DNA of 64,000 nucleotides from an uncultured bacterium (GCA_964423505.1 CAYREX010000001.1:100861-164860); one strand, 5' to 3'; numbered from the stretch's first letter, positions 1 through 64,000 are shown. The notes: a model not told the origin generated them from the letters alone. A program made the numbers and translations.

Positions 1-1
1 G

Positions 2-385
2 GAGGAGATCGTCCCGGGCGTCAGCGTCTCCGGGTGCATGACCGCCCGGTACGGGGATGGCAGCCTGGTGGAGCGGGCGCTGGTCCTGGATACCGGGAAA
101 GGTGTATCGGTAATCACCGGCTGCGCTCATCCGGGGATAGCCACCGTCGTCGAGAGCGTGAGGGCCGCTCTTCCCGGCAGGCCCCTGCACGCCGTAATGG
201 GCGGCTTCCACCTGAGGAGCAGCTCCGAAGGGGAGCTGCGGGACGTTATGGACCGCCTGGAGGCCGCCGGGGTACGACTGGTGGCGCCGATGCACTGCAC
301 CGGCCCCCGGGCCACCGAGGCCCTCATCGAGCGATTCGGAGACGGGGTTGTCATCCTTGGCGCCGGTGAGTGTCTGGAGCTCTGA
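2..385 (+). CDS. MBL-fold metallo-hydrolase, C-terminal part (gene begins upstream of window)
   Basis: Frame open from window edge; motifs ITGCAHPGI, GGFHL, PMHCTG typical of beta-lactamase-fold metal-binding clusters (COG1237-like). Confidence 0.6.
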   Translation, partial: EEIVPGVSVSGCMTARYGDGSLVERALVLDTGKGVSVITGCAHPGIATVVESVRAALPGRPLHAVMGGFHLRSSSEGELRDVMDRLEAAGVRLVAPMHCTGPRATEALIERFGDGVVILGAGECLEL

Positions 386-393
386 CCGGCTCG

Positions 394-2223
394 TTACCGG
401 CCGGGCAGCTCCTGGAGGGTGGTGAAGGCGCAGCGCTCCCGGAGGCCGTCGCCCCGCAGCAGGCAGGTGTACCTCCCGGCGGGGAAGCTGCCCAGCGGCA
501 CGACCGTCCGGCCCGGCCCGCTGCTCACCGGGCCGATGGTCGCCGCCAGGCGACCGGCGGTGTCGTATACCGAGAGGGTCACCTCCAGCCCGGCCGGGGC
601 CCGGAAGAGCGCCGTGACCTCTCCGGAGGAAGGGCTGGGACCGACCAGTAGACCCTCCCCCTCCAGCAGGGGCGCCATCGCGGTGCCTATGCCCATCCCC
701 AGCCAGCCGACCTCGACCGCATCGACCCTCGGCGTGACGGAGGGGTCCTCGGTGGTCATCAGGAGGCGGTACTGGATGTAGCTGTCCCCCCGCTCGAGCA
801 CGCCGGAGACAATTCCGGGGAAGCCGAGGGTGTCCGACCAGGCGCCCATCTCCTGCCAGTCGTCGGATGACCTGAGCAGGAAGGAGACCGATGTGCCGGG
901 AGGCATGTCGGCTGCGCAGTCGAGGTAGACGTACTCCGGGTCGCCGCCTGCGTAGAGCAACGACGAGGTGAGCGCGCCCACCGCCGGATAACCGTCGACC
1001 AGGTCGAACCAACGGACCAGGTCCCTGTAGCAGTATCCGCCGGCCATCTCGTCGATGCCGTCTCCGTCGACGTCCCCGCAGTCGAGGTCTGTGGCGTGGA
1101 AGTAATGCTCGACGACGTGACGCTCCCAGGGGGTGGCGGAGCCGGTGTTCTCCCACCACTCGACCTGGTTCGGGTCCACCGCGATGGAGGCGATGTCCAG
1201 GTCTCCGTCTCCGTCCAGGTCGGCCAGGTCCATGGCGTCGCAGCCCTTCAGGTCGGGGGCGATGTCGTGCCTCAGCCATTCGCCGCCGGTGGCGCCCGGG
1301 TTCTCCCACCAGGCGAGAGTGTCCCACATGCCGACGAGGACCACGTCGACATCGCCGTCGCCGTCGATATCGCCCGACCTGATGTCGGTGACGTCCACCG
1401 GACAGCCCGGAAGCGGGTGCTCGACCCACTCGACCACCGGGCCCTCGTCCAGCCTGTTCTCCCACCACCAGGTCTGCCCGTAGCCGGCCGAGGTCAGCAC
1501 GTCCAGGTCCCCGTCGCCGTCAAGGTCGTCCGCGTGTACGCACGAGGGGCGGTGCATTCCGCTGCCGATGGGTCTCCGGGTCCACTGGTCTCCGTAGCCG
1601 GAGGTGTTCTCGAACCAGAGCACGAGACCGTCGTCCCAGGATATGGTCACGATGTCCGGGTCGCCGTCGCCGTCCGGGTCGCCCACCCTGACGCACTGCG
1701 GATCGCCGACCGAGCCGACGTGCCTGTACGACCAGCTCCCGCCTGGGCCGGCGGGATTCTCGAACCAGCCGACCCGGTTGGTGGTGGCCGAGGTGCAGAC
1801 GAGATCGGGGTCGCCGTCCCCGTCCATGTCGCCATCCTGCAACGAGTATGCGTAGGCGAAGGTGCGGGTGACGTACTCGACCTCCCACTGGGTACCCGCT
1901 CCGTCCAGGTTCTCCCACCAGGCGATATCGCCTTCCAGGCTTGTTGCGGCTACGTCCCCGTCGCCGTCTCCGTCCAGGTCGGCCACCAGTACCCTGTATA
2001 CGCCGAAGTCGGTGTCGACGTCGTGGTCCGCGGCGCCGTGGTGCAGACCTACGGTGCCGGGGGCTCCGAGACAGTCCACCCCGCTGTCCGAGCTGAACTC
2101 GTCCCCCCATTCCCGGACGGGCCACTCCATGTAGGGGCCGCCGGACCAGTCCGACTGCTCGAAGGTGCCGGCTATTGCGGTGCCGCAGAGGAGCAGGATG
2201 GTCAGACGCATCGATCGTGCCAT
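394..2223 (-). CDS. FG-GAP/VCBS-repeat secreted protein with T9SS (Por_Secre_tail) C-terminal sorting domain
   Basis: Signal peptide MARSMRLTILLLCGTAIAG; at least 7 repeats of DxDGDGDxD...WWEN/WFEN (FG-GAP-like calcium-binding); C-terminus LLVGPSPSSGEVTALF...LSVYDTAGRL...GRYTCLL matches T9SS CTD pattern; SD GGAGGT upstream of ATG at 2223. Confidence 0.8.
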   Translation of the reverse strand: MARSMRLTILLLCGTAIAGTFEQSDWSGGPYMEWPVREWGDEFSSDSGVDCLGAPGTVGLHHGAADHDVDTDFGVYRVLVADLDGDGDGDVAATSLEGDIAWWENLDGAGTQWEVEYVTRTFAYAYSLQDGDMDGDGDPDLVCTSATTNRVGWFENPAGPGGSWSYRHVGSVGDPQCVRVGDPDGDGDPDIVTISWDDGLVLWFENTSGYGDQWTRRPIGSGMHRPSCVHADDLDGDGDLDVLTSAGYGQTWWWENRLDEGPVVEWVEHPLPGCPVDVTDIRSGDIDGDGDVDVVLVGMWDTLAWWENPGATGGEWLRHDIAPDLKGCDAMDLADLDGDGDLDIASIAVDPNQVEWWENTGSATPWERHVVEHYFHATDLDCGDVDGDGIDEMAGGYCYRDLVRWFDLVDGYPAVGALTSSLLYAGGDPEYVYLDCAADMPPGTSVSFLLRSSDDWQEMGAWSDTLGFPGIVSGVLERGDSYIQYRLLMTTEDPSVTPRVDAVEVGWLGMGIGTAMAPLLEGEGLLVGPSPSSGEVTALFRAPAGLEVTLSVYDTAGRLAATIGPVSSGPGRTVVPLGSFPAGRYTCLLRGDGLRERCAFTTLQELPGR

Positions 2224-2364
2224 GAGGACCTCCGGGATGGATGTAGCTGTTTGATGGTCACATGCGGAGGTCCAGTCAACCCTGAGCCGGCGCGCCGAGG
2301 GCCCCGGGGCGATTGTCCCGAAGCCGGGAGGCGTATAGATTGAAGGCGGCGGGAGGAGGAGAGC

Positions 2365-3051
2365 ATGGCGCATCGAATGAAGGCCCTGGCTCTGGCGGCC
2401 GCCGCGGCCGCAATCGCCATGGCGGGAGAGCCGGACGGCCGGGTGACGGGCTTCGGCGGATACATGGGGGAGCTTCGGGAGAACCTCTCCTACAGCGACT
2501 CCGGTGACTGGTACGGGGTGACAGTGACACTGCCGGAGGTGGCCGCCGGCTTCCCGGGCATGGCGGCCGGGCTCGCCGCCTACGCCGACACGCTGCTGAC
2601 CTCCTTCTACTTCGGCCTGCCCGGGGAGGGGGAGGAGCCGGTGGCCCCCTACGCCCTGGAGCTGTACGTCTCTCACGAGCCCTCCCCGGAGGGGATGGTC
2701 TGCCTCATGGCGTACGTCTACGTCTACGCAGGCGGCGCCCACGGCATGAACTGGAGCCGCTCCTGGGTCTTCGACCCCGGCGACTCACTCTTCGTCGACC
2801 CTGTATCCCTCCTGGGCGACTCAACCGCCTTCGCCGCGTTCGCCGGACAGGTGAGGGACAGCCTGCTGGCCAGGCTCGACTCCGACAGCTCCTGGATAGT
2901 CAGGGGCACGTTGCCGAAGAGGGGCAACTACGAGGCGCTTCTCCCGGTGCCGGACTCCTCCGGCGGCATCGGCGGCTTCAGGGTGGAGCTGGCTCCCTAC
3001 CAGGTCGCCCCCTACGTGTCGGGGTCATCGGAGGTGGTGGTCAGGTACTGA
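2365..3051 (+). CDS. DUF3298/DUF4163-like secreted protein (RsiV/PdaC-like fold)
   Basis: Signal peptide MKALALAAAAAAIAMAG; YAGGAHG motif characteristic of DUF3298; strong SD GGAGGAGG 6 nt upstream. Confidence 0.55.
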   Translation: MAHRMKALALAAAAAAIAMAGEPDGRVTGFGGYMGELRENLSYSDSGDWYGVTVTLPEVAAGFPGMAAGLAAYADTLLTSFYFGLPGEGEEPVAPYALELYVSHEPSPEGMVCLMAYVYVYAGGAHGMNWSRSWVFDPGDSLFVDPVSLLGDSTAFAAFAGQVRDSLLARLDSDSSWIVRGTLPKRGNYEALLPVPDSSGGIGGFRVELAPYQVAPYVSGSSEVVVRY

Positions 3052-3087
3052 GCCGCCGGCCTACCCGGAGCCTTTCCGCCCTACCCC

Positions 3088-5124
<2,037 letters not shown>

Positions 5125-5224
5125 GCATCCTCCGATCGGGAGAGGGCGGTCCGGCGTGGGCGCCACCGCCTCGGTCCGAATATAGCCTTACGGTCCGTGG
5201 AAGTGCCCGGAGGGCGGGCCCGCC

Positions 5225-7459
5225 TCAGTCAACCGCCGGAGCGTCCGTCTCCCGCAGCACCTTCCCGAGCGCCAGCTCCAGCTCGCCGCGGTCGAAGGGC
5301 TTCTGGAGGAAGGCGCCGGGCATCTCGTCACGGAAATGGCTCATGCTCTCCCGGGAGCTGAAGCCGCTCATCAGGACAACCGGGGCGGTGCATCCAGTCT
5401 CCCGGAGCCCGACGAACACCTGGCTTCCCATCATCTCCGGCATGGTCATGTCCAGGAGGATGCAGTCCGGCTCGAACCCCCTTCGCAGGTCATCGAGGAG
5501 GGATGGGCCGGAGCGGTAGGCGCTGACCCGGTGCCCGAGCGTCTCCAGCATGGAGCCGGTGACCTCGAGTACCATCTCCTCGTCGTCGACCAGCGCCACG
5601 TCCAGCCCGCCGCCCGGCGCTTCCGGTCCGGTCTCGCCTTCATCCGGCCCGGCGGTTCGGGAGGTCGCCGGCAGCACGAGGGTCATGACGGTCCCCTCGC
5701 CCGGCCGGCTCACCGCCTCGATGGTGCCTCCGATGGCCTCCACCGAGCCCTTGATGACCGAGAGGCCCATCCCCCTGCCGGCCCTCTTCGTGGAGAAGAA
5801 CGGGTCGAACACCCGGGGCATGTGCTCGCCGGATATCCCGGGGCCGTCGTCCTCCACGCTGACGACCACGGAGCCGGCGCCGCTCCCGGTCGAGCCGGGG
5901 AGATGGCCGGTGGAGACCGTGACCGTCCCCCTTCCCTCCATTGCCTCCATGGAGTTCACCACCAGGCTGATGACCCAGTTCTTGAGCTGCAGCGGGTCGA
6001 GGCATACCCGGGGCAGCCCCTCGGCGGGCTCCCACCCGATCCTGACGTCCTCCTCCATGGGCGCTATGAAGGGGACCACCTCCCGGACTGCCTCGTTCAC
6101 GTCCACCAGCTCCCTGTTCATGGAGGCGTGCCCCCCGAACGCCAGCATCTGCCTGCAGAGCTGGGTAGCCTCCTCGACGGCCCTGCGGATGCGCTCCACC
6201 GACCGCATGGTGCCGCTGTCCCCGCTTATACCCTCGATGCTGCCGAGTATGGCGTGGAGGCTGTTGTTGAAGTCGTGGGCTATGCCGGCGGTCAGGATGC
6301 CGAGGCTCTCGTACTTCTGCATCCTGGCGGTCCTGGCGTCCATCTCGAGCTGCATGTTCCGCCTCTGGACCGACATGAGCTCGCCGAGGACGGCGTTCCG
6401 ACGGGACGACAGGCGCTCGCCCACCTTCAGCGCCCTCTCCATATGCTCGAAGACGCCGTCCTGGTCGCCCCTTTCCCGGGCCATCCTGGCTCTCATCCTC
6501 GCCAGCTTCTGGTGGCTGGCCAGGCCCACCTCCCTCTCCTCCAGGAACTCGCCCAGGCTCTCGAGCATGGACTCCGCCTCGGTCAGCATCCCCAGCTTCA
6601 TGTAGAGCTCGAAGGCCAGGGTGAGGACCTCGCAGCGGGCGTAGTTGTAGCAGTCATCGCCTGCCAGCTCCAGCCCCCGGCTGACGAGGGAGAGCGCCTC
6701 CTCCCTCCCGGTCCCGGGGTCCAGCGAGTCGGCGAGGTAGCAGCCCACCAGGGCGAGCTTGTACATGGCCCCGACGCTCTCCTGCGCCTCCATGCCCCGC
6801 CTCAGGTAGGGTACGGCCTCCCGAGGCCTCCCGTCGGTGTAGAGGGCGATACCGATGTTGGAGAGATTGTCCGCGATGCCGAACTGGTGGTCGATCTCCC
6901 TGTTGATGGAGAGCGCGTGCCGGAAGGACTCGACGGCGGCGTCGCAGTCGCCTATCTGCATCTGGAGCAGGCCGGTGTTGCTCCTCACGACCGACTCTAT
7001 CTCCCTCGCGCCGATGGCCACCGCTACCTCCAGGCCCCTGGCGTAGGCCTTTGCCGCCAGGTCGTAGAGGTCCAGGTTCACGTAGGACTGGCCGAGCCAG
7101 TTGTATGCGTTCCCGAGGACCCTGCCGTCGCTCCCCTCGAGCAGGGTCACGCACTTCCTCAGGTAGTCGATGGAGTCGAGGCTGCGGCTCTGCTCACAGA
7201 GGATGGCGCCCATGGTCATGTGGGCCCTGGCGATGAGCTCCTCGTCGCCGGCGGCCACGGCTGCATCGATTGAGCGGCGGAAGGCCGCCTCCGCCTCGGA
7301 GAACCTGTTCAGCCTCCACAGGCAGCGGCCCTCCAGGTAGAGAGCCCTGTAGGGGGGCGGGTCCGGGACGCTTCCGAGAAGCTCCAGGGCCCCTTCGAAA
7401 TCGCCCTCGACGCAGAGGGCCTCGGCTCTGTCCAGCAGTCCTCCGACTGTATTCATCAT
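5225..7459 (-). CDS. Hybrid sensor histidine kinase with N-terminal TPR repeats and C-terminal receiver domain
   Basis: TPR-like repeats in N-terminal 330 aa; HisKA H-box IAHDFNNSL; HATPase G-box GRGMGLSVIKG; receiver with VALVDDEE...LLDMTMPEMMG; ORF-track start at 7495 is TTG, ATG at 7459 preferred. Confidence 0.8.
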   Translation of the reverse strand: MMNTVGGLLDRAEALCVEGDFEGALELLGSVPDPPPYRALYLEGRCLWRLNRFSEAEAAFRRSIDAAVAAGDEELIARAHMTMGAILCEQSRSLDSIDYLRKCVTLLEGSDGRVLGNAYNWLGQSYVNLDLYDLAAKAYARGLEVAVAIGAREIESVVRSNTGLLQMQIGDCDAAVESFRHALSINREIDHQFGIADNLSNIGIALYTDGRPREAVPYLRRGMEAQESVGAMYKLALVGCYLADSLDPGTGREEALSLVSRGLELAGDDCYNYARCEVLTLAFELYMKLGMLTEAESMLESLGEFLEEREVGLASHQKLARMRARMARERGDQDGVFEHMERALKVGERLSSRRNAVLGELMSVQRRNMQLEMDARTARMQKYESLGILTAGIAHDFNNSLHAILGSIEGISGDSGTMRSVERIRRAVEEATQLCRQMLAFGGHASMNRELVDVNEAVREVVPFIAPMEEDVRIGWEPAEGLPRVCLDPLQLKNWVISLVVNSMEAMEGRGTVTVSTGHLPGSTGSGAGSVVVSVEDDGPGISGEHMPRVFDPFFSTKRAGRGMGLSVIKGSVEAIGGTIEAVSRPGEGTVMTLVLPATSRTAGPDEGETGPEAPGGGLDVALVDDEEMVLEVTGSMLETLGHRVSAYRSGPSLLDDLRRGFEPDCILLDMTMPEMMGSQVFVGLRETGCTAPVVLMSGFSSRESMSHFRDEMPGAFLQKPFDRGELELALGKVLRETDAPAVD

Positions 7460-7624
7460 GGGTATCTCAATAATGTAATCCGTCCATACGGGCAACCGCC
7501 GGGGGCATACCGCCGGAAGGTGGGAGCGGGGCCGGGCGGCGGAGTCGCGGCGCCGACTGACGAGGAGGGCGCCCCCGGCCGGGGGCGCCCATTGCTGCTC
7601 AGAGCTTCCTCTGGTGGCGTCCGG

Positions 7625-8266
7625 CTAGAAGGAGGTCTTGATGTCGGCCCAGGTGGAGCGCTGCACCGGTACCCCGTAGTTGTAGTGGACGGTTCCGTTC
7701 CACTCGCGGTAGGAGAAGACGCTGCCCGGAGGGAAACCCTCGGCGAGGCCCCTGTAGGTGGTTATCTCCAGGTCGGAGTTGTTGTAGGTGGTCGGCCCGC
7801 CGTTGGTGTAGTAGAACCCGCCGGTGCCGCTGACCGCCTCCTCCGCGGTGATGATGATGCCGATGACGTCGCCGGTGCTCATCTGGAGCCCGCCCACGTC
7901 TATGTGGGTAGGGTTGTTGATGCCCTGGCCGACGACGCTGTCGACGCCGAGCTCGGTCCAGCCGCTGGCGTTCTGCTCGAACCCGTTGGCGGTGCCCTCC
8001 CGCCAGTAGACGTGGACCGTCCAGAGTGAGACTTCGGTGCCGAGGTTCACGTCCCAGCCGACAACCGTGAGGTCGGTCAGGGCCTCCAGGTCGAAGGAGT
8101 TGCCGGCGTAGTTGTTGTTCTGGTTGAACTGCGTCGTGAGATAGGCCTGGCCGGTGGTATCCACCTCTGCGGGAATCGTGAGCGCCGGCGAGCCCCAGGC
8201 GCCGCTGTCCGGCAGAGCCATGGCCGCTGCGGCGAATGCCATGAGGACGAGAGCGAGCTTGAACAC
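7625..8266 (-). CDS. Secreted hypothetical protein, member A of the C-terminal TWxxIKxxF family
   Basis: GTG start with GGGGG SD; signal peptide MFKLALVLMAFAAAAMA; ends ...GVPVQRSTWADIKTSF-COOH. Confidence 0.6.
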   Translation of the reverse strand: MFKLALVLMAFAAAAMALPDSGAWGSPALTIPAEVDTTGQAYLTTQFNQNNNYAGNSFDLEALTDLTVVGWDVNLGTEVSLWTVHVYWREGTANGFEQNASGWTELGVDSVVGQGINNPTHIDVGGLQMSTGDVIGIIITAEEAVSGTGGFYYTNGGPTTYNNSDLEITTYRGLAEGFPPGSVFSYREWNGTVHYNYGVPVQRSTWADIKTSF

Positions 8267-8439
8267 GGAGAACCCCCTTCGTCTGTGCGAGACCGCGGGC
8301 CTCTGCCGATGTGCCGTGGACCCTTCGGTCTCACGTAACCCCTGAGAACATGACGACCGATACCTCTATACGCAGGGGCACCATGGGTTGTCAATGTCGG
8401 GTGGCCCGCCGCGGCGCTGCCGGCGTTGCCCCGCCAGGC

Positions 8440-8543
8440 GGGCTTGCGCACTGCAGATATATTGTCTATATTTGCTTTTAGTAGTTTTATATAGTTCATG
8501 TATTGAAGCGATACTGGAATTTCAGGCATGGAAGGAAGAAACG
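8440..8543. promoter_or_regulatory. AT-rich intergenic island (divergent promoter region)
   Basis: Run cagatatattgtctatatttgcttttagtagttttatatagttcatgtattgaag in a 70% GC background, immediately upstream of the 8544 CDS with SD GGAAGGA. Confidence 0.4.
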
Positions 8544-8786
8544 ATGCTCAGAAAGCAGCAGAAGCGTCTCGAGGGAATGGCGGAGAGCGGCATGACGGAC
8601 CTCGACAGGCTCAGGAGAGCCGAGGACAGGCTGGAGAAGCTGCGGAGCGAGCTGGCCACGCTGGACGGCGACCTGAGAGACATGGCCGAGGAGATGGGCG
8701 TCAGGGCGAACTCCAGGGGCTCCCTCCAGGACAACGGACTCTCGGGCGGTACCGGGGAGAGGCTCGAGGGTTCCGGCGAGCGGTAG
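8544..8786 (+). CDS. Small coiled-coil hypothetical protein (80 aa)
   Basis: ATG preceded by GGAAGGAAG SD; heptad-like charged sequence LRRAEDRLEKLRSELATLDGDLRDMAEEM. Confidence 0.45.
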   Translation: MLRKQQKRLEGMAESGMTDLDRLRRAEDRLEKLRSELATLDGDLRDMAEEMGVRANSRGSLQDNGLSGGTGERLEGSGER

Positions 8787-8871
8787 GAGACGCAAGGGGC
8801 CTGGCGCGGGTACGGCGCGGCAACCACATCGAGCGGAAGGGGGATAGGCTCAGACGGCGGAGAGGCACGAC

Positions 8872-9543
8872 ATGGCAGACATGAAGGCGTTCTTGATGAA
8901 GAGGATAGGCGAGGTCGGCTTCGTGGAGAAGGAGATGCCCGCCGCCCCCGGTCCCAACGAGGCGACAGTGCGGACCACGGCCGCGCTCGTATGCACCTCG
9001 GACACCCACACGGTCTCGGGGGCCATAGGGCCCAGGGAGAACCTGACCCTCGGCCACGAGGCGGTTGGGATCGTGGAGGAGCTCGGCAGCGCGGTCAAGG
9101 GCTTCGAGCCGGGGGAGAGGGTTGCCGTCAACGCGATCACCCCCGACTTCATCTGCAGCAACTGCCAGAGGGGCTACCCCTCCCAGTAGGGCGTCGACTC
9201 CGCAATCGAGTCGCTGGGCGCCCAGGCCACCTTCGAGGCATGCGTGGCGGTCACCAGGCCGGGCGGCACCATCTCGAACATCGGCTACCACGGGGAGGGT
9301 GAGTACGTCGGGATACCCAGGGCCGAGTGGGGGGTGGGCATGTCCGACAAGACTATAAGGACCGCACTCTGTCCCGGTGGCAGCCAGCGGATGGAGAGGC
9401 TGTTCAGGCTGATGAGCAGGGGAAGGGTCGACCCGACGCCGATGACCACCCACCGGATGCCCTTCGAGGACATCGAGAGGGCATTCCTGATGATGAGGGA
9501 CAAGACAGACGACATCATCAAGCCCCTCATCACGTTCGGATAG
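8872..9543 (+). pseudogene. Zn-dependent secondary alcohol dehydrogenase (TbADH-like) remnant: in-frame TAG plus about 140-aa internal deletion
   Basis: N-part 8872-9189 (GHEAVGIVEELG, structural-Zn loop CSNCQRGY) and C-part 9190-9543 (GVDSAIESLG...KPGGTISNIGYHGEGE...LCPGGSQRMERL...DIIKPLITFG) are in the same frame, separated only by TAG at 9187-9189; the Rossmann GxGxxG region is absent. Confidence 0.65.
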
Positions 9544-9579
9544 GCTGAGGCGCAAGCGGGCTCGGCCGGGGCCGCGCCC

Positions 9580-10767
9580 TCACCCGGCGGGTGCCAGCTC
9601 CAGGTAGCCCTTCGGCGCCAGCGCGGTCGCCAGCATGATGGAGCTTATGTCCCGGTGAGCGCTCCAACCCGGGAGGCTTCGGCTCTCCGGGGCGCTCCAG
9701 TAGCGCACCACGTCCTCTCCGAGCTGCATCCTGTCGGCCAGCCCTGCCAGCAGGTCACCGGAGCGGGCGACCCCGGGCGAGCCGTCACCAGCGTCGGGGC
9801 AGAGCTCCTCCATGATGGCCACGCCGGAGAGGCCGATTGCCAGGCCCAGCTCCCTGAAGGCCAGACGCTCGCCACGCCCCGGAGCGAAAGACCCGCCGGG
9901 CGCCATCCTCTCCAGCCCGTTCCCGGCGGCGCGGAGCAGCGCCGGAAGGAGCCCGTCCGTTCCCTCAAGCCCCTCCCGGCGGAGCTGGCAGACCGTGGCG
10001 GCGGCGGTCAGCAGGCCGCCCACCCCCAGCGGGTCGGTGGTCTCCAGGGGAGCTCCCTCCACCATACCGGCGTAGGTTGCTGCCCACTGCTCCATCAGGG
10101 AGCGGCCGGGCGAGCCCGGCCCTTCCAGCGACCTCGCGGTGGACGCCAGCTGCAGGCATGTCACCAGCCCGTCCACCGGGTCGTGCTGTCCCATTGATGG
10201 CACCAGCGGGTACGAGAGGTCGGTGCTGAGCTTCCAGAACATGGCAGCGGCACCGCCCGCCGTCCTGAAGACGAAAGCCCTCCCGGCCCGGTCCATCAGC
10301 TCCCTGGACCAGGAGCGGTACTTCTCCTCTGCCGTGCGGCGGGCGACGGCATCGAGCGCATGGGCCCACCTGGAGAGGTAGTGGAAGTACTGACCGTCCC
10401 TCTCCCATTCCAGCATCGGGTCGTACCGCCCGCTCTCCGGCCGCTCCGGCAGACGCTTGCCTATCCTGAGCCCGCCCGCGGTAGGTCGAGCCTCCCCCTC
10501 TCCTTCCGGCAGACCGCTTATCCAGCCGGACCTGTGATCGTCCTCCCGGTACCTCCCCAGCGTGTGGTGTACCTGGTCCACGAGCGAAACGGCCCGCTGC
10601 AGCAGGGAGGGATCCTCCATGGCCTCCGACAGGCCGAGGAGGTTGCATACGGCGAAGGCGTCCGTCCATAGGTAGCGGCGGGGCGGGAGGTCAGAGGTCA
10701 GCCCGGTCTCCCGCATGAACCGCTCCATCAGCTCCGCGGCCCTCTCCAGGCGCTCCACTCCGGTCAT
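9580..10767 (-). CDS. Hypothetical protein (possibly alpha/alpha-barrel glycosidase-like); co-operonic with flavoprotein
   Basis: 395-aa ORF with consistent codon usage; ATG overlaps stop of upstream gene (ATGA at 10764-10767); motifs YLWTDAFAVCNLLGL, GQYFHYLSRWAHAL; no confident family assignment. Confidence 0.5.
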   Translation of the reverse strand: MTGVERLERAAELMERFMRETGLTSDLPPRRYLWTDAFAVCNLLGLSEAMEDPSLLQRAVSLVDQVHHTLGRYREDDHRSGWISGLPEGEGEARPTAGGLRIGKRLPERPESGRYDPMLEWERDGQYFHYLSRWAHALDAVARRTAEEKYRSWSRELMDRAGRAFVFRTAGGAAAMFWKLSTDLSYPLVPSMGQHDPVDGLVTCLQLASTARSLEGPGSPGRSLMEQWAATYAGMVEGAPLETTDPLGVGGLLTAAATVCQLRREGLEGTDGLLPALLRAAGNGLERMAPGGSFAPGRGERLAFRELGLAIGLSGVAIMEELCPDAGDGSPGVARSGDLLAGLADRMQLGEDVVRYWSAPESRSLPGWSAHRDISSIMLATALAPKGYLELAPAG

Positions 10768-12203
10768 CCTCCCGCCCCGTGACCACCGGCCCCGGCATCC
10801 CGACCGGCAAAGGCCATCTCGGGTCGCAACGGCCCCCCGGAACCGGGACTCAGCTTAGAGGCAAGGCCCCTGAGGGCGGACCTGAGCCCCTCCTCGACAG
10901 TGGGGTGGTAGTAGGGCGCCCGGAGCATGTCGCGCACCGTGAGCCGACCGGTCAACCCCAGGGCAAGGAGATGGGCCATGTGCTCGGCGCCGGGGGCGAC
11001 CAGGGCGGCACCGCTCAGCATGCCGTCCTCGGCGGATGCGAACACCCTCACCAGCCCGGAGTCGGCGCCGGTCATCGCCGCCCTGCCCTGGCCCCGCATG
11101 TCGGCCTCGCCGACCAGGACGCCCCGGTCGTCCTCTCCAGCGGGGACGGACCCGACGGATGCTATGCCGGGCCTCGTGAAGACCACGCTCATGGGTACCC
11201 TCCTGACGAAGGCATCGGGCTCGGCCGCCAGCGCGTTCCAGCCCGCTATCCTCCCGTCGTCGGATGCCACGTGCAGGAGCGGCTCCCTGCCGTTGGCGTC
11301 TCCGGCTATGAAGACCGGGAGACCGCCTACCCGGAGGGTGGCCGGGTCGTGCTCGGGCACGCCCCGGTCGTCCAGAGGTACCCCGAGGACATCCAGTCCG
11401 AGGTCGTCCAGGGTCGGCCTCCTCCCCACCGAGGCCAGCACGGCGTCGAACCTCTCGGTCTCCCCCTCCACCGTTACCTCCACGCCGTCAGCGACCGGTG
11501 ACAGCTTCACCTGCGCGCCGAGGCGCATCGGGAGCTCCCCCCCGATTATGCGCGCTGCGGCCTCGGCCACCGCCGGGTCCTCGATGCCACCGATGGAGCC
11601 GGAGGCGTCGAAGCCCCGGACCCTCACCCCGAGCCTGGCAAGGGCCTGGGCCATCTCCAGGCCCAGCGGTCCGAGCCCCACCACGGCCATGCTCTCCGGC
11701 AGGTCATCCATCTCGAAGAGGTCGTCGCTGGTCAGCAGCCTGTCGCCCAGCTCCCTCCACGGGGCGGGGACAACCGGCTCCGAGCCGGTGGCCACTATCA
11801 CGCTGCCCGCCTCTATCCTGCGTCCCTCCACCTCCAGGAGCCCCGGTTCCAGGAACCTGGCGGTGCCGCGGACGAGCCTGTCACCCATGTCGGCGGTGGC
11901 CCGGAGCGTGCTCTGCACGAAGCCGTCCCTCCTGTCCCTCACCCAGGCCATCACCTTCTTCGTGTCAGCCGGGAGGCTGTCGGCGCCCCTGATCCCGACC
12001 TCCGCCAAAAGCTCCCTGGCGTGAAGGGCGGCGGCCGTCTCTATCAGGGTCTTGGAGGGCATGCAGCCCACCCTGGCGCAGGTGGTCCCGAGGGGGCCGC
12101 GGTCGACGAGCACGAAGCTCGAGCCGGAGCCGCGGACCTGGGAGAGGGCGGAGAGGCCGGCGGTCCCGGCACCGATTATCGCCACATCGCATTTCATATC
12201 CAT
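10764..12203 (-). CDS. Class I pyridine nucleotide-disulfide oxidoreductase, dihydrolipoyl dehydrogenase-like
   Basis: FAD motif VAIIGAGTAGLSA; redox-active disulfide GTTCARVGCMPSK; NAD-site GxGxxG (VVGLGPLGLE); C-terminal dimerisation HPTVEEG; ATG at 12203 with AGGAGAG SD (ORF-track start at 12212 is GTG). Confidence 0.8.
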   Translation of the reverse strand: MDMKCDVAIIGAGTAGLSALSQVRGSGSSFVLVDRGPLGTTCARVGCMPSKTLIETAAALHARELLAEVGIRGADSLPADTKKVMAWVRDRRDGFVQSTLRATADMGDRLVRGTARFLEPGLLEVEGRRIEAGSVIVATGSEPVVPAPWRELGDRLLTSDDLFEMDDLPESMAVVGLGPLGLEMAQALARLGVRVRGFDASGSIGGIEDPAVAEAAARIIGGELPMRLGAQVKLSPVADGVEVTVEGETERFDAVLASVGRRPTLDDLGLDVLGVPLDDRGVPEHDPATLRVGGLPVFIAGDANGREPLLHVASDDGRIAGWNALAAEPDAFVRRVPMSVVFTRPGIASVGSVPAGEDDRGVLVGEADMRGQGRAAMTGADSGLVRVFASAEDGMLSGAALVAPGAEHMAHLLALGLTGRLTVRDMLRAPYYHPTVEEGLRSALRGLASKLSPGSGGPLRPEMAFAGRDAGAGGHGAGG

Positions 12204-12287
12204 ATGAAGCACCTCTCCTGCACATAGTGTCGGTTGGAGATGTCTAATGTATCATTCAGACTACCATGAGGCTGGGGCAATGTCAAA

Positions 12288-12304
12288 GGGCGGGCGCCCC
12301 GCCT
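12288..12304 (-). terminator. GC hairpin GGCGGG-cgc-CCCGCC abutting GT2 stop, followed by TTTGACATTG on the minus strand
   Basis: 6-bp GC stem directly 3' of stop 12304; short U-tract; TTGACA -35-like hexamer follows. Confidence 0.3.
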
Positions 12305-13209
12305 CAGCGCCGAACGGCTCCCAGCAGGAGGGCCCTGGCGAAGCGCAGGCGGTCCCTGCCGTTCGGGACCGAGGGGTCCAGCTCCCTGCACCTCCGGTAC
12401 CGGCGCACGTACTCCCGGTACTTCCCGGAGCGCCAGAGATTGCCCAGGGTCTCCCGGAGGAGCGATGCCTCCGCACGCGGACGCTGCCGCCGGTAGGCCT
12501 CCGGGAGCCAGGGCAGGGAGAAGAGCTTCTCCATGATGGCTTCCCGGGCGCGGTGCATGGCATCCGGGTCCCTGGACTTTCCTCCCGGGTGCCTCCTGCG
12601 CAGGGCCAGCACCCGGTCCACGTACGCGAAGCGGCATCCCCGGGCGGCCATCCGGAGCCAGAGGTCGTAGTCCTCGGCGTTCCGGAGGCTCTCGTCGAAG
12701 CCGCCGGCCGCGTCGAAGCAGCTCCTCCTGAACAGAGGGGTCACGGCCGGTATTACGTTGCCTCCGAGAAGCTCGTAGAGCATGTCCCCGGAGCCCCTGC
12801 GCCGGGCCTTCCGGCGGGACCTCCTCCGACGGGTCTCCCCCGGACCGGGCGGCTCACCGGCGAAGTCGGCGGCGTCGGTGAAGACCAGGTCGCACCCGGT
12901 CTCCCGCATGACCTCCATCTGAACCTCCAGCTTGCGGGGCAGCCAGAGGTCGTCGTGGTTGTGTACGGCGACCAGCTCTCCGCGGGAGCGGGCGATGCCG
13001 TGGTTGAACGCGGAGGCGCATCCGCCGTTATCCTTGCGCATGTAGCGGAGCGAGTCCCCGAAGGCCCGGCAGACCTCCGGCGTCCGGTCGGTGGAGCCGT
13101 CGTCCACCACTATCAGCTCGAAGTCGTCCTCCGTCTGGCGGAGGACGCTCTCCACCGCCTCCGCCAGGAAGTCCTCCCCGTTGTAGACAGGTATCACGAC
13201 GCTAACCAT
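12304..13209 (-). CDS. Glycosyltransferase family 2
   Basis: MVSVVIPVYNGEDFLAEAVESVLRQT...ELIVVDDGSTDRT; DxD-type HNHDD; overlaps upstream gene end by 8 nt. Confidence 0.8.
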   Translation of the reverse strand: MVSVVIPVYNGEDFLAEAVESVLRQTEDDFELIVVDDGSTDRTPEVCRAFGDSLRYMRKDNGGCASAFNHGIARSRGELVAVHNHDDLWLPRKLEVQMEVMRETGCDLVFTDAADFAGEPPGPGETRRRRSRRKARRRGSGDMLYELLGGNVIPAVTPLFRRSCFDAAGGFDESLRNAEDYDLWLRMAARGCRFAYVDRVLALRRRHPGGKSRDPDAMHRAREAIMEKLFSLPWLPEAYRRQRPRAEASLLRETLGNLWRSGKYREYVRRYRRCRELDPSVPNGRDRLRFARALLLGAVRR

Positions 13210-14365
13210 CTCCCAGCAGCAGCCCCTCCATGCGGTGGACGGCGTCCGCCCAGGTCCAGCCCTCCATGACCTCTCTCCTGGCCGCATCGCCCATGGCCCT
13301 CCACCGGGACCGCTCCGAGAGGAACGACCCGAGGGCGGCGGCCATCGCGCCCGGCTCCTCCATCGGAACCAGCGTCCCCGAGACCCCGTCCCGCACCGCT
13401 TCGCCGGTGCCGCCGGAGTCGGTTGCCAGCACCGGCAGCCCGCTTGCCATGGCCTCCAGGAGGGTCAGGCTCAGCCCCTCCTCCTGTCCGGTCTCCCGGT
13501 CCCGGCCGGAGCACTGCAGGAAGAGGTCGGCGGAGCGGTAGACTTCCGGAAGAAGCCGGTGCTCGACCGCTCCGGCGAAGACCACCGGGCAGGGGACGCC
13601 CAGCTCCAGCGCCAGCTCCTCGAGGCGGCGCCTGTAGGAGAGGTGCCTCTCGGTGTCCCCCACCACCAGGTATGTCAGGTCGCCGCGGCCGAGCCGCGCC
13701 AGCGCTTCGAGCGCTACCTCGAGCCTCTTTATCGGCACCACGCGGCAGACCGAGAGGAGAGTGGCACCGCTCCCCGGCACCCCCAGCCGCCCCCTGACGC
13801 CGGCGGCCGGCGGTCCGGGGCGGAAGCGCCGGACGTCCACGCCGTTGTGGACCACCTCGATGCGCCCGGCGTCCAGCCCGGTGCGCTCGGCGACCATGGA
13901 GCGGATGAACCCGCTCACCGCCGCCACCCGGTCGCTTGCCCCGTATGCCCCTGCGGCCTTCCGCGCGCTCAGACCCCGGCCCGCCCTGGCCACCTCGCGG
14001 CTGTGCGCCGCGGTCACCAGGCGGAAGCTGAACAGCCGACGCAGCGGCCGCAGCCCGGCTGCGTACTGCCAGGTCGAGGCGAGAACCACGGGGCTCCCGG
14101 AGCGGAGCAGGAAGCCGGAGGCGTAGAGGGCGGAGACGACCCGCCGGGTCCGCGACCAGTCCCTGCCGGCCATGGTCACTACCCGGAATGGGGCGCCGCG
14201 GTGGGCGTCCTGCATCGCCCGTCTCTCGCCCCTTGTAAGCACGGTGACGGAGCGGAAGGAGGGGGCCAGGCCCCGGGCCATCTCGTGGGCCCACATGCCT
14301 ATGCCCCCGCCGGTGTCCGGCGGGAACCTGTCGGTCAGGATGGCCAGGTCCCGCTCGGCGCTCAC
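13202..14365 (-). CDS. Glycosyltransferase family 4 (GT-B)
   Basis: LAILTDRFPPDTGGG N-terminus; EGLSLTLLEAMASGLPVLATDSGGTGEAV (E-x7-E); likely GTG start at 14365 overlapping upstream stop (GTGA); the ATG at 14419 would give a 58-nt overlap. Confidence 0.75.
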   Translation of the reverse strand: MSAERDLAILTDRFPPDTGGGIGMWAHEMARGLAPSFRSVTVLTRGERRAMQDAHRGAPFRVVTMAGRDWSRTRRVVSALYASGFLLRSGSPVVLASTWQYAAGLRPLRRLFSFRLVTAAHSREVARAGRGLSARKAAGAYGASDRVAAVSGFIRSMVAERTGLDAGRIEVVHNGVDVRRFRPGPPAAGVRGRLGVPGSGATLLSVCRVVPIKRLEVALEALARLGRGDLTYLVVGDTERHLSYRRRLEELALELGVPCPVVFAGAVEHRLLPEVYRSADLFLQCSGRDRETGQEEGLSLTLLEAMASGLPVLATDSGGTGEAVRDGVSGTLVPMEEPGAMAAALGSFLSERSRWRAMGDAARREVMEGWTWADAVHRMEGLLLGDG

Positions 14366-15525
14366 GTCCGCGCCGCCCCCTCCATGAGGCTCAGCATGCG
14401 GCCGGCGCTGCGCTCCCATAGCAGGTCGCCGGCCCGCTCCAGGGCCGCCTCGCCCATCTCCCGGGCCAGCCGGCGGTCCTCCATCAGCCGACCGAGCGCC
14501 CCGGCAACGCTCTCCGGGCTGCCGCTCGTCACCAGGGCCTCCCTGCCTCCGGTCACGAAGTCGGAGAGGGAGGGGAGGTCAACGGTCACCACCGGCAGCC
14601 CGGCCGCCAGGTAGTCGAAGAGCTTTGACGGGGCGGTGAGGTAGCGGTTGTAGAAGTTGTCGCGGAGGAGGAGCAGGCCTACGTCCGCCTGCCGGAGCCT
14701 ACCGGTCAGCTCCCGGTATGGCAGCCAGCCGGTGACCTCCGCCCTCTCCTCCAGCCCGGCTCCCCGGACCAGGTCCCGGGCGTACGAGACCTCCTCCGCG
14801 TTGCGCCCCCCCAGCAGCAGCAGCCTCCATCCCGGGCGCGCCGCCATGCGGAAGGACTCCACGGCTGCGTCTATGCCCTTCATCGGCTGGAAGCTCCCGG
14901 CGTAGCAGACTACCCGCTCCCCTCCGTCTCCGCGGTCTGGGAGCTCCGGCGCCCTGGACCGCACGCCGGGCCAGGCCACCATCACCGGGACGGCCAGCTC
15001 CTCGCGGTAGAGGGCGGCCTGGGCCGACTGGAGCGCAAGGACGCCGTCGACCTCGGGCAGGAAGAGCCTCTCCGAGAGGTGGAACCAGCGCCTGTGCACG
15101 CGGTTCATCTCCTCCCTGCCCCTAAGACTCATGTAGAAGTTGTGGCTCTGGTAGAAGACGGGGACGTCCAGCCTGAGCCTCAGGTAGACCAGGTAGGGCA
15201 GGAAGCCGGGGTCCCTGGTGATGACCGCGTCCAGCCCGGCCTCCCCGTGCAGCCCGAGCAGCAGGCGCACGGCGCGGGCGTAGAAGACCTCGTTGGTAGT
15301 GGCCCCGCCAATCCTCGCGGAGAGCCTGTGCACGTGAAGGAGCGGCTCTCCCGAGAGCCCGAGCCCCTCCAGGCCCTCCTCCGGGCCGCCCCTGCCCGGC
15401 CTGCAGACCAGGTGGGACTCCACCCCGGAGGCGGTGAACCCCCAGGCGTTCATCGCCGAGAAGACGGTGGAGGGCATGGGTGAAGGGAAGCCGACCTTGT
15501 TGACGTAGGCCAGGCGCCGGATCAA
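14362..15525 (-). CDS. Glycosyltransferase family 4 (GT-B)
   Basis: TTG start 6 nt after GGAGGG SD, overlapping GT9 stop (TTGA); YAGSFQPMKGID...; long 5' extension in ORF track is antisense-like and rejected. Confidence 0.7.
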   Translation of the reverse strand: MIRRLAYVNKVGFPSPMPSTVFSAMNAWGFTASGVESHLVCRPGRGGPEEGLEGLGLSGEPLLHVHRLSARIGGATTNEVFYARAVRLLLGLHGEAGLDAVITRDPGFLPYLVYLRLRLDVPVFYQSHNFYMSLRGREEMNRVHRRWFHLSERLFLPEVDGVLALQSAQAALYREELAVPVMVAWPGVRSRAPELPDRGDGGERVVCYAGSFQPMKGIDAAVESFRMAARPGWRLLLLGGRNAEEVSYARDLVRGAGLEERAEVTGWLPYRELTGRLRQADVGLLLLRDNFYNRYLTAPSKLFDYLAAGLPVVTVDLPSLSDFVTGGREALVTSGSPESVAGALGRLMEDRRLAREMGEAALERAGDLLWERSAGRMLSLMEGAART

Positions 15526-16580
15526 GGCATACCCTCCAGCAGCTCGACAAGCGGCCGCCTGACGGCCCTGGCGGGGATGTCCCCCGCCCGGGAGGTCGGA
15601 CCGACGACGAGGCGGCTCGCCGGAGACGGCCTGAAGAACCTCCGGACGTTGGCAGAGCGGGCCTGGAAGAGCGCCACCACAGGGACCTCCATGAGCTGGG
15701 CCATGTGAAGGGTGGAGGTGTCCGGGGTGACCAGGCAGTCCAGCTCCCGGACCACCCTGGCCAGCTCCATGGGCCCCGGTATCCGGCACATGACCGAGGT
15801 GCCGGGCCGGGCCGCGGCCAGGGAGCCCGCCTCCTCTTCCCTGCCGGGCATGCCGAGCAGCAGGAACCGGACCTCGTCCTCTCCGAAAGAGCCCATGAGC
15901 TCGGCGGTCCTCTCCGCCCCCCATTCCCGGGACGGCTCTCCCGCGGAGAGGTTGATGCCGACGAGAGGAGGCCCCGTCGGCCCCGGCATCCCCGGGGCGG
16001 TCACCTCTCCCGCCGGGGACCAGCGCATGTCCTCCGCGGAGGGCGAGAGCCCCCAGACGTCCAGGAGGGCCATGTTCCTCTCCATCACCAGATCCCGCCC
16101 CGCCCGGTCCACCAGCCGGTCGCAGAGCCCACGGACCATGGCCCCCCTGTGCCCCACGGTGAGCTCCCCGCGGAGCAGCCTGAGCAGCATGCTGAACGTC
16201 CTGGAGGGATGGTCCTTCGGCGAGTAGACGACGGTGAAGCGTCTCCGCCTTGTCCACCGTATGAGCCCACCGGCCGGCGGCCTGTAGAGCTGGGTCTCGT
16301 CGACGCAGTCGACCCCATCGTAGAGGGGGGCGTTGGCGGCTGTGGAGAGGACGGTGCTGCGGACGCCGGGAAAGCACCTCCTCAGGGCCTGGAGCAGGGG
16401 GAGCATCAGGAGGGCGTCCCCCAGCTTCTCCTGGGAGATGACGCATACGGTGCCCGGTCTCGGCGGAGGATCGCCCGCCCTCCGCAGCATCCTCCGGAGC
16501 GACATGCCCAGAAGGGCGCAGAGGGGGTACCTCGCCGACCGGGAGAGGAGGGTCCTGAGCCTCTCAGGGGCCGGGGCCAC
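15522..16580 (-). CDS. Glycosyltransferase family 9 (ADP-heptose:LPS heptosyltransferase-like)
   Basis: ISQEKLGDALLMLPLLQALR N-terminal motif; C-terminal VTPDTSTLHMAQLMEVPVVALF resembles GT9 DSGPMHLAAA segment. Confidence 0.7.
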   Translation of the reverse strand: MAPAPERLRTLLSRSARYPLCALLGMSLRRMLRRAGDPPPRPGTVCVISQEKLGDALLMLPLLQALRRCFPGVRSTVLSTAANAPLYDGVDCVDETQLYRPPAGGLIRWTRRRRFTVVYSPKDHPSRTFSMLLRLLRGELTVGHRGAMVRGLCDRLVDRAGRDLVMERNMALLDVWGLSPSAEDMRWSPAGEVTAPGMPGPTGPPLVGINLSAGEPSREWGAERTAELMGSFGEDEVRFLLLGMPGREEEAGSLAAARPGTSVMCRIPGPMELARVVRELDCLVTPDTSTLHMAQLMEVPVVALFQARSANVRRFFRPSPASRLVVGPTSRAGDIPARAVRRPLVELLEGMP

Positions 16581-17619
16581 GGGTCACCTCCTCCAGCAGC
16601 TCCACCAGTCCTTTGCGCATCCCCTCGAGGGAGAAGCAGGAGCGCACCCGCTCCCTCCCGGCATCGCCGAGGCGCCGCCTGAGCCGGGGGTCCAGGGCCA
16701 GCCCGGCCATCCTCTCGGCGACCCGGGCCGGGTCTGGAGGGACCAGGAGACCGTCCACCCCGTCCGTCACCAGCTCCGCCGACCAGCCGGCCGCCGTCAG
16801 CATCACCGGTACGCCGAGGGCCATGGCCTCGAGGGCGGCGTTGGGGATGCCCTCGTTCCGGGAGAGCAGCACGAAGAGATCGCTCTCTCCCTCCAGGCGG
16901 CGCACGTCGGGGACGAAGCCGGCGAAGGCTACCCTGGCGTCCGGGCAGAGCCGGGTCGACATCTCCCGCAGCGCCTCCTCCTCCGGGCCCTCGCCGGCCA
17001 GTACCACCTCGACCCTCCCCCGGAGCTCCCGGGGCAGCAACGAGACCGCCTCCAGAAGGACGGCCTGCCCCTTCCGTGGTATGAGGGAGCCGACGCAGAC
17101 CACCCTGAGCCGGCCGTCCTTCCGGCGAGGGGCCGGCTCCATCTCCGGCACGCCGTTACGGACGACGCGGACACGGTCCCTCTCCAGGCCGCAGCGGACC
17201 AGCTCGTCCGCTATGGCCCCGGCGTTCACCAGCACGGCGTCGCAGCCCCTTCGGAAGACCCACCTGCGGAGCGAAGGGCGGGGCAGACGGCGGACTATGC
17301 CGAGGCGGACGACATGCCCGAACCGGAGGAAGACCCGCAGGAGAGCGCAGATGAGGTTCTCCTTCCGCTTCGTGGAGACTACTGTATCCACCCTCTCATC
17401 GCGGACCATCCGCGCCAGACCGGCGTATGTGGGGATGTCCAGCACGCTCCGGAAGGGCAGGCCAACGGTCAGGTCCGTCTCCCCGAACCGGGCGGCCATC
17501 TCCCCTCTCCGGCAGGCCAGTAGCACCCGGTGGTCCGGGCGCAGCGCCTCCATCGCCATGGAGACCCAGCGCTCGTTGCCGCCCCAGCTCCGGGCGGAGC
17601 AGACGAAGAGGACGTTCAC
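16564..17619 (-). CDS. Glycosyltransferase family 4
   Basis: MNVLFVCSARSWGGNE...; RNEGIPNAALEAMALGVPVMLTAAGWSAELV. Confidence 0.75.
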   Translation of the reverse strand: MNVLFVCSARSWGGNERWVSMAMEALRPDHRVLLACRRGEMAARFGETDLTVGLPFRSVLDIPTYAGLARMVRDERVDTVVSTKRKENLICALLRVFLRFGHVVRLGIVRRLPRPSLRRWVFRRGCDAVLVNAGAIADELVRCGLERDRVRVVRNGVPEMEPAPRRKDGRLRVVCVGSLIPRKGQAVLLEAVSLLPRELRGRVEVVLAGEGPEEEALREMSTRLCPDARVAFAGFVPDVRRLEGESDLFVLLSRNEGIPNAALEAMALGVPVMLTAAGWSAELVTDGVDGLLVPPDPARVAERMAGLALDPRLRRRLGDAGRERVRSCFSLEGMRKGLVELLEEVTRGPGP

Positions 17620-18686
17620 CGGCGAAGCCCCTCCATGAACACCTCCTCCAGCCGGTCCAGCATCCGCTCGAGGGAGAAGTGCTCCTCCACCCTCCTTCTT
17701 CCCGACTCGCCCATGCGCCTGCGCAGGTTCCGGTCGTCCATCAGCTCCGAGAGGGCGCCGTAGAGGGCCTCCGGGTCTGCGGCCGGGACCAGGAGCCCGG
17801 TCTCACCGTCCACCACCAGCTCGTCGGTACCCCTGATGTCGGTGGCCGCCACCGGCCGCCCTGCCGCCATCGCCTCCATGACCACGTTGGGCATCCCCTC
17901 GAAGAGGGAGGGCAGGCAGAAGACGCTGCAGCGGTGCATCAGCCGGTGGAGGTCCTCCACGTGCCCGGGCAGGCCGACGTTGGAGAGCCCCTCCTCCCGG
18001 ACTCTCCGCTCCAGCTCCCCGCGCTGCTCGCCCTCCCCGGCGATCACGAACCTCCAGTCCCGGCCGTCCCGCATGGCCATCGCCGCCGCCTCCAGCAGGG
18101 TGCCGAAGCTCTTCTGCGGATCCAGGCGCCCTGCGCCGAGGACCATCGGCGGGTCAGCATCCGGAACCGCGTCCGGGACGTCCGCCCACTCGGGGTCCAT
18201 GCCGTTGTACACGAGGTGAATGAAGCCCTCCGGGAACCAGCCGTACCCCATGTACTCGTCGCGGATGCCGGCGGAGTTCACTATCATGCCGTCGGTGAGC
18301 CGGAGGAAGCTGTGCCGGTACCTCGGTCTGGGGCGGCAGAGTACCAGGCCCTGCCGGGCCAGGATCCTCGGAGTGCGTGCCATTCGCCCGGCCAGCCCGG
18401 CGGTCCTAACGTCCTTCATGAGACAGGGGACGAGCACGTCGACTTTGTTCCGCCTGAGGAAGCCGAGCAGGCGCAGCGTCAGGTTGGGGTTGAAGTCACC
18501 GGTCACCGGCAGGGGGAGAACGGCCACCCCCGCCTCCCTCGCCCTGCGGGCAAGCACCGACCGGGGCCTGCAGCCGACCCATGTCCCGTGCCCCCGCGAG
18601 GAGAGGCCGGAGGCGGCCGAGAGAGCCCATTTCTCCCCCCCTCCCCAGGTGTCGGCCGCGATGCCGTCAACGAAGAGGATGTTCAA
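17616..18686 (-). CDS. Glycosyltransferase family 4
   Basis: MNILFVDGIAADTWGGGEKW...; FEGMPNVVMEAMAAGRPVAATDIRGTDELV; ATGA overlap with downstream gene. Confidence 0.75.
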   Translation of the reverse strand: MNILFVDGIAADTWGGGEKWALSAASGLSSRGHGTWVGCRPRSVLARRAREAGVAVLPLPVTGDFNPNLTLRLLGFLRRNKVDVLVPCLMKDVRTAGLAGRMARTPRILARQGLVLCRPRPRYRHSFLRLTDGMIVNSAGIRDEYMGYGWFPEGFIHLVYNGMDPEWADVPDAVPDADPPMVLGAGRLDPQKSFGTLLEAAAMAMRDGRDWRFVIAGEGEQRGELERRVREEGLSNVGLPGHVEDLHRLMHRCSVFCLPSLFEGMPNVVMEAMAAGRPVAATDIRGTDELVVDGETGLLVPAADPEALYGALSELMDDRNLRRRMGESGRRRVEEHFSLERMLDRLEEVFMEGLRR

Positions 18687-18696
18687 GGCGCCCGGC

Positions 18697-19644
18697 CTAT
18701 ACGTCCCGCAGGAGGTGGTAGTTCTCGAAGCTGCACATGCGGCGTCCGCCCCGGAAGGTCCTCTCCAGCCAGGTCAGGAGTCGGTAGCGGAGCCTCTCGT
18801 GCTTGTGCTTCCTCCTCGCGGGGTCCGGCCTCCCGGTCTGCTGGAGCCTGTCTCCCCAGTCCATGGCCTCGATGCGGCCCCTCATCACCGCCGGATGGGT
18901 GCCCTCGTAGACCTCCAGCCTGTCCAGCGGGCCATAGTCGAACTCGGGGGGCGCCCCGTCGTAGTGCTCCTCGGCCCTTCGCCTGCCCCAGTGTATCGAA
19001 TGGAAGGCCCGCGACTTCGCCTGCATGAGGCCCGGCGGCCGCACCCACCCGTAATGGAATATCTCCGCGTCCACCGCTGCCACGCGGAGCTTGCGGGTGC
19101 CCCCCTCCTGGCGGGGGTGCTCGTATGGGTCGAAGGAGCGGAAGGACTGGGCGCTCTCGAACGAGTGGATGTCCGGCCGGTTCCTTACCACCCTTATCTC
19201 GAACGGATACCACCCGTGGCTGTCGTGGTAGTGGCGGTAGTCGCCCCAGAAGTGCCTGTACCCGAAGAGGAGGCCCTCTACGCGACCGTCGTCGAGGAGC
19301 TCCCTGCAGCGACGCTCGATGGCCGGCAGGTCCCGCTCGTGGAGCACCTCGTCCGCCTGGAGGTAGAGCAGCCAGTCGCCGGTGCAGGCGCTCATGGCCC
19401 TGTCGGTCTCTATGGCGTTTATGACCCCCCTAGTGCAGTGGCGCTCCTCCCAGACGCTGTCGATGATGCGGACCTTCGGGTCGCCTATGGCCTCGATGTC
19501 GCGCCTTGTCGTGTCGTCCGGGTCACCCTCGCCGACGGCCACCACGAACTCGTCGACCAGCGGCAGGGCGGACCTGATGGACTCTACAACCGGGTAGTAG
19601 AGCTTGACGCCGTTCCGAACGAACGAGAAGCCGCTGAGCCTCAC
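18697..19644 (-). CDS. GT-A fold glycosyltransferase (GT2-like)
   Basis: FSFVRNGVKLYYPVVESIRSALPLVDEFVVAVGEGDPDDT N-terminal Rossmann-like segment; LQADEV acidic motif. Confidence 0.55.
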   Translation of the reverse strand: MRLSGFSFVRNGVKLYYPVVESIRSALPLVDEFVVAVGEGDPDDTTRRDIEAIGDPKVRIIDSVWEERHCTRGVINAIETDRAMSACTGDWLLYLQADEVLHERDLPAIERRCRELLDDGRVEGLLFGYRHFWGDYRHYHDSHGWYPFEIRVVRNRPDIHSFESAQSFRSFDPYEHPRQEGGTRKLRVAAVDAEIFHYGWVRPPGLMQAKSRAFHSIHWGRRRAEEHYDGAPPEFDYGPLDRLEVYEGTHPAVMRGRIEAMDWGDRLQQTGRPDPARRKHKHERLRYRLLTWLERTFRGGRRMCSFENYHLLRDV

Positions 19645-20468
19645 GGGCTCTCCACCTCTCCGCCTCCACCGTCTCCGGGCCCCTCACCGCAGCTCCGGAG
19701 GACGGCCCTGGCCTTGCTCCCGATGTGGACCACCCCGTACACCAGGCCGGCCAGCGGCCTGGAGGAGTAGGTCTCCCACCTGACCAGCCGGAAGCCGGTC
19801 CTCCCGGCCAGCTCGGCGAGCGACCTCCTGCAGAACTCGTTGCAGTGACCCGGACGGTAGCCCTCCGCGTAGCGCTTGCGGTGCAGCCCCAGCCTGCTCA
19901 TGAGCCGCTTGAGGCGCATCTCAGGAGCCATGATGTTCGGCACCTCCAGCACCACATGCCCCCCCCGCCGGAGCAGCCTGCTTACCTTTCTCATGGCGCG
20001 GTAGGGGTCCGGGAGGTGCTCCAGCACATGGCGCATCACCACCACGTCGAACCGCCCCTCGTCCGGCGTCTCGTAGTCCATGAAGTCCGCCTCGACCACT
20101 GACACACCGAGCCTCTCCCGCACGCTTCGGGCGAGGGAGGGGGAGAGCTCCAGGCCGAACACGTCCCATCCCCGGCGGCCGGCCTCGCAGAGAAGGTGCC
20201 CGTTGCCGCAGCCGACCTCCATGAGACGCCCTTCGGAGGGGACGTGTCTGGACATGAATCGGAGCGTGCGCCTCTGGGCCTCGTTCACCGGGTGGTCCCG
20301 GTCATCCGGGTCGACCGGCCGCTCGGAGTACTTGCGCTGGTCAAGCCCGCCCTCGAGGTCGTAGCTCACCAGGCCGCAGCCACAGCACCTGTAGAATCGG
20401 AACTGCCCCCGGTCTCCCTGGGTGTAGAAGGGCCTCATCCCCTCGCGTCCGCAGAGCCTGCACCTCAT
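19641..20468 (-). CDS. Class I SAM-dependent methyltransferase with N-terminal zinc ribbon
   Basis: CRLCG...CCGCG zinc ribbon; motif I LMEVGCGNGHLL; post-I acidic FGLELS; ATG at 20468 preferred over GTG at 20492. Confidence 0.75.
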   Translation of the reverse strand: MRCRLCGREGMRPFYTQGDRGQFRFYRCCGCGLVSYDLEGGLDQRKYSERPVDPDDRDHPVNEAQRRTLRFMSRHVPSEGRLMEVGCGNGHLLCEAGRRGWDVFGLELSPSLARSVRERLGVSVVEADFMDYETPDEGRFDVVVMRHVLEHLPDPYRAMRKVSRLLRRGGHVVLEVPNIMAPEMRLKRLMSRLGLHRKRYAEGYRPGHCNEFCRRSLAELAGRTGFRLVRWETYSSRPLAGLVYGVVHIGSKARAVLRSCGEGPGDGGGGEVESP

Positions 20469-20600
20469 CGGGGTCCGCCTTCCCGCTGCCACCGGGACCC
20501 GGCTCCCGGCGGTCTGACAGGATTAGCAGGTCCGCCCCTGCGTGTCAACTTCGTTCATTGGCCCTGCTCGAGGCGCATGTGCCCCGGGATCGGGAACTCC

Positions 20601-21476
20601 TTACGGCCCTTCCGGAGAGGACCGCGCCCCGCCCCCCCGCGCACTGCCGGCCTCGCCCCCCGTCGATGCCGCATCCTGCTCGTGCATTCGCATGACCCTC
20701 CTGGTGGGGATCGGCCTTGGCGGCGGCTGGAGCGGGCGGCTGAGCAGGTAGGCCGCTCCGAAGACCACCGGCAGGTGCACGAAGTAGACCAGAAGCGCGT
20801 GCCTGCCCAGGAGGAGCAGCGGGGCCGCGGCCTTCACTGCAGGGCTTCCCATCCCGACCCGGCCGGACCTCCTGAGCATCTGTCCGAGGAACAGCCCGAC
20901 GAGGACCACGCCTATCCAGGGGAAGACCGGGTAGAGGTCCAGCGTCCTCACCGGGTGCCCGAGCCCCAGCCAGACCAGCAGGGGCGTGCCCACCCGGACA
21001 TCTTTCATGACCACCCCCAGGAGGATGGCCAGGAGGCCCAGGCCCAGGTTGAGCCAGGTATAGCGGGTGAGCGGCGCCGCGATGACCACTGCCAGGCCTA
21101 TGAAGTGAAGGATGCCGAAGAAGACGAAGCTCTCCCTCCTGAAGAGCAGCGAGCCGAGGGTGATGACCATGCCCAGACCGAATATCCGCAGCCCCCGGAG
21201 CAGGCATCTGCGGCTGAAGGCCGCCGAGGTCGAACCTCTGCTCCTCGAAAGGACGAGGCTGACCCCGACAAGCAGGATGAAGAGACCGGCGGTAGCGTGC
21301 CTGAACAGCTCCCAGAATCCGTCGAAGGGCCCCTTCCAGTCCACGCCGAAGTAGGACATGTCCCACTGGAGGTGGAAGACCACCATCATGAGGATTGCCA
21401 CCCCGCGCAGCAGGTCGACCAGGGCCACCCTCCTGCCGGCGGGGGCGTAGAGGGGCGTTTTCGCCCTCCTAGCCAA
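20601..21476 (-). CDS. DUF1624/acyltransferase-3-like polytopic membrane protein
   Basis: N-terminal VDLLRGVAILMMVVFH motif; at least 8 predicted TM helices. Confidence 0.55.
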   Translation of the reverse strand: MARRAKTPLYAPAGRRVALVDLLRGVAILMMVVFHLQWDMSYFGVDWKGPFDGFWELFRHATAGLFILLVGVSLVLSRSRGSTSAAFSRRCLLRGLRIFGLGMVITLGSLLFRRESFVFFGILHFIGLAVVIAAPLTRYTWLNLGLGLLAILLGVVMKDVRVGTPLLVWLGLGHPVRTLDLYPVFPWIGVVLVGLFLGQMLRRSGRVGMGSPAVKAAAPLLLLGRHALLVYFVHLPVVFGAAYLLSRPLQPPPRPIPTRRVMRMHEQDAASTGGEAGSARGGGARSSPEGP

Positions 21477-21491
21477 CGGACGCCTCCCCGG

Positions 21492-22376
21492 TCATGCCCT
21501 CCCGCTGACTACGGCGACGTCCTCGAACAACAGGTGTATGAACGGCTGGACCCTCCCGTTCTCCATCACGTACCCGCTGGGCAGCGGGCTCTCCACCGGG
21601 CCGTCGGGCGTGACCTCAACGTCCGGGAGCAGCAGGTGGAAGTGCATGTCGTCATGGTCTACCCCCTCGTCGAAGACCAGCTGGTAGTCCTCGTCCCTCA
21701 CGTCCGCCGTGAGCATGCCGTGCACGAGCCGGTTAGACGTAACCAGGCTGTCATCCACGCTGAGCTCCGCCACGCCCCAGAAGGTGATGTAGGTTGGTAC
21801 CCTGGGCATCAGCTTCGAGCCTATCCCGGTGCCTCCATGCATTATAACGTTGGTAGCGACCCCTCCGAAGAAAGGGTGGTCCGGTCCAACCGGGACCAGG
21901 TACAGCAGAGTGACGGAGCGTTCCAGGCCGTCCGGGCCGGAGAAGGTCGCGCTGAAGCCGGCTCTGTCCATGCTCTCCACCTCGTCGTTCAGGGTGGCGT
22001 CCGTCACCTCCAGCTCGAACCTCCCGGTCACCTCGGCATATCGGTCCGAGAACGGGGTCGGTCCAGCCGTAGTGGTATACCGGGTGCCGTCTGTGGAGAC
22101 CAGCCTCGCATCCAGGGGAACGCCGACCCCCTCCTCGAAGCCCAGTGGCATATCCGGGGTGCCGAACACGTCCGGGTCCAGACGCCTGGGGCCGGGGAGT
22201 ATCCAGCGGACGTCAGGACCGTCGGATGTAACCGTCAGCCGCACGGGTCCTCCTGCAACCATGCCAGGAGTCGTCTCCCGACCCTCTTCAACCACGACCT
22301 GCGCTGTCGCCGCCGGTACGATGACGACGAACATCGCGGCGAGGATCGCCGATGCCGATGCTGCTCTTCCTCTCAT
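21492..22376 (-). CDS. Secreted hypothetical protein
   Basis: Signal peptide MRGRAASASAILAAMFVVIVPAATAQ; no recognisable family. Confidence 0.45.
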   Translation of the reverse strand: MRGRAASASAILAAMFVVIVPAATAQVVVEEGRETTPGMVAGGPVRLTVTSDGPDVRWILPGPRRLDPDVFGTPDMPLGFEEGVGVPLDARLVSTDGTRYTTTAGPTPFSDRYAEVTGRFELEVTDATLNDEVESMDRAGFSATFSGPDGLERSVTLLYLVPVGPDHPFFGGVATNVIMHGGTGIGSKLMPRVPTYITFWGVAELSVDDSLVTSNRLVHGMLTADVRDEDYQLVFDEGVDHDDMHFHLLLPDVEVTPDGPVESPLPSGYVMENGRVQPFIHLLFEDVAVVSGRA

Positions 22377-22439
22377 CTCTCTCTCTCCTCGCGCTACGGC
22401 CACTGAGACACAAGAGCTTGATTCGAAGCTCACCGGTAG

Positions 22440-22640
22440 CTCGGAGACCTAAGTAAGATTATATATACTCTAATCACATACTAATTAATAATAATGTCTT
22501 ATCTCCACAAGGTCAAGTCGATAGTGGATGGTAGGACCCTTGACGCTCACGACAATCGCCTATTACCATGTACGCTGTCCATTATCGTTAATGCGAGGTA
22601 ATGAAACGCCTCCATGATGACCGAATGACGGGGAGCCTGA
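22440..22640. promoter_or_regulatory. AT-rich divergent intergenic island
   Basis: agattatatatactctaatcacatactaattaataataatgtcttatc and flanking, far below the local 70% GC; lies between divergent genes 21492-22376(-) and 22643-23776(+). Confidence 0.4.
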
Positions 22641-22642
22641 CT

Positions 22643-23776
22643 ATGAGAAACTTCTCCGCAACAGGGCCGGCATTTGCCCTGCTGCTGATCCCGGCGGCTT
22701 CCTCCGCCGCCACAGCGGATTTCCTTCTCTTCCAGGGGCTTGACGGCATAAGCCTGCCCGACGGCTTCGAGATATCCGTCTACAACGAGGGGGTCACCGA
22801 GCCAAGGTCGATGTGCCTTGGAGACCAGGGCACCGTGTTCGTCGGGACCAGGGAGACCGGAGCGGTCTACGCCCTTCGGGACGAGGACGGTATGCCCGGC
22901 GCCGAGAGGACGCTTGTGATTGCCGAGGGTCTGTACATGCCCAACGGGGTCGCCTTCAGGGAGGGCGACCTGTACGTCTCCGAGGTCGACCGGGTACTAC
23001 GGTTCGACGATATCGAGGATAGGCTGGAGGACCCCCCGACGCCGGTGGTCGTCTCGGATGGCTTCCCGGACGAGCGGGCTCACGGTTGGAAGTACATCGC
23101 CTTCGGCCCGGACGACCTGCTCTACGTCCCTGTAGGCGCACCATGCAACGTCTGCGATCCGGAGGACAGGCGCTTTGCCACCATAATGCGGATGGAGCCG
23201 GACGGCAGCAACCTCGAGGTCTACGTGAGGGGGGTCAGGAACACGGTCGGGTTCGACTGGGATCCGGATACGGGGAGGCTCTGGTTCACCGATAACGGCA
23301 GAGACCGAATGGGAGACGACGTCCCCCCGGACGAGCTGAACCGCGTGGAGACCGGCGGCGAACACTTCGGTTTCCCGTACGTCCACGGGATCGACCTGCC
23401 GGACCCTCAGTTCGGGGGGGAGGAGGAGGTGACCGTCCCTCTGACCCCACCGGTTGCGGAGCTGGGGCCCCACGTAGCCGCCCTTGGGATGGTCTTCTAT
23501 ACGGGAGAGTCGTTCCCGGAGGAGTACTGGGGACAGGTCCTCATAGCCGAGCACGGCTCCTGGAACAGGAGCGAGCCCATCGGCTACCGCGTGACCATGG
23601 TAAGGCTCCGTGACGGGGACCCGGTCTCCTACGAGGTGTTCGCCGAGGGATGGCTGACGGAAGAGGGGGCCTTCGGCAGGCCCGTCGACCTCCTGGTGCT
23701 CCGGGACGGCTCTCTGCTCGTCTCGGACGACCGTGCCGACAGGATATACAGGATTACTTACTCCGGCGGATCCTGA
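22643..23776 (+). CDS. PQQ-dependent sugar dehydrogenase (soluble glucose/sorbosone dehydrogenase family) beta-propeller
   Basis: Signal peptide MRNFSATGPAFALLLIPAASSAATA; GWKYIAFGPDDLLYV, HGSW...GFDWDP motifs of SGDH family. Confidence 0.75.
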   Translation: MRNFSATGPAFALLLIPAASSAATADFLLFQGLDGISLPDGFEISVYNEGVTEPRSMCLGDQGTVFVGTRETGAVYALRDEDGMPGAERTLVIAEGLYMPNGVAFREGDLYVSEVDRVLRFDDIEDRLEDPPTPVVVSDGFPDERAHGWKYIAFGPDDLLYVPVGAPCNVCDPEDRRFATIMRMEPDGSNLEVYVRGVRNTVGFDWDPDTGRLWFTDNGRDRMGDDVPPDELNRVETGGEHFGFPYVHGIDLPDPQFGGEEEVTVPLTPPVAELGPHVAALGMVFYTGESFPEEYWGQVLIAEHGSWNRSEPIGYRVTMVRLRDGDPVSYEVFAEGWLTEEGAFGRPVDLLVLRDGSLLVSDDRADRIYRITYSGGS

Positions 23777-23917
23777 TCTACGAATGACGCCTGCCAAGGC
23801 CGCGCCGGTTGCGCCGAAGGGTGCGGTTCCCCATCGTAAGTCTACAGCTTCTGCCGGACCCGCAGCAGTACACCGAGCTGTCGCCCGGGTTCGGGCGCAG
23901 GGAAAGGAGGCGCAGGT

Positions 23918-24514
23918 ATGAGGTTCGTCGGTATCCTGCTGCTGGCCGCCGCCGCTCTCCCGGGAGCGTTCGCGGACGAGGTGCACAGTTACGACTTCCG
24001 GGAGCTCCCGGAGGGCTGGACCGCCGATCCGGAGTGGTCCTTCGACGCTACCGGCGCTCACGTCGCGGTCTCGGTCAGCTCCGGCGGCCCTCCGGTCTCC
24101 AACAGGGCCGAGATGTCCTCCGGGGACGGCTTCCTGCTGATGCCGGAGGGAACCGACTCGGTGGCGGTGCTCATGGAGTGCTCCCACTCGTTCGACGGGG
24201 GCTACTACTCCGGCGAGGCCTCGGCGATGGTCTACGCAACCGCCATCCTGGACGGGGAGACGCATGCCGTGGTCCTGGAGTACGAGAGCTGGGGCTTCCC
24301 CGGGGACGGCACTGACGCTCTCTACTCCACCTCGTTCGGCGCATCGGAGGGGGACACGCTCTCCTTCGAGCTGTACGCCAGCGCCTCGGCGTACTCCGGC
24401 TGGGCGGAGGCCGCGTGGGACATCGAGTCGATGACCGTCACCGTCTACGGAGCCGCCTCCCTGGCACCCGGCTCGTGGGGGGCCGTCAAGGCCGGCTGGG
24501 GCGAGGAGGGGTGA
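23918..24514 (+). CDS. Secreted hypothetical protein, member D (variant) of the C-terminal TWxxIKxxF family
   Basis: Strong SD AAAGGAGG; signal MRFVGILLLAAAALPGAFA; ends ...VTVYGAASLAPGSWGAVKAGWGEEG. Confidence 0.6.
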   Translation: MRFVGILLLAAAALPGAFADEVHSYDFRELPEGWTADPEWSFDATGAHVAVSVSSGGPPVSNRAEMSSGDGFLLMPEGTDSVAVLMECSHSFDGGYYSGEASAMVYATAILDGETHAVVLEYESWGFPGDGTDALYSTSFGASEGDTLSFELYASASAYSGWAEAAWDIESMTVTVYGAASLAPGSWGAVKAGWGEEG

Positions 24515-24533
24515 GGGCGCGCAGAGGCCCGGG

Positions 24534-25022
24534 CTAGTCCCAGACTCCCACGGTCACGAACCGGAGGTCCTCGGCGCCGCACCCGGGGCAGGTGAACGTT
24601 GCGGAGACGGGGTCCGGGACCAGCAGCAGTGTGTCTCCCGGGCATCCCGCTTCATCCTGCAGGTACACCCAGAAGGAGAGCCCGTCCCCCTCGGCCGGCG
24701 TCAGAAGCGAGTCAGGCTCGAAGGTCGACATGGCCTCGATGATCGCCTCGCGGTGCTCCCCGGAGGGAGGTCCCGCCTCGGTGTCCCCGTCTCCGCATCC
24801 CCGCTCCGCCGCGGTCCTCTCCACCAGGTCGAAGAGGACCGTACAGGGCAGGCCGGAGGCGGAGGCTTCGTAGACCTCCCTGACGTATCCCGGCATCCTG
24901 CCCACCCCGTGGAAGACCTCTTCCGTGGTGTGACCGCATATGCCGCAGCTTCCCACCAGGACATCGCCCGCCAGCAGCGGCATGGCCAGCAGCAGGGGCA
25001 TCACTGTCGAACTGAGCCTCAT
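24534..25022 (-). CDS. Small secreted Cys-rich hypothetical protein
   Basis: SD GGAGGAG; signal MRLSSTVMPLLLAMPLLAG; 9 Cys including SCGICGH and TCPGCG. Confidence 0.5.
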   Translation of the reverse strand: MRLSSTVMPLLLAMPLLAGDVLVGSCGICGHTTEEVFHGVGRMPGYVREVYEASASGLPCTVLFDLVERTAAERGCGDGDTEAGPPSGEHREAIIEAMSTFEPDSLLTPAEGDGLSFWVYLQDEAGCPGDTLLLVPDPVSATFTCPGCGAEDLRFVTVGVWD

Positions 25023-25118
25023 CTCTCCTCCATTCCGGTGCGCCTCTGCGGAAGCGCGGGGGAGGCGCATCGACCGGCGTCGCGATGACAGCCCTTGTGG
25101 TTCCCCGCCCGGGAGGCG

Positions 25119-26702
25119 TCACCAGAGCCCCGGATCCTCCGGCAGGCTGTCGATGACCTCCTCGCGGAGGACGATCCCGTGGCGCTCCTCCAGTCGTTGC
25201 ATCCACTCGGCGGCGGCCTCCTCCGAGAGCCTGTACCTGGCCATCTGCTCCAGGTCTATCCGCGCCTCGTCGAAGGTGGCTTCCCTCTCCGGGACCACCT
25301 CCACGAGCCTGAGGAGCAGGAAGTCGCCGGACTGCTCCATCGGGTAGGGACCGTGCCACGTGAGCGTGTCCTCCGGCGGGATGGCGAAGGCCTCCTCGCC
25401 GGCGCCGGCCGGTACGCTGACCATCCTGAGGGGACCGATGACGCCGGGCGGGACATCCTCGCCGGTCACCCAGTCCAGAGGGTCCAGGGAGGAGACCAGC
25501 CCGGCCGTCTCTCCCTCCGTCCCGCTCTGCTCGAGCTCCTCCAGTCGCTCCCCGGGCAATACGGCGGTATCGAAGTATCGGCGCTCCTCGAAGACAGGCG
25601 GCTCCGGCAGGAGCTCCCACTGCTCCTCGAGGTCCTCCCTCTGGACATCCACCTCGCCGACGCTGTCGGCGTACAGCCGCTCGGCCGCAAGCTGGAGAAC
25701 CCAGCTGTCCCGCTCCTCCTCCAGGGAGTCCAGAGTGGAGGGGGACCATTCGAAGAGGGAGTCGACCAGCACAGTCTGCAGCAGCAGGTTGTCGACCAGG
25801 TAGCCGAGCCAGGTGACCGAGCCGGGCTGGACCGGCATTCGCATGCCCAGGTACTCGGCCTCGTAGTGGAGCTCACCCGCGGCCCAGTCGCCCAGGCCGG
25901 ACGAGAGCGCGACGGCTCCCGGGTCGGGCGGCGGCGAGGGGTAGGCCTCGGCCACCGACTGCAGGACCGTTGTGTCCACCTCTACCCCGAGATCCTCCCT
26001 GACGAGGGAGAGGGTACGCATCCTGAAGGCCTGGTACCTGCTGTGAGCGAGCGCCTCTCTGGCCTCCTGGATGACCATGGCGGTATCCGGGACCATTGCA
26101 TCTCCCGGGCCCGCGGGGCTCGTGGTCAGGGAGTCGAGCCTGACCGTGGCCCCGGAGCTGTCAGGGGCCGACTGGCCCGGCTCCAGCGAGTCGAGGAGGG
26201 CGGCCCGTCCCTCCGGTATCTGTGCCCTGTTCACGGGGCCGAACCTGCCCTCGTAGGCGGTGCCCGGCCTCACGGTGAACCAGTAACCGGTGCCCAGGCT
26301 GCCCAGGTACTCCTCCAGGTCCTCGTCGGTGACCGCCTCGGACAGGCGCTCGACCATCATGACCGCGGCCGCGTCCGCAGCCGTGCTCCTCAGCCTCGCA
26401 GCCGATAGGGCCTCGATTTCCGGAGCATCCAGATAGCCGGCCTGCTGCAGCTCACGCTCGACCACGGTCCTCCTCGCCAGCGAGAGCACGAGGCTCCTCG
26501 CAGGGTCCGGCGAGCCCAGGAAGACCTGCCTCTCCTCCCCGGTGAGGCCTGCCCATGCTTCCGCCGCATCGCCTGCGCGCACGGTGTCCCCCGCGGCAAC
26601 GGCCAGCCAGGGGTCGACCGGGGCTTCGGGGGCGGAGCAGGAGCAGAGGAGCAGGGTCGAGATGAGCGCGGATGCCGCTGTCGGGACTGATGCTCTGGTC
26701 AT
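25119..26702 (-). CDS. Lipoprotein, possibly SurA/PpiC-like periplasmic chaperone (tentative)
   Basis: Lipobox LLLCSCS; C-terminal TWHGPYPMEQSGDFLLLRLVEV resembles the end of a parvulin domain; otherwise unassigned. Confidence 0.45.
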   Translation of the reverse strand: MTRASVPTAASALISTLLLCSCSAPEAPVDPWLAVAAGDTVRAGDAAEAWAGLTGEERQVFLGSPDPARSLVLSLARRTVVERELQQAGYLDAPEIEALSAARLRSTAADAAAVMMVERLSEAVTDEDLEEYLGSLGTGYWFTVRPGTAYEGRFGPVNRAQIPEGRAALLDSLEPGQSAPDSSGATVRLDSLTTSPAGPGDAMVPDTAMVIQEAREALAHSRYQAFRMRTLSLVREDLGVEVDTTVLQSVAEAYPSPPPDPGAVALSSGLGDWAAGELHYEAEYLGMRMPVQPGSVTWLGYLVDNLLLQTVLVDSLFEWSPSTLDSLEEERDSWVLQLAAERLYADSVGEVDVQREDLEEQWELLPEPPVFEERRYFDTAVLPGERLEELEQSGTEGETAGLVSSLDPLDWVTGEDVPPGVIGPLRMVSVPAGAGEEAFAIPPEDTLTWHGPYPMEQSGDFLLLRLVEVVPEREATFDEARIDLEQMARYRLSEEAAAEWMQRLEERHGIVLREEVIDSLPEDPGLW

Positions 26703-26801
26703 GGTGCCTCCTGCCGGCCGGTCGGCTTCTCGCCCGACCGCGCCGCGGAAAAAAGGAAGGGGCCGTTGCCGGCCCCTTCCGCAGTCGGTCTCCGAATGAC
26801 C

Positions 26802-27452
26802 CTAGAAGAGGGTCTTGATGGAGCCCCAGGTGCCCCTGTCGAGAGGGGTGAGCGATCCGTACAGGATGCGGAACATGTCGCTGGGGGCGTAGCCCTGGGA
26901 GGACCACGTAACCCAGCCGGAGTTGTAGAGGTAGCACTCCTGGCCCCTGACGGTGGTCCCGGCCAGGAAGTACCAGGTGTCGGCGCTCTGCCTCTGTACG
27001 GTTATCCAGTAGGTGGTGCCGACGTCTGCGCTGATGGGCGTGCCCGGGGTGCAGTCCGACTCGTACACGGTGTACGAGCCGAAGCTGATGCCGGTGGCGG
27101 TGTTGACTACCGTGGAGGTCACGTCCTCCATCTCGGTGCCCGGACCCGAGCCGGTGTCCTGGTAGAGGAGCGTGCTGCAGGACGTGGGCATGGAGGCGGC
27201 TGTAGTGAGTGTCCAGTAGGTGAGCTCCTGTACCTCTGCGTCGGTGGAGAGCGTCATGTCGTCGGCGGTGACGTAGTCGCCGAAGCTGGCGAACGCGGTG
27301 TCGAGGGCGTCGCCTGCGTCGTATGCGTAGCTGTCGATGTTGTCGTCGGAGCTGGGGTATCCGTAGCTCCCGCTTATCTCGCCGCTTATCGCGGGAGCGC
27401 TGGCGAGAGCCGCCCCGGCAGCAACTACGAGAACCAGAAAGAGAGTCCTCAT
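26802..27452 (-). CDS. Secreted hypothetical protein, member B of the C-terminal TWxxIKxxF family
   Basis: ATG at 27452 with AAGGA SD; signal MRTLFLVLVVAAGAALASA; ends ...ILYGSLTPLDRGTWGSIKTLF-COOH. Confidence 0.6.
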   Translation of the reverse strand: MRTLFLVLVVAAGAALASAPAISGEISGSYGYPSSDDNIDSYAYDAGDALDTAFASFGDYVTADDMTLSTDAEVQELTYWTLTTAASMPTSCSTLLYQDTGSGPGTEMEDVTSTVVNTATGISFGSYTVYESDCTPGTPISADVGTTYWITVQRQSADTWYFLAGTTVRGQECYLYNSGWVTWSSQGYAPSDMFRILYGSLTPLDRGTWGSIKTLF

Positions 27453-27535
27453 CTTCGTCCTTTCCGTCAGGGTAATCCGGTCCATGCTAGAACGTGCTTT
27501 ATACTCGCACGCCCTCGCCTGGTCAATGGGCAGAG

Positions 27536-27557
27536 AACCTCCCCGTGCGGGGAGGTT
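27536..27557 (-). terminator. Hairpin CCTCCCCG-ca-CGGGGAGG downstream of RRM gene
   Basis: 8-bp GC stem 18 nt after the TAA stop; weak U-tract, so low confidence. Confidence 0.3.
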
Positions 27558-27574
27558 CCAACGGCGGTCAGACG

Positions 27575-27820
27575 TTAGCGGGAGTGGGCGGAGTCCACCC
27601 TGATGGTCCTGCCGTCCAGCTCGGCGCCGTTCATCTCCTCCATGGCCCGCCGCGCCTCTTCCTCGTTCGAGAAGGTGACGAAGCCGAAACCTCTCGACCG
27701 GCCGGTGTCCCGGTCGGTTATCACTTTCGCCTCGGTGACGGTACCGTAAGGGGAGAAGGCATCGAAGAGCCCCTTGTCGTCTGTCGCCCATGCGATTCCA
27801 CCTACAAATAGCTTGCTCAA
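27575..27820 (-). CDS. RNA-binding protein with single RRM domain
   Basis: RNP-2 LFVGGI and RNP-1 RGFGFVTF; apparent TTG start preceded by GGAGCG. Confidence 0.8.
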   Translation of the reverse strand: MSKLFVGGIAWATDDKGLFDAFSPYGTVTEAKVITDRDTGRSRGFGFVTFSNEEEARRAMEEMNGAELDGRTIRVDSAHSR

Positions 27821-28019
27821 GACTCGCTCCGTTCCTATGGGGCCGTTGCCCCACGCTCTCCGGGTCCATCCCGGTTCTCGGCGCTCCCGCCGCAGGTCCG
27901 GCCAACAGGGCCGGTCGTAACTGGATTAGGCTGCAACTGACCGGGCGTGCTCTTGATGGAGGGCAGCAACCTGTGCAGTAGCCGTAATCGGGCAGATTAT
28001 ACCCACTACGGGATTCGGG

Positions 28020-28859
28020 TCAAGGAGTCGTCTGACAGTCCTCCTCCCCGCCGGGCGGAGGGCCGATTAGCTGCAGCGCCCTCTCGTATATCAGCTTGTC
28101 CGGACGGCACAGCTCTTCTATGCGCTCCATCTGCTCCGGCGTGACCTCCCTCTTCCCGTAGGACCTCCCCCTGGGATTCCGATTCACGTGCGGTATCAGC
28201 AGCCTGCAGCCGTAGGTCTCCCTGAAGCGCTCCGCGAGCAGGTCCAGCCGTTCCAGGACAGAGACTATCCTGAACCGGTCGAGAGCCTCCAGGGATCTCT
28301 CCATGACGGCATCCGTGACCTCCGCCCCGAAGGGGAGCAGCCCCGGCGCCAGGAAGTGACAGTAGGCCCGTCCGTACCATTCGGCCCTGGGGGTCTCGAG
28401 GAAGTCATCCAGCTCCATGTCGGTCCTGAAGTGGTCGCCCGGCTTGTACCGGTTGAAGAAGTAGTTCGAGAGCCACCTCCGGACCGGGTCCCTGAGAAGG
28501 AGCAGGAAGTCCCATTCATCCGAGAACCCGTCCAGTACCTCCTTCCGGACCGGGCAGTGCCCGGAGACGAACCTGGCCCCGGCGCTGGCCAGATTGTAGG
28601 CGAGCATGTCCGCCCTGAAGGCTCCGTAGTCCCTGCCGAGGACCTCTGAGGCCCTGGCTGCGGCGATGTGGTCGTGATGACGCCCAGCCGGATAGAAGGG
28701 AAGCTGTACCTTCGGTCCCATGGCCGTCCTCAGGGCTATTGTCAGGGAGCTGCCCCCGCATTTCGGCACGTGCACGAAGGCTATCCTGGCATCCCCGCGG
28801 ACGTAGCCGCCGGAGGCTAGCTGCCGAATGTTGCGTCGCAGAAAGGCCGTCAGTCCCAT
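28020..28859 (-). CDS. Sulfotransferase family protein
   Basis: 5'-PSB loop HVPKCGGSS and 3'-PB motif RDPVRRWLSNYF; SD AAGGGGG. Confidence 0.75.
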   Translation of the reverse strand: MGLTAFLRRNIRQLASGGYVRGDARIAFVHVPKCGGSSLTIALRTAMGPKVQLPFYPAGRHHDHIAAARASEVLGRDYGAFRADMLAYNLASAGARFVSGHCPVRKEVLDGFSDEWDFLLLLRDPVRRWLSNYFFNRYKPGDHFRTDMELDDFLETPRAEWYGRAYCHFLAPGLLPFGAEVTDAVMERSLEALDRFRIVSVLERLDLLAERFRETYGCRLLIPHVNRNPRGRSYGKREVTPEQMERIEELCRPDKLIYERALQLIGPPPGGEEDCQTTP

Positions 28860-28908
28860 CGATCCCCCTTCTTCGGTCTGCGGATGGCGCGGGTACTCCT
28901 CAACTCAC

Positions 28909-30216
28909 TCAGATGTAACCCAGGTCCCTGAGCGCCGGCGCAACATCGATGTCCGACATGACCGGCTCGTACCTCCTGGGCGTTAGCCAGTAGCTCTCCA
29001 GGCGGGCCTGCAGCGCCGAGTCGGGGTCCAGGGGCTCCAGCTCCTCAGGATCCCTGTCAAGCCTGTACATCACGGTGCTGTCCGTGGCCGGGACCCAGAC
29101 GACCTTCCGATGGCCGACCCGCATTGAGGCCATCTGGAAGGGGGGGCCCGTGTTGACGCCGCTGGCGGGGAGCGCTCTCTCATTCGCCGGTGGACCGGAA
29201 AGGAGGTCCCGTCCCGCCAGATCCGGGGGCGGCTCCGTACCGGCGGCGGCGAGCATCGTGGGGAGGATGTCCAGCTGGGAGGCGATCCAGTCAGGCTCGT
29301 ATCCCTCGTGGACGCCGGGTCCGGAGAGGATGACGGGAACCCTGGTAATCTCCTGGAACATCGTCCTGCCATGCTCGACGTAGCCGTGCTCCAGGAACTC
29401 CTCGCCGTGGTCGGCGGTGACTATCACGAGCGTGGCGTCCTGGATGCCCTGCCTGCGGAGCTCCGCCCAGAGGCGGGAGAGCTGGCTGTCGGTCCAGGCT
29501 ATCTCCCCGTCGTAGAGGTCCACCATCCTGTCCCTCAGCGTTGTGTCGGCCACCGCACCCTCCGGAGTGAAGGTCCAGCTCACCGGCCCGTCGTCGCTCC
29601 CGGCGAAGAGCGTATCGTAGGGCGGCGGCGGATCGTACGGGGAGTGCGGGTCGAACAGGTGCATCACCAGCAGGAAGGGCTCACCCCCGCCCGGACGGGT
29701 CCTGAGCCAGTCTATGGCCGTGTCGACGGTCTCCCCCGCCATACCGTGTCCCTGGTCGTTGCATGCGTAACGATCGAACCCCCGGTGGAAGCCCATGCTC
29801 TCGCTCAGGAGCATCACGTTGAAGAGGCCCATGGTGCTGTAGCCGTCGCCGCCCAGGACGGCTGCCGCCGTCGGCATCTCGGACGACGGCATCCAGAGCG
29901 TGCGGTCCTGGACGTCGAGCCTGGCACCGTGGCCCCTGGGGGTCAGGCCGGAGAGCATGGTGGTCACTGCCGGGAGAGTCCAGGAGGACTGGGCCTTGGT
30001 CCTCGACCACATTGCGCCGGCGGCAGCGAGGCTGTCCAGCCCCGGGGAGGTGTCCCTCGGATAACCGTAGCAGCCCATGTGGTCCGCCCTGAGGGTGTCC
30101 ACTATCACCAGCACGATGTTGGGCCTGCCGACCCGGGGGGCCGCGCAGGAGGCGCCCAGGAGCGGTACCAGCAGAAGCGCCCCGAGAACGTTTCTCAGCC
30201 TCGAACGAAGGAGCAT
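28909..30216 (-). CDS. Sulfatase-like hydrolase/transferase (alkaline phosphatase superfamily) with non-canonical nucleophile motif
   Basis: N-terminal PNIVLVIVDTLRADHMGCYGY...PGLDSLAAAGAMW is sulfatase-like, but the expected C/S-x-P-x-R is replaced by SSWTLPAVTTMLSGLTPRGHG (NPP-like T/S-containing segment); lipoprotein-like signal LLGASCAAP. Confidence 0.7.
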   Translation of the reverse strand: MLLRSRLRNVLGALLLVPLLGASCAAPRVGRPNIVLVIVDTLRADHMGCYGYPRDTSPGLDSLAAAGAMWSRTKAQSSWTLPAVTTMLSGLTPRGHGARLDVQDRTLWMPSSEMPTAAAVLGGDGYSTMGLFNVMLLSESMGFHRGFDRYACNDQGHGMAGETVDTAIDWLRTRPGGGEPFLLVMHLFDPHSPYDPPPPYDTLFAGSDDGPVSWTFTPEGAVADTTLRDRMVDLYDGEIAWTDSQLSRLWAELRRQGIQDATLVIVTADHGEEFLEHGYVEHGRTMFQEITRVPVILSGPGVHEGYEPDWIASQLDILPTMLAAAGTEPPPDLAGRDLLSGPPANERALPASGVNTGPPFQMASMRVGHRKVVWVPATDSTVMYRLDRDPEELEPLDPDSALQARLESYWLTPRRYEPVMSDIDVAPALRDLGYI

Positions 30217-30469
30217 CCGTCTCCAGAAGCGATGGTTTGCGCAGGGAGGCCGAGCATGGATGCGGCCGCGACACTGGACGGTGTGACGACGAACCGGTCC
30301 TGCGGGGGACCGCTCACTCTTCCCCACGGGTCGGGGACCGCTCTGAGCGGAGGCCGACCGGATAACGACTCTCGGATACGATAGGACGAGGAGCTGACCT
30401 GGTCAAGCTGCCGGCACCCGACCGTGGTCCGCGGGCACGAGACCGACTGCGTCAGCGCACCACACCATG

Positions 30470-30600
30470 CATCATTGACAATCGTATAGAATTGCGTATC
30501 TCATATTAGAGGATATATGACATCTTGAATATTGCATGTACAGAAACGGGATAGTTTGTATATTGATTTAATAGTAATTATTTCAACATTAGAGCGCCGG
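30470..30600. promoter_or_regulatory. AT-rich divergent promoter island
   Basis: About 130 bp of roughly 25% GC (ttgacaatcgtatagaattgcgtatctcatattagaggatatatgac...gtttgtatattgatttaatagtaattatttcaac); candidate -35 TTGTAT, 17 bp, -10 TATTTC upstream of 30699. Confidence 0.45.
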
Positions 30601-30698
30601 GGCGTACGGCGACGAAGGTGGAAGATGACCGCAACATGGATTCCCTTCGGTGCATGGGGCATCGGCACCTGCACCGGGGGAGCGACAGGAGGTGAGAG

Positions 30699-31160
30699 AT
30701 GAGGCTTGGCAGCTCGGCATTCGAGGGGGGCGGCACGATCCCGGAGAGACACGGATACTACGGGGACAACGTGAGCCCTCCGCTGGAGATCGGCGATGTC
30801 CCGCCAGATGCGGAGTCGCTGGCCCTGGTGGTCGACGACCCGGACGCGGTGGAGCCGGCGGGCAAGGTCTGGGACCACTGGGTGATGTGGGGGATACCCC
30901 CGGCAACGGAGCGCATCGAAGAGGGGGGTCCGGTATCCGGTGCCATCGAGGGCGTCAACGACTTCGGGGAGAATGGCTACGGCGGTCCTGCGCCGCCCGA
31001 CGGTGAGCACACCTACAGGTTCAGGCTCTACGCGCTGGACACCGGTCTTGACCTGCCTCCCTCCGCCGGGAAGGCCGAGCTGGAGGACGCGATGGAGGAC
31101 CACGTGCTGGAGAGCGTCGAGCTCACCGGCAGGTTCGCCCCCGGGGGCGGCCGCTCGTGA
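30699..31160 (+). CDS. YbhB/YbcL family PEBP (Raf-kinase-inhibitor-like) protein
   Basis: Conserved HTYRFRLYALD and WDHWVMWGIPP segments. Confidence 0.8.
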   Translation: MRLGSSAFEGGGTIPERHGYYGDNVSPPLEIGDVPPDAESLALVVDDPDAVEPAGKVWDHWVMWGIPPATERIEEGGPVSGAIEGVNDFGENGYGGPAPPDGEHTYRFRLYALDTGLDLPPSAGKAELEDAMEDHVLESVELTGRFAPGGGRS

Positions 31161-31230
31161 GAGTGGTCGGCGTATCCGGACCCTCGACGCAGATGGAAGC
31201 AACCGACGAAACGGGAACGAAAGGCAGGAT

Positions 31231-31584
31231 ATGGCGCAGTATCACGAGCCGGTAGAGGAGCTCTCCCCGGAAGACCGGGACGTCGTCAGGGCTCTCACGA
31301 GCCTGAAGGAGGAGATAGAGGCCATAGACTGGTACCACCAGAGGGTGGCGACCGCCTCCGACGGGGAGCTGCGGGACATCCTGGCCCACAACAGGGACGA
31401 GGAGATAGAGCACGCCTGCATGGCCCTCGAGTGGCTCAGGCGAATGTCCCCCGCCTGGGACGGGAACCTCAGGACCTACCTCTTCACCGAGGGAGCCGTG
31501 ACGGCCCTCGAGGAGGGGGAGGAAGAGGGAGACGGAAGCGAAGACAACTCGGCTGCCGGCCTGGGCGTCGGCAGCCTCAGATGA
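31231..31584 (+). CDS. Encapsulated ferritin-like protein (EncFtn/Flp) cargo with C-terminal encapsulin targeting peptide
   Basis: EEIEAIDWYHQRV...ILAHNRDEEIEHACMALEWLRR matches EncFtn metal-ligand helices; C-terminal AAGLGVGSLR matches the family-1 cargo-loading motif LGIGSL[KR]; stop 20 nt before shell gene. Confidence 0.85.
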   Translation: MAQYHEPVEELSPEDRDVVRALTSLKEEIEAIDWYHQRVATASDGELRDILAHNRDEEIEHACMALEWLRRMSPAWDGNLRTYLFTEGAVTALEEGEEEGDGSEDNSAAGLGVGSLR

Positions 31585-31604
31585 TCGATGGGAGAGCGCA
31601 CGCG

Positions 31605-32396
31605 ATGGACATCCTGAAGAGAGAGCTGGCACCGATAACCGAGAAGGCCTGGGAAGAGATAGACGAGCAGGCGCGCCTGGTCCTCCGCAATCACCTGACG
31701 GCGAGGTGGTTCGTGGACGTGGTCGGACCGCTTGGCAGGGAGAAGGCCTCCGTCAACGACGGCAGGCTGGATATCGTGAGGGATACGACCGAGGGAGTCG
31801 GCTACGGCCTGCGCAAGGCGAAGCCGCTGGTGGAGACCAGGGTCCCCTTCCAGCTGAGCATCATGGAGATGGACAACATCTCCCGCGGCGCAGCCGATGC
31901 CGACCTCTCCCCGCTGGAGGAGGCCATGGCCAGGGCGGCCGGCTTCGAGGACAGCGCCGTCTACTACGGCCTGGAGAAGGCCGGGATAGAGGGCCTCGCG
32001 GACTCCGCGGGGACCAGGCTGCCCGCGCCCGAGGAGGCGAAGGACCTGAGGAGCTCCGTGGCCGAGGGTATCGCTGTCCTGCTCGACTCGTCGATAGAGG
32101 GCCCCTACACGCTCATGGTGGACAGGGAGCTCTGGATGGGCCTCAACAGCATAGACCACGGCTATCCGCTGCTGCGCAAGCTGCGGGAGCAGCTGAGCGG
32201 CCCGCTCTACTACAGCCCGACCCTCGAGAGCTCGTTCCTCGTCTCGGCCAGGGGCGGTGACATGGAGCTCATCCTCGGCCACGACTTCTCCATCGGCTAC
32301 GGGGGCAGCTCAGGAGACGTGCTGGAGCTCTACGCCACCGAGTCCTTCAGCTTCAGGGTGCTGGAGCCGGCGGCAGTGGTAGCCATTGGCGGCTGA
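31605..32396 (+). CDS. Family 1 encapsulin shell protein (HK97 fold)
   Basis: MDILKRELAPITEKAWEEIDEQARLVLRNHLTARWFVDVVGPLG aligns nearly residue-by-residue with the T. maritima encapsulin N-terminus; GPYTLMVDRELW, RGGDMELILGHDFSIGY also conserved. Confidence 0.9.
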   Translation: MDILKRELAPITEKAWEEIDEQARLVLRNHLTARWFVDVVGPLGREKASVNDGRLDIVRDTTEGVGYGLRKAKPLVETRVPFQLSIMEMDNISRGAADADLSPLEEAMARAAGFEDSAVYYGLEKAGIEGLADSAGTRLPAPEEAKDLRSSVAEGIAVLLDSSIEGPYTLMVDRELWMGLNSIDHGYPLLRKLREQLSGPLYYSPTLESSFLVSARGGDMELILGHDFSIGYGGSSGDVLELYATESFSFRVLEPAAVVAIGG

Positions 32397-32445
32397 CCGG
32401 CGTTGACGGAGCGCCGCCTCCCGGGGCGGCCCGGAGGCGACCCTC

Positions 32446-33273
32446 CTAACGGGAGCCCTCCGGGCGCCCCGCGGCTCCCTCTGCCCGATCCGACCGGAGC
32501 AGGCTCCGCAGCACCGAGAGCAGCGCTGCAATCGTCACTGCCATGCATGCTACCGTGGTGTAGACTACGGCCGGATACTCACCGCCGAGACCCCGCTCGG
32601 ATACGTGCCGAAGCAGTATCCCGCCGTACGCCCAGAGGGCGACCAGCCCCCACGCCGGGTCCCTCAGGCGCCAGACGGACATGACTGTGATCGCCACGCC
32701 GACCAGCAGGACGGCCACCGTCCAGAAGGCCTGGGAGAGTCTGAGCCCGCCCCATCCGAGCCCGACCAGCATGACGGTCGCGTTGGCGATTGTCGCGACG
32801 GTGATCCAGCCGAGGTAGACCCCGAAGGGAATCGCGACAAGGAGCGTCTCAGGCGCCGGCAGGGGCAGCCTGCCGACCGTGAGCCGGATGAAGAGGAGGC
32901 TCAGGAGCAGTACCGCCATCAGCACCATGGTGACCGGTATCAGCATGTGGTGCCAGGCGATGATCCAGGCGGCGTTCGCGACGCAGGACACCGCGAACAG
33001 CATCCTTATCCGCCGCCTCGACCGGGGAGAGAGACGCTCGCTCCTCCGCCATGACGGCGTGAGCTGGTAGACGACGAAGCCGGCCAGGAGCAGGTATATG
33101 AGACCCCAAACGGAGAAGGTCACCGGCGCCGGGGCGAACAGGTTGGAGTAGGCGTCGGACACCTCACCCGTGGTCATCCCCCCTATGGGCAGCGCGTTCG
33201 CCAGGACGTTCACGGCCACCATGAGCAGGTAGGCCGCGACCACCACAGCACCCGGAATCCTCTCGTCATCCAC
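32446..33273 (-). CDS. Trp-rich polytopic membrane protein, TspO/MBR-like (tentative)
   Basis: LFAPAPVTFSVWGLIYLLLAGF and multiple W-containing TM helices; longer than canonical TspO. Confidence 0.4.
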   Translation of the reverse strand: MDDERIPGAVVVAAYLLMVAVNVLANALPIGGMTTGEVSDAYSNLFAPAPVTFSVWGLIYLLLAGFVVYQLTPSWRRSERLSPRSRRRIRMLFAVSCVANAAWIIAWHHMLIPVTMVLMAVLLLSLLFIRLTVGRLPLPAPETLLVAIPFGVYLGWITVATIANATVMLVGLGWGGLRLSQAFWTVAVLLVGVAITVMSVWRLRDPAWGLVALWAYGGILLRHVSERGLGGEYPAVVYTTVACMAVTIAALLSVLRSLLRSDRAEGAAGRPEGSR

Positions 33274-33294
33274 GGTTCGACTTCCTCTCGGTTC

Positions 33295-34470
33295 TCATGG
33301 AATGCTCGGCTCGGCCTCCGTCGGCGCCGATTGCCCCAGCCTCGCCTTGCGGAGCAGGAGAGCGGGCAGCAGGAGCACGTCAGCGACCAGAAGCAGGGCG
33401 GCCCCGTTGTAGGGTCCGTAGCCGCCTGCCGCATTCAGCATCGGTACGGTCCCGAGTATCATGGAGAGGACAACCGCCGTCGTAACGGCCGCCCGCGCCG
33501 GGTTGCCGCGCGAAGTCCGGCGCAGCCGCACGAGCGCCGTCACCTGGCAGTAGGGCAGGTAGACGAAGTAGTGCGGCCAGCTCGTCTTGAGGATGAAGGG
33601 CAGACAGAGCAGGCCGCAGCAGAGGAACAGCTCGGTGTCCTCTCCCCCCTCCTCGCGTCCTCTCATGAACAGCTCCCTGATGACCAGCACCGGGACGACC
33701 GCGCTTGCGGCGCACAGCATCACATGCGGGAGCCCCTCCCCCAGGGCGGGCCAGAGCCGCCCGAGCACGTTGGGCGCATATAGCGAGTTCACGCTCCGGG
33801 CCACCCAGGGGGCGACGACGATGCTCCCGGCGGAGCTCCGCTCGAACTCCCACAGCCCGGCCGGGGAGAGGACCAGCGCCGGCAGCAGCAGCATGGACGC
33901 GGCGGCGACGGCGAAGACGGCCAGGGTCCTCCGGTCCCTGCGGTAGAGATAGTAGACGGCGAAGAGGGCGGGGTAGAACTTGACCGCCGCCGCCAGCGCG
34001 AGGAGAAGCGCCGAGGCCAGGGGCCTCCTGTCGTAGATGAGCAGCGAGGCGATTACGAGAACGGTCACCGGCGTGCTCACCTGCCCCCATCTGAAGTTGT
34101 GCAGGACCGGCACCGATGTGATCACAAGCAGGTAGTAGAGCAGACCAAGCAGCCGGGAGCGCCTGCCCAGCCTGCGCATCGGGACTGCGACCAGCAGCGC
34201 CACGAAGAGCATCTGCAGTGCACCCCACGCGAACGCGGCATCCGTCCGCGGGAGAAGTCCGAGCGGGGATATGAGCAGGGCGAAGAAGGCGGAGTACATG
34301 TACCAGGTGGATGGCTCTCCGGTCGTCAGGACAGCCGATGCCGTCGGGTACATGTGACGGTTGAAGTCCTCCATCATGAGGCTCCCCTCGTCCATGGCGG
34401 CGGTGAAGCTCCCGGAGTCGGGCCAGACGAGCATGTAGTAGAGGGCGACGAGAACGGTGAGCAGCACGGC
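33295..34470 (-). CDS. Integral membrane glycosyltransferase-like protein (DUF2029/GT87-like, tentative); start uncertain
   Basis: More than 10 TM helices; AGGAGG SD near 34495 but no well-placed start; the ORF-track 5' region overlaps the upstream gene and is rejected. Confidence 0.45.
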   Translation of the reverse strand, partial: AVLLTVLVALYYMLVWPDSGSFTAAMDEGSLMMEDFNRHMYPTASAVLTTGEPSTWYMYSAFFALLISPLGLLPRTDAAFAWGALQMLFVALLVAVPMRRLGRRSRLLGLLYYLLVITSVPVLHNFRWGQVSTPVTVLVIASLLIYDRRPLASALLLALAAAVKFYPALFAVYYLYRRDRRTLAVFAVAAASMLLLPALVLSPAGLWEFERSSAGSIVVAPWVARSVNSLYAPNVLGRLWPALGEGLPHVMLCAASAVVPVLVIRELFMRGREEGGEDTELFLCCGLLCLPFILKTSWPHYFVYLPYCQVTALVRLRRTSRGNPARAAVTTAVVLSMILGTVPMLNAAGGYGPYNGAALLLVADVLLLPALLLRKARLGQSAPTEAEPSIP

Positions 34471-34511
34471 GGCGATGGGGACGGAGCACCTCCTGATGGC
34501 TCCGGGAGATA

Positions 34512-35120
34512 TCAGAACGCCCCCTTCAGGCCTCCCCACGTGCTCTGGTCGAGCGGAGCCCCCGAGTAGGACATGACAAGCTGGGGACGCATGTCCGGGT
34601 GCGTCGGCGTGTCGCTGGACCATGCGGTGAACCAGTTCGTGATACCGGTGTCGAAGAGGCAGAAGCCGTGCTGGTCCAGGGTCCCGTCCAGCCAGGCCTG
34701 TACGATGTCGGTCACGTCGTAGTTCACCCATCCTGTCCCGACCGGGTAGTCGACGTCCCTCTCCCAGACCAGTGCGGGCATGTTGTCCCAGTCTATGATG
34801 CCCTCGTCCCAGAAGGTCGTGCAGGCCCCCAGCCTGAGGGTCCCGCCTGCGCCGTGGCCTATGACCCCCAGGGCGAGGTATGCGGAGTGGACGGTGGCGT
34901 TCTCGTAGTGGGGATCGTCCAGCTCCACGAACTCGATGAAGACTGCATGCTGCCCGCCGGCGAAGAAGCCGCAGGCGAGGGTGTCGGAGTCGCCCGTGTT
35001 CAGGCCTGGCAGCGCCTCGGAGGTGTAGGCGTCCTTGCCCAGCTCTCCGTCTGGCTGGAAGACGGCAACGTCCGCGTTTGCAAGGAACGCCAGAAGCACA
35101 AGGGCTGCCGTCGCTCTCAT
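34512..35120 (-). CDS. Secreted hypothetical protein, member C of the C-terminal TWxxIKxxF family
   Basis: ATG at 35120 with AAGGAAG SD; signal MRATAALVLLAFLANA; DNRLRE-like IDWDNMP segment; ends ...VMSYSGAPLDQSTWGGLKGAF-COOH. Confidence 0.6.
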   Translation of the reverse strand: MRATAALVLLAFLANADVAVFQPDGELGKDAYTSEALPGLNTGDSDTLACGFFAGGQHAVFIEFVELDDPHYENATVHSAYLALGVIGHGAGGTLRLGACTTFWDEGIIDWDNMPALVWERDVDYPVGTGWVNYDVTDIVQAWLDGTLDQHGFCLFDTGITNWFTAWSSDTPTHPDMRPQLVMSYSGAPLDQSTWGGLKGAF

Positions 35121-35316
35121 CGTGTTCACTTCCTTTCGGCTTTCATCCGCTGTTCCAGTCGCCGATGGGCTGCGGTGCAAGCATAGGCCGGTGACGCCGA
35201 CACGGTCAACAACGCTCCGGCTTCTCCCGGGACCGGGGACAGGTTGATTCGGTCGCTGCGGGGGCATAGGATAGCGGACCGGCCCGATGACGGGCGAACC
35301 GGAAAGAGGTACACAG

Positions 35317-36465
35317 GTGACCAGGCTGACTGCATGTATGGTGACGGCGGCGCTTCTCTCGGGGGTCGGCGGCTGCGGGGGCGGCCCCGGGTCCGGGGCT
35401 GCCGGAAGCTCCCCGGAGGAGGGGCAGGTGACCGTTACCGACGCCACCGGCAGGGAGGTCACGGTGCCGGAGGACCCGGAGCGGGTCATCTGCTCCGGGC
35501 CCGGATGCCTCAGGCTCCTCACGTATCTGCAGGCCGAGGAGAGGGCTGTCGCCGTGGACGACATGGAGGGGCGACGCCCCGCCTTCGACGCCAGACCCTA
35601 CGCCATGGCCAACCCCTCCCTCGCCGGGCTGCCGGTCTTCGGCGAGTTCAGGGGACAGGACAACCCGGAGCTGATCCTCTCCCTCGACCCGCAGCCCCAG
35701 CTCGTCTTCAGGACCTACCCGCTGATGGGCGCCGACCCGCTGGAGACCGAATCCCGAACGGGCATCCCCGTCGTGGTTGTCGGCTACGGCAGGCTCTGGC
35801 CGGACCGGACGGAGCTCTACACGGCGCTCCGGACGATGGGCGGCATCCTGGACAGGGGTGAAAGGGCCGAGGAGGTCATCGCATACATCGACTCCCTCGT
35901 CGCGGACCTGCAGACCCGCACGGCCGGCCTCGGCCGGGGGGCGTCCCCGAGCTGCTACGTCGGGGGCATAGCCTATCGGGGACCTCACGGCCTCCAGTCC
36001 ACGGAGCCGGCCTATCCGCCGCTCATGCTCCTCGGCGCGGGGAGCGCCGCGCTCCCGGAGGACTGGGATCAGGAGCCGCCGGAGCATGCCGACGTCGCCA
36101 GGGAGCAGATAGTCGCCTGGGACCCGGACATCATCTTCGTCGACGCCTCGACAATGCAGTCCGACCCGCAGGCGAGCGCCCTCTACCAGCTCTCCACCGA
36201 CCCGGCATACTCGACACTCTCCGCCGTCCGGAGCGGCGAGGTCTACTGCCTCCCCCCCTACAACTGGTACACGAAGAACTTCGGGTCGGTCCTGGCGAAC
36301 GCCTACTTCCTCGGGAAGGTGCTGTATCCGGAGAGGTTCGAGGACATCGAGCCGCGGGAGGTCGCCGACTCCATCTACGCCTTCCTGGTTGGCGAGCCGG
36401 TCTTCGACGAGCTGGACGAGGCGTTCGGCGGCATGCTCTTCGACCGGGTGGAGCTGGACATCTGA
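35317..36465 (+). CDS. ABC transporter substrate-binding lipoprotein, iron-siderophore/cobalamin (FecB/BtuF, class III) type
   Basis: GTG start after AAAGAGG; lipoprotein signal ...AALLSGVGGC; two-lobed class III PBP pattern. Confidence 0.7.
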   Translation: MTRLTACMVTAALLSGVGGCGGGPGSGAAGSSPEEGQVTVTDATGREVTVPEDPERVICSGPGCLRLLTYLQAEERAVAVDDMEGRRPAFDARPYAMANPSLAGLPVFGEFRGQDNPELILSLDPQPQLVFRTYPLMGADPLETESRTGIPVVVVGYGRLWPDRTELYTALRTMGGILDRGERAEEVIAYIDSLVADLQTRTAGLGRGASPSCYVGGIAYRGPHGLQSTEPAYPPLMLLGAGSAALPEDWDQEPPEHADVAREQIVAWDPDIIFVDASTMQSDPQASALYQLSTDPAYSTLSAVRSGEVYCLPPYNWYTKNFGSVLANAYFLGKVLYPERFEDIEPREVADSIYAFLVGEPVFDELDEAFGGMLFDRVELDI

Positions 36466-36483
36466 CCGGGGGGAGCGCGGCGC

Positions 36484-37551
36484 TTGCATCTGGATGACGG
36501 CAGGGTGCCGGAGGAGTACCGCAGGTACACCTCCCGGAAGACGCTGGTCATCATCCTGGGCCTCGTCCTGCTCGGTCTGCTGCTGCTGGTCTCCATCTCC
36601 CTCGGCTCCGTGCGTCTGCCCCTCGAGAAGGTCATCGGAGCCCTGCTGAAAGGTGCGGGCGACCACCGTACCAGGATGATAGTGGCCGGCATTAGGCTCC
36701 CGCAGGCGCTCGCCGCCCTGACCGCGGGTGCCGGTCTCTCCGTCTCCGGCGTTGCCATGCAGTCGGTCCTGAGGAACCCCCTCGGCTCTCCGTTCACCCT
36801 GGGGATATCCAGCGCGGCCGCCTTCGGGGCGGCTCTGGCGGTCATGGTACTGGGCTCCGGGACCATGCACAGCACCGGCGCCGACGCCCTCTCAATCACG
36901 AACCCGTACACCACGACCGCGGCAGCCTTCCTGTCGTGCATGGCTGCAGCGCTGGTCATCCTGACAGTCTCCAGGACCGGCAGGGCCTCGCCGGAGGTGA
37001 TAGTGCTGACGGGCGTGGCCCTGGGCTCCCTCTTCTCCGCCGGCACAATGCTCCTGCAGTACTTCGCCGACGATGTCCAGCTCTCGGCCATCGTCTTCTG
37101 GACCTTCGGAGACCTGGGCAGGGCCAGCTGGAGGGAGCTGGCCGCAATGTCGGCGGTGACCGCGCTTGCCTCGGCATACTTCCTTTGCAGGACCTGGACC
37201 TACAACGCCATGGACGCAGGTGACGAGGCGGCGGAGAGCCTCGGCGTAAACGTGGAGAGGACCAGGCTGGCGGGCATGCTGGTGGCCTCGCTGGTGACCG
37301 CCACCATCATCTCCTTCGTCGGCATCATCGGTTTCGTCGGCCTGGTCGGCCCGCACATGGTCAGGCGACTGCTCGGCGACGACCACCGCTTCCTCCTGCC
37401 GGGCTCCATGCTGGCCGGCGGCATCCTGCTCCTTGCGGCGGACACGGTCGCCCGGGTCGTCCTCGCGCCGAGGGTACTCCCGGTGGCGATACTGACCGCC
37501 TTCGTCGGCGCCCCGGCCTTCGTCTTCCTGCTCGTCCGGAGGAGGCGGTGA
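36484..37551 (+). CDS. FecCD-family ABC permease (iron chelate/B12 uptake)
   Basis: Ten TM helices; conserved GLSVSGVAMQSVLRNPLGSPFTLGISSAAAFGAAL region. Confidence 0.8.
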   Translation: MHLDDGRVPEEYRRYTSRKTLVIILGLVLLGLLLLVSISLGSVRLPLEKVIGALLKGAGDHRTRMIVAGIRLPQALAALTAGAGLSVSGVAMQSVLRNPLGSPFTLGISSAAAFGAALAVMVLGSGTMHSTGADALSITNPYTTTAAAFLSCMAAALVILTVSRTGRASPEVIVLTGVALGSLFSAGTMLLQYFADDVQLSAIVFWTFGDLGRASWRELAAMSAVTALASAYFLCRTWTYNAMDAGDEAAESLGVNVERTRLAGMLVASLVTATIISFVGIIGFVGLVGPHMVRRLLGDDHRFLLPGSMLAGGILLLAADTVARVVLAPRVLPVAILTAFVGAPAFVFLLVRRRR

Positions 37552-38315
37552 TGGTCCGGGCGGAGGGGCTTCGGTTCTCCTACGGGGACAGGGAGGTCCT
37601 CAGGGACGTATCGCTCCGTGCGGAGGAGCACGAGGTTGTGGCCGTCATGGGCCCCAACGGCTCCGGCAAGACCACGCTCCTGCGCTGTCTGGACGGACTG
37701 CTGAAGCCGAAGAGTGGCATGGTGACGCTTCTGGGAAGGGACCTGCGCCGCTACTCGCGGAGGGAGAGGGCCAGGAGGATGGCCTACGTACCCCAGAGGG
37801 GTGAGCCGGGCAGGCTGACGGCCTTCGACGCCGTACTGCTGGGGCGGAGGCCGCACATGGGCTTCCGGGTATCACGGCGGGACCTCTCGCTCGTCGACGC
37901 AGCCCTCCGGAGCCTCGGCATCAGGCATCTCGCGATGCGGCCGACCACGAGGATGAGCGGCGGCGAGCTGCAGAAGGTCGGCATAGCCCGGGCGCTGGTC
38001 GGTCAGCCCGGGGTGATGCTCCTGGACGAGCCGACTGCCTCCCTGGACCTCCGGAGCCAGCTCTCCATAACACGGCTCATCAGGACCATCGTCAGGGGAC
38101 ACCCGATGTGCGCCGTCATGACGATGCACGACCTGAACACGGCACTCAGGTACGCGGACCGGTTCGTTTTCCTGCGCGGCGGTGAGGTCCACGCCTCGGT
38201 GGACGCGGACGGGGTCACCCCCGCGATCGTGGAGGAGGTCTACGGGGTGCCGGTCAAAGTAGGGAGGCACGAGGGACGGCCGTTCGTCGTTCCGCTCGAG
38301 CCGGAAGCGGACTAG
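37548..38315 (+). CDS. ABC transporter ATP-binding protein (FecE/BtuD type)
   Basis: Walker A GPNGSGKTT, signature LSGGELQ, Walker B MLLDEPT; ATGA overlap with permease. Confidence 0.85.
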   Translation: MMVRAEGLRFSYGDREVLRDVSLRAEEHEVVAVMGPNGSGKTTLLRCLDGLLKPKSGMVTLLGRDLRRYSRRERARRMAYVPQRGEPGRLTAFDAVLLGRRPHMGFRVSRRDLSLVDAALRSLGIRHLAMRPTTRMSGGELQKVGIARALVGQPGVMLLDEPTASLDLRSQLSITRLIRTIVRGHPMCAVMTMHDLNTALRYADRFVFLRGGEVHASVDADGVTPAIVEEVYGVPVKVGRHEGRPFVVPLEPEAD

Positions 38316-38644
38316 GGGCCGTGGGGGAGCTCGATTATCTCGCCGTCCATGTAGTGGTAGATGCCGACCCCGCCGCCGAGCGTCGGTACCCTCCGGAGGA
38401 AGGAGTAGTGCCAGGCGGTGCCGGGCCTGGGATGTCCCTCGACGTGCTGCAGGGTGATGCCGGACAGGTAGAGCCCGGAATAGTCCAGCTCGCAATCACC
38501 CTCCAGGTACTCCCGGACGGTCTCCACCGACTCGAAGAGCGGAATGGAGGGGGTCCATTCCCCGGCCTCACCGTCATCCGCGGGCAAGGCTGCCGGACAC
38601 GCGAGCGCCAGGGCCAGGAACAACCGGGCGACACTCCACTCCAT
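38312..38644 (-). CDS. Small secreted hypothetical protein (110 aa)
   Basis: Signal MEWSVARLFLALALACPAALPA; convergent and overlapping the ABC ATPase stop by 4 nt. Confidence 0.4.
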   Translation of the reverse strand: MEWSVARLFLALALACPAALPADDGEAGEWTPSIPLFESVETVREYLEGDCELDYSGLYLSGITLQHVEGHPRPGTAWHYSFLRRVPTLGGGVGIYHYMDGEIIELPHGP

Positions 38645-38842
38645 GGTGCGTGGACCTCCCTTCGTCCCCGGGCACTGGGCTCCGCCCGACCGCCGTACCG
38701 TATACCGCCGAGGGCCCCCTCTCATTCCCCGGCCCGGGGATGCCTGTAAGCAGCCGGATGCACCGGGGTCCTCTGCTGCTATATTAGCTCTCCCGGGCGA
38801 GGGATGCCAGCGGAGCCCCGCACCGACGGAGCCGCACCAAGC

Positions 38843-39265
38843 ATGAACGGAGGACGCATGCCGGGCGTGGTCGCCATGCCGCCACGGCTCAGCCATGTGC
38901 TGCTGGTGGACGACAACGACAGGTACGCCGAGGCCATCGAGGGACACCTCCGGCGCAGGGGCACCGTCGTGGAGCGGGTCAGGAGCGCCGAGGAGGGCCT
39001 CGCCATCCTCAGGGAGAAGGCGGCGGACTTCGACGGCGTCATAACCGACATCACCATGGAGACCCAGATATCCGGCCTCCGAATACTCTCCCGGGCGAGG
39101 AGGCTGGGCTTCAGGGGAGTCCTGGTGACCGCTTCCACCGGCCTCGACTCACGCCTGGGCTACCTTCTCAACCGGTTCATCCTCGGTACCATCTACGGTT
39201 GCGACTACCTCATCCCGAAGAGGCACATCAAGTCGCGGGGAAGGGTGGCCTGGATACGGTCCTGA
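38843..39265 (+). CDS. Single-domain response regulator (CheY-like receiver)
   Basis: LLVDDND acidic pocket, phospho-acceptor VITDITME, conserved T and K positions (VLVTAS...); no output domain. Confidence 0.65.
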   Translation: MNGGRMPGVVAMPPRLSHVLLVDDNDRYAEAIEGHLRRRGTVVERVRSAEEGLAILREKAADFDGVITDITMETQISGLRILSRARRLGFRGVLVTASTGLDSRLGYLLNRFILGTIYGCDYLIPKRHIKSRGRVAWIRS

Positions 39266-39392
39266 TTGCCTGGAACCACTCCTTGACCCGCATGTATGTC
39301 CGACTTATCGTGAGAATTCAGTGATCAGCCCGGAATGGCAGCCGGGCGCCATGCCCTCCGGGCGTACACCCGGAGATATCGGGAGGGAAGAG

Positions 39393-39866
39393 ATGTACTC
39401 GAGGAAGCTGCTCGTGCTGATGATGACCGTCGGAGCGGCCACGCTGGGGCTGGCATGCGGAGGCGGAGAGCCGGAAGAGAGCGCCTACGACGGCGAGACC
39501 CTCGAGGAGGCCGTCGACACGGAGGTCGCCGTCGAGCCGGGAGAGGGCGAGATGACCGAGGAGCCGTCTGCCGGCGAGATGGAGGAAGGGAACGCAGACC
39601 GTCCCGACCCCGGGGAGATGACCGAGGAGGAGAAGGTCGCCTGGGTCGAGGAGAACTGCATCTGCGCCCAGTGTCCCACCTACGTCCCGTGCGCTGCGCA
39701 GGAGGACGAGCTGGGCTACTGCGCCGTAGGCGAGAGCAACTGCATCGTCGAGGAGATATCCTGCATCTGCCCCGAATGCCCGGTCACCGAGGAGATGGGC
39801 CTCGAGTGGGGCTACTACTGCACGAGGGGCTCCGCGGAGGAGATGGCGGCCGCCGAGGGCGAGTAG
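39393..39866 (+). CDS. Acidic Cys-rich lipoprotein with duplicated CIC-x2-CP motif
   Basis: SD GGGAGGGAAG; lipoprotein signal MYSRKLLVLMMTVGAATLGLAC; Glu-rich low-complexity stretch with GEMTEE twice; ENCICAQCPTYVPC...CAVGESNC...SCICPECPV...YYC. Confidence 0.6.
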   Translation: MYSRKLLVLMMTVGAATLGLACGGGEPEESAYDGETLEEAVDTEVAVEPGEGEMTEEPSAGEMEEGNADRPDPGEMTEEEKVAWVEENCICAQCPTYVPCAAQEDELGYCAVGESNCIVEEISCICPECPVTEEMGLEWGYYCTRGSAEEMAAAEGE

Positions 39867-39885
39867 CCGAAGACCCTGTCTGCTT

Positions 39886-39923
39886 GGAGCGCCGGTGGCA
39901 CCGCCGGCGCTCCTCTTTCTTTG
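39886..39923 (+). terminator. Rho-independent terminator
   Basis: GGAGCGCCGGTG-gcac-CGCCGGCGCTCC 12-bp stem followed by TCTTTCTTTG, 20 nt after the TAG stop at 39866. Confidence 0.7.
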
Positions 39924-40128
39924 ACGCAGGCTGCAGCATGCTTGGATTGCCCGCATGACACGGACGAGCCACCGCACCGCTCGCTCCTGTAGCCGGGCCG
40001 ACATTGCCGACCCGGCTGGGATGTCCATCACCTAGAAGGTTCCCGTAGAGATATCGGAGCCCGACGGCTCGTGACCGGTAGGTCGCGGGCCTATCTGCGT
40101 TCCGTGAAGACGGGATGGAGGTTGTTGC

Positions 40129-40895
40129 ATGGTGTCGCACCGGGCAGGAGGAGTGCCGGGCTCGATAGGCGGCACGCCGCTGGTCGAGCTGGGCAGGCTC
40201 TCTCCTTCGGGAGGCGGCAGGGTGTTCGCCAAGCTCGAGGGGCAAATCCGGGAGGATCCGTGAAGGGCAGGACGGCTCTCTGGATGGTGAAGGAGGCCGT
40301 CGCGTCGGGAAGGCTGGAGAGTGGCATGGTCATACTGGAGGCTACATCCGGCAACACCGGCATCGGCCTGGCCATGGTGGGTGCGGCTCTTGGGTATCCG
40401 GTGGAGCTGGTTGTGCCGGATGAAGTGAGCGGAGAGCGGATCGAGACGATGCTGGCTTTCGGAGCAGGGGTCGTGCGCTCAACGGGCGACGATGGCACCG
40501 ACGGCGCCCGGGAGCTGGCCGCTTCCATCAACCGGGATGACCCTGCCAGGTACTTCCGTCCGGACCAGTACTCCAGCCGGGCTAAATGGTTGGGCCACTT
40601 CCGGACCACGGGACCCGAGATAATCGAGCAGACGATCGGGAGTGTAGAGGCTTTCATGGCGGGGATCGGTACCGGAGGCACGCTGATGGGGGTCGGAAGG
40701 CGGCTTCGGGAGCATAATCCGAAGACCCGGCTGTTGGGAGTGGAGCCGGAGCCCGGACAGACCATACAGGGCCTGCGGAGCACACGAAGCGCTCGTGTGC
40801 CGTCGCTTCTCCGCATCGGGATGCTGGACGTGATTGCGCCGGTGTCTGCGGAGAGAGCGCTTCTCATGGCCAGGAGGCCGATCCGGGCAGGATAA
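40129..40895 (+). pseudogene. Cysteine synthase/CBS-family (PLP fold type II) gene remnant: frameshifted in a homopolymer and C-terminally truncated
   Basis: N-terminal frame MVSHRAGGVPGSIGGTPLVELG...VFAKLEGQ hits a stop; the continuation ANPGGSVKGRTAL...TSGNTGIGLA...GIGTGGT is in the -1 frame; junction at a GGGG/AAA run near 40235; protein ends soon after the STARRL-equivalent helix. Confidence 0.6.
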
Positions 40896-40915
40896 CCTCG
40901 TGAGCGGATCCGTGG

Positions 40916-41491
40916 TCAGCCGGACAGGGACTCGATTCTCTTCACCAGGGCGGGAAGCTGTCTCAGGCTCTCGATCCTGTACGCACCGTCAACGCCGATG
41001 CCCACGGTCACGCAACCGGCAGCCTCTCCGGCCTCCATGTCCTCCTCAGAGTCGCCAATCACGACGGTCTCCTCCGGAACGGCGTCGATCAGCAGCATGG
41101 CCCTCTGCAGGAGCGAGGGGTCCGGCTTCCCCCGCTCCACCTCGTCGCTGGTCACTACGGCATCGAACAATCCCTCCAGACCGTGGCTGCGGAGTATCTT
41201 CGACGTGCATCCGGAGGTGGTGTTCGTCACCAGTGCCTTCCGCCCTTCCAGGTCTCGGAGTACCTCCCCGGCGCCCGGCACCGGCTCTATCCGCCCCAGG
41301 TGCCTCGTCAGCACGGAGTCGCAGAGCTCGCTCCTGGTGGTATCCAGCTCGGAGATGTTCTCCTGGAGGTCCCTGCCCCAGTAGCTCTCCTCGAACTCCT
41401 CCCTGGAGATGCCGCCGATGTCTCGAAAGGCCTCGAACCAGGCCTCCCGGGAATCCACGAGCACTCCGTCCATGTCGAAGAGGTAGTTCAC
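40916..41491 (-). CDS. HAD-superfamily hydrolase (beta-phosphoglucomutase-like subfamily IA)
   Basis: Motif I DMDGVL, II VTNT, III K...GKPDP, IV GDSEED. Confidence 0.8.
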   Translation of the reverse strand: MNYLFDMDGVLVDSREAWFEAFRDIGGISREEFEESYWGRDLQENISELDTTRSELCDSVLTRHLGRIEPVPGAGEVLRDLEGRKALVTNTTSGCTSKILRSHGLEGLFDAVVTSDEVERGKPDPSLLQRAMLLIDAVPEETVVIGDSEEDMEAGEAAGCVTVGIGVDGAYRIESLRQLPALVKRIESLSG

Positions 41492-41513
41492 GGCCGCATT
41501 CCTCTCCGAAGGC

Positions 41514-42155
41514 TCACTCGTCCAGCAGGAAGACTATGTTGTCCGCCATGAGCTCACGGCTCTCGAAGAGGTCGCTGTCCATCACGCCCGTGACGCTCAG
41601 CATGTCGCCGACGTCGACGCCGGAGAAGCCGGTGTCGTCGGTCGGGTCGTACACCATGTGGCCAGTCTCGACCCTGATCATCCGTTCGCCGGTGTCGATG
41701 GTGAACTCACTGCCGTCGACCGAGGTCACCGTCCCGCGCACCGTCATCTCTCCCCGCTCGACCTCGCCCCCGGTGATCCAGTTGTCGTCGTAGGCCTCCC
41801 CCTCGCCCTCCTCGTCGGCGGCGGAGGCGTAGTGATAGGTCCCGCGAGTCCTGTTGTGGACGCTCCGGGCCTCGATTGTCGCCGTCTCGTAGAAGTCGTC
41901 GTCGATGCGCCCGTAAACGGTCACCTCGTCTCCGTCGATGAGGCCGACCGCCTCGCTAAACCAGTCCCAGTCATCCATCTCCACTAGTATCCTGCCGCTT
42001 CCGTAGTTCAGATAGAACGAGTCGACGTCCGACTCGTCCACGGTACCGCTGATGCTTATCCAGGTGTCGTCGGACATCTCGTACGGGCTCTGGGCCGCTG
42101 CTGATGCCGGCAGTAGTAGCGTGGCGGCGGCAATGATGGCTGACCGGTATCCCAT
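41514..42155 (-). CDS. Secreted BOF/YgiW-like OB-fold protein (two repeats)
   Basis: SD GGAGGGAG; signal MGYRSAIIAAATLLLPASAAAQ; two ISGTV...GDEVTVYG / VRGTV...FTIDTGERMIRV OB-like repeats. Confidence 0.5.
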   Translation of the reverse strand: MGYRSAIIAAATLLLPASAAAQSPYEMSDDTWISISGTVDESDVDSFYLNYGSGRILVEMDDWDWFSEAVGLIDGDEVTVYGRIDDDFYETATIEARSVHNRTRGTYHYASAADEEGEGEAYDDNWITGGEVERGEMTVRGTVTSVDGSEFTIDTGERMIRVETGHMVYDPTDDTGFSGVDVGDMLSVTGVMDSDLFESRELMADNIVFLLDE

Positions 42156-42481
42156 GTCTCTCCCTCCTCTGTTCGGGGCTGGCACAGTCCGGGATCGCCC
42201 ACGCCGCCTCGCTCTCCCGGGGCAGTCGTCCGGCAGTAACACCCGGGCTCGTGTGACCCAGCGCCGGGATGGCAATGAACCCATGACCGCAGGCCCCAAC
42301 AGACTATCAAACATATCTATTAGACCTCCAATGCCAGTATATGGCACGAGAGCGCAGGGGTCAATCTGCCTGAGTGTCCGACTGGGGACTGCTTCCTAGT
42401 CGTCTCCGTCCCATTCGCCCTGACGGACATTGCGACTCTCCGAGCGGCCGGTTATGCGTTCGGGAGGCAGGGGAGGTGCGG

Positions 42482-43621
42482 ATGAGACTGAGATGGGGAG
42501 CGCTGACGGCGGTCGGTACGGTCGTTCTCGCATCGGCATGCGGCGGGACTGAGGCCGAAGGACCCGGGGCGGCGGAGTCGGACACTCTGCGCTACCTGGC
42601 GCCGTACGACTCGATAGGGGTGGCGGAGGGAGACACCGCCTACGTGTTCGGGGACGTATGGGGCGCCTGCTCCTTCCCGGACGGGACAGTAGGTGTGCTG
42701 GACAGGTCGATGGGCGTCGTCAGGCTCTACGACGCCGATGGGGAGCACATTCGCAGCCTCCGGCCCGTCGGCACGGGTCCCGGGGAGCTGGGTACGCCGG
42801 ACCGGATAGACTGCGACAGCGGCGGCAACATCATGCTGGCGAGCTTCTACGACAGGAAGATGGTCTGGCTTACTCCCTCCGGGGAGCCGATGGACGAGAT
42901 AGTCCTCACCGGCGGCGGCAGGAGCGGACCGATGAAGGCCTACGCCGCCCCGGACACCGGGTTCGTAGCCATCACCATGGTCTACGCGGAGCCGGACTCG
43001 GCCGGGACGGAGGTGGCCCTGTTCAGGGGCTCGACCGAGCCGGTGGTAAGCTACGCCAGGCGGATGGCGCTCTTCGACCCTCACGGCCTCTACCAGAGGG
43101 CCACTGGAATGGTCTGCGGCGTGGACGGAGAGGGCAGGGTGGCCGTCGCGGACATGTCGACCGAGCGCTACGAGGTGGTCTGCCATTCTCCTGACGGCGA
43201 CACGCTCTTCGTCATCGAGCGTCCGTTCGAGCCGGTCCGCCGGTCCCGGGAGGAGATGGAGAGGGACATGGAGCTGGCCAGGCAGAACTGGCTGGAGGCG
43301 GTGGGGAGCCTCGAGGGGTTCGAGTTCGTCCCCAGGGAGTACGAGAGGGCCATCACCGCCCTCGGCTTCGACGGCGAGGGCAGGCTCTGGGTGAGGAGCG
43401 GCACGGAGGATGAGACCTTCCACGTGTACGACGCTTCCGGGGAGCACCTGTACGACTGCGGGATGCGGATGCCCGAGTGGCAGGAGCCGGGCGGCTGGTC
43501 GGTGAGGGTCGGTCGTTACGGCATGCTGGCCAGCACCGGTGACCCGGAGCTGTTTCCGGTGGTCTACATGCTTGAGGAGGTCAGCGGGGCGGGGTCCTCC
43601 GCTCAGTCAACGGGCGACTGA
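42482..43621 (+). CDS. Lipoprotein, probable beta-propeller (NHL/TolB-like) hypothetical
   Basis: SD GGGGAGG; lipobox VLASAC; repeated ...GxxxVxDAxGEHxY... units. Confidence 0.5.
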   Translation: MRLRWGALTAVGTVVLASACGGTEAEGPGAAESDTLRYLAPYDSIGVAEGDTAYVFGDVWGACSFPDGTVGVLDRSMGVVRLYDADGEHIRSLRPVGTGPGELGTPDRIDCDSGGNIMLASFYDRKMVWLTPSGEPMDEIVLTGGGRSGPMKAYAAPDTGFVAITMVYAEPDSAGTEVALFRGSTEPVVSYARRMALFDPHGLYQRATGMVCGVDGEGRVAVADMSTERYEVVCHSPDGDTLFVIERPFEPVRRSREEMERDMELARQNWLEAVGSLEGFEFVPREYERAITALGFDGEGRLWVRSGTEDETFHVYDASGEHLYDCGMRMPEWQEPGGWSVRVGRYGMLASTGDPELFPVVYMLEEVSGAGSSAQSTGD

Positions 43622-45411
43622 GCCGCTTCGGAGGAAGCGGCGGCCTCGACGCGGTTCCTGCCCAGGTGCTTGCCCCGGTAGAGAGCCCTGTCCGCCAGCC
43701 TGATGACGCTCTCCAGGGGCAGCTCGCCGCAGTAACTCACGCCGAAGGTCATGCTCAGCTCGATGGACCTCTCCCCTACCAGGAAGGGGCGGTCGCAGAC
43801 CGCCGACCTCAGGCTCTCCGCCACCAGCATTGCACCGTCCAGGTCGGTGTCCGGCAGCAGTACGAGGAACTCCTCCCCGCCCCACCTGACCACCAGGTCG
43901 CCCTTCCTCACGTTCTCCCTGAGCCTTGCCGCCAGCTGCCGCAACACCTCGTCGCCGCAATCGTGGCCGAAGCCGTCGTTGACCGATTTGAACCGGTCCA
44001 CGTCCGCCATCACGAGACCGAAGCCCTCTCCCTGAGGGTCCGGAACATGCCGTCTCTCGTCGAGCCACTCCATGGCGGCCCGCCTGTTGGCAAGCCCGGT
44101 CAGGTCGTCCCTCCGCACCAGCTCCTCCGCCCTGGAGTAAGCCGTCTCCAGCTTCCTGTTCGTGCTACTCAGCCTCTGTATCTCCCGCTCCCTCTCCTCC
44201 GTCTCGTAGTAGAGCCTGAGGACGTCTATCTGCCACAGCCGCCTCTCCGAGAGCTGGTTCTCGCTGATCTCCAGGAAGCCGCTGATGCACCGGTATGCGC
44301 CCCTGTAGTCGCCGGCTCCCTCCAGGAGGGTGGCCCTCTCCCGGAGAATCTCGCCCAGCCGGGCCATGCTCCCCATCTCCCGAGCCAGCTCCTCCGCCCT
44401 CAGCGAGTGATCGAGGGCGCTCACTCCGTCGCCCCTGGCCCTCTCCAGCTCGGCCAGCTTCTGAAGGCTGGTCAGCATGCCTCCCTTTCGGCCGATGCTC
44501 CTGGATATCTCCATCGACTCCCTGAAAAGCTCCTCGGCCCGGTCCAGCTCGTTTCTCTGCATGCAGACCGAGCCCAGGCTGTTGCGGCAGAGCGAGGCGA
44601 GGTAGCGGTCACCGTTCCCTTCTGCCTTCTCCAGCGCCGAGAGGTACACCCGATCAGCCTCTTCCAGACGCCCCCGCTCCTGCTTGACGGTGGCGATGTT
44701 GTATGAGACACCGGGAATTCCCTCCTCGTAGCCGAGATCGCGGTAGACGCTGAGGGCCTTGCCGTAGTACTCGAGCGCGCCGGAGAGGTCGCCCGATCGC
44801 TTGAGGACGTTCCCCATCGCAGCCTCTATGTGGCCTGTGCTGAGGCGGGTGTCGCAGCCCTCATCGGCCTCGGCGGCCTCCTCGAAGGCCCTTATAGCCC
44901 TGAGGTAGTAGCGGATGGCCACGTCCAGGTTCGTGAGGAAGTAGTGCATGTCTCCGAGACGTCTCAGGGACCTGGCCTGCAGGAGGAGGTCATCCCGGCT
45001 CTCGGCGAGCCTGAGCGCGGAGGTGTAGTGCTCGATGGCCTCGAGGCGGTCGTCAAGGGCCATAGCCGCCTCGCCCAGACCGAAGAGGGCCTCGCCCTCC
45101 CCCGCCTCCTCGCCGATGCCGCCCGCGAGATCGAGGGCCTCGCCGAAGAGCTGCCTGCTCCTGGAGGCGTCGGACCGGAGCAGGCTGCTGCCCAGTCGGT
45201 TCAGCAGGCCCACCCTATCGGCGCCCTCGGAACCGGCCAGGCGCATCTCCAGCTCCTGCGGGGAGTCGAGTGTACTGCCCAGGAGAACCTCCCGTCGAAG
45301 GAAGGGAGCCGCGGTCCTGCCGCTCTGACGATAGACAGGCCCCGCTGCCGGGTCAACGAACGGCGGCGATGTCGTGAGGGGGGAGAGGGGGGCAACGGAG
45401 TCCTTTCGCAT
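43603..45411 (-). CDS. TPR-repeat diguanylate cyclase (GGDEF domain)
   Basis: Multiple TPR-like repeats; C-terminal GGDEF with RWGGEEFLVLL (GGEEF) and upstream DxLTGLxNRR; overlaps upstream lipoprotein gene end by 19 nt. Confidence 0.8.
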   Translation of the reverse strand: MRKDSVAPLSPLTTSPPFVDPAAGPVYRQSGRTAAPFLRREVLLGSTLDSPQELEMRLAGSEGADRVGLLNRLGSSLLRSDASRSRQLFGEALDLAGGIGEEAGEGEALFGLGEAAMALDDRLEAIEHYTSALRLAESRDDLLLQARSLRRLGDMHYFLTNLDVAIRYYLRAIRAFEEAAEADEGCDTRLSTGHIEAAMGNVLKRSGDLSGALEYYGKALSVYRDLGYEEGIPGVSYNIATVKQERGRLEEADRVYLSALEKAEGNGDRYLASLCRNSLGSVCMQRNELDRAEELFRESMEISRSIGRKGGMLTSLQKLAELERARGDGVSALDHSLRAEELAREMGSMARLGEILRERATLLEGAGDYRGAYRCISGFLEISENQLSERRLWQIDVLRLYYETEEREREIQRLSSTNRKLETAYSRAEELVRRDDLTGLANRRAAMEWLDERRHVPDPQGEGFGLVMADVDRFKSVNDGFGHDCGDEVLRQLAARLRENVRKGDLVVRWGGEEFLVLLPDTDLDGAMLVAESLRSAVCDRPFLVGERSIELSMTFGVSYCGELPLESVIRLADRALYRGKHLGRNRVEAAASSEAAQSPVD

Positions 45412-45513
45412 GAATGGCCTGGCCTTCGGCCAGTGAGTCCCTACTTGCAGGCTGTGCGCAAGATGCCGATAGTCAAGCGGAGGAACTGAGTGGAGACCCA
45501 TCGGCATCTCTAC

Positions 45514-47076
45514 ATGAAGGCGCCGGCGCTCCTGCTGGGAGCCGCGCTCCTCCTTGCATTGGTGTGCCGGTTCACCTCGGAGTCGCTCTGGGACGATTCC
45601 TACTTCTTCGTCCGCTACAGCCGTAACCTGTCGGCATCGGGGGAGCCCTCGTTCGACCCCGGGGGCGGAAGAGCCTTCGGTATAACGTCTCCGATGCACC
45701 TGCTGGTGGTGCACCTCTTGCGGGAAGCCGTCGTGGAAGCGGCCGTGCCGGCCCTGCTACTGTCGTCGGCCTCGGCAGGCCTGCTGCTCCTGTTGCTGAC
45801 CTGGAGGGTCGCACGCCTGCGGTGCAGGCACCGCTCCCTGCTGGCGCTGATGCTGCTTCTCTCCTCGGCGCTGGCCTCGGGCATCATCGGCGTGCACATG
45901 ACCAGCGGCATGGACACGATGCTGGCGATGGCCTCGGTTGCTCTGCTCATCATCCTCTTCGACAGGGCCATGAGGGGCCGGGGTACCGGCGCCCCGGTCG
46001 CGGCGGGGGTATGGGCTGGGCTATGCCTCTCCGTCCGGCCGGACCTGCTGGTGTTATCGCTGGGCCTACCCCTCTTCGCGCTGATTCTCGCAGACGGCAG
46101 ACGCGAGAGGAGGGTCGCCCTCACCGTTGGCGGTGCGGCCCTGCTCACCGTCGCCGGCCTGATGACGGCGTTCCGTTGGTTCTTCGGATGGTGGCTGCCG
46201 CTCTCGTGCCTGGTCAAGCTCCCCGGCTTCTACGGCGGCCTCATGGCGAGGGCCGGGCTACTCCATTCAGTCGCCGAGGTCGGGAGGCTCCTTGCGGGCT
46301 ATCCCCTGCTGTTCGCCCTCCCCGTTGCAGGTCTTGCGATCAGGCGTGTGGGCGCGTCTGCTAAGCTGCCGCTCACCGACCGGGCCCTGGTCCCGGCAGG
46401 CATCCTTCACCTGCTCCTCGTCTCCACCATGGTGACGCAGATAATGGGAGGAAGCTGCAGGTTCCAGCAGCCCGTGGTACCGGTGCTGGTCCTGCTCTCG
46501 GCAGGTTCCCTGCAGAGGCTTGTCGATTCCGCGGACGTTCCGGGAGGGCTCGGATCGGTTCCGTCGCTGGCGACCGGTCTGCGGGTCCTCTTCCTCGTCC
46601 TTGCCGCCGTCATCGCCCTCGCCTCCATGCAGCTCTCGTTGGGTTTCGCCAGGCGCTCCGAGTCCGGACCGTTCTGCATGAGCCTGCATCGGGAGTACGA
46701 GTCCCGGTGGACCGGCTACTGGAAGGGGCTGGACGCGGTCTCCCGGATGCCGGGAGACCTGGTCATCGCGGGCACAGAGCTGGGGCTGCCCTCCGTGATG
46801 AACCCCGACAAGCGCATCCTCGACCTCTCCGGCCTGAACGAGCCCTCAATAGCCCTGGGTGAGGAGACCCAGCTGGAGGCGCTGCGGAGGGTCGAGCCGG
46901 ACCTCGTCTACATGCCGCACCCGGACTACGAGTCGATGATCCGGAGCATCCGCTCATCCGGGTGGTTCGACGGCCGGTACCTCTACCTCCCGGGCGACAG
47001 CATCGGTGCCGCCCTGTCCGTCGCTCTCAGGCGGGACGGTCCCTGCTTCGAGGCGCTTCTCGAAGCGATGCTGTAA
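45514..47076 (+). CDS. Polytopic membrane protein, GT-C-like glycosyltransferase (ArnT/PMT-like, tentative)
   Basis: About 12 TM helices with a WDDSYFFVRYSRNL loop after TM1 and a large C-terminal soluble domain. Confidence 0.45.
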   Translation: MKAPALLLGAALLLALVCRFTSESLWDDSYFFVRYSRNLSASGEPSFDPGGGRAFGITSPMHLLVVHLLREAVVEAAVPALLLSSASAGLLLLLLTWRVARLRCRHRSLLALMLLLSSALASGIIGVHMTSGMDTMLAMASVALLIILFDRAMRGRGTGAPVAAGVWAGLCLSVRPDLLVLSLGLPLFALILADGRRERRVALTVGGAALLTVAGLMTAFRWFFGWWLPLSCLVKLPGFYGGLMARAGLLHSVAEVGRLLAGYPLLFALPVAGLAIRRVGASAKLPLTDRALVPAGILHLLLVSTMVTQIMGGSCRFQQPVVPVLVLLSAGSLQRLVDSADVPGGLGSVPSLATGLRVLFLVLAAVIALASMQLSLGFARRSESGPFCMSLHREYESRWTGYWKGLDAVSRMPGDLVIAGTELGLPSVMNPDKRILDLSGLNEPSIALGEETQLEALRRVEPDLVYMPHPDYESMIRSIRSSGWFDGRYLYLPGDSIGAALSVALRRDGPCFEALLEAML

Positions 47077-47100
47077 CCACCCGCGGGAAGGGCGCGGGGG

Positions 47101-47991
47101 TCAGTCGGGTGCGGAGCGGAGACGGTCGTAGAGGCCGTAGCGGTCGAAGACCGCCCGTATCCTCTCGTCGTTTCCGTTGCCCTTCACGTTGTCCACCCAC
47201 AGTCGGACCACCTGGCTGCCCGGCACCTTCAGCGGCCGCGAGAAGCCCGGGGCGACCTTCGCCGCCGGCAGCCCACGCAGGAGCGTCATGGCCTTGAGCC
47301 AGACGTCGTCCGCGTCCGGGGCCAGCTCCATGAAGATGTCCTCCCGGTCCACATCGTCATGGAACGCCCCCGGCGGATAGAGCACCCCTCCCACGCCGGT
47401 CGGGAAGAGCAGCGGCGAGGGGCCGGCGAAGCCCACGGCAAACCTGTCCCAGTCGCTGTAGGGGAGCAGCTCACCCTCCCCGTCCAGGAGCATCCCGTGC
47501 CCTATGTGGCAGATGACGGCCTCCGGCAGCCCGCGGTGCCTCTCCAGCAGTTCCTCCAGCCACGTCCCGTGGTAGACGATGTCGTCGTCCGCGGTCACGA
47601 CCGTGGCTCCGGGCACCTCCGAGAGGGTCGGCACTATCTTTTTGTAGGAGCGGATGTCGCTGCAGTGGCGCACCTCCAGGCCCCGGCCGCGCTGCGAGGC
47701 GACCAGCGGCGGCGGCTCCACCCCGTCGGCGAGCCAGAGGATGAGCCTGTCCGGCCTGACGGTCTGCCTGAGGAGGCTCTCGGTGCAGAGATGGAGCCCG
47801 GGCAGCCTGGGCTCCCATGAGGTGAGCGAGACGACGAGCCCGGGCTCCCGCTCCCGGCGGGAGGTACCCCTGCGCCTGCCGATGCGGGCCATCAGCTCCA
47901 CCCGGAGTATCCGGAGCCTCCTGCGGAGCCTGGTCCCCAGATCGACCCGTACCGGTGCGATATCCGGAGCGCCGCTCTCCTGCCGCTTCAT
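47101..47991 (-). CDS. GT-A fold glycosyltransferase-like protein
   Basis: LVVSLTSWEPRLPGLHLCTESLLRQTVRPDRLILWLAD Rossmann-like start; DDD acidic motif (VVTADDDIVY). Confidence 0.5.
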   Translation of the reverse strand: MKRQESGAPDIAPVRVDLGTRLRRRLRILRVELMARIGRRRGTSRREREPGLVVSLTSWEPRLPGLHLCTESLLRQTVRPDRLILWLADGVEPPPLVASQRGRGLEVRHCSDIRSYKKIVPTLSEVPGATVVTADDDIVYHGTWLEELLERHRGLPEAVICHIGHGMLLDGEGELLPYSDWDRFAVGFAGPSPLLFPTGVGGVLYPPGAFHDDVDREDIFMELAPDADDVWLKAMTLLRGLPAAKVAPGFSRPLKVPGSQVVRLWVDNVKGNGNDERIRAVFDRYGLYDRLRSAPD

Positions 47992-48205
47992 CCAATTCCG
48001 CTCCCCGGTCTGACTCCAACGGGTATCCCGCCTCTGCCGGGCGCAGGCCCTGTTGCGCGGGTGCTCACCTGTTCTCGCAGCCAGCAAGATAGCCAAGGGG
48101 AGGTCGGGGGGGGAGACCGGTGCTGGACCTCTCGCAGCCGGACGGAGACGGGCGTCCCGGAAGACGGAGTCAATCTAATCGCAGATTGGTCTCCCGGGAT
48201 GACTT

Positions 48206-48238
48206 ATCAAATCAAACAACGAAAGCCCGGCGTGGGGG
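48206..48238. repeat. 33-bp direct repeat copy 1 (atcaaatcaaacaacgaaagcccggcgtggggg)
   Basis: Exact copy of the sequence at 48675-48707; immediately follows (on the coding strand) the stop of the 48239 lipoprotein gene. Confidence 0.9.
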
Positions 48239-48595
48239 TCAGAGGTTGCCGGCTTCCCTCTCGCAGACCTCGCCCTCGTAGAAGCAGACCCTGAGTACGG
48301 ACTCGCCGGGGAACTCGCCGCTCCCTTCCAGCCCGTTCCATGTGCACTGCAGGACTTCTCCCGTGGCTCTCATGGCATCCGGGACCATGGCGGTGTCGTT
48401 TGGTGCCGAGCCGACGATTTCGACCACCTCCCCGTATCCCATGCCCATCTCGATGCGATCGTACATGCTCCCGGTCAGATCGACCCTCTCCGCAGTAATC
48501 GATATCCCGGCTCCTCCGGCTGTCTCGCCGCCGTCGCCGTCGCCGGCTCCGCCGCAGGCGACTGCCATGGCCAGGAGCAGGATGGTCGCCGTCAT
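48239..48595 (-). CDS. Small lipoprotein, hypothetical (118 aa)
   Basis: Lipobox LLLAMAVACGG; gene and its upstream region lie exactly between the two 33-bp repeats. Confidence 0.5.
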   Translation of the reverse strand: MTATILLLAMAVACGGAGDGDGGETAGGAGISITAERVDLTGSMYDRIEMGMGYGEVVEIVGSAPNDTAMVPDAMRATGEVLQCTWNGLEGSGEFPGESVLRVCFYEGEVCEREAGNL

Positions 48596-48674
48596 CGCCC
48601 TGCGTCTGCCGATTCCGCACGTGCTACCGGTGACGGTACATCTTCCGGATACTCTCAAACGGACCTCCCGTCCC

Positions 48675-48707
48675 ATCAAATCAAACAACGAAAGCCCGGC
48701 GTGGGGG
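48675..48707. repeat. 33-bp direct repeat copy 2
   Basis: Identical to 48206-48238; immediately follows the stop of the aminotransferase gene (48708). Confidence 0.9.
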
Positions 48708-50237
48708 CTAGATGCTGGCCAGCGCGTAGGAGACTGCCTCCACTACCACGTCTATCTCGGCCCTGGTGATGACCAGCGGCGGCATCAGGCGCATCGTTGC
48801 GCCGGTGGAGAGCGACGAGTGCGCGCCCCGCTCCTTCATAAGCTCCTGGGCTCTCTTCACGGTCTCCGCGCTGTCGAGGTCCAGCGCTACCATCAGGCCG
48901 ATGGTCCTGTAGCCGAGCAGGTGCTCCGAGTCTATCGACTCCAGCCGCTTCGCGAAGTAGGAGGAGAGCTCGACCACCCTGTTGGTCAGGTCCAGCGCCC
49001 TCATCTGCCTCGTGGCTATGAGGGCGGCGACCATTGCCATGGGGTTGCCGCCGAAGGTCGACCCGTCGTAGCCCGGACGCATGGAGGAGGAGACCTCGTC
49101 GGTAGTGACCACGGCCGTAACGGGGTAGCCGCCGCCGAATGACTTTCCGATGGTCATGATGTCCGGGACGATGCCGTAGCGGTCGCAGGCGAACCACTGG
49201 CCGTCGCCGCCGGAGACCCTGGCGAAGCCGGTCTGGACCTCGTCCGCTATCATCACGGCGCTCTGCTCGTCGCAGAGCTCCCGGAGACCTTCAGCGAACT
49301 CCTGCGTGGCCGGTCTCATGCCGGCCTCCTCACCCTGGACCAGCTCGAGGATGACGCTCTTCGCCTTCCCCGCCTCCAGCAGCCTCCGTACCGCGTCCAG
49401 GTCGCCGAAGGGCACGAAGTGCACCCAGCTCTCTTCGTGCAGGCCGAATGGTTTGCGGTAGGCTTCGTTGTAGGTCACTGCCACGGCTCCGTGAGTGCGG
49501 CCGTGGAAGCCGCCCTCGAAGGCTATCACGCCGGTATGGCCCGTGTGGGCCTTCGCTACCTTGATGGACTTGTCCACCGCCTCGCCGCCGGAGTTCTGCC
49601 AGTAGAAGTTGTGCAGACCCTCCGGCATCATCGGGACTATCTCCTTGAGGAACCTGGACCTCGCCACCTGGATGCGGTCCTCCTTCTGGGAGATGAGCAG
49701 CCTGGCCTGGTTGTAGAGTCCCCTGGCTATGGCCTCGTTGCTGTTGCCCAGGTTGGTGGCGCTGTAGTTGCTGTCCAGGTCGACGTAGACGTTCCCGCGG
49801 GAGTCCTGGATGCGCGCTCCCTCGCCATTGACCGGCAGCAGGTCGTCCTCGAGGTGGGAGACCGGTATCTTGAAGCGGCGGTGGAGCTCCACCACCTCCC
49901 TCGTGGAGAGCTCCGACTCCATCAGGAAGTCGGCGGCACGTGAGACCTCCTCCGGCTCCATGGTCTCAAGCATGGCGGCGGCCACCCTCGTCGCGGCCCC
50001 CACCGGGAGGGCGTCGAACGGCTCTACCTCCCCGGCGGCCTCGCGGCAGGCTTCCAGCGCCCTCTCGACCCGCTCCCCCGGCTGCATCACCAGGCCGAGG
50101 ACCTCGGTGACTCTGGCAAGGGTGGTGCCGGAGCGCTCCGGGTGGGTGACCGGGTCCAGCACCACCGCGTCGAGCAGGCTGTGCTGGAGCGATCTGAGCG
50201 TCTCTTCCCTGGACAGCGCGGATATGTCTCCGAGCAT
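48708..50237 (-). CDS. Class III (omega) aminotransferase with about 110-aa N-terminal extension
   Basis: FHGRTHGAV, IADEVQTGFARVSG, PLP-Lys segment TIGKSFGGGYP. Confidence 0.8.
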   Translation of the reverse strand: MLGDISALSREETLRSLQHSLLDAVVLDPVTHPERSGTTLARVTEVLGLVMQPGERVERALEACREAAGEVEPFDALPVGAATRVAAAMLETMEPEEVSRAADFLMESELSTREVVELHRRFKIPVSHLEDDLLPVNGEGARIQDSRGNVYVDLDSNYSATNLGNSNEAIARGLYNQARLLISQKEDRIQVARSRFLKEIVPMMPEGLHNFYWQNSGGEAVDKSIKVAKAHTGHTGVIAFEGGFHGRTHGAVAVTYNEAYRKPFGLHEESWVHFVPFGDLDAVRRLLEAGKAKSVILELVQGEEAGMRPATQEFAEGLRELCDEQSAVMIADEVQTGFARVSGGDGQWFACDRYGIVPDIMTIGKSFGGGYPVTAVVTTDEVSSSMRPGYDGSTFGGNPMAMVAALIATRQMRALDLTNRVVELSSYFAKRLESIDSEHLLGYRTIGLMVALDLDSAETVKRAQELMKERGAHSSLSTGATMRLMPPLVITRAEIDVVVEAVSYALASI

Positions 50238-50306
50238 TCTCTTTCCTCTCGTTCGATCAATGGCCGGCGGTCGGGCCGGGCCGTTATTGCTAGCGAGCGG
50301 GACGCG

Positions 50307-51050
50307 TCAGTCCCTCTGCACCTCCTCCACCTCCCGGTACCACCGGAACCGGTCGCCGAAGAGGCTCCTGATCTTCCAGCGGAAGCTCTTCCGCGAGCCC
50401 TCTATCGACTCCAGCAGGCCGCCCGTGGCATCCCGGACGGCGGCGGCGTCCTCCTGCGAGAGGTACTCGGGAGCGAGGTCGGCGGTCTTGCGGAGGTTCA
50501 TCGTGGAGGTCCGCCACCATCCCCAGTCCCGGCTGCAGAGCCGGACCAGCCTGGAGGCATCTATCGACTCGGTGGAGTGCCCCCCGCAGGTGGTGCCGTG
50601 CTGGCAGAGGAGTACCATGACGTCCACCAGGTCCTTCCGGTTGATCTCAACTATCTGGAGCTTCTCCAGGAGGAGGTCCACCAGTGTTATGGTCGGGGAG
50701 TCCAGCTCCAGCCTGCCCCTGAAGTCTATCTCGTGGCAGAAGCGGAGCCTGTCCAGGAAGACATCGGAGTGGATGGGCAGCTCGGGGTGGTAGAATATCC
50801 TCCTCTTGTCGCCGAAGAGGCGGAGAACGGTCATGTTCTCCTCCCATCCCATCTCCTCGAACAGGTCCTGGACTCCGGCGACCTCCCTCGAGTAGGCGAC
50901 GAAGTCTATGTCGGTCAGGTAGCGTCCGTTGTCGTACTCCAGGGAGGCGTAGTCCGGGCACCTGATCCTGAAGGCGATGGAGCCGAGGGCCCGGATGGTC
51001 ACCCCCCTGGTCTCCGCCCTGTCCATGATCTCCCGCAGGATGAGCATCAT
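50307..51050 (-). CDS. Hypothetical protein, possible nucleotidyltransferase fold
   Basis: ATGATG start after GGAGCGGGAG; GS...DIDF pattern weakly reminiscent of Pol-beta NTases; the ORF-track 5' extension is rejected. Confidence 0.4.
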   Translation of the reverse strand: MMLILREIMDRAETRGVTIRALGSIAFRIRCPDYASLEYDNGRYLTDIDFVAYSREVAGVQDLFEEMGWEENMTVLRLFGDKRRIFYHPELPIHSDVFLDRLRFCHEIDFRGRLELDSPTITLVDLLLEKLQIVEINRKDLVDVMVLLCQHGTTCGGHSTESIDASRLVRLCSRDWGWWRTSTMNLRKTADLAPEYLSQEDAAAVRDATGGLLESIEGSRKSFRWKIRSLFGDRFRWYREVEEVQRD

Positions 51051-51145
51051 CTCCCGCTCCTGGGCCCTCAGGTGCTCGGCGTCCAGCGGGTCGCCCGGCT
51101 CCAGGAACGGCGCGTGTACGCCCTCCGGAAGACGCTCCGGCCCGG

Positions 51146-52102
51146 TCACCCCTCCACCTTCCACTGGTTCCGGACGCGTCCGTCCTCGACCTCGATTATG
51201 TAGCCCCGCAGGATGCCCTCGCCGTACTCCGACCCCGGGTTGACGACCGTGATGCCGGCCACGTCGTCGTGGCCGCTGGACTCGTGTATGTGACCGTGGA
51301 GGCCTATCATGGGTCTGTACCTCTCTATGGCGTCGGCGACGGCGCGGCTGCCCACGTGAACGAAGTTGACCTGTCCGGCTACGGTCACCGGCTTCCTGTC
51401 GGCGTCCAGCTCCGGAGCCAGGTCCAGCATGGTCCCGTAGGGGGGAGCGTGGAAGTTGAAGATGGCCCTGCCCGGGTCGTCCAGCTGCTTGATCAGCTTG
51501 CGTATGCGTTTCTTCAGCCCCTTCTCGCCATCCTCCCTGGGGGTGTCCCAGGGGGTCGGGTTGACGTAGTCCAGGCTGACCATCGGCGCGCCGAGGACCT
51601 CCACCGGTCCGTCCAGGCACCACCGGACGCCGCGGTCCCCGAAGGACCTGATGACATCGTCCACCTCCCAGTCGTCGTCGTTGCCCGGCATGACGATGGC
51701 GTCCACCCTGGCGAGGTCCACCTGCTCCACCAGCATCTCCATCCACCTGGCCATCCGGTCCTTTATCATGCCCATCATCAGGTCCTCGACGGCTCCCGGG
51801 TCGTCCTGGAGCTCGGCCACCCTGTCACGGTCGCAGCGGAGCGTGTACGCCCCGGCGTCCCGGATGCGCTTCTCCATCCCGTCCAGCTCCGAGCCCTTCT
51901 CCAGCGTCCAGTTCTTGCCGAAGTAGAAGGCGTCGTAGCGTCCGTCCGGCCTCTCGATGAGCGGGACCAGGGACTTGCCGGTCAGGTCGCCGCAGAGCAG
52001 GAGCGCCCCGGCATCGTAGAGGTCCGGCACCTTCAGCCACTTGCGCCAGACGCTCTCCGCGCCGTGCACGTCCACCGAGAAGAAGATCCTTCCGTCGCTC
52101 AT
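51146..52102 (-). CDS. Metallophosphoesterase (calcineurin-like)
   Basis: Motifs GDLTGK, GNDD, GHIHES; start ATG MSDGRIFF (coordinate +/-1). Confidence 0.75.
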   Translation of the reverse strand: MSDGRIFFSVDVHGAESVWRKWLKVPDLYDAGALLLCGDLTGKSLVPLIERPDGRYDAFYFGKNWTLEKGSELDGMEKRIRDAGAYTLRCDRDRVAELQDDPGAVEDLMMGMIKDRMARWMEMLVEQVDLARVDAIVMPGNDDDWEVDDVIRSFGDRGVRWCLDGPVEVLGAPMVSLDYVNPTPWDTPREDGEKGLKKRIRKLIKQLDDPGRAIFNFHAPPYGTMLDLAPELDADRKPVTVAGQVNFVHVGSRAVADAIERYRPMIGLHGHIHESSGHDDVAGITVVNPGSEYGEGILRGYIIEVEDGRVRNQWKVEG

Positions 52103-52107
52103 GCCGG

Positions 52108-53688
52108 CTACTCCGGCGGTATCTGGGAGTAGATCTTGCTGACGTCCACTCCCTCCCGGCGGTTCCTGGCCTGCTGAACCAGGTAGATCACGAGGCCGGC
52201 GAGCATGACCCCTATGAGGGTTATCATCACCAGCGGCTCGAAGGTTCGCAGCGAGAGGTAGATGAAGAACCAGCCGACCAGGAAGGTGAAGCCGCCCAGT
52301 ATTGTCATCACCGGCACTCCGAAGAGGCTCCACTGAACCGGCGAGCGCTCGTAGATCTCCGGCTTGTGGTAGGGCAGCAGCATGGTGGCCAGCCCGTAGG
52401 GCCAGAAGATGAAGAAGGTTGTCAGGGTGAGCAGGCCGAGGATGACGTCCACCGACAGCATCATGATGAGCACCCCTACGAAGCAGAAGGCGGCGTTGAG
52501 GTGGACGGCGTTGGTCGGCGAGCCGGTCCTCCTGTTCACCGCCGAGAGCGCCTTCGGGAAGGACTTGTCCATGGACAAGGCGAACGCCAGCCTGGAGTTG
52601 GCAAGGAAGCCGGGGAGGATGGAGTTGGCGAACCAGAGGGCTATGCTCACGGCTACCGCGAGGCCGAACCAGATGTTCCCCGCTATGGCCATGAAGTAGA
52701 AGGGCACCGAGGGCTTCACCAGCCCGCCCATGATGCCCTCCAGCACCTCCGGATGGCTGTCGTAGAGGAAGTCGTAGGAGCGGATGAAGTCGCCGAACGC
52801 GCTGTAGGTGGCGAGCACTATGACCACGTACATGAGGCCCACGAAGGCCGTCCCTATGGTGAAGCCCCTTATCATGCTGGTCTTGGGTGTCTTCACCTCT
52901 CCGCCGGCGTAGTTGATGATGGTGATGCTGGCGTAGGCCCAGACGACGACTATGAGCGACCTGATGGTCTCCCCGAAGCTGAACTCGCCCCCGGGAATTC
53001 CGAGCTCCTGCGCGCTCTGCATGACGGCGGCGAAGGAGCCCTCGCCCCATGTGGAGTCGAAGCCGGCCGCGACGCCCTCCGGCCCTCCGGAGAGGAGGAA
53101 CCAGACCACTGCTATGGCCGTGCCGACCAGCGGCACGAAGAACATCGTCCGCATCAGGTTCTTCACCTTGCGGATGCCCTTGTAGGCTATCATCCAGAAG
53201 AGGCCAACCCAGAGGAAGCCGCCCACCAGCTGCCAGTGGGAGGTCTGCATCACCTCTCCGACCGAGGCCAGCCACCCTATCCCGCTGCTGAGGGCGGCGG
53301 TGGAGAAGGCGGAGCCTATTAGCCCCACCACTATGTAGCCCAGGACACCGCTGGAGATGCCGTAGCCGATGAAGAGAAGCCAGGCGCTGAGGTACCCGAC
53401 TGTCGGTCCCATCACCCTGCTAACTGCTATGTAGAGCCCTCCGGAGCGGGGCATCGTCGCGGAGGTGATGGCCACCAGGAGGGTTATCGGCAGGAAGACC
53501 GCGAGGCCGATCAGGAAGGCCAGCGGGAGGCTGGCTCCCGGATAGTCGGCCGCGGTGGAGACCGAGTAGAACGTCACCCCGGAGGCGGCCGGTCCGGCCA
53601 CCACGAAGATGAAGACGTCGAACCACGACAGCTCCCGGACCAGGCCGGAAGCCCTCCTGGTGAATATCACACCCTTGTTCTGAGCCAT
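52108..53688 (-). CDS. APC-superfamily amino acid/polyamine permease
   Basis: 12-TM profile, N-terminal FTRRASGLVRELSWFDVFIFVVAGPAASG typical of APC transporters; SD GGGGGGAG. Confidence 0.75.
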   Translation of the reverse strand: MAQNKGVIFTRRASGLVRELSWFDVFIFVVAGPAASGVTFYSVSTAADYPGASLPLAFLIGLAVFLPITLLVAITSATMPRSGGLYIAVSRVMGPTVGYLSAWLLFIGYGISSGVLGYIVVGLIGSAFSTAALSSGIGWLASVGEVMQTSHWQLVGGFLWVGLFWMIAYKGIRKVKNLMRTMFFVPLVGTAIAVVWFLLSGGPEGVAAGFDSTWGEGSFAAVMQSAQELGIPGGEFSFGETIRSLIVVVWAYASITIINYAGGEVKTPKTSMIRGFTIGTAFVGLMYVVIVLATYSAFGDFIRSYDFLYDSHPEVLEGIMGGLVKPSVPFYFMAIAGNIWFGLAVAVSIALWFANSILPGFLANSRLAFALSMDKSFPKALSAVNRRTGSPTNAVHLNAAFCFVGVLIMMLSVDVILGLLTLTTFFIFWPYGLATMLLPYHKPEIYERSPVQWSLFGVPVMTILGGFTFLVGWFFIYLSLRTFEPLVMITLIGVMLAGLVIYLVQQARNRREGVDVSKIYSQIPPE

Positions 53689-53883
53689 TATGCTCCCCCC
53701 ATTTATTTTGCTGGATTATTGGCATAGGGACCGCACATTCTCACCTATGCGATTACCCTGCCCATGTCAACATGCAGCACCGGGGGGCTGCCCGGCCGGT
53801 TGGGGGCCGGGCTGAATGGACGGAGCGGCTCGCGTGATGTCCGGAGGCGGCTGCGGCGCCGTTCGCCGGACGCCCTGCAGGGG

Positions 53884-54606
53884 TCAGGAGCGCTCCCGGA
53901 CCTCGCCGTCTATCCCTATGACCATACGCCTGTAGGGTATCACCTTCCCGGATGACCGGAGGGCCTCCTCCACCAGGGCGACTATCCCGGAGCAGCAGGG
54001 TACCTCCATGCGCGCCACGGTGACGCTGCGTATGTCGTTCTCACGGAGTATCGAGGCCAGCTTCTCGGCGTAGCCCGATGTCTCGTCCAGCTTGGGGCAG
54101 GCCATGACCAGCTTCCGTCCGGCCAGCAGCTCCTCCTGGAAGGGGCCGTAGGCCGCCAGCACACAGTCGGCCGCCACAAGCAGGTCGGCGCCGTCCCAGT
54201 ACGGAGCGGAGGGGTTCAGGAGGCGCAGCTGCACCGGCCACTGCGAGAGCCTGGAGGGCCTCGCTCCGTCCCGTCCGTCGCCACCGGCTCCGACGGCCTG
54301 TCCGTGCCTCCTCTCGATTCTCCTCGTCATGATGCCGGGACAACCGCAGGGCAGAGGCTCCTCCGCCCCGACGGGCGCCCCCTCTCCGACCGCCTCCGGG
54401 TCGAAGGCCTCCGCCTCCCTCTCCTCTATCGTGATCGCACCCCGCGGACACTCGCCGAGGCAGTCGCCGAGACCGTCGCAGAAGGACTCCTTCACCAGCC
54501 TGGCCTTGCCGTCAACCAACTGCAGAGCCCCCTCGTGGCAGGCGGGTACGCAGAGGCCGCAACCGTCGCACTTCTCCTCGTCTATGCTGATTATCTTCCT
54601 TCTCAT
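53884..54606 (-). CDS. 4Fe-4S dicluster ferredoxin-domain protein with additional Cys-rich C-terminal domain
   Basis: CDGCGLCVPAC and CDGLGDCLGECP cluster motifs; later CGCPG, CPKLD, CCSG cysteines; ATGA overlap with the Rrf2 gene. Confidence 0.7.
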   Translation of the reverse strand: MRRKIISIDEEKCDGCGLCVPACHEGALQLVDGKARLVKESFCDGLGDCLGECPRGAITIEEREAEAFDPEAVGEGAPVGAEEPLPCGCPGIMTRRIERRHGQAVGAGGDGRDGARPSRLSQWPVQLRLLNPSAPYWDGADLLVAADCVLAAYGPFQEELLAGRKLVMACPKLDETSGYAEKLASILRENDIRSVTVARMEVPCCSGIVALVEEALRSSGKVIPYRRMVIGIDGEVRERS

Positions 54607-55022
54607 CCCGATCCCCTTCCGGCCAGCAGGTCGGCGACGGTCCTCCTCCGGAAGAAATCGCCAACCAGACCGTTCACCTCGGAGAGCAGCTCCCCGAAGG
54701 GGCACTCCTCGAGCCTGCAGCTCGAGCTGCCCAGGAGGCACCTGCCCCGGGGGAGCTCTCCCTCTATCGCTTCGTGGACCTCCTCGAGGGTGATCTCCCC
54801 GGGGTCCCGTGCCAGCGTGTAGCCTCCACCCGGCCCCCTCGCGGAGAGCACCAGTCCCGCCCTTGCCAGGCGCTGCATGACCTTGCGCGTATGGTCCGGG
54901 CTGACCCCGAGCCCCGAAGCTATGCCGACGCTCGTCATGGTCCGCCCCCCCTCGGACGCCAACTCGGCCATCGCATGCAGGCCGATCGCCACTGCGCCGC
55001 TCACGTTCAGCGCGAGGCCCAT
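54603..55022 (-). CDS. Rrf2-family transcriptional regulator (IscR/NsrR-like)
   Basis: Winged-helix N-terminus; three clustered Cys (CLLGSSSC...C) typical of cluster-ligating Rrf2 proteins; SD AAGGGGGCGG. Confidence 0.7.
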   Translation of the reverse strand: MGLALNVSGAVAIGLHAMAELASEGGRTMTSVGIASGLGVSPDHTRKVMQRLARAGLVLSARGPGGGYTLARDPGEITLEEVHEAIEGELPRGRCLLGSSSCRLEECPFGELLSEVNGLVGDFFRRRTVADLLAGRGSG

Positions 55023-55036
55023 TCCGCCCCCTTTCT

Positions 55037-55058
55037 GGTATAGTGGTACTATAATACC
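55037..55058. promoter_or_regulatory. Palindromic operator-like element with -10-like hexamers, upstream of Rrf2 gene
   Basis: GGTATAGTGGTACTATAATACC: TATAGT-ggt-ACTATA inverted repeat; about 15 nt upstream of the Rrf2 start. Confidence 0.4.
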
Positions 55059-55226
55059 TGTAATTACGCTCGGCAAGCGGCAGGGGCGGGCTGCGGGCCG
55101 GAGGCGGTTCCGGGCCTGCGTCCGGCCCCTTCCGGCGCTCTCGCGTCGGCGGCTGCGCAGCCCCCGGTGTCGCGTTGCCCGGAAGCGTCTGTTGGGTTAT
55201 CGTGGCAGTCGAGAGGGGGCACGGTG

Positions 55227-56501
55227 ATGCGGGAGGGTGGCGGGCTGGGGCGTGACCAGCTCTGGAAGGTCCTGGGGCTCACCAGACGCCTGGGCGTGCC
55301 GGTTGACCTGGACGAGATGCTTGCCGGCGTCATCGAGGTCGGCCGGGAGGTGGTCTGCGCCGAGCGGGCCACCGTCTTCCTCTACGACCGGGAGACCGAC
55401 GAGCTGGTCTCCAGGGTCGGTACCGGGCTCTCCGCCCGGGAGGTCCGATTCCCGGCCGCCGAGGGTATCGCCGGCGCCTGCGCCCGGGCCCGCGCGACCG
55501 TCAACGTACCGGACGCCTATGCGGACCCCAGGTTCAACAGCGGGGTGGACAGGGAGCTCGGATTCCGCACCAGGAGCCTGCTGGCCGTCCCGCTGGTGGG
55601 CCTGGACGACCGCCTTGTGGGCGTGCTCCAGCTGCTGAACAGGGAGACGGGACCCTTCACCCCGGAGGATGCCAGGGCCGCGGAGGTGCTCGGCGCCCAG
55701 TGCGCCACCGCCCTGCAGAGGGCGGTCCTGATGGAGGAGCGGTTCGTCAAGGAGAAGATGGAGAGGGACCTGGCCCTGGCCCGCTCCATCCAGAGAAGGC
55801 TGCTCCCCGAGGTCATGCCGGAGCTTTCCGGCTACGAGCTCGCCGGCTGGAACGAGCCGGCGGACCAGACCGGGGGCGACATCTTCGACGCGGCCCTGAT
55901 GCCGGACGGCAGCCTCTACCTGCTGCTGGCGGACGCGTGCGGCCACGGAGTGGGGCCGGCTCTCTCGGTCACCCAGCTCCGCTCCATGGTGCGGATGGGG
56001 CTGAGGGTCGGGGAGGGGCTGGACGCGGTGTTCGCCGCCGCCAACGCCCAGCTGGTCGACGACCTGGCCGGGGAGCACTTCATCACGGCCTTCGCGGGAC
56101 TGCTGGACCCGGTCGGGCACACCATCTCGTACCACGCCTTCGGCCAGGGCCCCATGCTGCACGTGCGGGCTGACGGGAGCGGCGTGGAGCGGCTCCCGGC
56201 CTCCACCATCCCGCTGGGGATAATGCCGGACATTCCGCTCCCCCCTCCGGAGAGCGTCCGGATGCAGCCGGGTGACCTCTTCTGCCTGGTGTCCGACGGC
56301 CTCTTCGAGCAGGAGAACCGGGAGGGAGAGCAGTTCGGCATCGGCAGCATGGAGGAGCTGCTTGCCACCGGCGCGGGCATGGCCCCCGACCGTCTGGCCG
56401 TCATCGTGGCGGAGAGGGTGATGGAGCACGCCGGGGAGGTCCCCCGGGAGGACGACATGACCCTGGTGCTGGTCCGCAGGAAGCGGGCCGGAAGGGCCTA
56501 G
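55227..56501 (+). CDS. GAF domain-containing PP2C-type serine phosphatase (SpoIIE/RsbU-like)
   Basis: N-terminal GAF (VFLYDRETDELV...GIAG); phosphatase motifs GGDIFDA...LLADACGHGVGPA, later SDGLFE. Confidence 0.8.
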   Translation: MREGGGLGRDQLWKVLGLTRRLGVPVDLDEMLAGVIEVGREVVCAERATVFLYDRETDELVSRVGTGLSAREVRFPAAEGIAGACARARATVNVPDAYADPRFNSGVDRELGFRTRSLLAVPLVGLDDRLVGVLQLLNRETGPFTPEDARAAEVLGAQCATALQRAVLMEERFVKEKMERDLALARSIQRRLLPEVMPELSGYELAGWNEPADQTGGDIFDAALMPDGSLYLLLADACGHGVGPALSVTQLRSMVRMGLRVGEGLDAVFAAANAQLVDDLAGEHFITAFAGLLDPVGHTISYHAFGQGPMLHVRADGSGVERLPASTIPLGIMPDIPLPPPESVRMQPGDLFCLVSDGLFEQENREGEQFGIGSMEELLATGAGMAPDRLAVIVAERVMEHAGEVPREDDMTLVLVRRKRAGRA

Positions 56502-57688
56502 TCCCCTCCCCGAACCTCCCGGCCGAGGCAGGTCCTCGCGAAGGTCTCGACCGTCAGGCGGCTCCCGGCAACCAGCCGCTCCCTGCTCTCGGCCAGCCTC
56601 CCGGCGAGGGCGCCCCCGTCTAGCCAGGCGGCCTCCAGCAGCCCGGCGAGCCGCTCCCAGCCGTCATCACCGTCGGCCGTGACCGTCAGGTCCTCGAGGC
56701 CGGCCTCCGACATGAACCTGCCGCACTTGGAGGCGTAGGGCACCGAGATGGGCAGCGTCCCGCAGAGGACGGAGAGGATCGCCCCGTGGAGGGGGACGGT
56801 GATGAACGCCCGGCACCGGGCCATCTCCCCGAGGAATGCGTCGAGGTCGCCGGGCATGACCATCCTTGCCCGGCCGCCATGGCGCATGCCCTCCATCACG
56901 AGCCGGCAGTGCCGGTCGTCGGAGTTCGACAGCGTGCCGGTATGGAAGGGGAAGAGAAGCACCTCGCCGCCGTGCCTCTCCAGGTGGGAATCCAGGAGCG
57001 CCGCCCAGGCGGCTACCTCGCAGGAGACGTCCCCCGGCCTGTGCAGGCCGAGCCTGCGCCTGACCTCCAGGGGGAGGAGGTGCCCCCGTCTGTTTGCCAC
57101 GTTCCTCGGAGCGGCCCCTATCACGTCGTCCTTCGCGGCGGACTCGGGAGCCGACCCGCCGGCAAGGGAGAAGGCCGAGTCCGGGACGAGGACCACCCTG
57201 CCGGGGTCGAGCCCGACCTCCAGAAGGAGCTCGCGGGAGCCATGGTCCCTGACCGTGACGCCCCTGCACCTGCCCAGCCACTTCCTCAGCTGGCCGGGGG
57301 TCCAGGAGGCCAGCTCCTCCCTGCGCCCTATGCCGACCGACCAGGCGAAGGTCGGCTTCCCGCATCGCCGGGCCAGCCTCAGCGGGTGCAGGTTGAACGG
57401 TGTGTAGAGGAGCGAGGAGCGGTCCTGCGCCAGCTCGCCGCCTCCCACGACGACGACGTCGGCCCACCTGACGCCCCGCCGCATGGCGGAGAGCCTGCCG
57501 CCGGCGACATCGAAGGGCACCGCGCCGTAGCTCGCCGCCGTCCGCTCCGGGTCGGCGGACATGACGCCCACCTCGATGTCGCCGAGGCCGGAGAGGTCCC
57601 GAACCTGGGCGGCGAAGATGGCCTCGTCGCCCACGTTGGTACCCTCCCGCTCGAGCTGTCCCCAGGAGGAAGTGAAGACCCTGGTCAA
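56498..57688 (-). CDS. Polysaccharide pyruvyl transferase family protein (CsaB/WcaK-like)
   Basis: N-terminal GTNVGDEAI; C-terminal ITVPLHGAILSVLCGTLPISVPYASKCGRF. Confidence 0.65.
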   Translation of the reverse strand: MTRVFTSSWGQLEREGTNVGDEAIFAAQVRDLSGLGDIEVGVMSADPERTAASYGAVPFDVAGGRLSAMRRGVRWADVVVVGGGELAQDRSSLLYTPFNLHPLRLARRCGKPTFAWSVGIGRREELASWTPGQLRKWLGRCRGVTVRDHGSRELLLEVGLDPGRVVLVPDSAFSLAGGSAPESAAKDDVIGAAPRNVANRRGHLLPLEVRRRLGLHRPGDVSCEVAAWAALLDSHLERHGGEVLLFPFHTGTLSNSDDRHCRLVMEGMRHGGRARMVMPGDLDAFLGEMARCRAFITVPLHGAILSVLCGTLPISVPYASKCGRFMSEAGLEDLTVTADGDDGWERLAGLLEAAWLDGGALAGRLAESRERLVAGSRLTVETFARTCLGREVRGGD

Positions 57689-57710
57689 GTCGGGACCCTC
57701 TCCGGTCGGG

Positions 57711-60086
57711 TCAGCGTACGCTGAAGGAGCGGAGGGTCTCGGCCATCTGACGAAGCCGCCTGTCTACCCTGCCGTATATGCTGTCCGCCCCGTAGGAGCC
57801 GTCCGGCATCCTGCTGCCCGCCGGGAGCCCCGTGAGGAGCTGGATGCCCTGCTCCACCGTCTCCACCGGGTAGATGGAGAAGCTGCCATTGCGGACCGCC
57901 TCGATGACGTAGTCCCTGAGTTGCAGGTCCTCGACGTTGCTCTTCGGGATGAGGACCCCCTGCTCCCCGGTCAGGCCCCTCTCCCGGCAGACCTTGAAGA
58001 AGCCCTCTATCTTCTGGTTCACCCCGCCTATGGCCTGCACCTCGCCGTGCTGGTTCACCGAGCCGGTCACCGCCAGGCCCTGGCGTACCGGCACGTCCGC
58101 GAGGGCGCTGAGCAGCGCGTAGAGCTCCGTCGACGAGGCGCTGTCGCCATCCACGCCTCCGTAGCTCTGCTCGAAGACGATGCTGGCCGAGAGGGAGAGC
58201 GGGTAGTCGCTGGCGAACCTGCCCCTGAGGAAGCCTGCAATTATGAGCATCCCCTTGGTGTGGGTGGTCCCGGAGAGCTCCGCTTCCCGCTCCACGTTTA
58301 TCAGGCCCTCCCGGCCGGCGGTCACCCTGGCGGTTATCCTGGCGGGGAGGCCGAAGGCGTAGTCGACGGTGCTGTAGACGGCGAGCCCGTTGACCTGCCC
58401 GACCCTCTCGCCATCGGTATCGACCTTCAGGGTACCGTCGAGTATCCGCTTCCTGGCGTAGGACTCGCCGAGGTCCAGGCGGTAGACCTTCTCCTCGACC
58501 GCCTTTGCGACATGCTCCGGGCCCACGACCTCGGCGCCCTCCTCCCGGGCCCAGAAGCAGGCCTGGCGCATGTAGTCGCTCACCCTGTTGAACTCGATGG
58601 AGAGCCCGTCCTTCCTGCCGGCCACGCGGACGCTCTCCTCTGCTATGGCGGCGACCGCCCCGGCGGAGAGCGGAGGCAGCCCCTCCGACTCGATTATCGC
58701 CGCCAGGACCGAGGCGAAGCTGGCGATGTTCTCCTCCGTCTTCTCCATGGAGTCGTCGAATGCGGCCCTTATCCGGAAGAGCAGACCGAACTCCGGCTCG
58801 TGGGACGCGAGCAGGGAGTAGAGCCGGGAGGAGCCTATCAGGATCACCTTGACCCTCGTGGAGATCGGCTCCGGATGGAGGTCCACCGGGTAGATGCCCA
58901 GCGGGTCGTGGGAGCGTATCACGCTGGTGCCGTTGCGGAGGGTCTGGATGAGCTGCTGCCAGAGCGCGGGCTGCCTCACCACGTCCATGGCGTTCATGAT
59001 GAGGTAGCCGCCGTCGGCGCGGTGTATGGCGCCCGCCCTTATCATGGTGTGGTCCGTGTAGGGCCTGTTCTCCACCACGACCCTGTCGATGTTGCCGAAG
59101 AGGCTGACCGGGTCGGGGAACTCCTCTATGACCACCGGCCGCCGCTTCCTCTCGGAGTTGTCCAGTATCACGTTGGGCGCCAGGAGGACGAAGGGGTCAT
59201 TCCCCTCCTCGGTCTCGGCGAAGTCCCCGAGGTTCTCGAGGATCAGCTCCAGGATGCTGTCCGCCCAGGCCGAGACCTTCTCCCCGCCCGTCTCGCCCAG
59301 GCCCGCGAGTATGCCCTCGACCGTCGGGCGGACGAGCCGCCTGTGCAGCTTCTCCAGCCTGCTCCCGGCCTCGTTGTCCAGGTCCCTGGCCTTCCTGTAT
59401 GCCGCGGTCAGCTTTGCGAACAGCTCGTCGTGGAGCCGCTCGTAGCGCTCCAGGTCCTCGTCCGTGAGCTTGCCCTCGTCACGGAGCTCCTCCAGCTTCT
59501 CGAAGGTGACGGCCTCGCCCTCCATCACCGGGAGAACGTCCGGCCTGAACTCGGTGGGGGAGACGGGGACGTTCACGATGGTGAAGCCCTTCTCCTCCGC
59601 CTCCTTCCTGACCCCGGCCATCAGCTCCTTCTTCTGCTCCTGGTACGTGCCCTGGAGGATGCGCCGCTCGTGGTCGGCCTTCTCGCTCTTCAGGACGGCG
59701 GGGATGTTGCTGCGGAGCAGATGTACGCACTCCCCGAGCCTCTCGACGAAGCGCTCGGCGCCTCCGGCCGGGAAGACGAGCGCCATCGGCTTCCTGGGGT
59801 CCTCCATGTTCCGGACGAAGGCTATGTCGCGCAGGTCGTCGGTCTCCATGTCTATGCTGTCCAGGATGCGCTTGACAGTGGTCTCCCGGCCGGTGCCGGA
59901 AACGCCGGTGACGAACATGTTGTAGCCTACGGAGGGAATCTCCAGGCCGAGCCTTATGGCCCTGACCGCCCGGTCCTGGCCGACTATCTCGCCGGTTGGT
60001 CTCAGGTCTCCGGTGGTCTCGAATCCGAGCGCGGTCATCGGGCACTCCCACTTGAGCTGCCCGGGCCTAAGGGGCTCCATGGACAT
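57711..60086 (-). CDS. Lon-like protease (COG1067/LonB-LonC type) with degenerate Walker A
   Basis: AAA+-like domain with GVSGTGRET (Lys replaced by Arg) ; S16 protease domain with Ser motif DGDSAS and Lys motif GGVNQKIEG; strong SD AGGAGGGA. Confidence 0.75.
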   Translation of the reverse strand: MSMEPLRPGQLKWECPMTALGFETTGDLRPTGEIVGQDRAVRAIRLGLEIPSVGYNMFVTGVSGTGRETTVKRILDSIDMETDDLRDIAFVRNMEDPRKPMALVFPAGGAERFVERLGECVHLLRSNIPAVLKSEKADHERRILQGTYQEQKKELMAGVRKEAEEKGFTIVNVPVSPTEFRPDVLPVMEGEAVTFEKLEELRDEGKLTDEDLERYERLHDELFAKLTAAYRKARDLDNEAGSRLEKLHRRLVRPTVEGILAGLGETGGEKVSAWADSILELILENLGDFAETEEGNDPFVLLAPNVILDNSERKRRPVVIEEFPDPVSLFGNIDRVVVENRPYTDHTMIRAGAIHRADGGYLIMNAMDVVRQPALWQQLIQTLRNGTSVIRSHDPLGIYPVDLHPEPISTRVKVILIGSSRLYSLLASHEPEFGLLFRIRAAFDDSMEKTEENIASFASVLAAIIESEGLPPLSAGAVAAIAEESVRVAGRKDGLSIEFNRVSDYMRQACFWAREEGAEVVGPEHVAKAVEEKVYRLDLGESYARKRILDGTLKVDTDGERVGQVNGLAVYSTVDYAFGLPARITARVTAGREGLINVEREAELSGTTHTKGMLIIAGFLRGRFASDYPLSLSASIVFEQSYGGVDGDSASSTELYALLSALADVPVRQGLAVTGSVNQHGEVQAIGGVNQKIEGFFKVCRERGLTGEQGVLIPKSNVEDLQLRDYVIEAVRNGSFSIYPVETVEQGIQLLTGLPAGSRMPDGSYGADSIYGRVDRRLRQMAETLRSFSVR

Positions 60087-60114
60087 GTCCCTCCTAACTT
60101 GATGGGCCTCCGGG

Positions 60115-62997
60115 CTACGGGTCCGGGGCCTCCGGCAGCGATGCCGGGACGGTGAGCGGTCCTCTCCCGACGGACAGGACCCTCAGCCTCAACCCCCGCT
60201 CGACCACCGCATCGAGGACGACAGTGGCCTCGGGCCTGGCCAGCAGGGTCATCGCCTCGGCGAAGCGGGGCGAGGGGAGGAACGCGTCGGCGATCCCGCT
60301 GTCGTCCTCAAGCATAAGGAAACCGGCGTCCCGGGCAAGCCTCCTGCGGCAGGCCATCCTGCCCCAGACCCGTACCCGTCCCCGCTCCGGGAGGCCGGCC
60401 AGAGGCATGGTGCCCGCGGGACGTTCCCTCAGGGACATGGGATGGGCGGAGAGGGCGAAGCCGAGCATGCCCAGCTCCATGGAGACCCGGGTCTCCTCCG
60501 AGTACTCCGGCAGCTCCGGGAGACCCGAGGGGGTCCCGGAGAGGAGGCCTCCCCCTCCGGCCTCCAGCCCCAGTATGGCCGTGGCCGGGGTCATCCCCAG
60601 CTCGCGGAGGCAACCGGCGGCGGACATGCTGCGGCAGAGGGAGCGGCCCAGCCCCGCCTGAAGCAGCTCTACGGGAGCCCGGTATGGCCTGCCCGACTCC
60701 AGCCTCTCCATCTCCCGCTCCCCCATCCCTCTCAGATGACGGAACCCGACCATCACGCCATCGTCCCGCCCGGTGGCGGTCCAGCCGCCGGTGTTCACGC
60801 CAGGGGGCATGAGCCGGAGGCCCATTCGCATCGCCTCTGCGGCGTAGACGGACGGCGCGTAGAAGCCTCCGCCCGAGGCCATGGCCGCCGCCATGTGGAC
60901 CGCCGGGTAGCGTTGCTTCAGCCCCGCCGCCGCGCAGGCTACCGCCGCGTAGGTGAAGGCGTGGGCCCTGCAGAAGCCGTAGCCGGCGTAGCCGGAGAGC
61001 AGCTCCCAGGCGGCCCGGGACCTCCCGGGGGAGAGACCGGCGGCCCTGCACATGCCCATGGCCTCCTCCAGCGGGACCTCCCGACGCTTCAGCCTCCTCC
61101 TGAGCATGTCCGCCTCCGCCTCGTCGAGTCCCAGAAGGACCGCCGCCGCCCTGGAGACGTCCTCCTGGTAGAGCATCACCCCCAGGTTCTCCCTCAGCGG
61201 CTCGCGCAGCTCGGGGAACGCCGGGTTCCACCTGCCGCCGCTCTCCAGCCGCTCGAGGTAGCGCCGCCTCCCGCCACCGGCCGAGGCGCCCGGCCGGACC
61301 AGGGCCAGCGCCCTGGCGACGTCCTCCATGGTCTCCACGCGCATCTCCCTGAGGAGGCAACGCATCGCCGGCGACTCAACGTGGACGACACCTATCGTCC
61401 GGCCGGAGTCGAGCAGCTCGCGTGCCGGGGCGGGGAGCCTGCCCCCCTTCCCGAACACGTCCGCCGGCCTGAGGCCGACGGCACCGCACACGGTGGACAC
61501 GGTCGTGAGGCCCCTCTGGCCGAGCAGGTCCATCTTCAGGAGGCCCATCTCCTCCACCCCGTCCTTGTCGAAGTGGGTAATGCACAGTCCGTTCGGACTG
61601 GGCGCCAGAGGCATCTCCCGCTCCAGGGGCCCGCCCGCGACCACGAGCCCGCACGGGTGGGGCGCCAGGTTGGAGGGCAGCCCCAGGAGCAGCTCCGAGA
61701 GGGAGAGGGCCGTGGCGGCCGGCTCCCTCCTCCAGGCGGGAGACCTGCCGCGGTCCAGCAGACGCACCAGGCCGTCCACCTCCTCCCGCCCCATCCCCAG
61801 GCCGGCGGCGGCGACCCTGAGCGCGGCCCTCCTCCTGTGGGTCACCACCTGCGACACGGCCCCGCCCCTCCTCCCGACCCTCTCAAGGAACCAGCGGACT
61901 ATCCCGTCGCGGCCCTCGCTGTCCAGGTCCAGGTCTATGTCCGGCGGCGAGCTGCGGAGCCTGTTGTAGAAGCGGGGGAACGAGAGCCCGTGGCGGATCG
62001 GGCAGACTATGGAGAGGCCCAGGAGGTAGGCCACGATGCTGCCGGCGGCCGAGCCCCGGCAGTTGACCGCCACCCCCTCGCGTCTGCACCTCTCCACCAC
62101 GGAGTGGAAGTCGAGGAAGTAGCCGGCCAGCCCTCCGGCGCGTATGGCCGCCAGCTCCGTCGAAAGGCGCCTGGCCGCCGCCGCGCTCCCTCCGTAGACC
62201 TCCGAGAGGCGCCTGCGGGCAAGCTCGGTCAGGCGGCGCTCCTCGAAGAGGTCCCTCCGGCCGTATCCCGGCGGTGTACCGGGCTCCGTGCGGAGCTCCT
62301 CCGCCAGGCGGAGGTTTCCGGCCAGCGCCTCCGGCGCCTCCCGGAAGGCCTCCTCGAAGACCGGGCGGGGAGGAAGGGTCCATCTCCCGTCCGCCGGGTC
62401 GCCCGGAGAGGGCCTCTCCCCCTCGATGGCCATGTAGCCTGCCCTGAGGACCCGGTGGGCCTCGAGGTGCCCCTCCCCCGTGAACATCGCGGGCCATGCG
62501 GCCACCGGCCTCAGTCCCGCGGCCAGGACCTCGCGGACGGCCTCCCGGGGAGGCGTACCGGAGAGCTCGCCCGGCGGGACGGCCACGGCCACCTCCCCCT
62601 CGAATCCGAGGCCGCGGAGCGCGCCTGCAGCCGGCGGAGCATCCACCAGGGCCGTTAGGCCGGAGCTGAGGGAGAGCGCCTCCTCCACGTCGACCCTCTC
62701 CGGGCAGGCGAGGGCGGTGAGCAGCGAGCAGAGCCCGGCCCAGCCCTCCCCCCGGGATACGAGTACCGCGCGGACGCCGCCGAGGAGAACGGTTGCCCCG
62801 GCAGCGCCCGCGATGCCCAGCTCCCGAGCTCCGGAAGCCAGCTCCAGCTGGCCGGTCAGGAGCCCCTCGTCCGCGAGCACGCAGGACGAGTAGCCCAGGC
62901 GGGCAGCCGCCGAGGCCAGCTCCGAGGGCGCGGCGGTGCCCCTCCTGAGAGAGTAGACGCTCCGGAGAGGAAGGGCTGCCGGTCCGAGATCCTGCAT
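60115..62997 (-). CDS. DNA polymerase III alpha family, error-prone DnaE2/ImuC-like (degenerate PHP domain)
   Basis: Polymerase core GSAAGSIVAYLLGLS...PDIDLDL..., finger HPCGLVVAG..., GLLKMDLLGQRGLTTV; N-terminal PHP residues replaced (LPLRSVYSLRRG rather than HxHxHSxxSxxDG); 960 aa; no SD before the ATG. Confidence 0.7.
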   Translation of the reverse strand: MQDLGPAALPLRSVYSLRRGTAAPSELASAAARLGYSSCVLADEGLLTGQLELASGARELGIAGAAGATVLLGGVRAVLVSRGEGWAGLCSLLTALACPERVDVEEALSLSSGLTALVDAPPAAGALRGLGFEGEVAVAVPPGELSGTPPREAVREVLAAGLRPVAAWPAMFTGEGHLEAHRVLRAGYMAIEGERPSPGDPADGRWTLPPRPVFEEAFREAPEALAGNLRLAEELRTEPGTPPGYGRRDLFEERRLTELARRRLSEVYGGSAAAARRLSTELAAIRAGGLAGYFLDFHSVVERCRREGVAVNCRGSAAGSIVAYLLGLSIVCPIRHGLSFPRFYNRLRSSPPDIDLDLDSEGRDGIVRWFLERVGRRGGAVSQVVTHRRRAALRVAAAGLGMGREEVDGLVRLLDRGRSPAWRREPAATALSLSELLLGLPSNLAPHPCGLVVAGGPLEREMPLAPSPNGLCITHFDKDGVEEMGLLKMDLLGQRGLTTVSTVCGAVGLRPADVFGKGGRLPAPARELLDSGRTIGVVHVESPAMRCLLREMRVETMEDVARALALVRPGASAGGGRRRYLERLESGGRWNPAFPELREPLRENLGVMLYQEDVSRAAAVLLGLDEAEADMLRRRLKRREVPLEEAMGMCRAAGLSPGRSRAAWELLSGYAGYGFCRAHAFTYAAVACAAAGLKQRYPAVHMAAAMASGGGFYAPSVYAAEAMRMGLRLMPPGVNTGGWTATGRDDGVMVGFRHLRGMGEREMERLESGRPYRAPVELLQAGLGRSLCRSMSAAGCLRELGMTPATAILGLEAGGGGLLSGTPSGLPELPEYSEETRVSMELGMLGFALSAHPMSLRERPAGTMPLAGLPERGRVRVWGRMACRRRLARDAGFLMLEDDSGIADAFLPSPRFAEAMTLLARPEATVVLDAVVERGLRLRVLSVGRGPLTVPASLPEAPDP

Positions 62998-63131
62998 GCG
63001 GGTAATGTATACGGATGTTTACTTCGGGGCAACGGTCCTCTCCCCCCGGAGGGAACCGGCCATATAATGCGGGGGTAGACGAAGGGGAAGGAGCTCTCCC
63101 GCGTTAGGGAGAATGGAACTGGAGGAGAAAG

Positions 63132-63902
63132 ATGAAGACAAGACTCTCTCTCGCGGCGGCCCTTCTGGCTGCCGTGCTGGTCATCTCGTGCAACGAGCCC
63201 TCTTCGCCCTCCGGGTCGCTGCCGCCGGTGACGAACCTGGCGGTCGACTTCGACCTCTCCCGCGGCGACACGGTCGTCCTCACCTGGGACCCGGTGGAGG
63301 TCGAGGGGGGAGTGGACGGCTATCACATCTGGTTCTCGCCCATCGGCGTGGCCTGGGACGAGTACGTCAGCGCGGACACCACCTGGAGCCACGAGGGTGC
63401 GACCTCCGCCGGCTCCTACTACGCCAAGGCCTCCAAGGGGCTGGACTACTCCTCCGAGAACTCGAACGAGGTGCACACCACCACCAACCGCGTGCAGGGC
63501 GACTACCTGCTGCGGGTGGACGGCAGCGACGGCTTCCGCTTCGGGCAGGGCTGCGGCCTCATGGGCGAGGCCTCGGCGGACTCGTTCCCCCAGGACATCT
63601 ACATCGCGGTGGCCGACAGCAGCATCTACATCTACTCCGGCGACCACGACCCGGAGAACTACCCCGGTGGCTCCCGGACGCTTCTCTGCAGGCAGGGCGC
63701 GCTGGGCAACGTGGCCCCCGAGCCGGGCGCCGGGAACTGGGTCGACTCCGTCAGGGTGGACGACTGGATGAACGTCTTCGGACAGCTCTCCAACGGCCAC
63801 TTCGTCCGCATGCGGATAGACACCGTCTACACCAACGGCTTCGACTGCTACATGTACGAGTACCAGACGATACCCGCCCTGAGGCTCTTCGACGCCTGGT
63901 AG
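63132..63902 (+). CDS. Lipoprotein, hypothetical
   Basis: SD GGAGGAGAAAG; lipobox LVISCNE; preceded by a TATAAT hexamer at about 63064. Confidence 0.5.
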   Translation: MKTRLSLAAALLAAVLVISCNEPSSPSGSLPPVTNLAVDFDLSRGDTVVLTWDPVEVEGGVDGYHIWFSPIGVAWDEYVSADTTWSHEGATSAGSYYAKASKGLDYSSENSNEVHTTTNRVQGDYLLRVDGSDGFRFGQGCGLMGEASADSFPQDIYIAVADSSIYIYSGDHDPENYPGGSRTLLCRQGALGNVAPEPGAGNWVDSVRVDDWMNVFGQLSNGHFVRMRIDTVYTNGFDCYMYEYQTIPALRLFDAW

Positions 63903-64000
63903 TGGATGCCGCGGAGGGGGGAGGCCATCCCCCCTCCGCCCATCCCCCCCTCCACGCTCCGCTCCCGACCACCGGAATAGCGCCCCCCGGTCGCCTGTAA

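What the first reader, a model, noticed from the sequence alone, without database searches (positions are those of the whole stretch)
7625..35120. Four scattered small secreted proteins share a conserved C-terminal module ending [ST]W[GA]x[IVL]Kxx[FW]
A (7625-8266, ...QRSTWADIKTSF), B (26802-27452, ...PLDRGTWGSIKTLF), C (34512-35120, ...PLDQSTWGGLKGAF) and D (23918-24514, ...APGSWGAVKAGWGEEG) each have their own SD and a cleavable signal peptide. Their bodies are not obviously alignable. All end with about 25 residues of the pattern hydrophobic-x-hydrophobic-x-Y-[GS]...P-[LV]-[DQ]-x-[SG]-T-W-G-x-[IL]-K-x-x-F, terminating at or within 4 residues of the carboxyl end. Four copies of a terminal tag in one 64-kb window on unrelated passengers looks like a sorting or attachment signal. 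It is not the 70-90-aa T9SS CTD, which is present separately on the 394-2223 protein. It has no hydrophobic helix or basic tail, so it is not exosortase- or sortase-like, and it does not alternate like an OMP beta-signal. It could be a lineage-specific secretion, cell-surface anchoring or processing tag.
Basis: seen in the sequence. Interest (0 to 1): 0.75.

Follow-up and report, generated by a model that had tools for sequence, protein, structure and literature searches.

The report
New C-terminal tag on secreted proteins
Four small exported proteins in this window end in the same roughly 14-residue tail (…[ST]-W-[GA]-x-[ILV]-K-x-x-F), and this tail marks at least 58 unrelated secreted-protein families in several uncultured bacterial phyla, so it is most likely an undescribed sorting or docking tag whose machinery is unknown.

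Summary
The strict motif occurs four times in the six-frame translation of the window. All four sit at the C-termini of signal-peptide proteins from four unrelated families, against 0.02 expected by chance.

Of these, 107 hold a real tail-bearing ORF, almost all in Fermentibacteria, Poribacteria, Latescibacterota and a few related candidate phyla.

In that sample:
- The 144 tail proteins fall into 58 sequence clusters with many different Pfam passenger domains.
- About 90% have Sec signal peptides.
- The core motif lies almost only within 12 residues of a stop codon.
- W is invariant, and K is replaced by R in an estimated 1% or less.

Distant homologues of protein A end without the tail. AlphaFold places the tail as a low-confidence two-turn helix detached from a confident beta-sandwich.

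No Pfam or NCBIfam model and no searchable paper covers it. It fails the tests for T9SS CTD, sortase or exosortase signals, OMP beta-signal and encapsulin cargo peptide.

My best reading is a modular post-Sec docking or sorting tag read by an unlinked, unidentified receptor. That function is inferred, not shown.

The parts
7625..8266 (-). Gene A: 213-aa exported protein. It has a signal peptide, a PHR/CBM6-like beta-sandwich body (residues about 41-197) and the tail.
   Evidence: ORF. AlphaFold2 with a 44-sequence alignment gives body pLDDT above 90. Foldseek matches PHR and CBM6/35 folds. 44 homologues were found, about 35 of them with the tail.
7628..7669 (-). Tail of A: PVQRSTWADIKTSF.
   Evidence: AlphaFold2 predicts a helix at 206-212 with pLDDT about 55, detached from the body.
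26802..27452 (-). Gene B: 216-aa exported protein with a weakly choice-of-anchor-R-like body.
   Evidence: It belongs to a 12-member family in Fermentibacteria loci, all with the tail. Homologue P0002 keeps ALERGTWGNIKSTF.
26805..26846 (-). Tail of B: PLDRGTWGSIKTLF.
34512..35120 (-). Gene C: 202-aa exported protein with a DNRLRE/CBM96 domain (residues 29-184) followed by the tail.
   Evidence: Orthologues P0052 and P0053 keep the tail (DFDQDTWGGLKTGI, SLDQSTWAAVKNSF).
34515..34556 (-). Tail of C: PLDQSTWGGLKGAF.
23918..24514 (+). Gene D: 198-aa exported protein with a body of unknown family and a diverged tail.
   Evidence: Homologue P0007 ends in the canonical PVSRSTWGAIKAL.
24458..24511 (+). 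Tail of D: SLAPGSWGAVKAGWGEEG. The core SWGAVK is kept, the aromatic residue is W, and there is a 4-residue extension.
8216..8266 (-). Signal peptide of A (MFKLALVLMAFAAAAMA). The cleavage site is inferred.
   Evidence: Read from the sequence. Homologues share ...ALA/AFA followed by DSGA.
27396..27452 (-). Signal peptide of B (MRTLFLVLVVAAGAALASA), inferred.
   Evidence: Read from the sequence.
35073..35120 (-). Signal peptide of C (MRATAALVLLAFLANA), inferred.
   Evidence: Read from the sequence.
23918..23974 (+). Signal peptide of D (MRFVGILLLAAAALPGAFA), inferred.
   Evidence: Read from the sequence.

Best explanation
The tail is a portable tag of about 9-14 residues at the extreme C-terminus. 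Its consensus is (P)-x-x-[LV]-[EDQ]-x-x-[TS]-W-[GA]-x-[ILV]-K-x-x-[FY], followed by 0-2 more residues. It is appended to small, single-domain, Sec-exported proteins, mostly lectin/CBM-like beta-sandwiches and beta-helices. Proposed mechanism, all inferred. After Sec export and signal-peptide cleavage, the flexible tail folds into a Thr-capped two-turn helix, or binds extended. This presents the W / I(+3) / F(+7) triad and the invariant Lys to a dedicated envelope receptor that is encoded elsewhere in the genome. The receptor either docks the passenger on an envelope or surface structure or hands it to an outer-membrane translocation step. In effect the tail would be a miniature dockerin or KDEL-like tag for the cell envelope of Fermentibacterota, Poribacteria, Latescibacterota and their relatives. 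Shown here: the tag is modular, obligately terminal, peptide-level conserved, restricted to these lineages, tied to signal peptides, and structurally separable from the body. Not shown: the destination, the receptor, and whether the tail is cleaved.
For: The window holds 4 motifs against 0.02 expected, all terminal. The GTDB-species scan gave 107 of 119 stretches with a real tail ORF: 41 Fermentibacteria-group, 22 Poribacteria, 6 Latescibacter*, 3 Gemmatimonad*, 3 Coatesbacteria, and Eisenbacteria, Krumholzibacteriia and UBP1. The same pattern in IMG/VR gave only 9 hits, all in ORFs of 22 aa or fewer. The 144 tail ORFs fall in 58 clusters. Their passengers include Beta_helix, Laminin_G_3, LTD, FGE-sulfatase, CHRD, CBM9, CBM96, MAM, Big_5, F5/8-type-C and 3-keto-disaccharide hydrolase. 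93 of 103 full-length members have a signal-peptide-like N-terminus, only 3 look lipobox-like, and the median length is 242 aa. Among occurrences of the relaxed core that were not search seeds, 33 of 43 lie within 12 residues of a stop. The rest are an ABC-permease false positive or chance. In the logo, T is 133/140 at -1, G 129/140, I 126/140 and F 117/139. W and K were fixed by the search pattern, so their invariance rests on the sets found by body homology. All synonymous codons and all three stop codons are used. In the A family, found by body similarity and so unbiased for the tail, all tail-bearing members keep [ST]W[GA]x[IL]K with 3-5 residues after it. Distant homologues lack the tail. 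K to R is rare: 0 of 33 unbiased tails, and only 1-2 plausible cases among 120 metagenome hits of an R/S-substituted pattern. AlphaFold2 gives a confident body, a tail at pLDDT about 55, and a helix from W206 to S212. The helical hydrophobic moment is 0.5-0.6, against 0.2-0.5 for a strand. Tail genes cluster: 30 of 108 loci have two or more, and 19 of those have unrelated bodies. No Pfam or NCBIfam model matches the tail.
Against: There is no experimental or contextual evidence for any receptor or destination. No gene is a conserved neighbour across lineages. The AlphaFold helix is low confidence, and the second model (C) failed. Strict conservation of T-W-G-x-I-K could equally reflect an enzyme substrate site, meaning processing or covalent attachment rather than docking. 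Signal peptides were judged by a simple heuristic and by eye, not with a trained predictor.
Confidence: 0.55

Rival explanations
1. In-plane membrane anchor. The tail acts alone as a short interfacial amphipathic helix, like the C-terminal helix of PBP5/DacA or the MinD membrane-targeting sequence. It would hold the passenger on the periplasmic face of a membrane without any protein receptor.
For: AlphaFold2 predicts a helix from W206 to S212. The helical hydrophobic moment is 0.5-0.6, with W, I and F on one face. The tail profile also picked up an unrelated repeat precursor, P0004, whose ...LQRGLWGKIKDKV... units resemble membrane-active amphipathic peptides. That resemblance is from my own knowledge.
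Against: Two turns give only weak partitioning. My rough Wimley-White estimate is about -3 to -4 kcal/mol including the C-terminal carboxylate penalty, and this is not a tool result. Generic lipid-binding helices tolerate many substitutions. Here T, W, G, I and K are near-invariant across phyla and K is almost never R. The invariant Lys lies inside the hydrophobic face.
Confidence: 0.15
2. Processing or covalent-attachment site. A periplasmic or surface enzyme recognises T-W-G-x-I-K and removes the last few residues. It then links the protein through the invariant Lys, or the new C-terminus, to peptidoglycan, LPS or a lipid. This would be functionally akin to Lpp-Lys attachment to peptidoglycan by L,D-transpeptidases, or to PorU-type transpeptidation.
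For: Lys is effectively invariant and is not exchanged for Arg. The residues after K vary more in length (2-7) and identity than those before it. Position near the C-terminus is obligatory. TGA stops are avoided (13/100 against 146/321), which fits selection for a precise C-terminus.
Against: An aromatic residue at K+3 is itself conserved (F 117/139; F or Y in most A-family members). That would be unexpected for a discarded stub. No transpeptidase or peptidase is consistently linked; Peptidase_C25 neighbours occur in only 4 loci. At least one apparently intact R variant exists (L172). There is no biochemical evidence.
Confidence: 0.15
3. Stability or quality-control tag. The tail is read by a PDZ-containing periplasmic protease (Prc/CtpA or DegP/Q type) to control turnover or maturation of these proteins.
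For: The position is extreme C-terminal with a hydrophobic last residue. That is the kind of feature PDZ domains bind, from my own knowledge.
Against: The last residues are the least conserved part of the tag, ending in F, Y, R, Q, L, D, K or N. The conserved core lies 4-9 residues from the end. It is hard to see why dozens of unrelated passengers would keep a shared degron across phyla.
Confidence: 0.06
4. Beta-signal mimic. The tail engages BAM/TAM like the C-terminal strand of outer-membrane beta-barrel proteins.
For: The terminal Phe is frequent.
Against: Hydrophobic residues sit at -1, -5 and -8, not in alternation. Position -3 is A/S/T and -4 is Lys. The bodies are soluble beta-sandwich or CBM domains. 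Real OMPs in the same lineages end in ordinary alternating signals, such as the porin L120 ...YTDIYANWRMNF and the OMP_b-brl protein L111 ...FFVNIQLPFEWSTIF.
Confidence: 0.04
5. Encapsulin cargo-loading peptide. The window encodes a family 1 encapsulin shell (31431-32396), and the core W-G-S-I-K loosely resembles the I-G-S-L-K core of known cargo peptides.
For: The encapsulin shell is confirmed (Linocin_M18 2.3e-72; encap_f1 4.6e-77). Both are short extreme-C-terminal peptides on diverse passengers. The motif resemblance is from my own knowledge.
Against: About 90% of tail proteins carry Sec signal peptides, so they leave the cytoplasm where encapsulins assemble. The passengers are extracytoplasmic-type CBM, LamG and beta-helix modules. 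Tail genes are too numerous for encapsulin cargo: four in this 64 kb window, and two or more in 30 of 108 related loci. None of the four is in an operon with the shell gene.
Confidence: 0.02
6. The tail is just the last structural element of one shared domain, or a chance similarity.
For: None was found.
Against: There are 58 clusters with many Pfam families. Homologues of A without the tail end at the body. The AlphaFold2 tail lies outside the fold. The window holds 4 motifs against 0.02 expected.
Confidence: 0.01

Closest known systems
T9SS C-terminal domain (type A, TIGR04183/PF18962; type B, TIGR04131)
   Same: It is a C-terminal, modular signal on Sec-exported passengers of the same kinds (CBM, LamG, beta-helix, Ig-like). 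It occurs in FCB-group lineages.
   Different: The T9SS CTD is a folded Ig-like domain of 70-100 aa, whereas this is a 9-14 aa peptide. There is no HMM match. In the species sampled by the genome scan, Bacteroidota contributed only chance hits and one probably misnamed MAG, which argues against a core T9SS signal.
Sortase, exosortase, rhombosortase and myxosortase signals (LPXTG, PEP-CTERM, GlyGly-CTERM, MYXO-CTERM)
   Same: Each is a short conserved C-terminal motif on many unrelated secreted passengers, with paralogous expansion limited to certain lineages. Each was discovered by the same kind of genome pattern.
   Different: Those signals are tripartite: a motif, a transmembrane helix and a basic tail. 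Here only 2-7 residues follow the conserved Lys and there is no hydrophobic span.
Family 1 encapsulin cargo-loading peptide
   Same: It is a peptide of about 10 aa at the extreme C-terminus, joined by a short linker, portable between passengers, and docks into a receptor groove. The hydrophobic-G-x-hydrophobic-K core is loosely similar.
   Different: Encapsulin cargo is cytoplasmic and lacks signal peptides. K/R is interchangeable there but not here. Each genome has few cargo proteins.
Dockerin-cohesin and eukaryotic KDEL/PTS1-type terminal tags (functional analogy only)
   Same: A small terminal module, or tetra- to nonapeptide, directs many different passengers to one receptor.
   Different: There is no sequence or structural relation. 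No receptor has been identified here.
C-terminal amphipathic membrane anchors (PBP5/DacA, MinD membrane-targeting sequence)
   Same: A short helix is predicted at the extreme C-terminus, with an aromatic/aliphatic face and a Lys.
   Different: Those anchors are longer (10-18 aa) and poorly conserved in sequence. This tag is 8-9 aa and has near-invariant positions.
OMP beta-signal
   Same: The terminal aromatic residue is usually Phe.
   Different: There is no alternating hydrophobic pattern, the passengers are soluble domains, and the OMPs of these lineages have ordinary beta-signals.

Membership tests
T9SS type A/B C-terminal domain | Match to the TIGR04183, PF18962 or TIGR04131 profile. | tested here: not met
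   No such hit for A-D at E<=1, nor among 61 representatives.
T9SS type A/B C-terminal domain | A folded beta-sandwich of about 70-100 aa after the passenger. | tested here: not met
   Only about 14 residues follow the body. C's CBM96 ends at residue 184 of 202. A's body ends near residue 197 of 213.
Sortase/exosortase-type tripartite sorting signal | A motif followed by a hydrophobic transmembrane helix and a basic cluster. | tested here: not met
   127 of 140 tails have exactly 3 residues after K, and the maximum seen is 7.
OMP beta-signal | Alternating hydrophobic residues at -1, -3, -5 and -7, ending in F or W. | tested here: not met
   The logo shows F at -1, A/S/T at -3, K at -4, I at -5, G at -7 and W at -8.
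OMP beta-signal | The signal belongs to a transmembrane beta-barrel. | tested here: not met
   A's body is a PHR/CBM-like sandwich, C's is CBM96, and other passengers are soluble domains.
Encapsulin cargo-loading peptide | Cytoplasmic cargo without a signal peptide. | tested here: not met
   93 of 103 have signal-peptide-like N-termini by a heuristic. A-D were checked by eye.
Encapsulin cargo-loading peptide | The cargo gene is adjacent to, or in an operon with, the shell gene. | tested here: not met
   The shell gene is at 31431-32396(+). The nearest tail gene, C, lies 2 kb away on the other strand behind two unrelated genes.
T1SS C-terminal secretion signal | No N-terminal signal peptide, usually with RTX/GG repeats. 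| tested here: not met
   Signal peptides are present and there are no RTX families in Pfam.
Lpp-type Lys attachment to peptidoglycan | The linking Lys is the C-terminal residue. | tested here: not met
   In the gene product, K lies 3-8 residues from the end. Prior trimming cannot be tested here.
Proposed new class: TWGxIK C-terminal tag | [ST]-W-[GA]-x-[ILV]-K within 8 residues of the C-terminus of a signal-peptide protein. | tested here: met
   A, B, C and D all meet it. So do 140 further ORFs in related genomes.
Proposed new class: TWGxIK C-terminal tag | A dedicated receptor or processing machinery. | not testable with these tools
   No conserved neighbour was found. Whole-genome profiling is not available here.

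The most novel reading that the evidence does not exclude
The TWGxIK tail is the address label of a previously unrecognised post-Sec protein-sorting or surface-display pathway. It would be shared by Fermentibacterota, Poribacteria, Latescibacterota, some Gemmatimonadota-like MAGs, Eisenbacteria, Coatesbacteria and Krumholzibacteriia. It would have its own receptor or enzyme, possibly using Lys-specific chemistry, and would handle a sizeable share of the secretome. As a rough guide, this window has about one tail gene per 16 kb.
Probability: 0.45. Interest if true: 0.88.

Novelty: new variant of a known kind. Interest (0 to 1): 0.78.

Why it matters
C-terminal sorting tags such as LPXTG, PEP-CTERM, GlyGly-CTERM and the T9SS CTD were each first seen as exactly this kind of genomic pattern. 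Each then led to a dedicated envelope machinery. This tag is shorter and built differently from all of them. It has no membrane span and no folded domain, and it is confined to phyla with essentially no cultured members, which probably explains why it is not in Pfam or NCBIfam.

If it is a sorting or docking signal, three things follow:
- It gives a one-line rule for annotating and localising many currently 'hypothetical' secreted lectin-like proteins in anaerobic-digester Fermentibacteria and sponge-symbiont Poribacteria.
- It defines a concrete target, the receptor, for phylogenetic profiling and structure-based screening.
- It offers a minimal 9-residue handle for surface display.

The near-absolute Lys and the avoidance of TGA stops are specific, testable clues to the mechanism.

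Tried and rejected
- **Tail-only profile search.** A 31-position profile was run against 1.84 billion representative proteins. Only 6 hits reached E<=0.001, and five of them are body homologues of A, B or D. A profile this short cannot reach significance at that database size.
- **Full-length searches of B and C.** They returned only 2 and 3 proteins, so they gave no 'choice of anchor' information.
- **Gene-neighbourhood search for machinery.** In 119 loci no family recurs across phyla. The recurrent neighbours are lineage-local synteny, such as a TPR protein, an ABC-2 permease, a FlgD-Ig protein and a PpiC-like lipoprotein.
- **AlphaFold2 of C.** With a 3-sequence alignment the model failed (pLDDT 33) and was discarded.
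- **Literature.** Motif strings and phylum-plus-sorting terms found nothing relevant.
- **Motif upstream of T9SS CTDs.** I had a vague recollection that it occurs internally there. Internal occurrences in 870 kb of the relevant lineages are at chance level, so I rejected this.
- **Encapsulin link.** It was considered because a shell gene lies in the window, and rejected because of the signal peptides.
- **Source organism.** No record name was recovered. The window is assigned to Fermentibacterota only through named homologues.

Full report
**The observation**

I translated the window in all six frames and searched for [STG]W[GA].[IVLM]K..[FWY]. This gave exactly four matches, each 0-4 residues from a stop codon. 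200 base shuffles of the window averaged 0.02 matches and never produced a terminal one.

Each protein begins with a typical Sec signal peptide, and each gene has its own Shine-Dalgarno-like run. A, B and C also have TTGAC[AC]-N17/18-TATNNN promoter-like sites, and A and B have hairpin terminators. These features were read by eye.

The bodies are unrelated. BLAST puts them in four clusters. C is a DNRLRE/CBM96 domain (residues 29-184) that ends before the tail. B has a sub-threshold choice-of-anchor-R match. A and D match nothing. No Pfam or NCBIfam model touches the tail.

**Is it a portable tag or the end of a domain?**

I scanned one genome per GTDB species (185,579 species) with the degenerate DNA pattern for T-W-G-x-I-K-x-x-F-stop. 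On inspection, 107 hold an ORF of at least 90 aa ending in the tail. By record title these are:

| Lineage | Stretches |
|---|---|
| Fermentibacteria, Aegiribacteria, Sabulitectum | 41 |
| Poribacteria | 22 |
| Latescibacter* | 6 |
| Gemmatimonad* MAGs | 3 |
| Coatesbacteria | 3 |
| Eisenbacteria, Krumholzibacteriia, UBP1 | 1 each |
| Unnamed MAGs | 26 |
| Oddly named MAGs | 3 |

The other 12 stretches are chance hits, or a gammaproteobacterial ABC permease in which the 'stop' is TGG. The same pattern in 2.9 million viral contigs gave 9 hits, all in ORFs of 22 aa or fewer.

In the roughly 870 kb fetched, 144 tail-bearing ORFs fall into 58 BLAST clusters. Representatives carry Beta_helix, Laminin_G_3, Lamin-tail, FGE-sulfatase, CHRD, DUF4350, CBM9, CBM96, MAM, Big_5, F5/8-type-C and 3-keto-disaccharide-hydrolase domains, or no known domain. 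The median length is 242 aa. 93 of 103 full-length members have a signal-peptide-like N-terminus, and only 3 look like lipoproteins.

**Position and conservation**

Some occurrences of the relaxed core [ST]W[GA].[ILVM]K in these loci were not search seeds. Of those, 33 of 43 lie within 12 residues of a stop. The rest are the permease or noise. The core is therefore essentially never internal.

The logo reads: P at -8; L or K at -5; E, L, Q or D at -4; T 133/140 at -1; then W, G 129/140 (otherwise A), x, I 126/140 (otherwise L or V), K, [AST], x and F 117/139. W and K were fixed by the search pattern, so their counts in this logo are not evidence. Their invariance rests on the sets found by body homology, described below. 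All synonymous codons of T, G, I, K and F are used, and so are all three stop codons. Selection therefore acts on the peptide.

The A family was collected by body similarity, so it is unbiased with respect to the tail. It has 44 members. All of the tail-bearing members (about 34) keep [ST]W[GA]x[IL]K followed by 3-5 residues, usually with F or Y at K+3. More distant members end directly after the body (…WNGTVHYVK) or carry an unrelated Cys-rich helical module. Orthologues of B, C and D also keep the tail.

AlphaFold2 of A with the 44-sequence alignment gives a confident beta-sandwich (residues 41-197, pLDDT above 90). Its fold resembles PHR and CBM6/35 domains. The tail has pLDDT of about 55 and forms a helix from W206 to S212. 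It is a flexible appendage, not a strand of the fold. A second model, of C, failed for lack of alignment depth.

**Clues to mechanism**

1. **Lys is specific.** No unbiased tail has Arg (0 of 33; none in the A family). A metagenome scan with Arg or Ser codons at that position returned 120 hits. All but one or two are chance short ORFs. The plausible cases are L172, identical to L231, a Poribacteria-style …KATTTWGSIRSAF, and possibly L202. I calibrated against the real-to-chance ratio of the Lys pattern, which suggests that Arg replaces Lys in roughly 1% of tails or fewer. This is a rough estimate across two different collections.
2. **A docking-helix pattern.** W, I(+3) and F(+7) fall on one face of a helix with Thr as a possible N-cap. 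The helical hydrophobic moment is 0.5-0.6. This i, i+3, i+7 triad is typical of short docking helices, from my own knowledge.
3. **TGA avoidance.** Tail genes use TGA in 13 of 100 cases, against 146 of 321 for other ORFs in the same loci. In Fermentibacteria the odds ratio is 0.16, p = 2e-7. This is unexplained. It could reflect high expression or selection against read-through that would bury the tag.
4. **Clustering.** 30 of 108 loci carry two or more tail genes, and in 19 of these the bodies are unrelated. In the window, D and B lie 2.3 kb apart.
5. **No linked machinery.** No neighbouring gene family recurs across phyla, so any receptor is encoded elsewhere.

**Comparison with known systems**

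- **T9SS CTD.** It has no profile match and lacks the 70-100 aa fold. In the species sampled by the genome scan, Bacteroidota contributed only chance hits and one probably misnamed MAG. A core T9SS component is therefore unlikely to be the reader of this tag.
- **Sortase, exosortase or rhombosortase signal.** At most 7 residues follow the Lys, with no membrane span.
- **OMP beta-signal.** The hydrophobic residues do not alternate and the passengers are soluble domains. A porin and an OMP-barrel protein from the same lineages end in ordinary alternating signals.
- **Encapsulin cargo peptide.** The window does encode a family 1 encapsulin shell (31431-32396), and the core motifs are loosely alike. 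However, the signal peptides and the number and type of passengers exclude it.
- **PBP5- or MinD-type anchor.** This is the closest functional rival. The near-invariance of five positions across phyla argues for recognition by a protein rather than by lipid.

Full-text searches for the motif and for sorting signals in these phyla found nothing.

**Verdict**

The tail is a real, modular, peptide-level-selected tag at the extreme C-terminus of Sec-exported, mostly single-domain lectin-like proteins. It is shared by several uncultured phyla and absent from the profile libraries searched.

The most likely function is docking or sorting through an unlinked receptor (confidence about 0.55). The main alternatives are Lys-dependent processing or attachment (about 0.15) and direct membrane association (about 0.15).

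The destination, the receptor and any cleavage are inferred, not shown.

Noticed in passing
window 31431-32396 (+), with 30699-31160 (+) upstream: This is a family 1 encapsulin shell gene (Linocin_M18 2.3e-72; NCBIfam encap_f1 4.6e-77). It is preceded by a PEBP-family gene that has no obvious cargo-loading peptide, so the cargo is unidentified. I judged it unrelated to the tail because tail proteins have signal peptides.
   Followed up: partly
tail-bearing genes in window and loci L002-L120: Tail genes avoid TGA stop codons: 13/100, against 146/321 for other ORFs in the same loci. In Fermentibacteria the odds ratio is 0.16, p=2e-7. TAG is favoured in Fermentibacteria and TAA in Poribacteria. 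The cause is unknown; it could be expression level or selection against read-through.
   Followed up: partly
window 25119-26702 (-); also L020, L051, L088, L118: A 527-aa lipoprotein has only a sub-threshold PpiC-type rotamase match (E=0.022), which would make it SurA/PpiD-like. In the window and in L088 it lies immediately downstream of a tail gene on the same strand, and its homologues recur in three further Fermentibacteria loci that carry tail genes; the adjacent tail genes belong to different families.
   Followed up: partly
window 394-2223 (-): This is an FG-GAP/VCBS-repeat protein. Its last 80 or so residues look like a T9SS/FlgD-Ig type sorting domain by eye, but they match no Pfam or NCBIfam T9SS model at E<=0.1.
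   Followed up: partly
proteins P0046, P0047, P0049, P0050 (distant homologues of A): These have the same beta-sandwich body, but instead of the TWGxIK tail they carry a Cys-containing helical C-terminal module of about 50 aa (…TTCASEGYTGTKLTWCKNICE…LPYCA). NCBIfam has no match for it. It may be an alternative, also undescribed, C-terminal module.
   Followed up: partly
protein P0004 (from the tail-profile search): This 165-aa signal-peptide protein has three repeats of …LNSLSPLQRGLWGKIKDKV…. It looks like a multi-copy precursor of amphipathic, antimicrobial-peptide-like units. It was picked up only by local resemblance to the tail and is probably unrelated.
   Followed up: no
window 8872-9189 (+) and 9244-9543 (+): Two short ORFs of 105 and 99 aa lie next to gene A. 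They look like the N-terminal (ADH_N) and C-terminal ends of a zinc-type alcohol dehydrogenase with the middle missing, so this may be a degraded gene. An independent Logan contig (L121) has the same split.
   Followed up: no
window 24534-25070 (-), between D and the 527-aa lipoprotein: A 178-aa exported protein has two CxxC pairs (CGICGH … CPGCG) and no family match. It sits within the D…B tail-gene cluster.
   Followed up: no
L122, L125, L126 (giant viral contigs, about 94-357 kb): These contigs share a recurrent 11-codon ORF, V[TPS]TWGRIKA[AT]F-stop. It is probably an out-of-frame reading of a conserved gene and not a tail protein.
   Followed up: no
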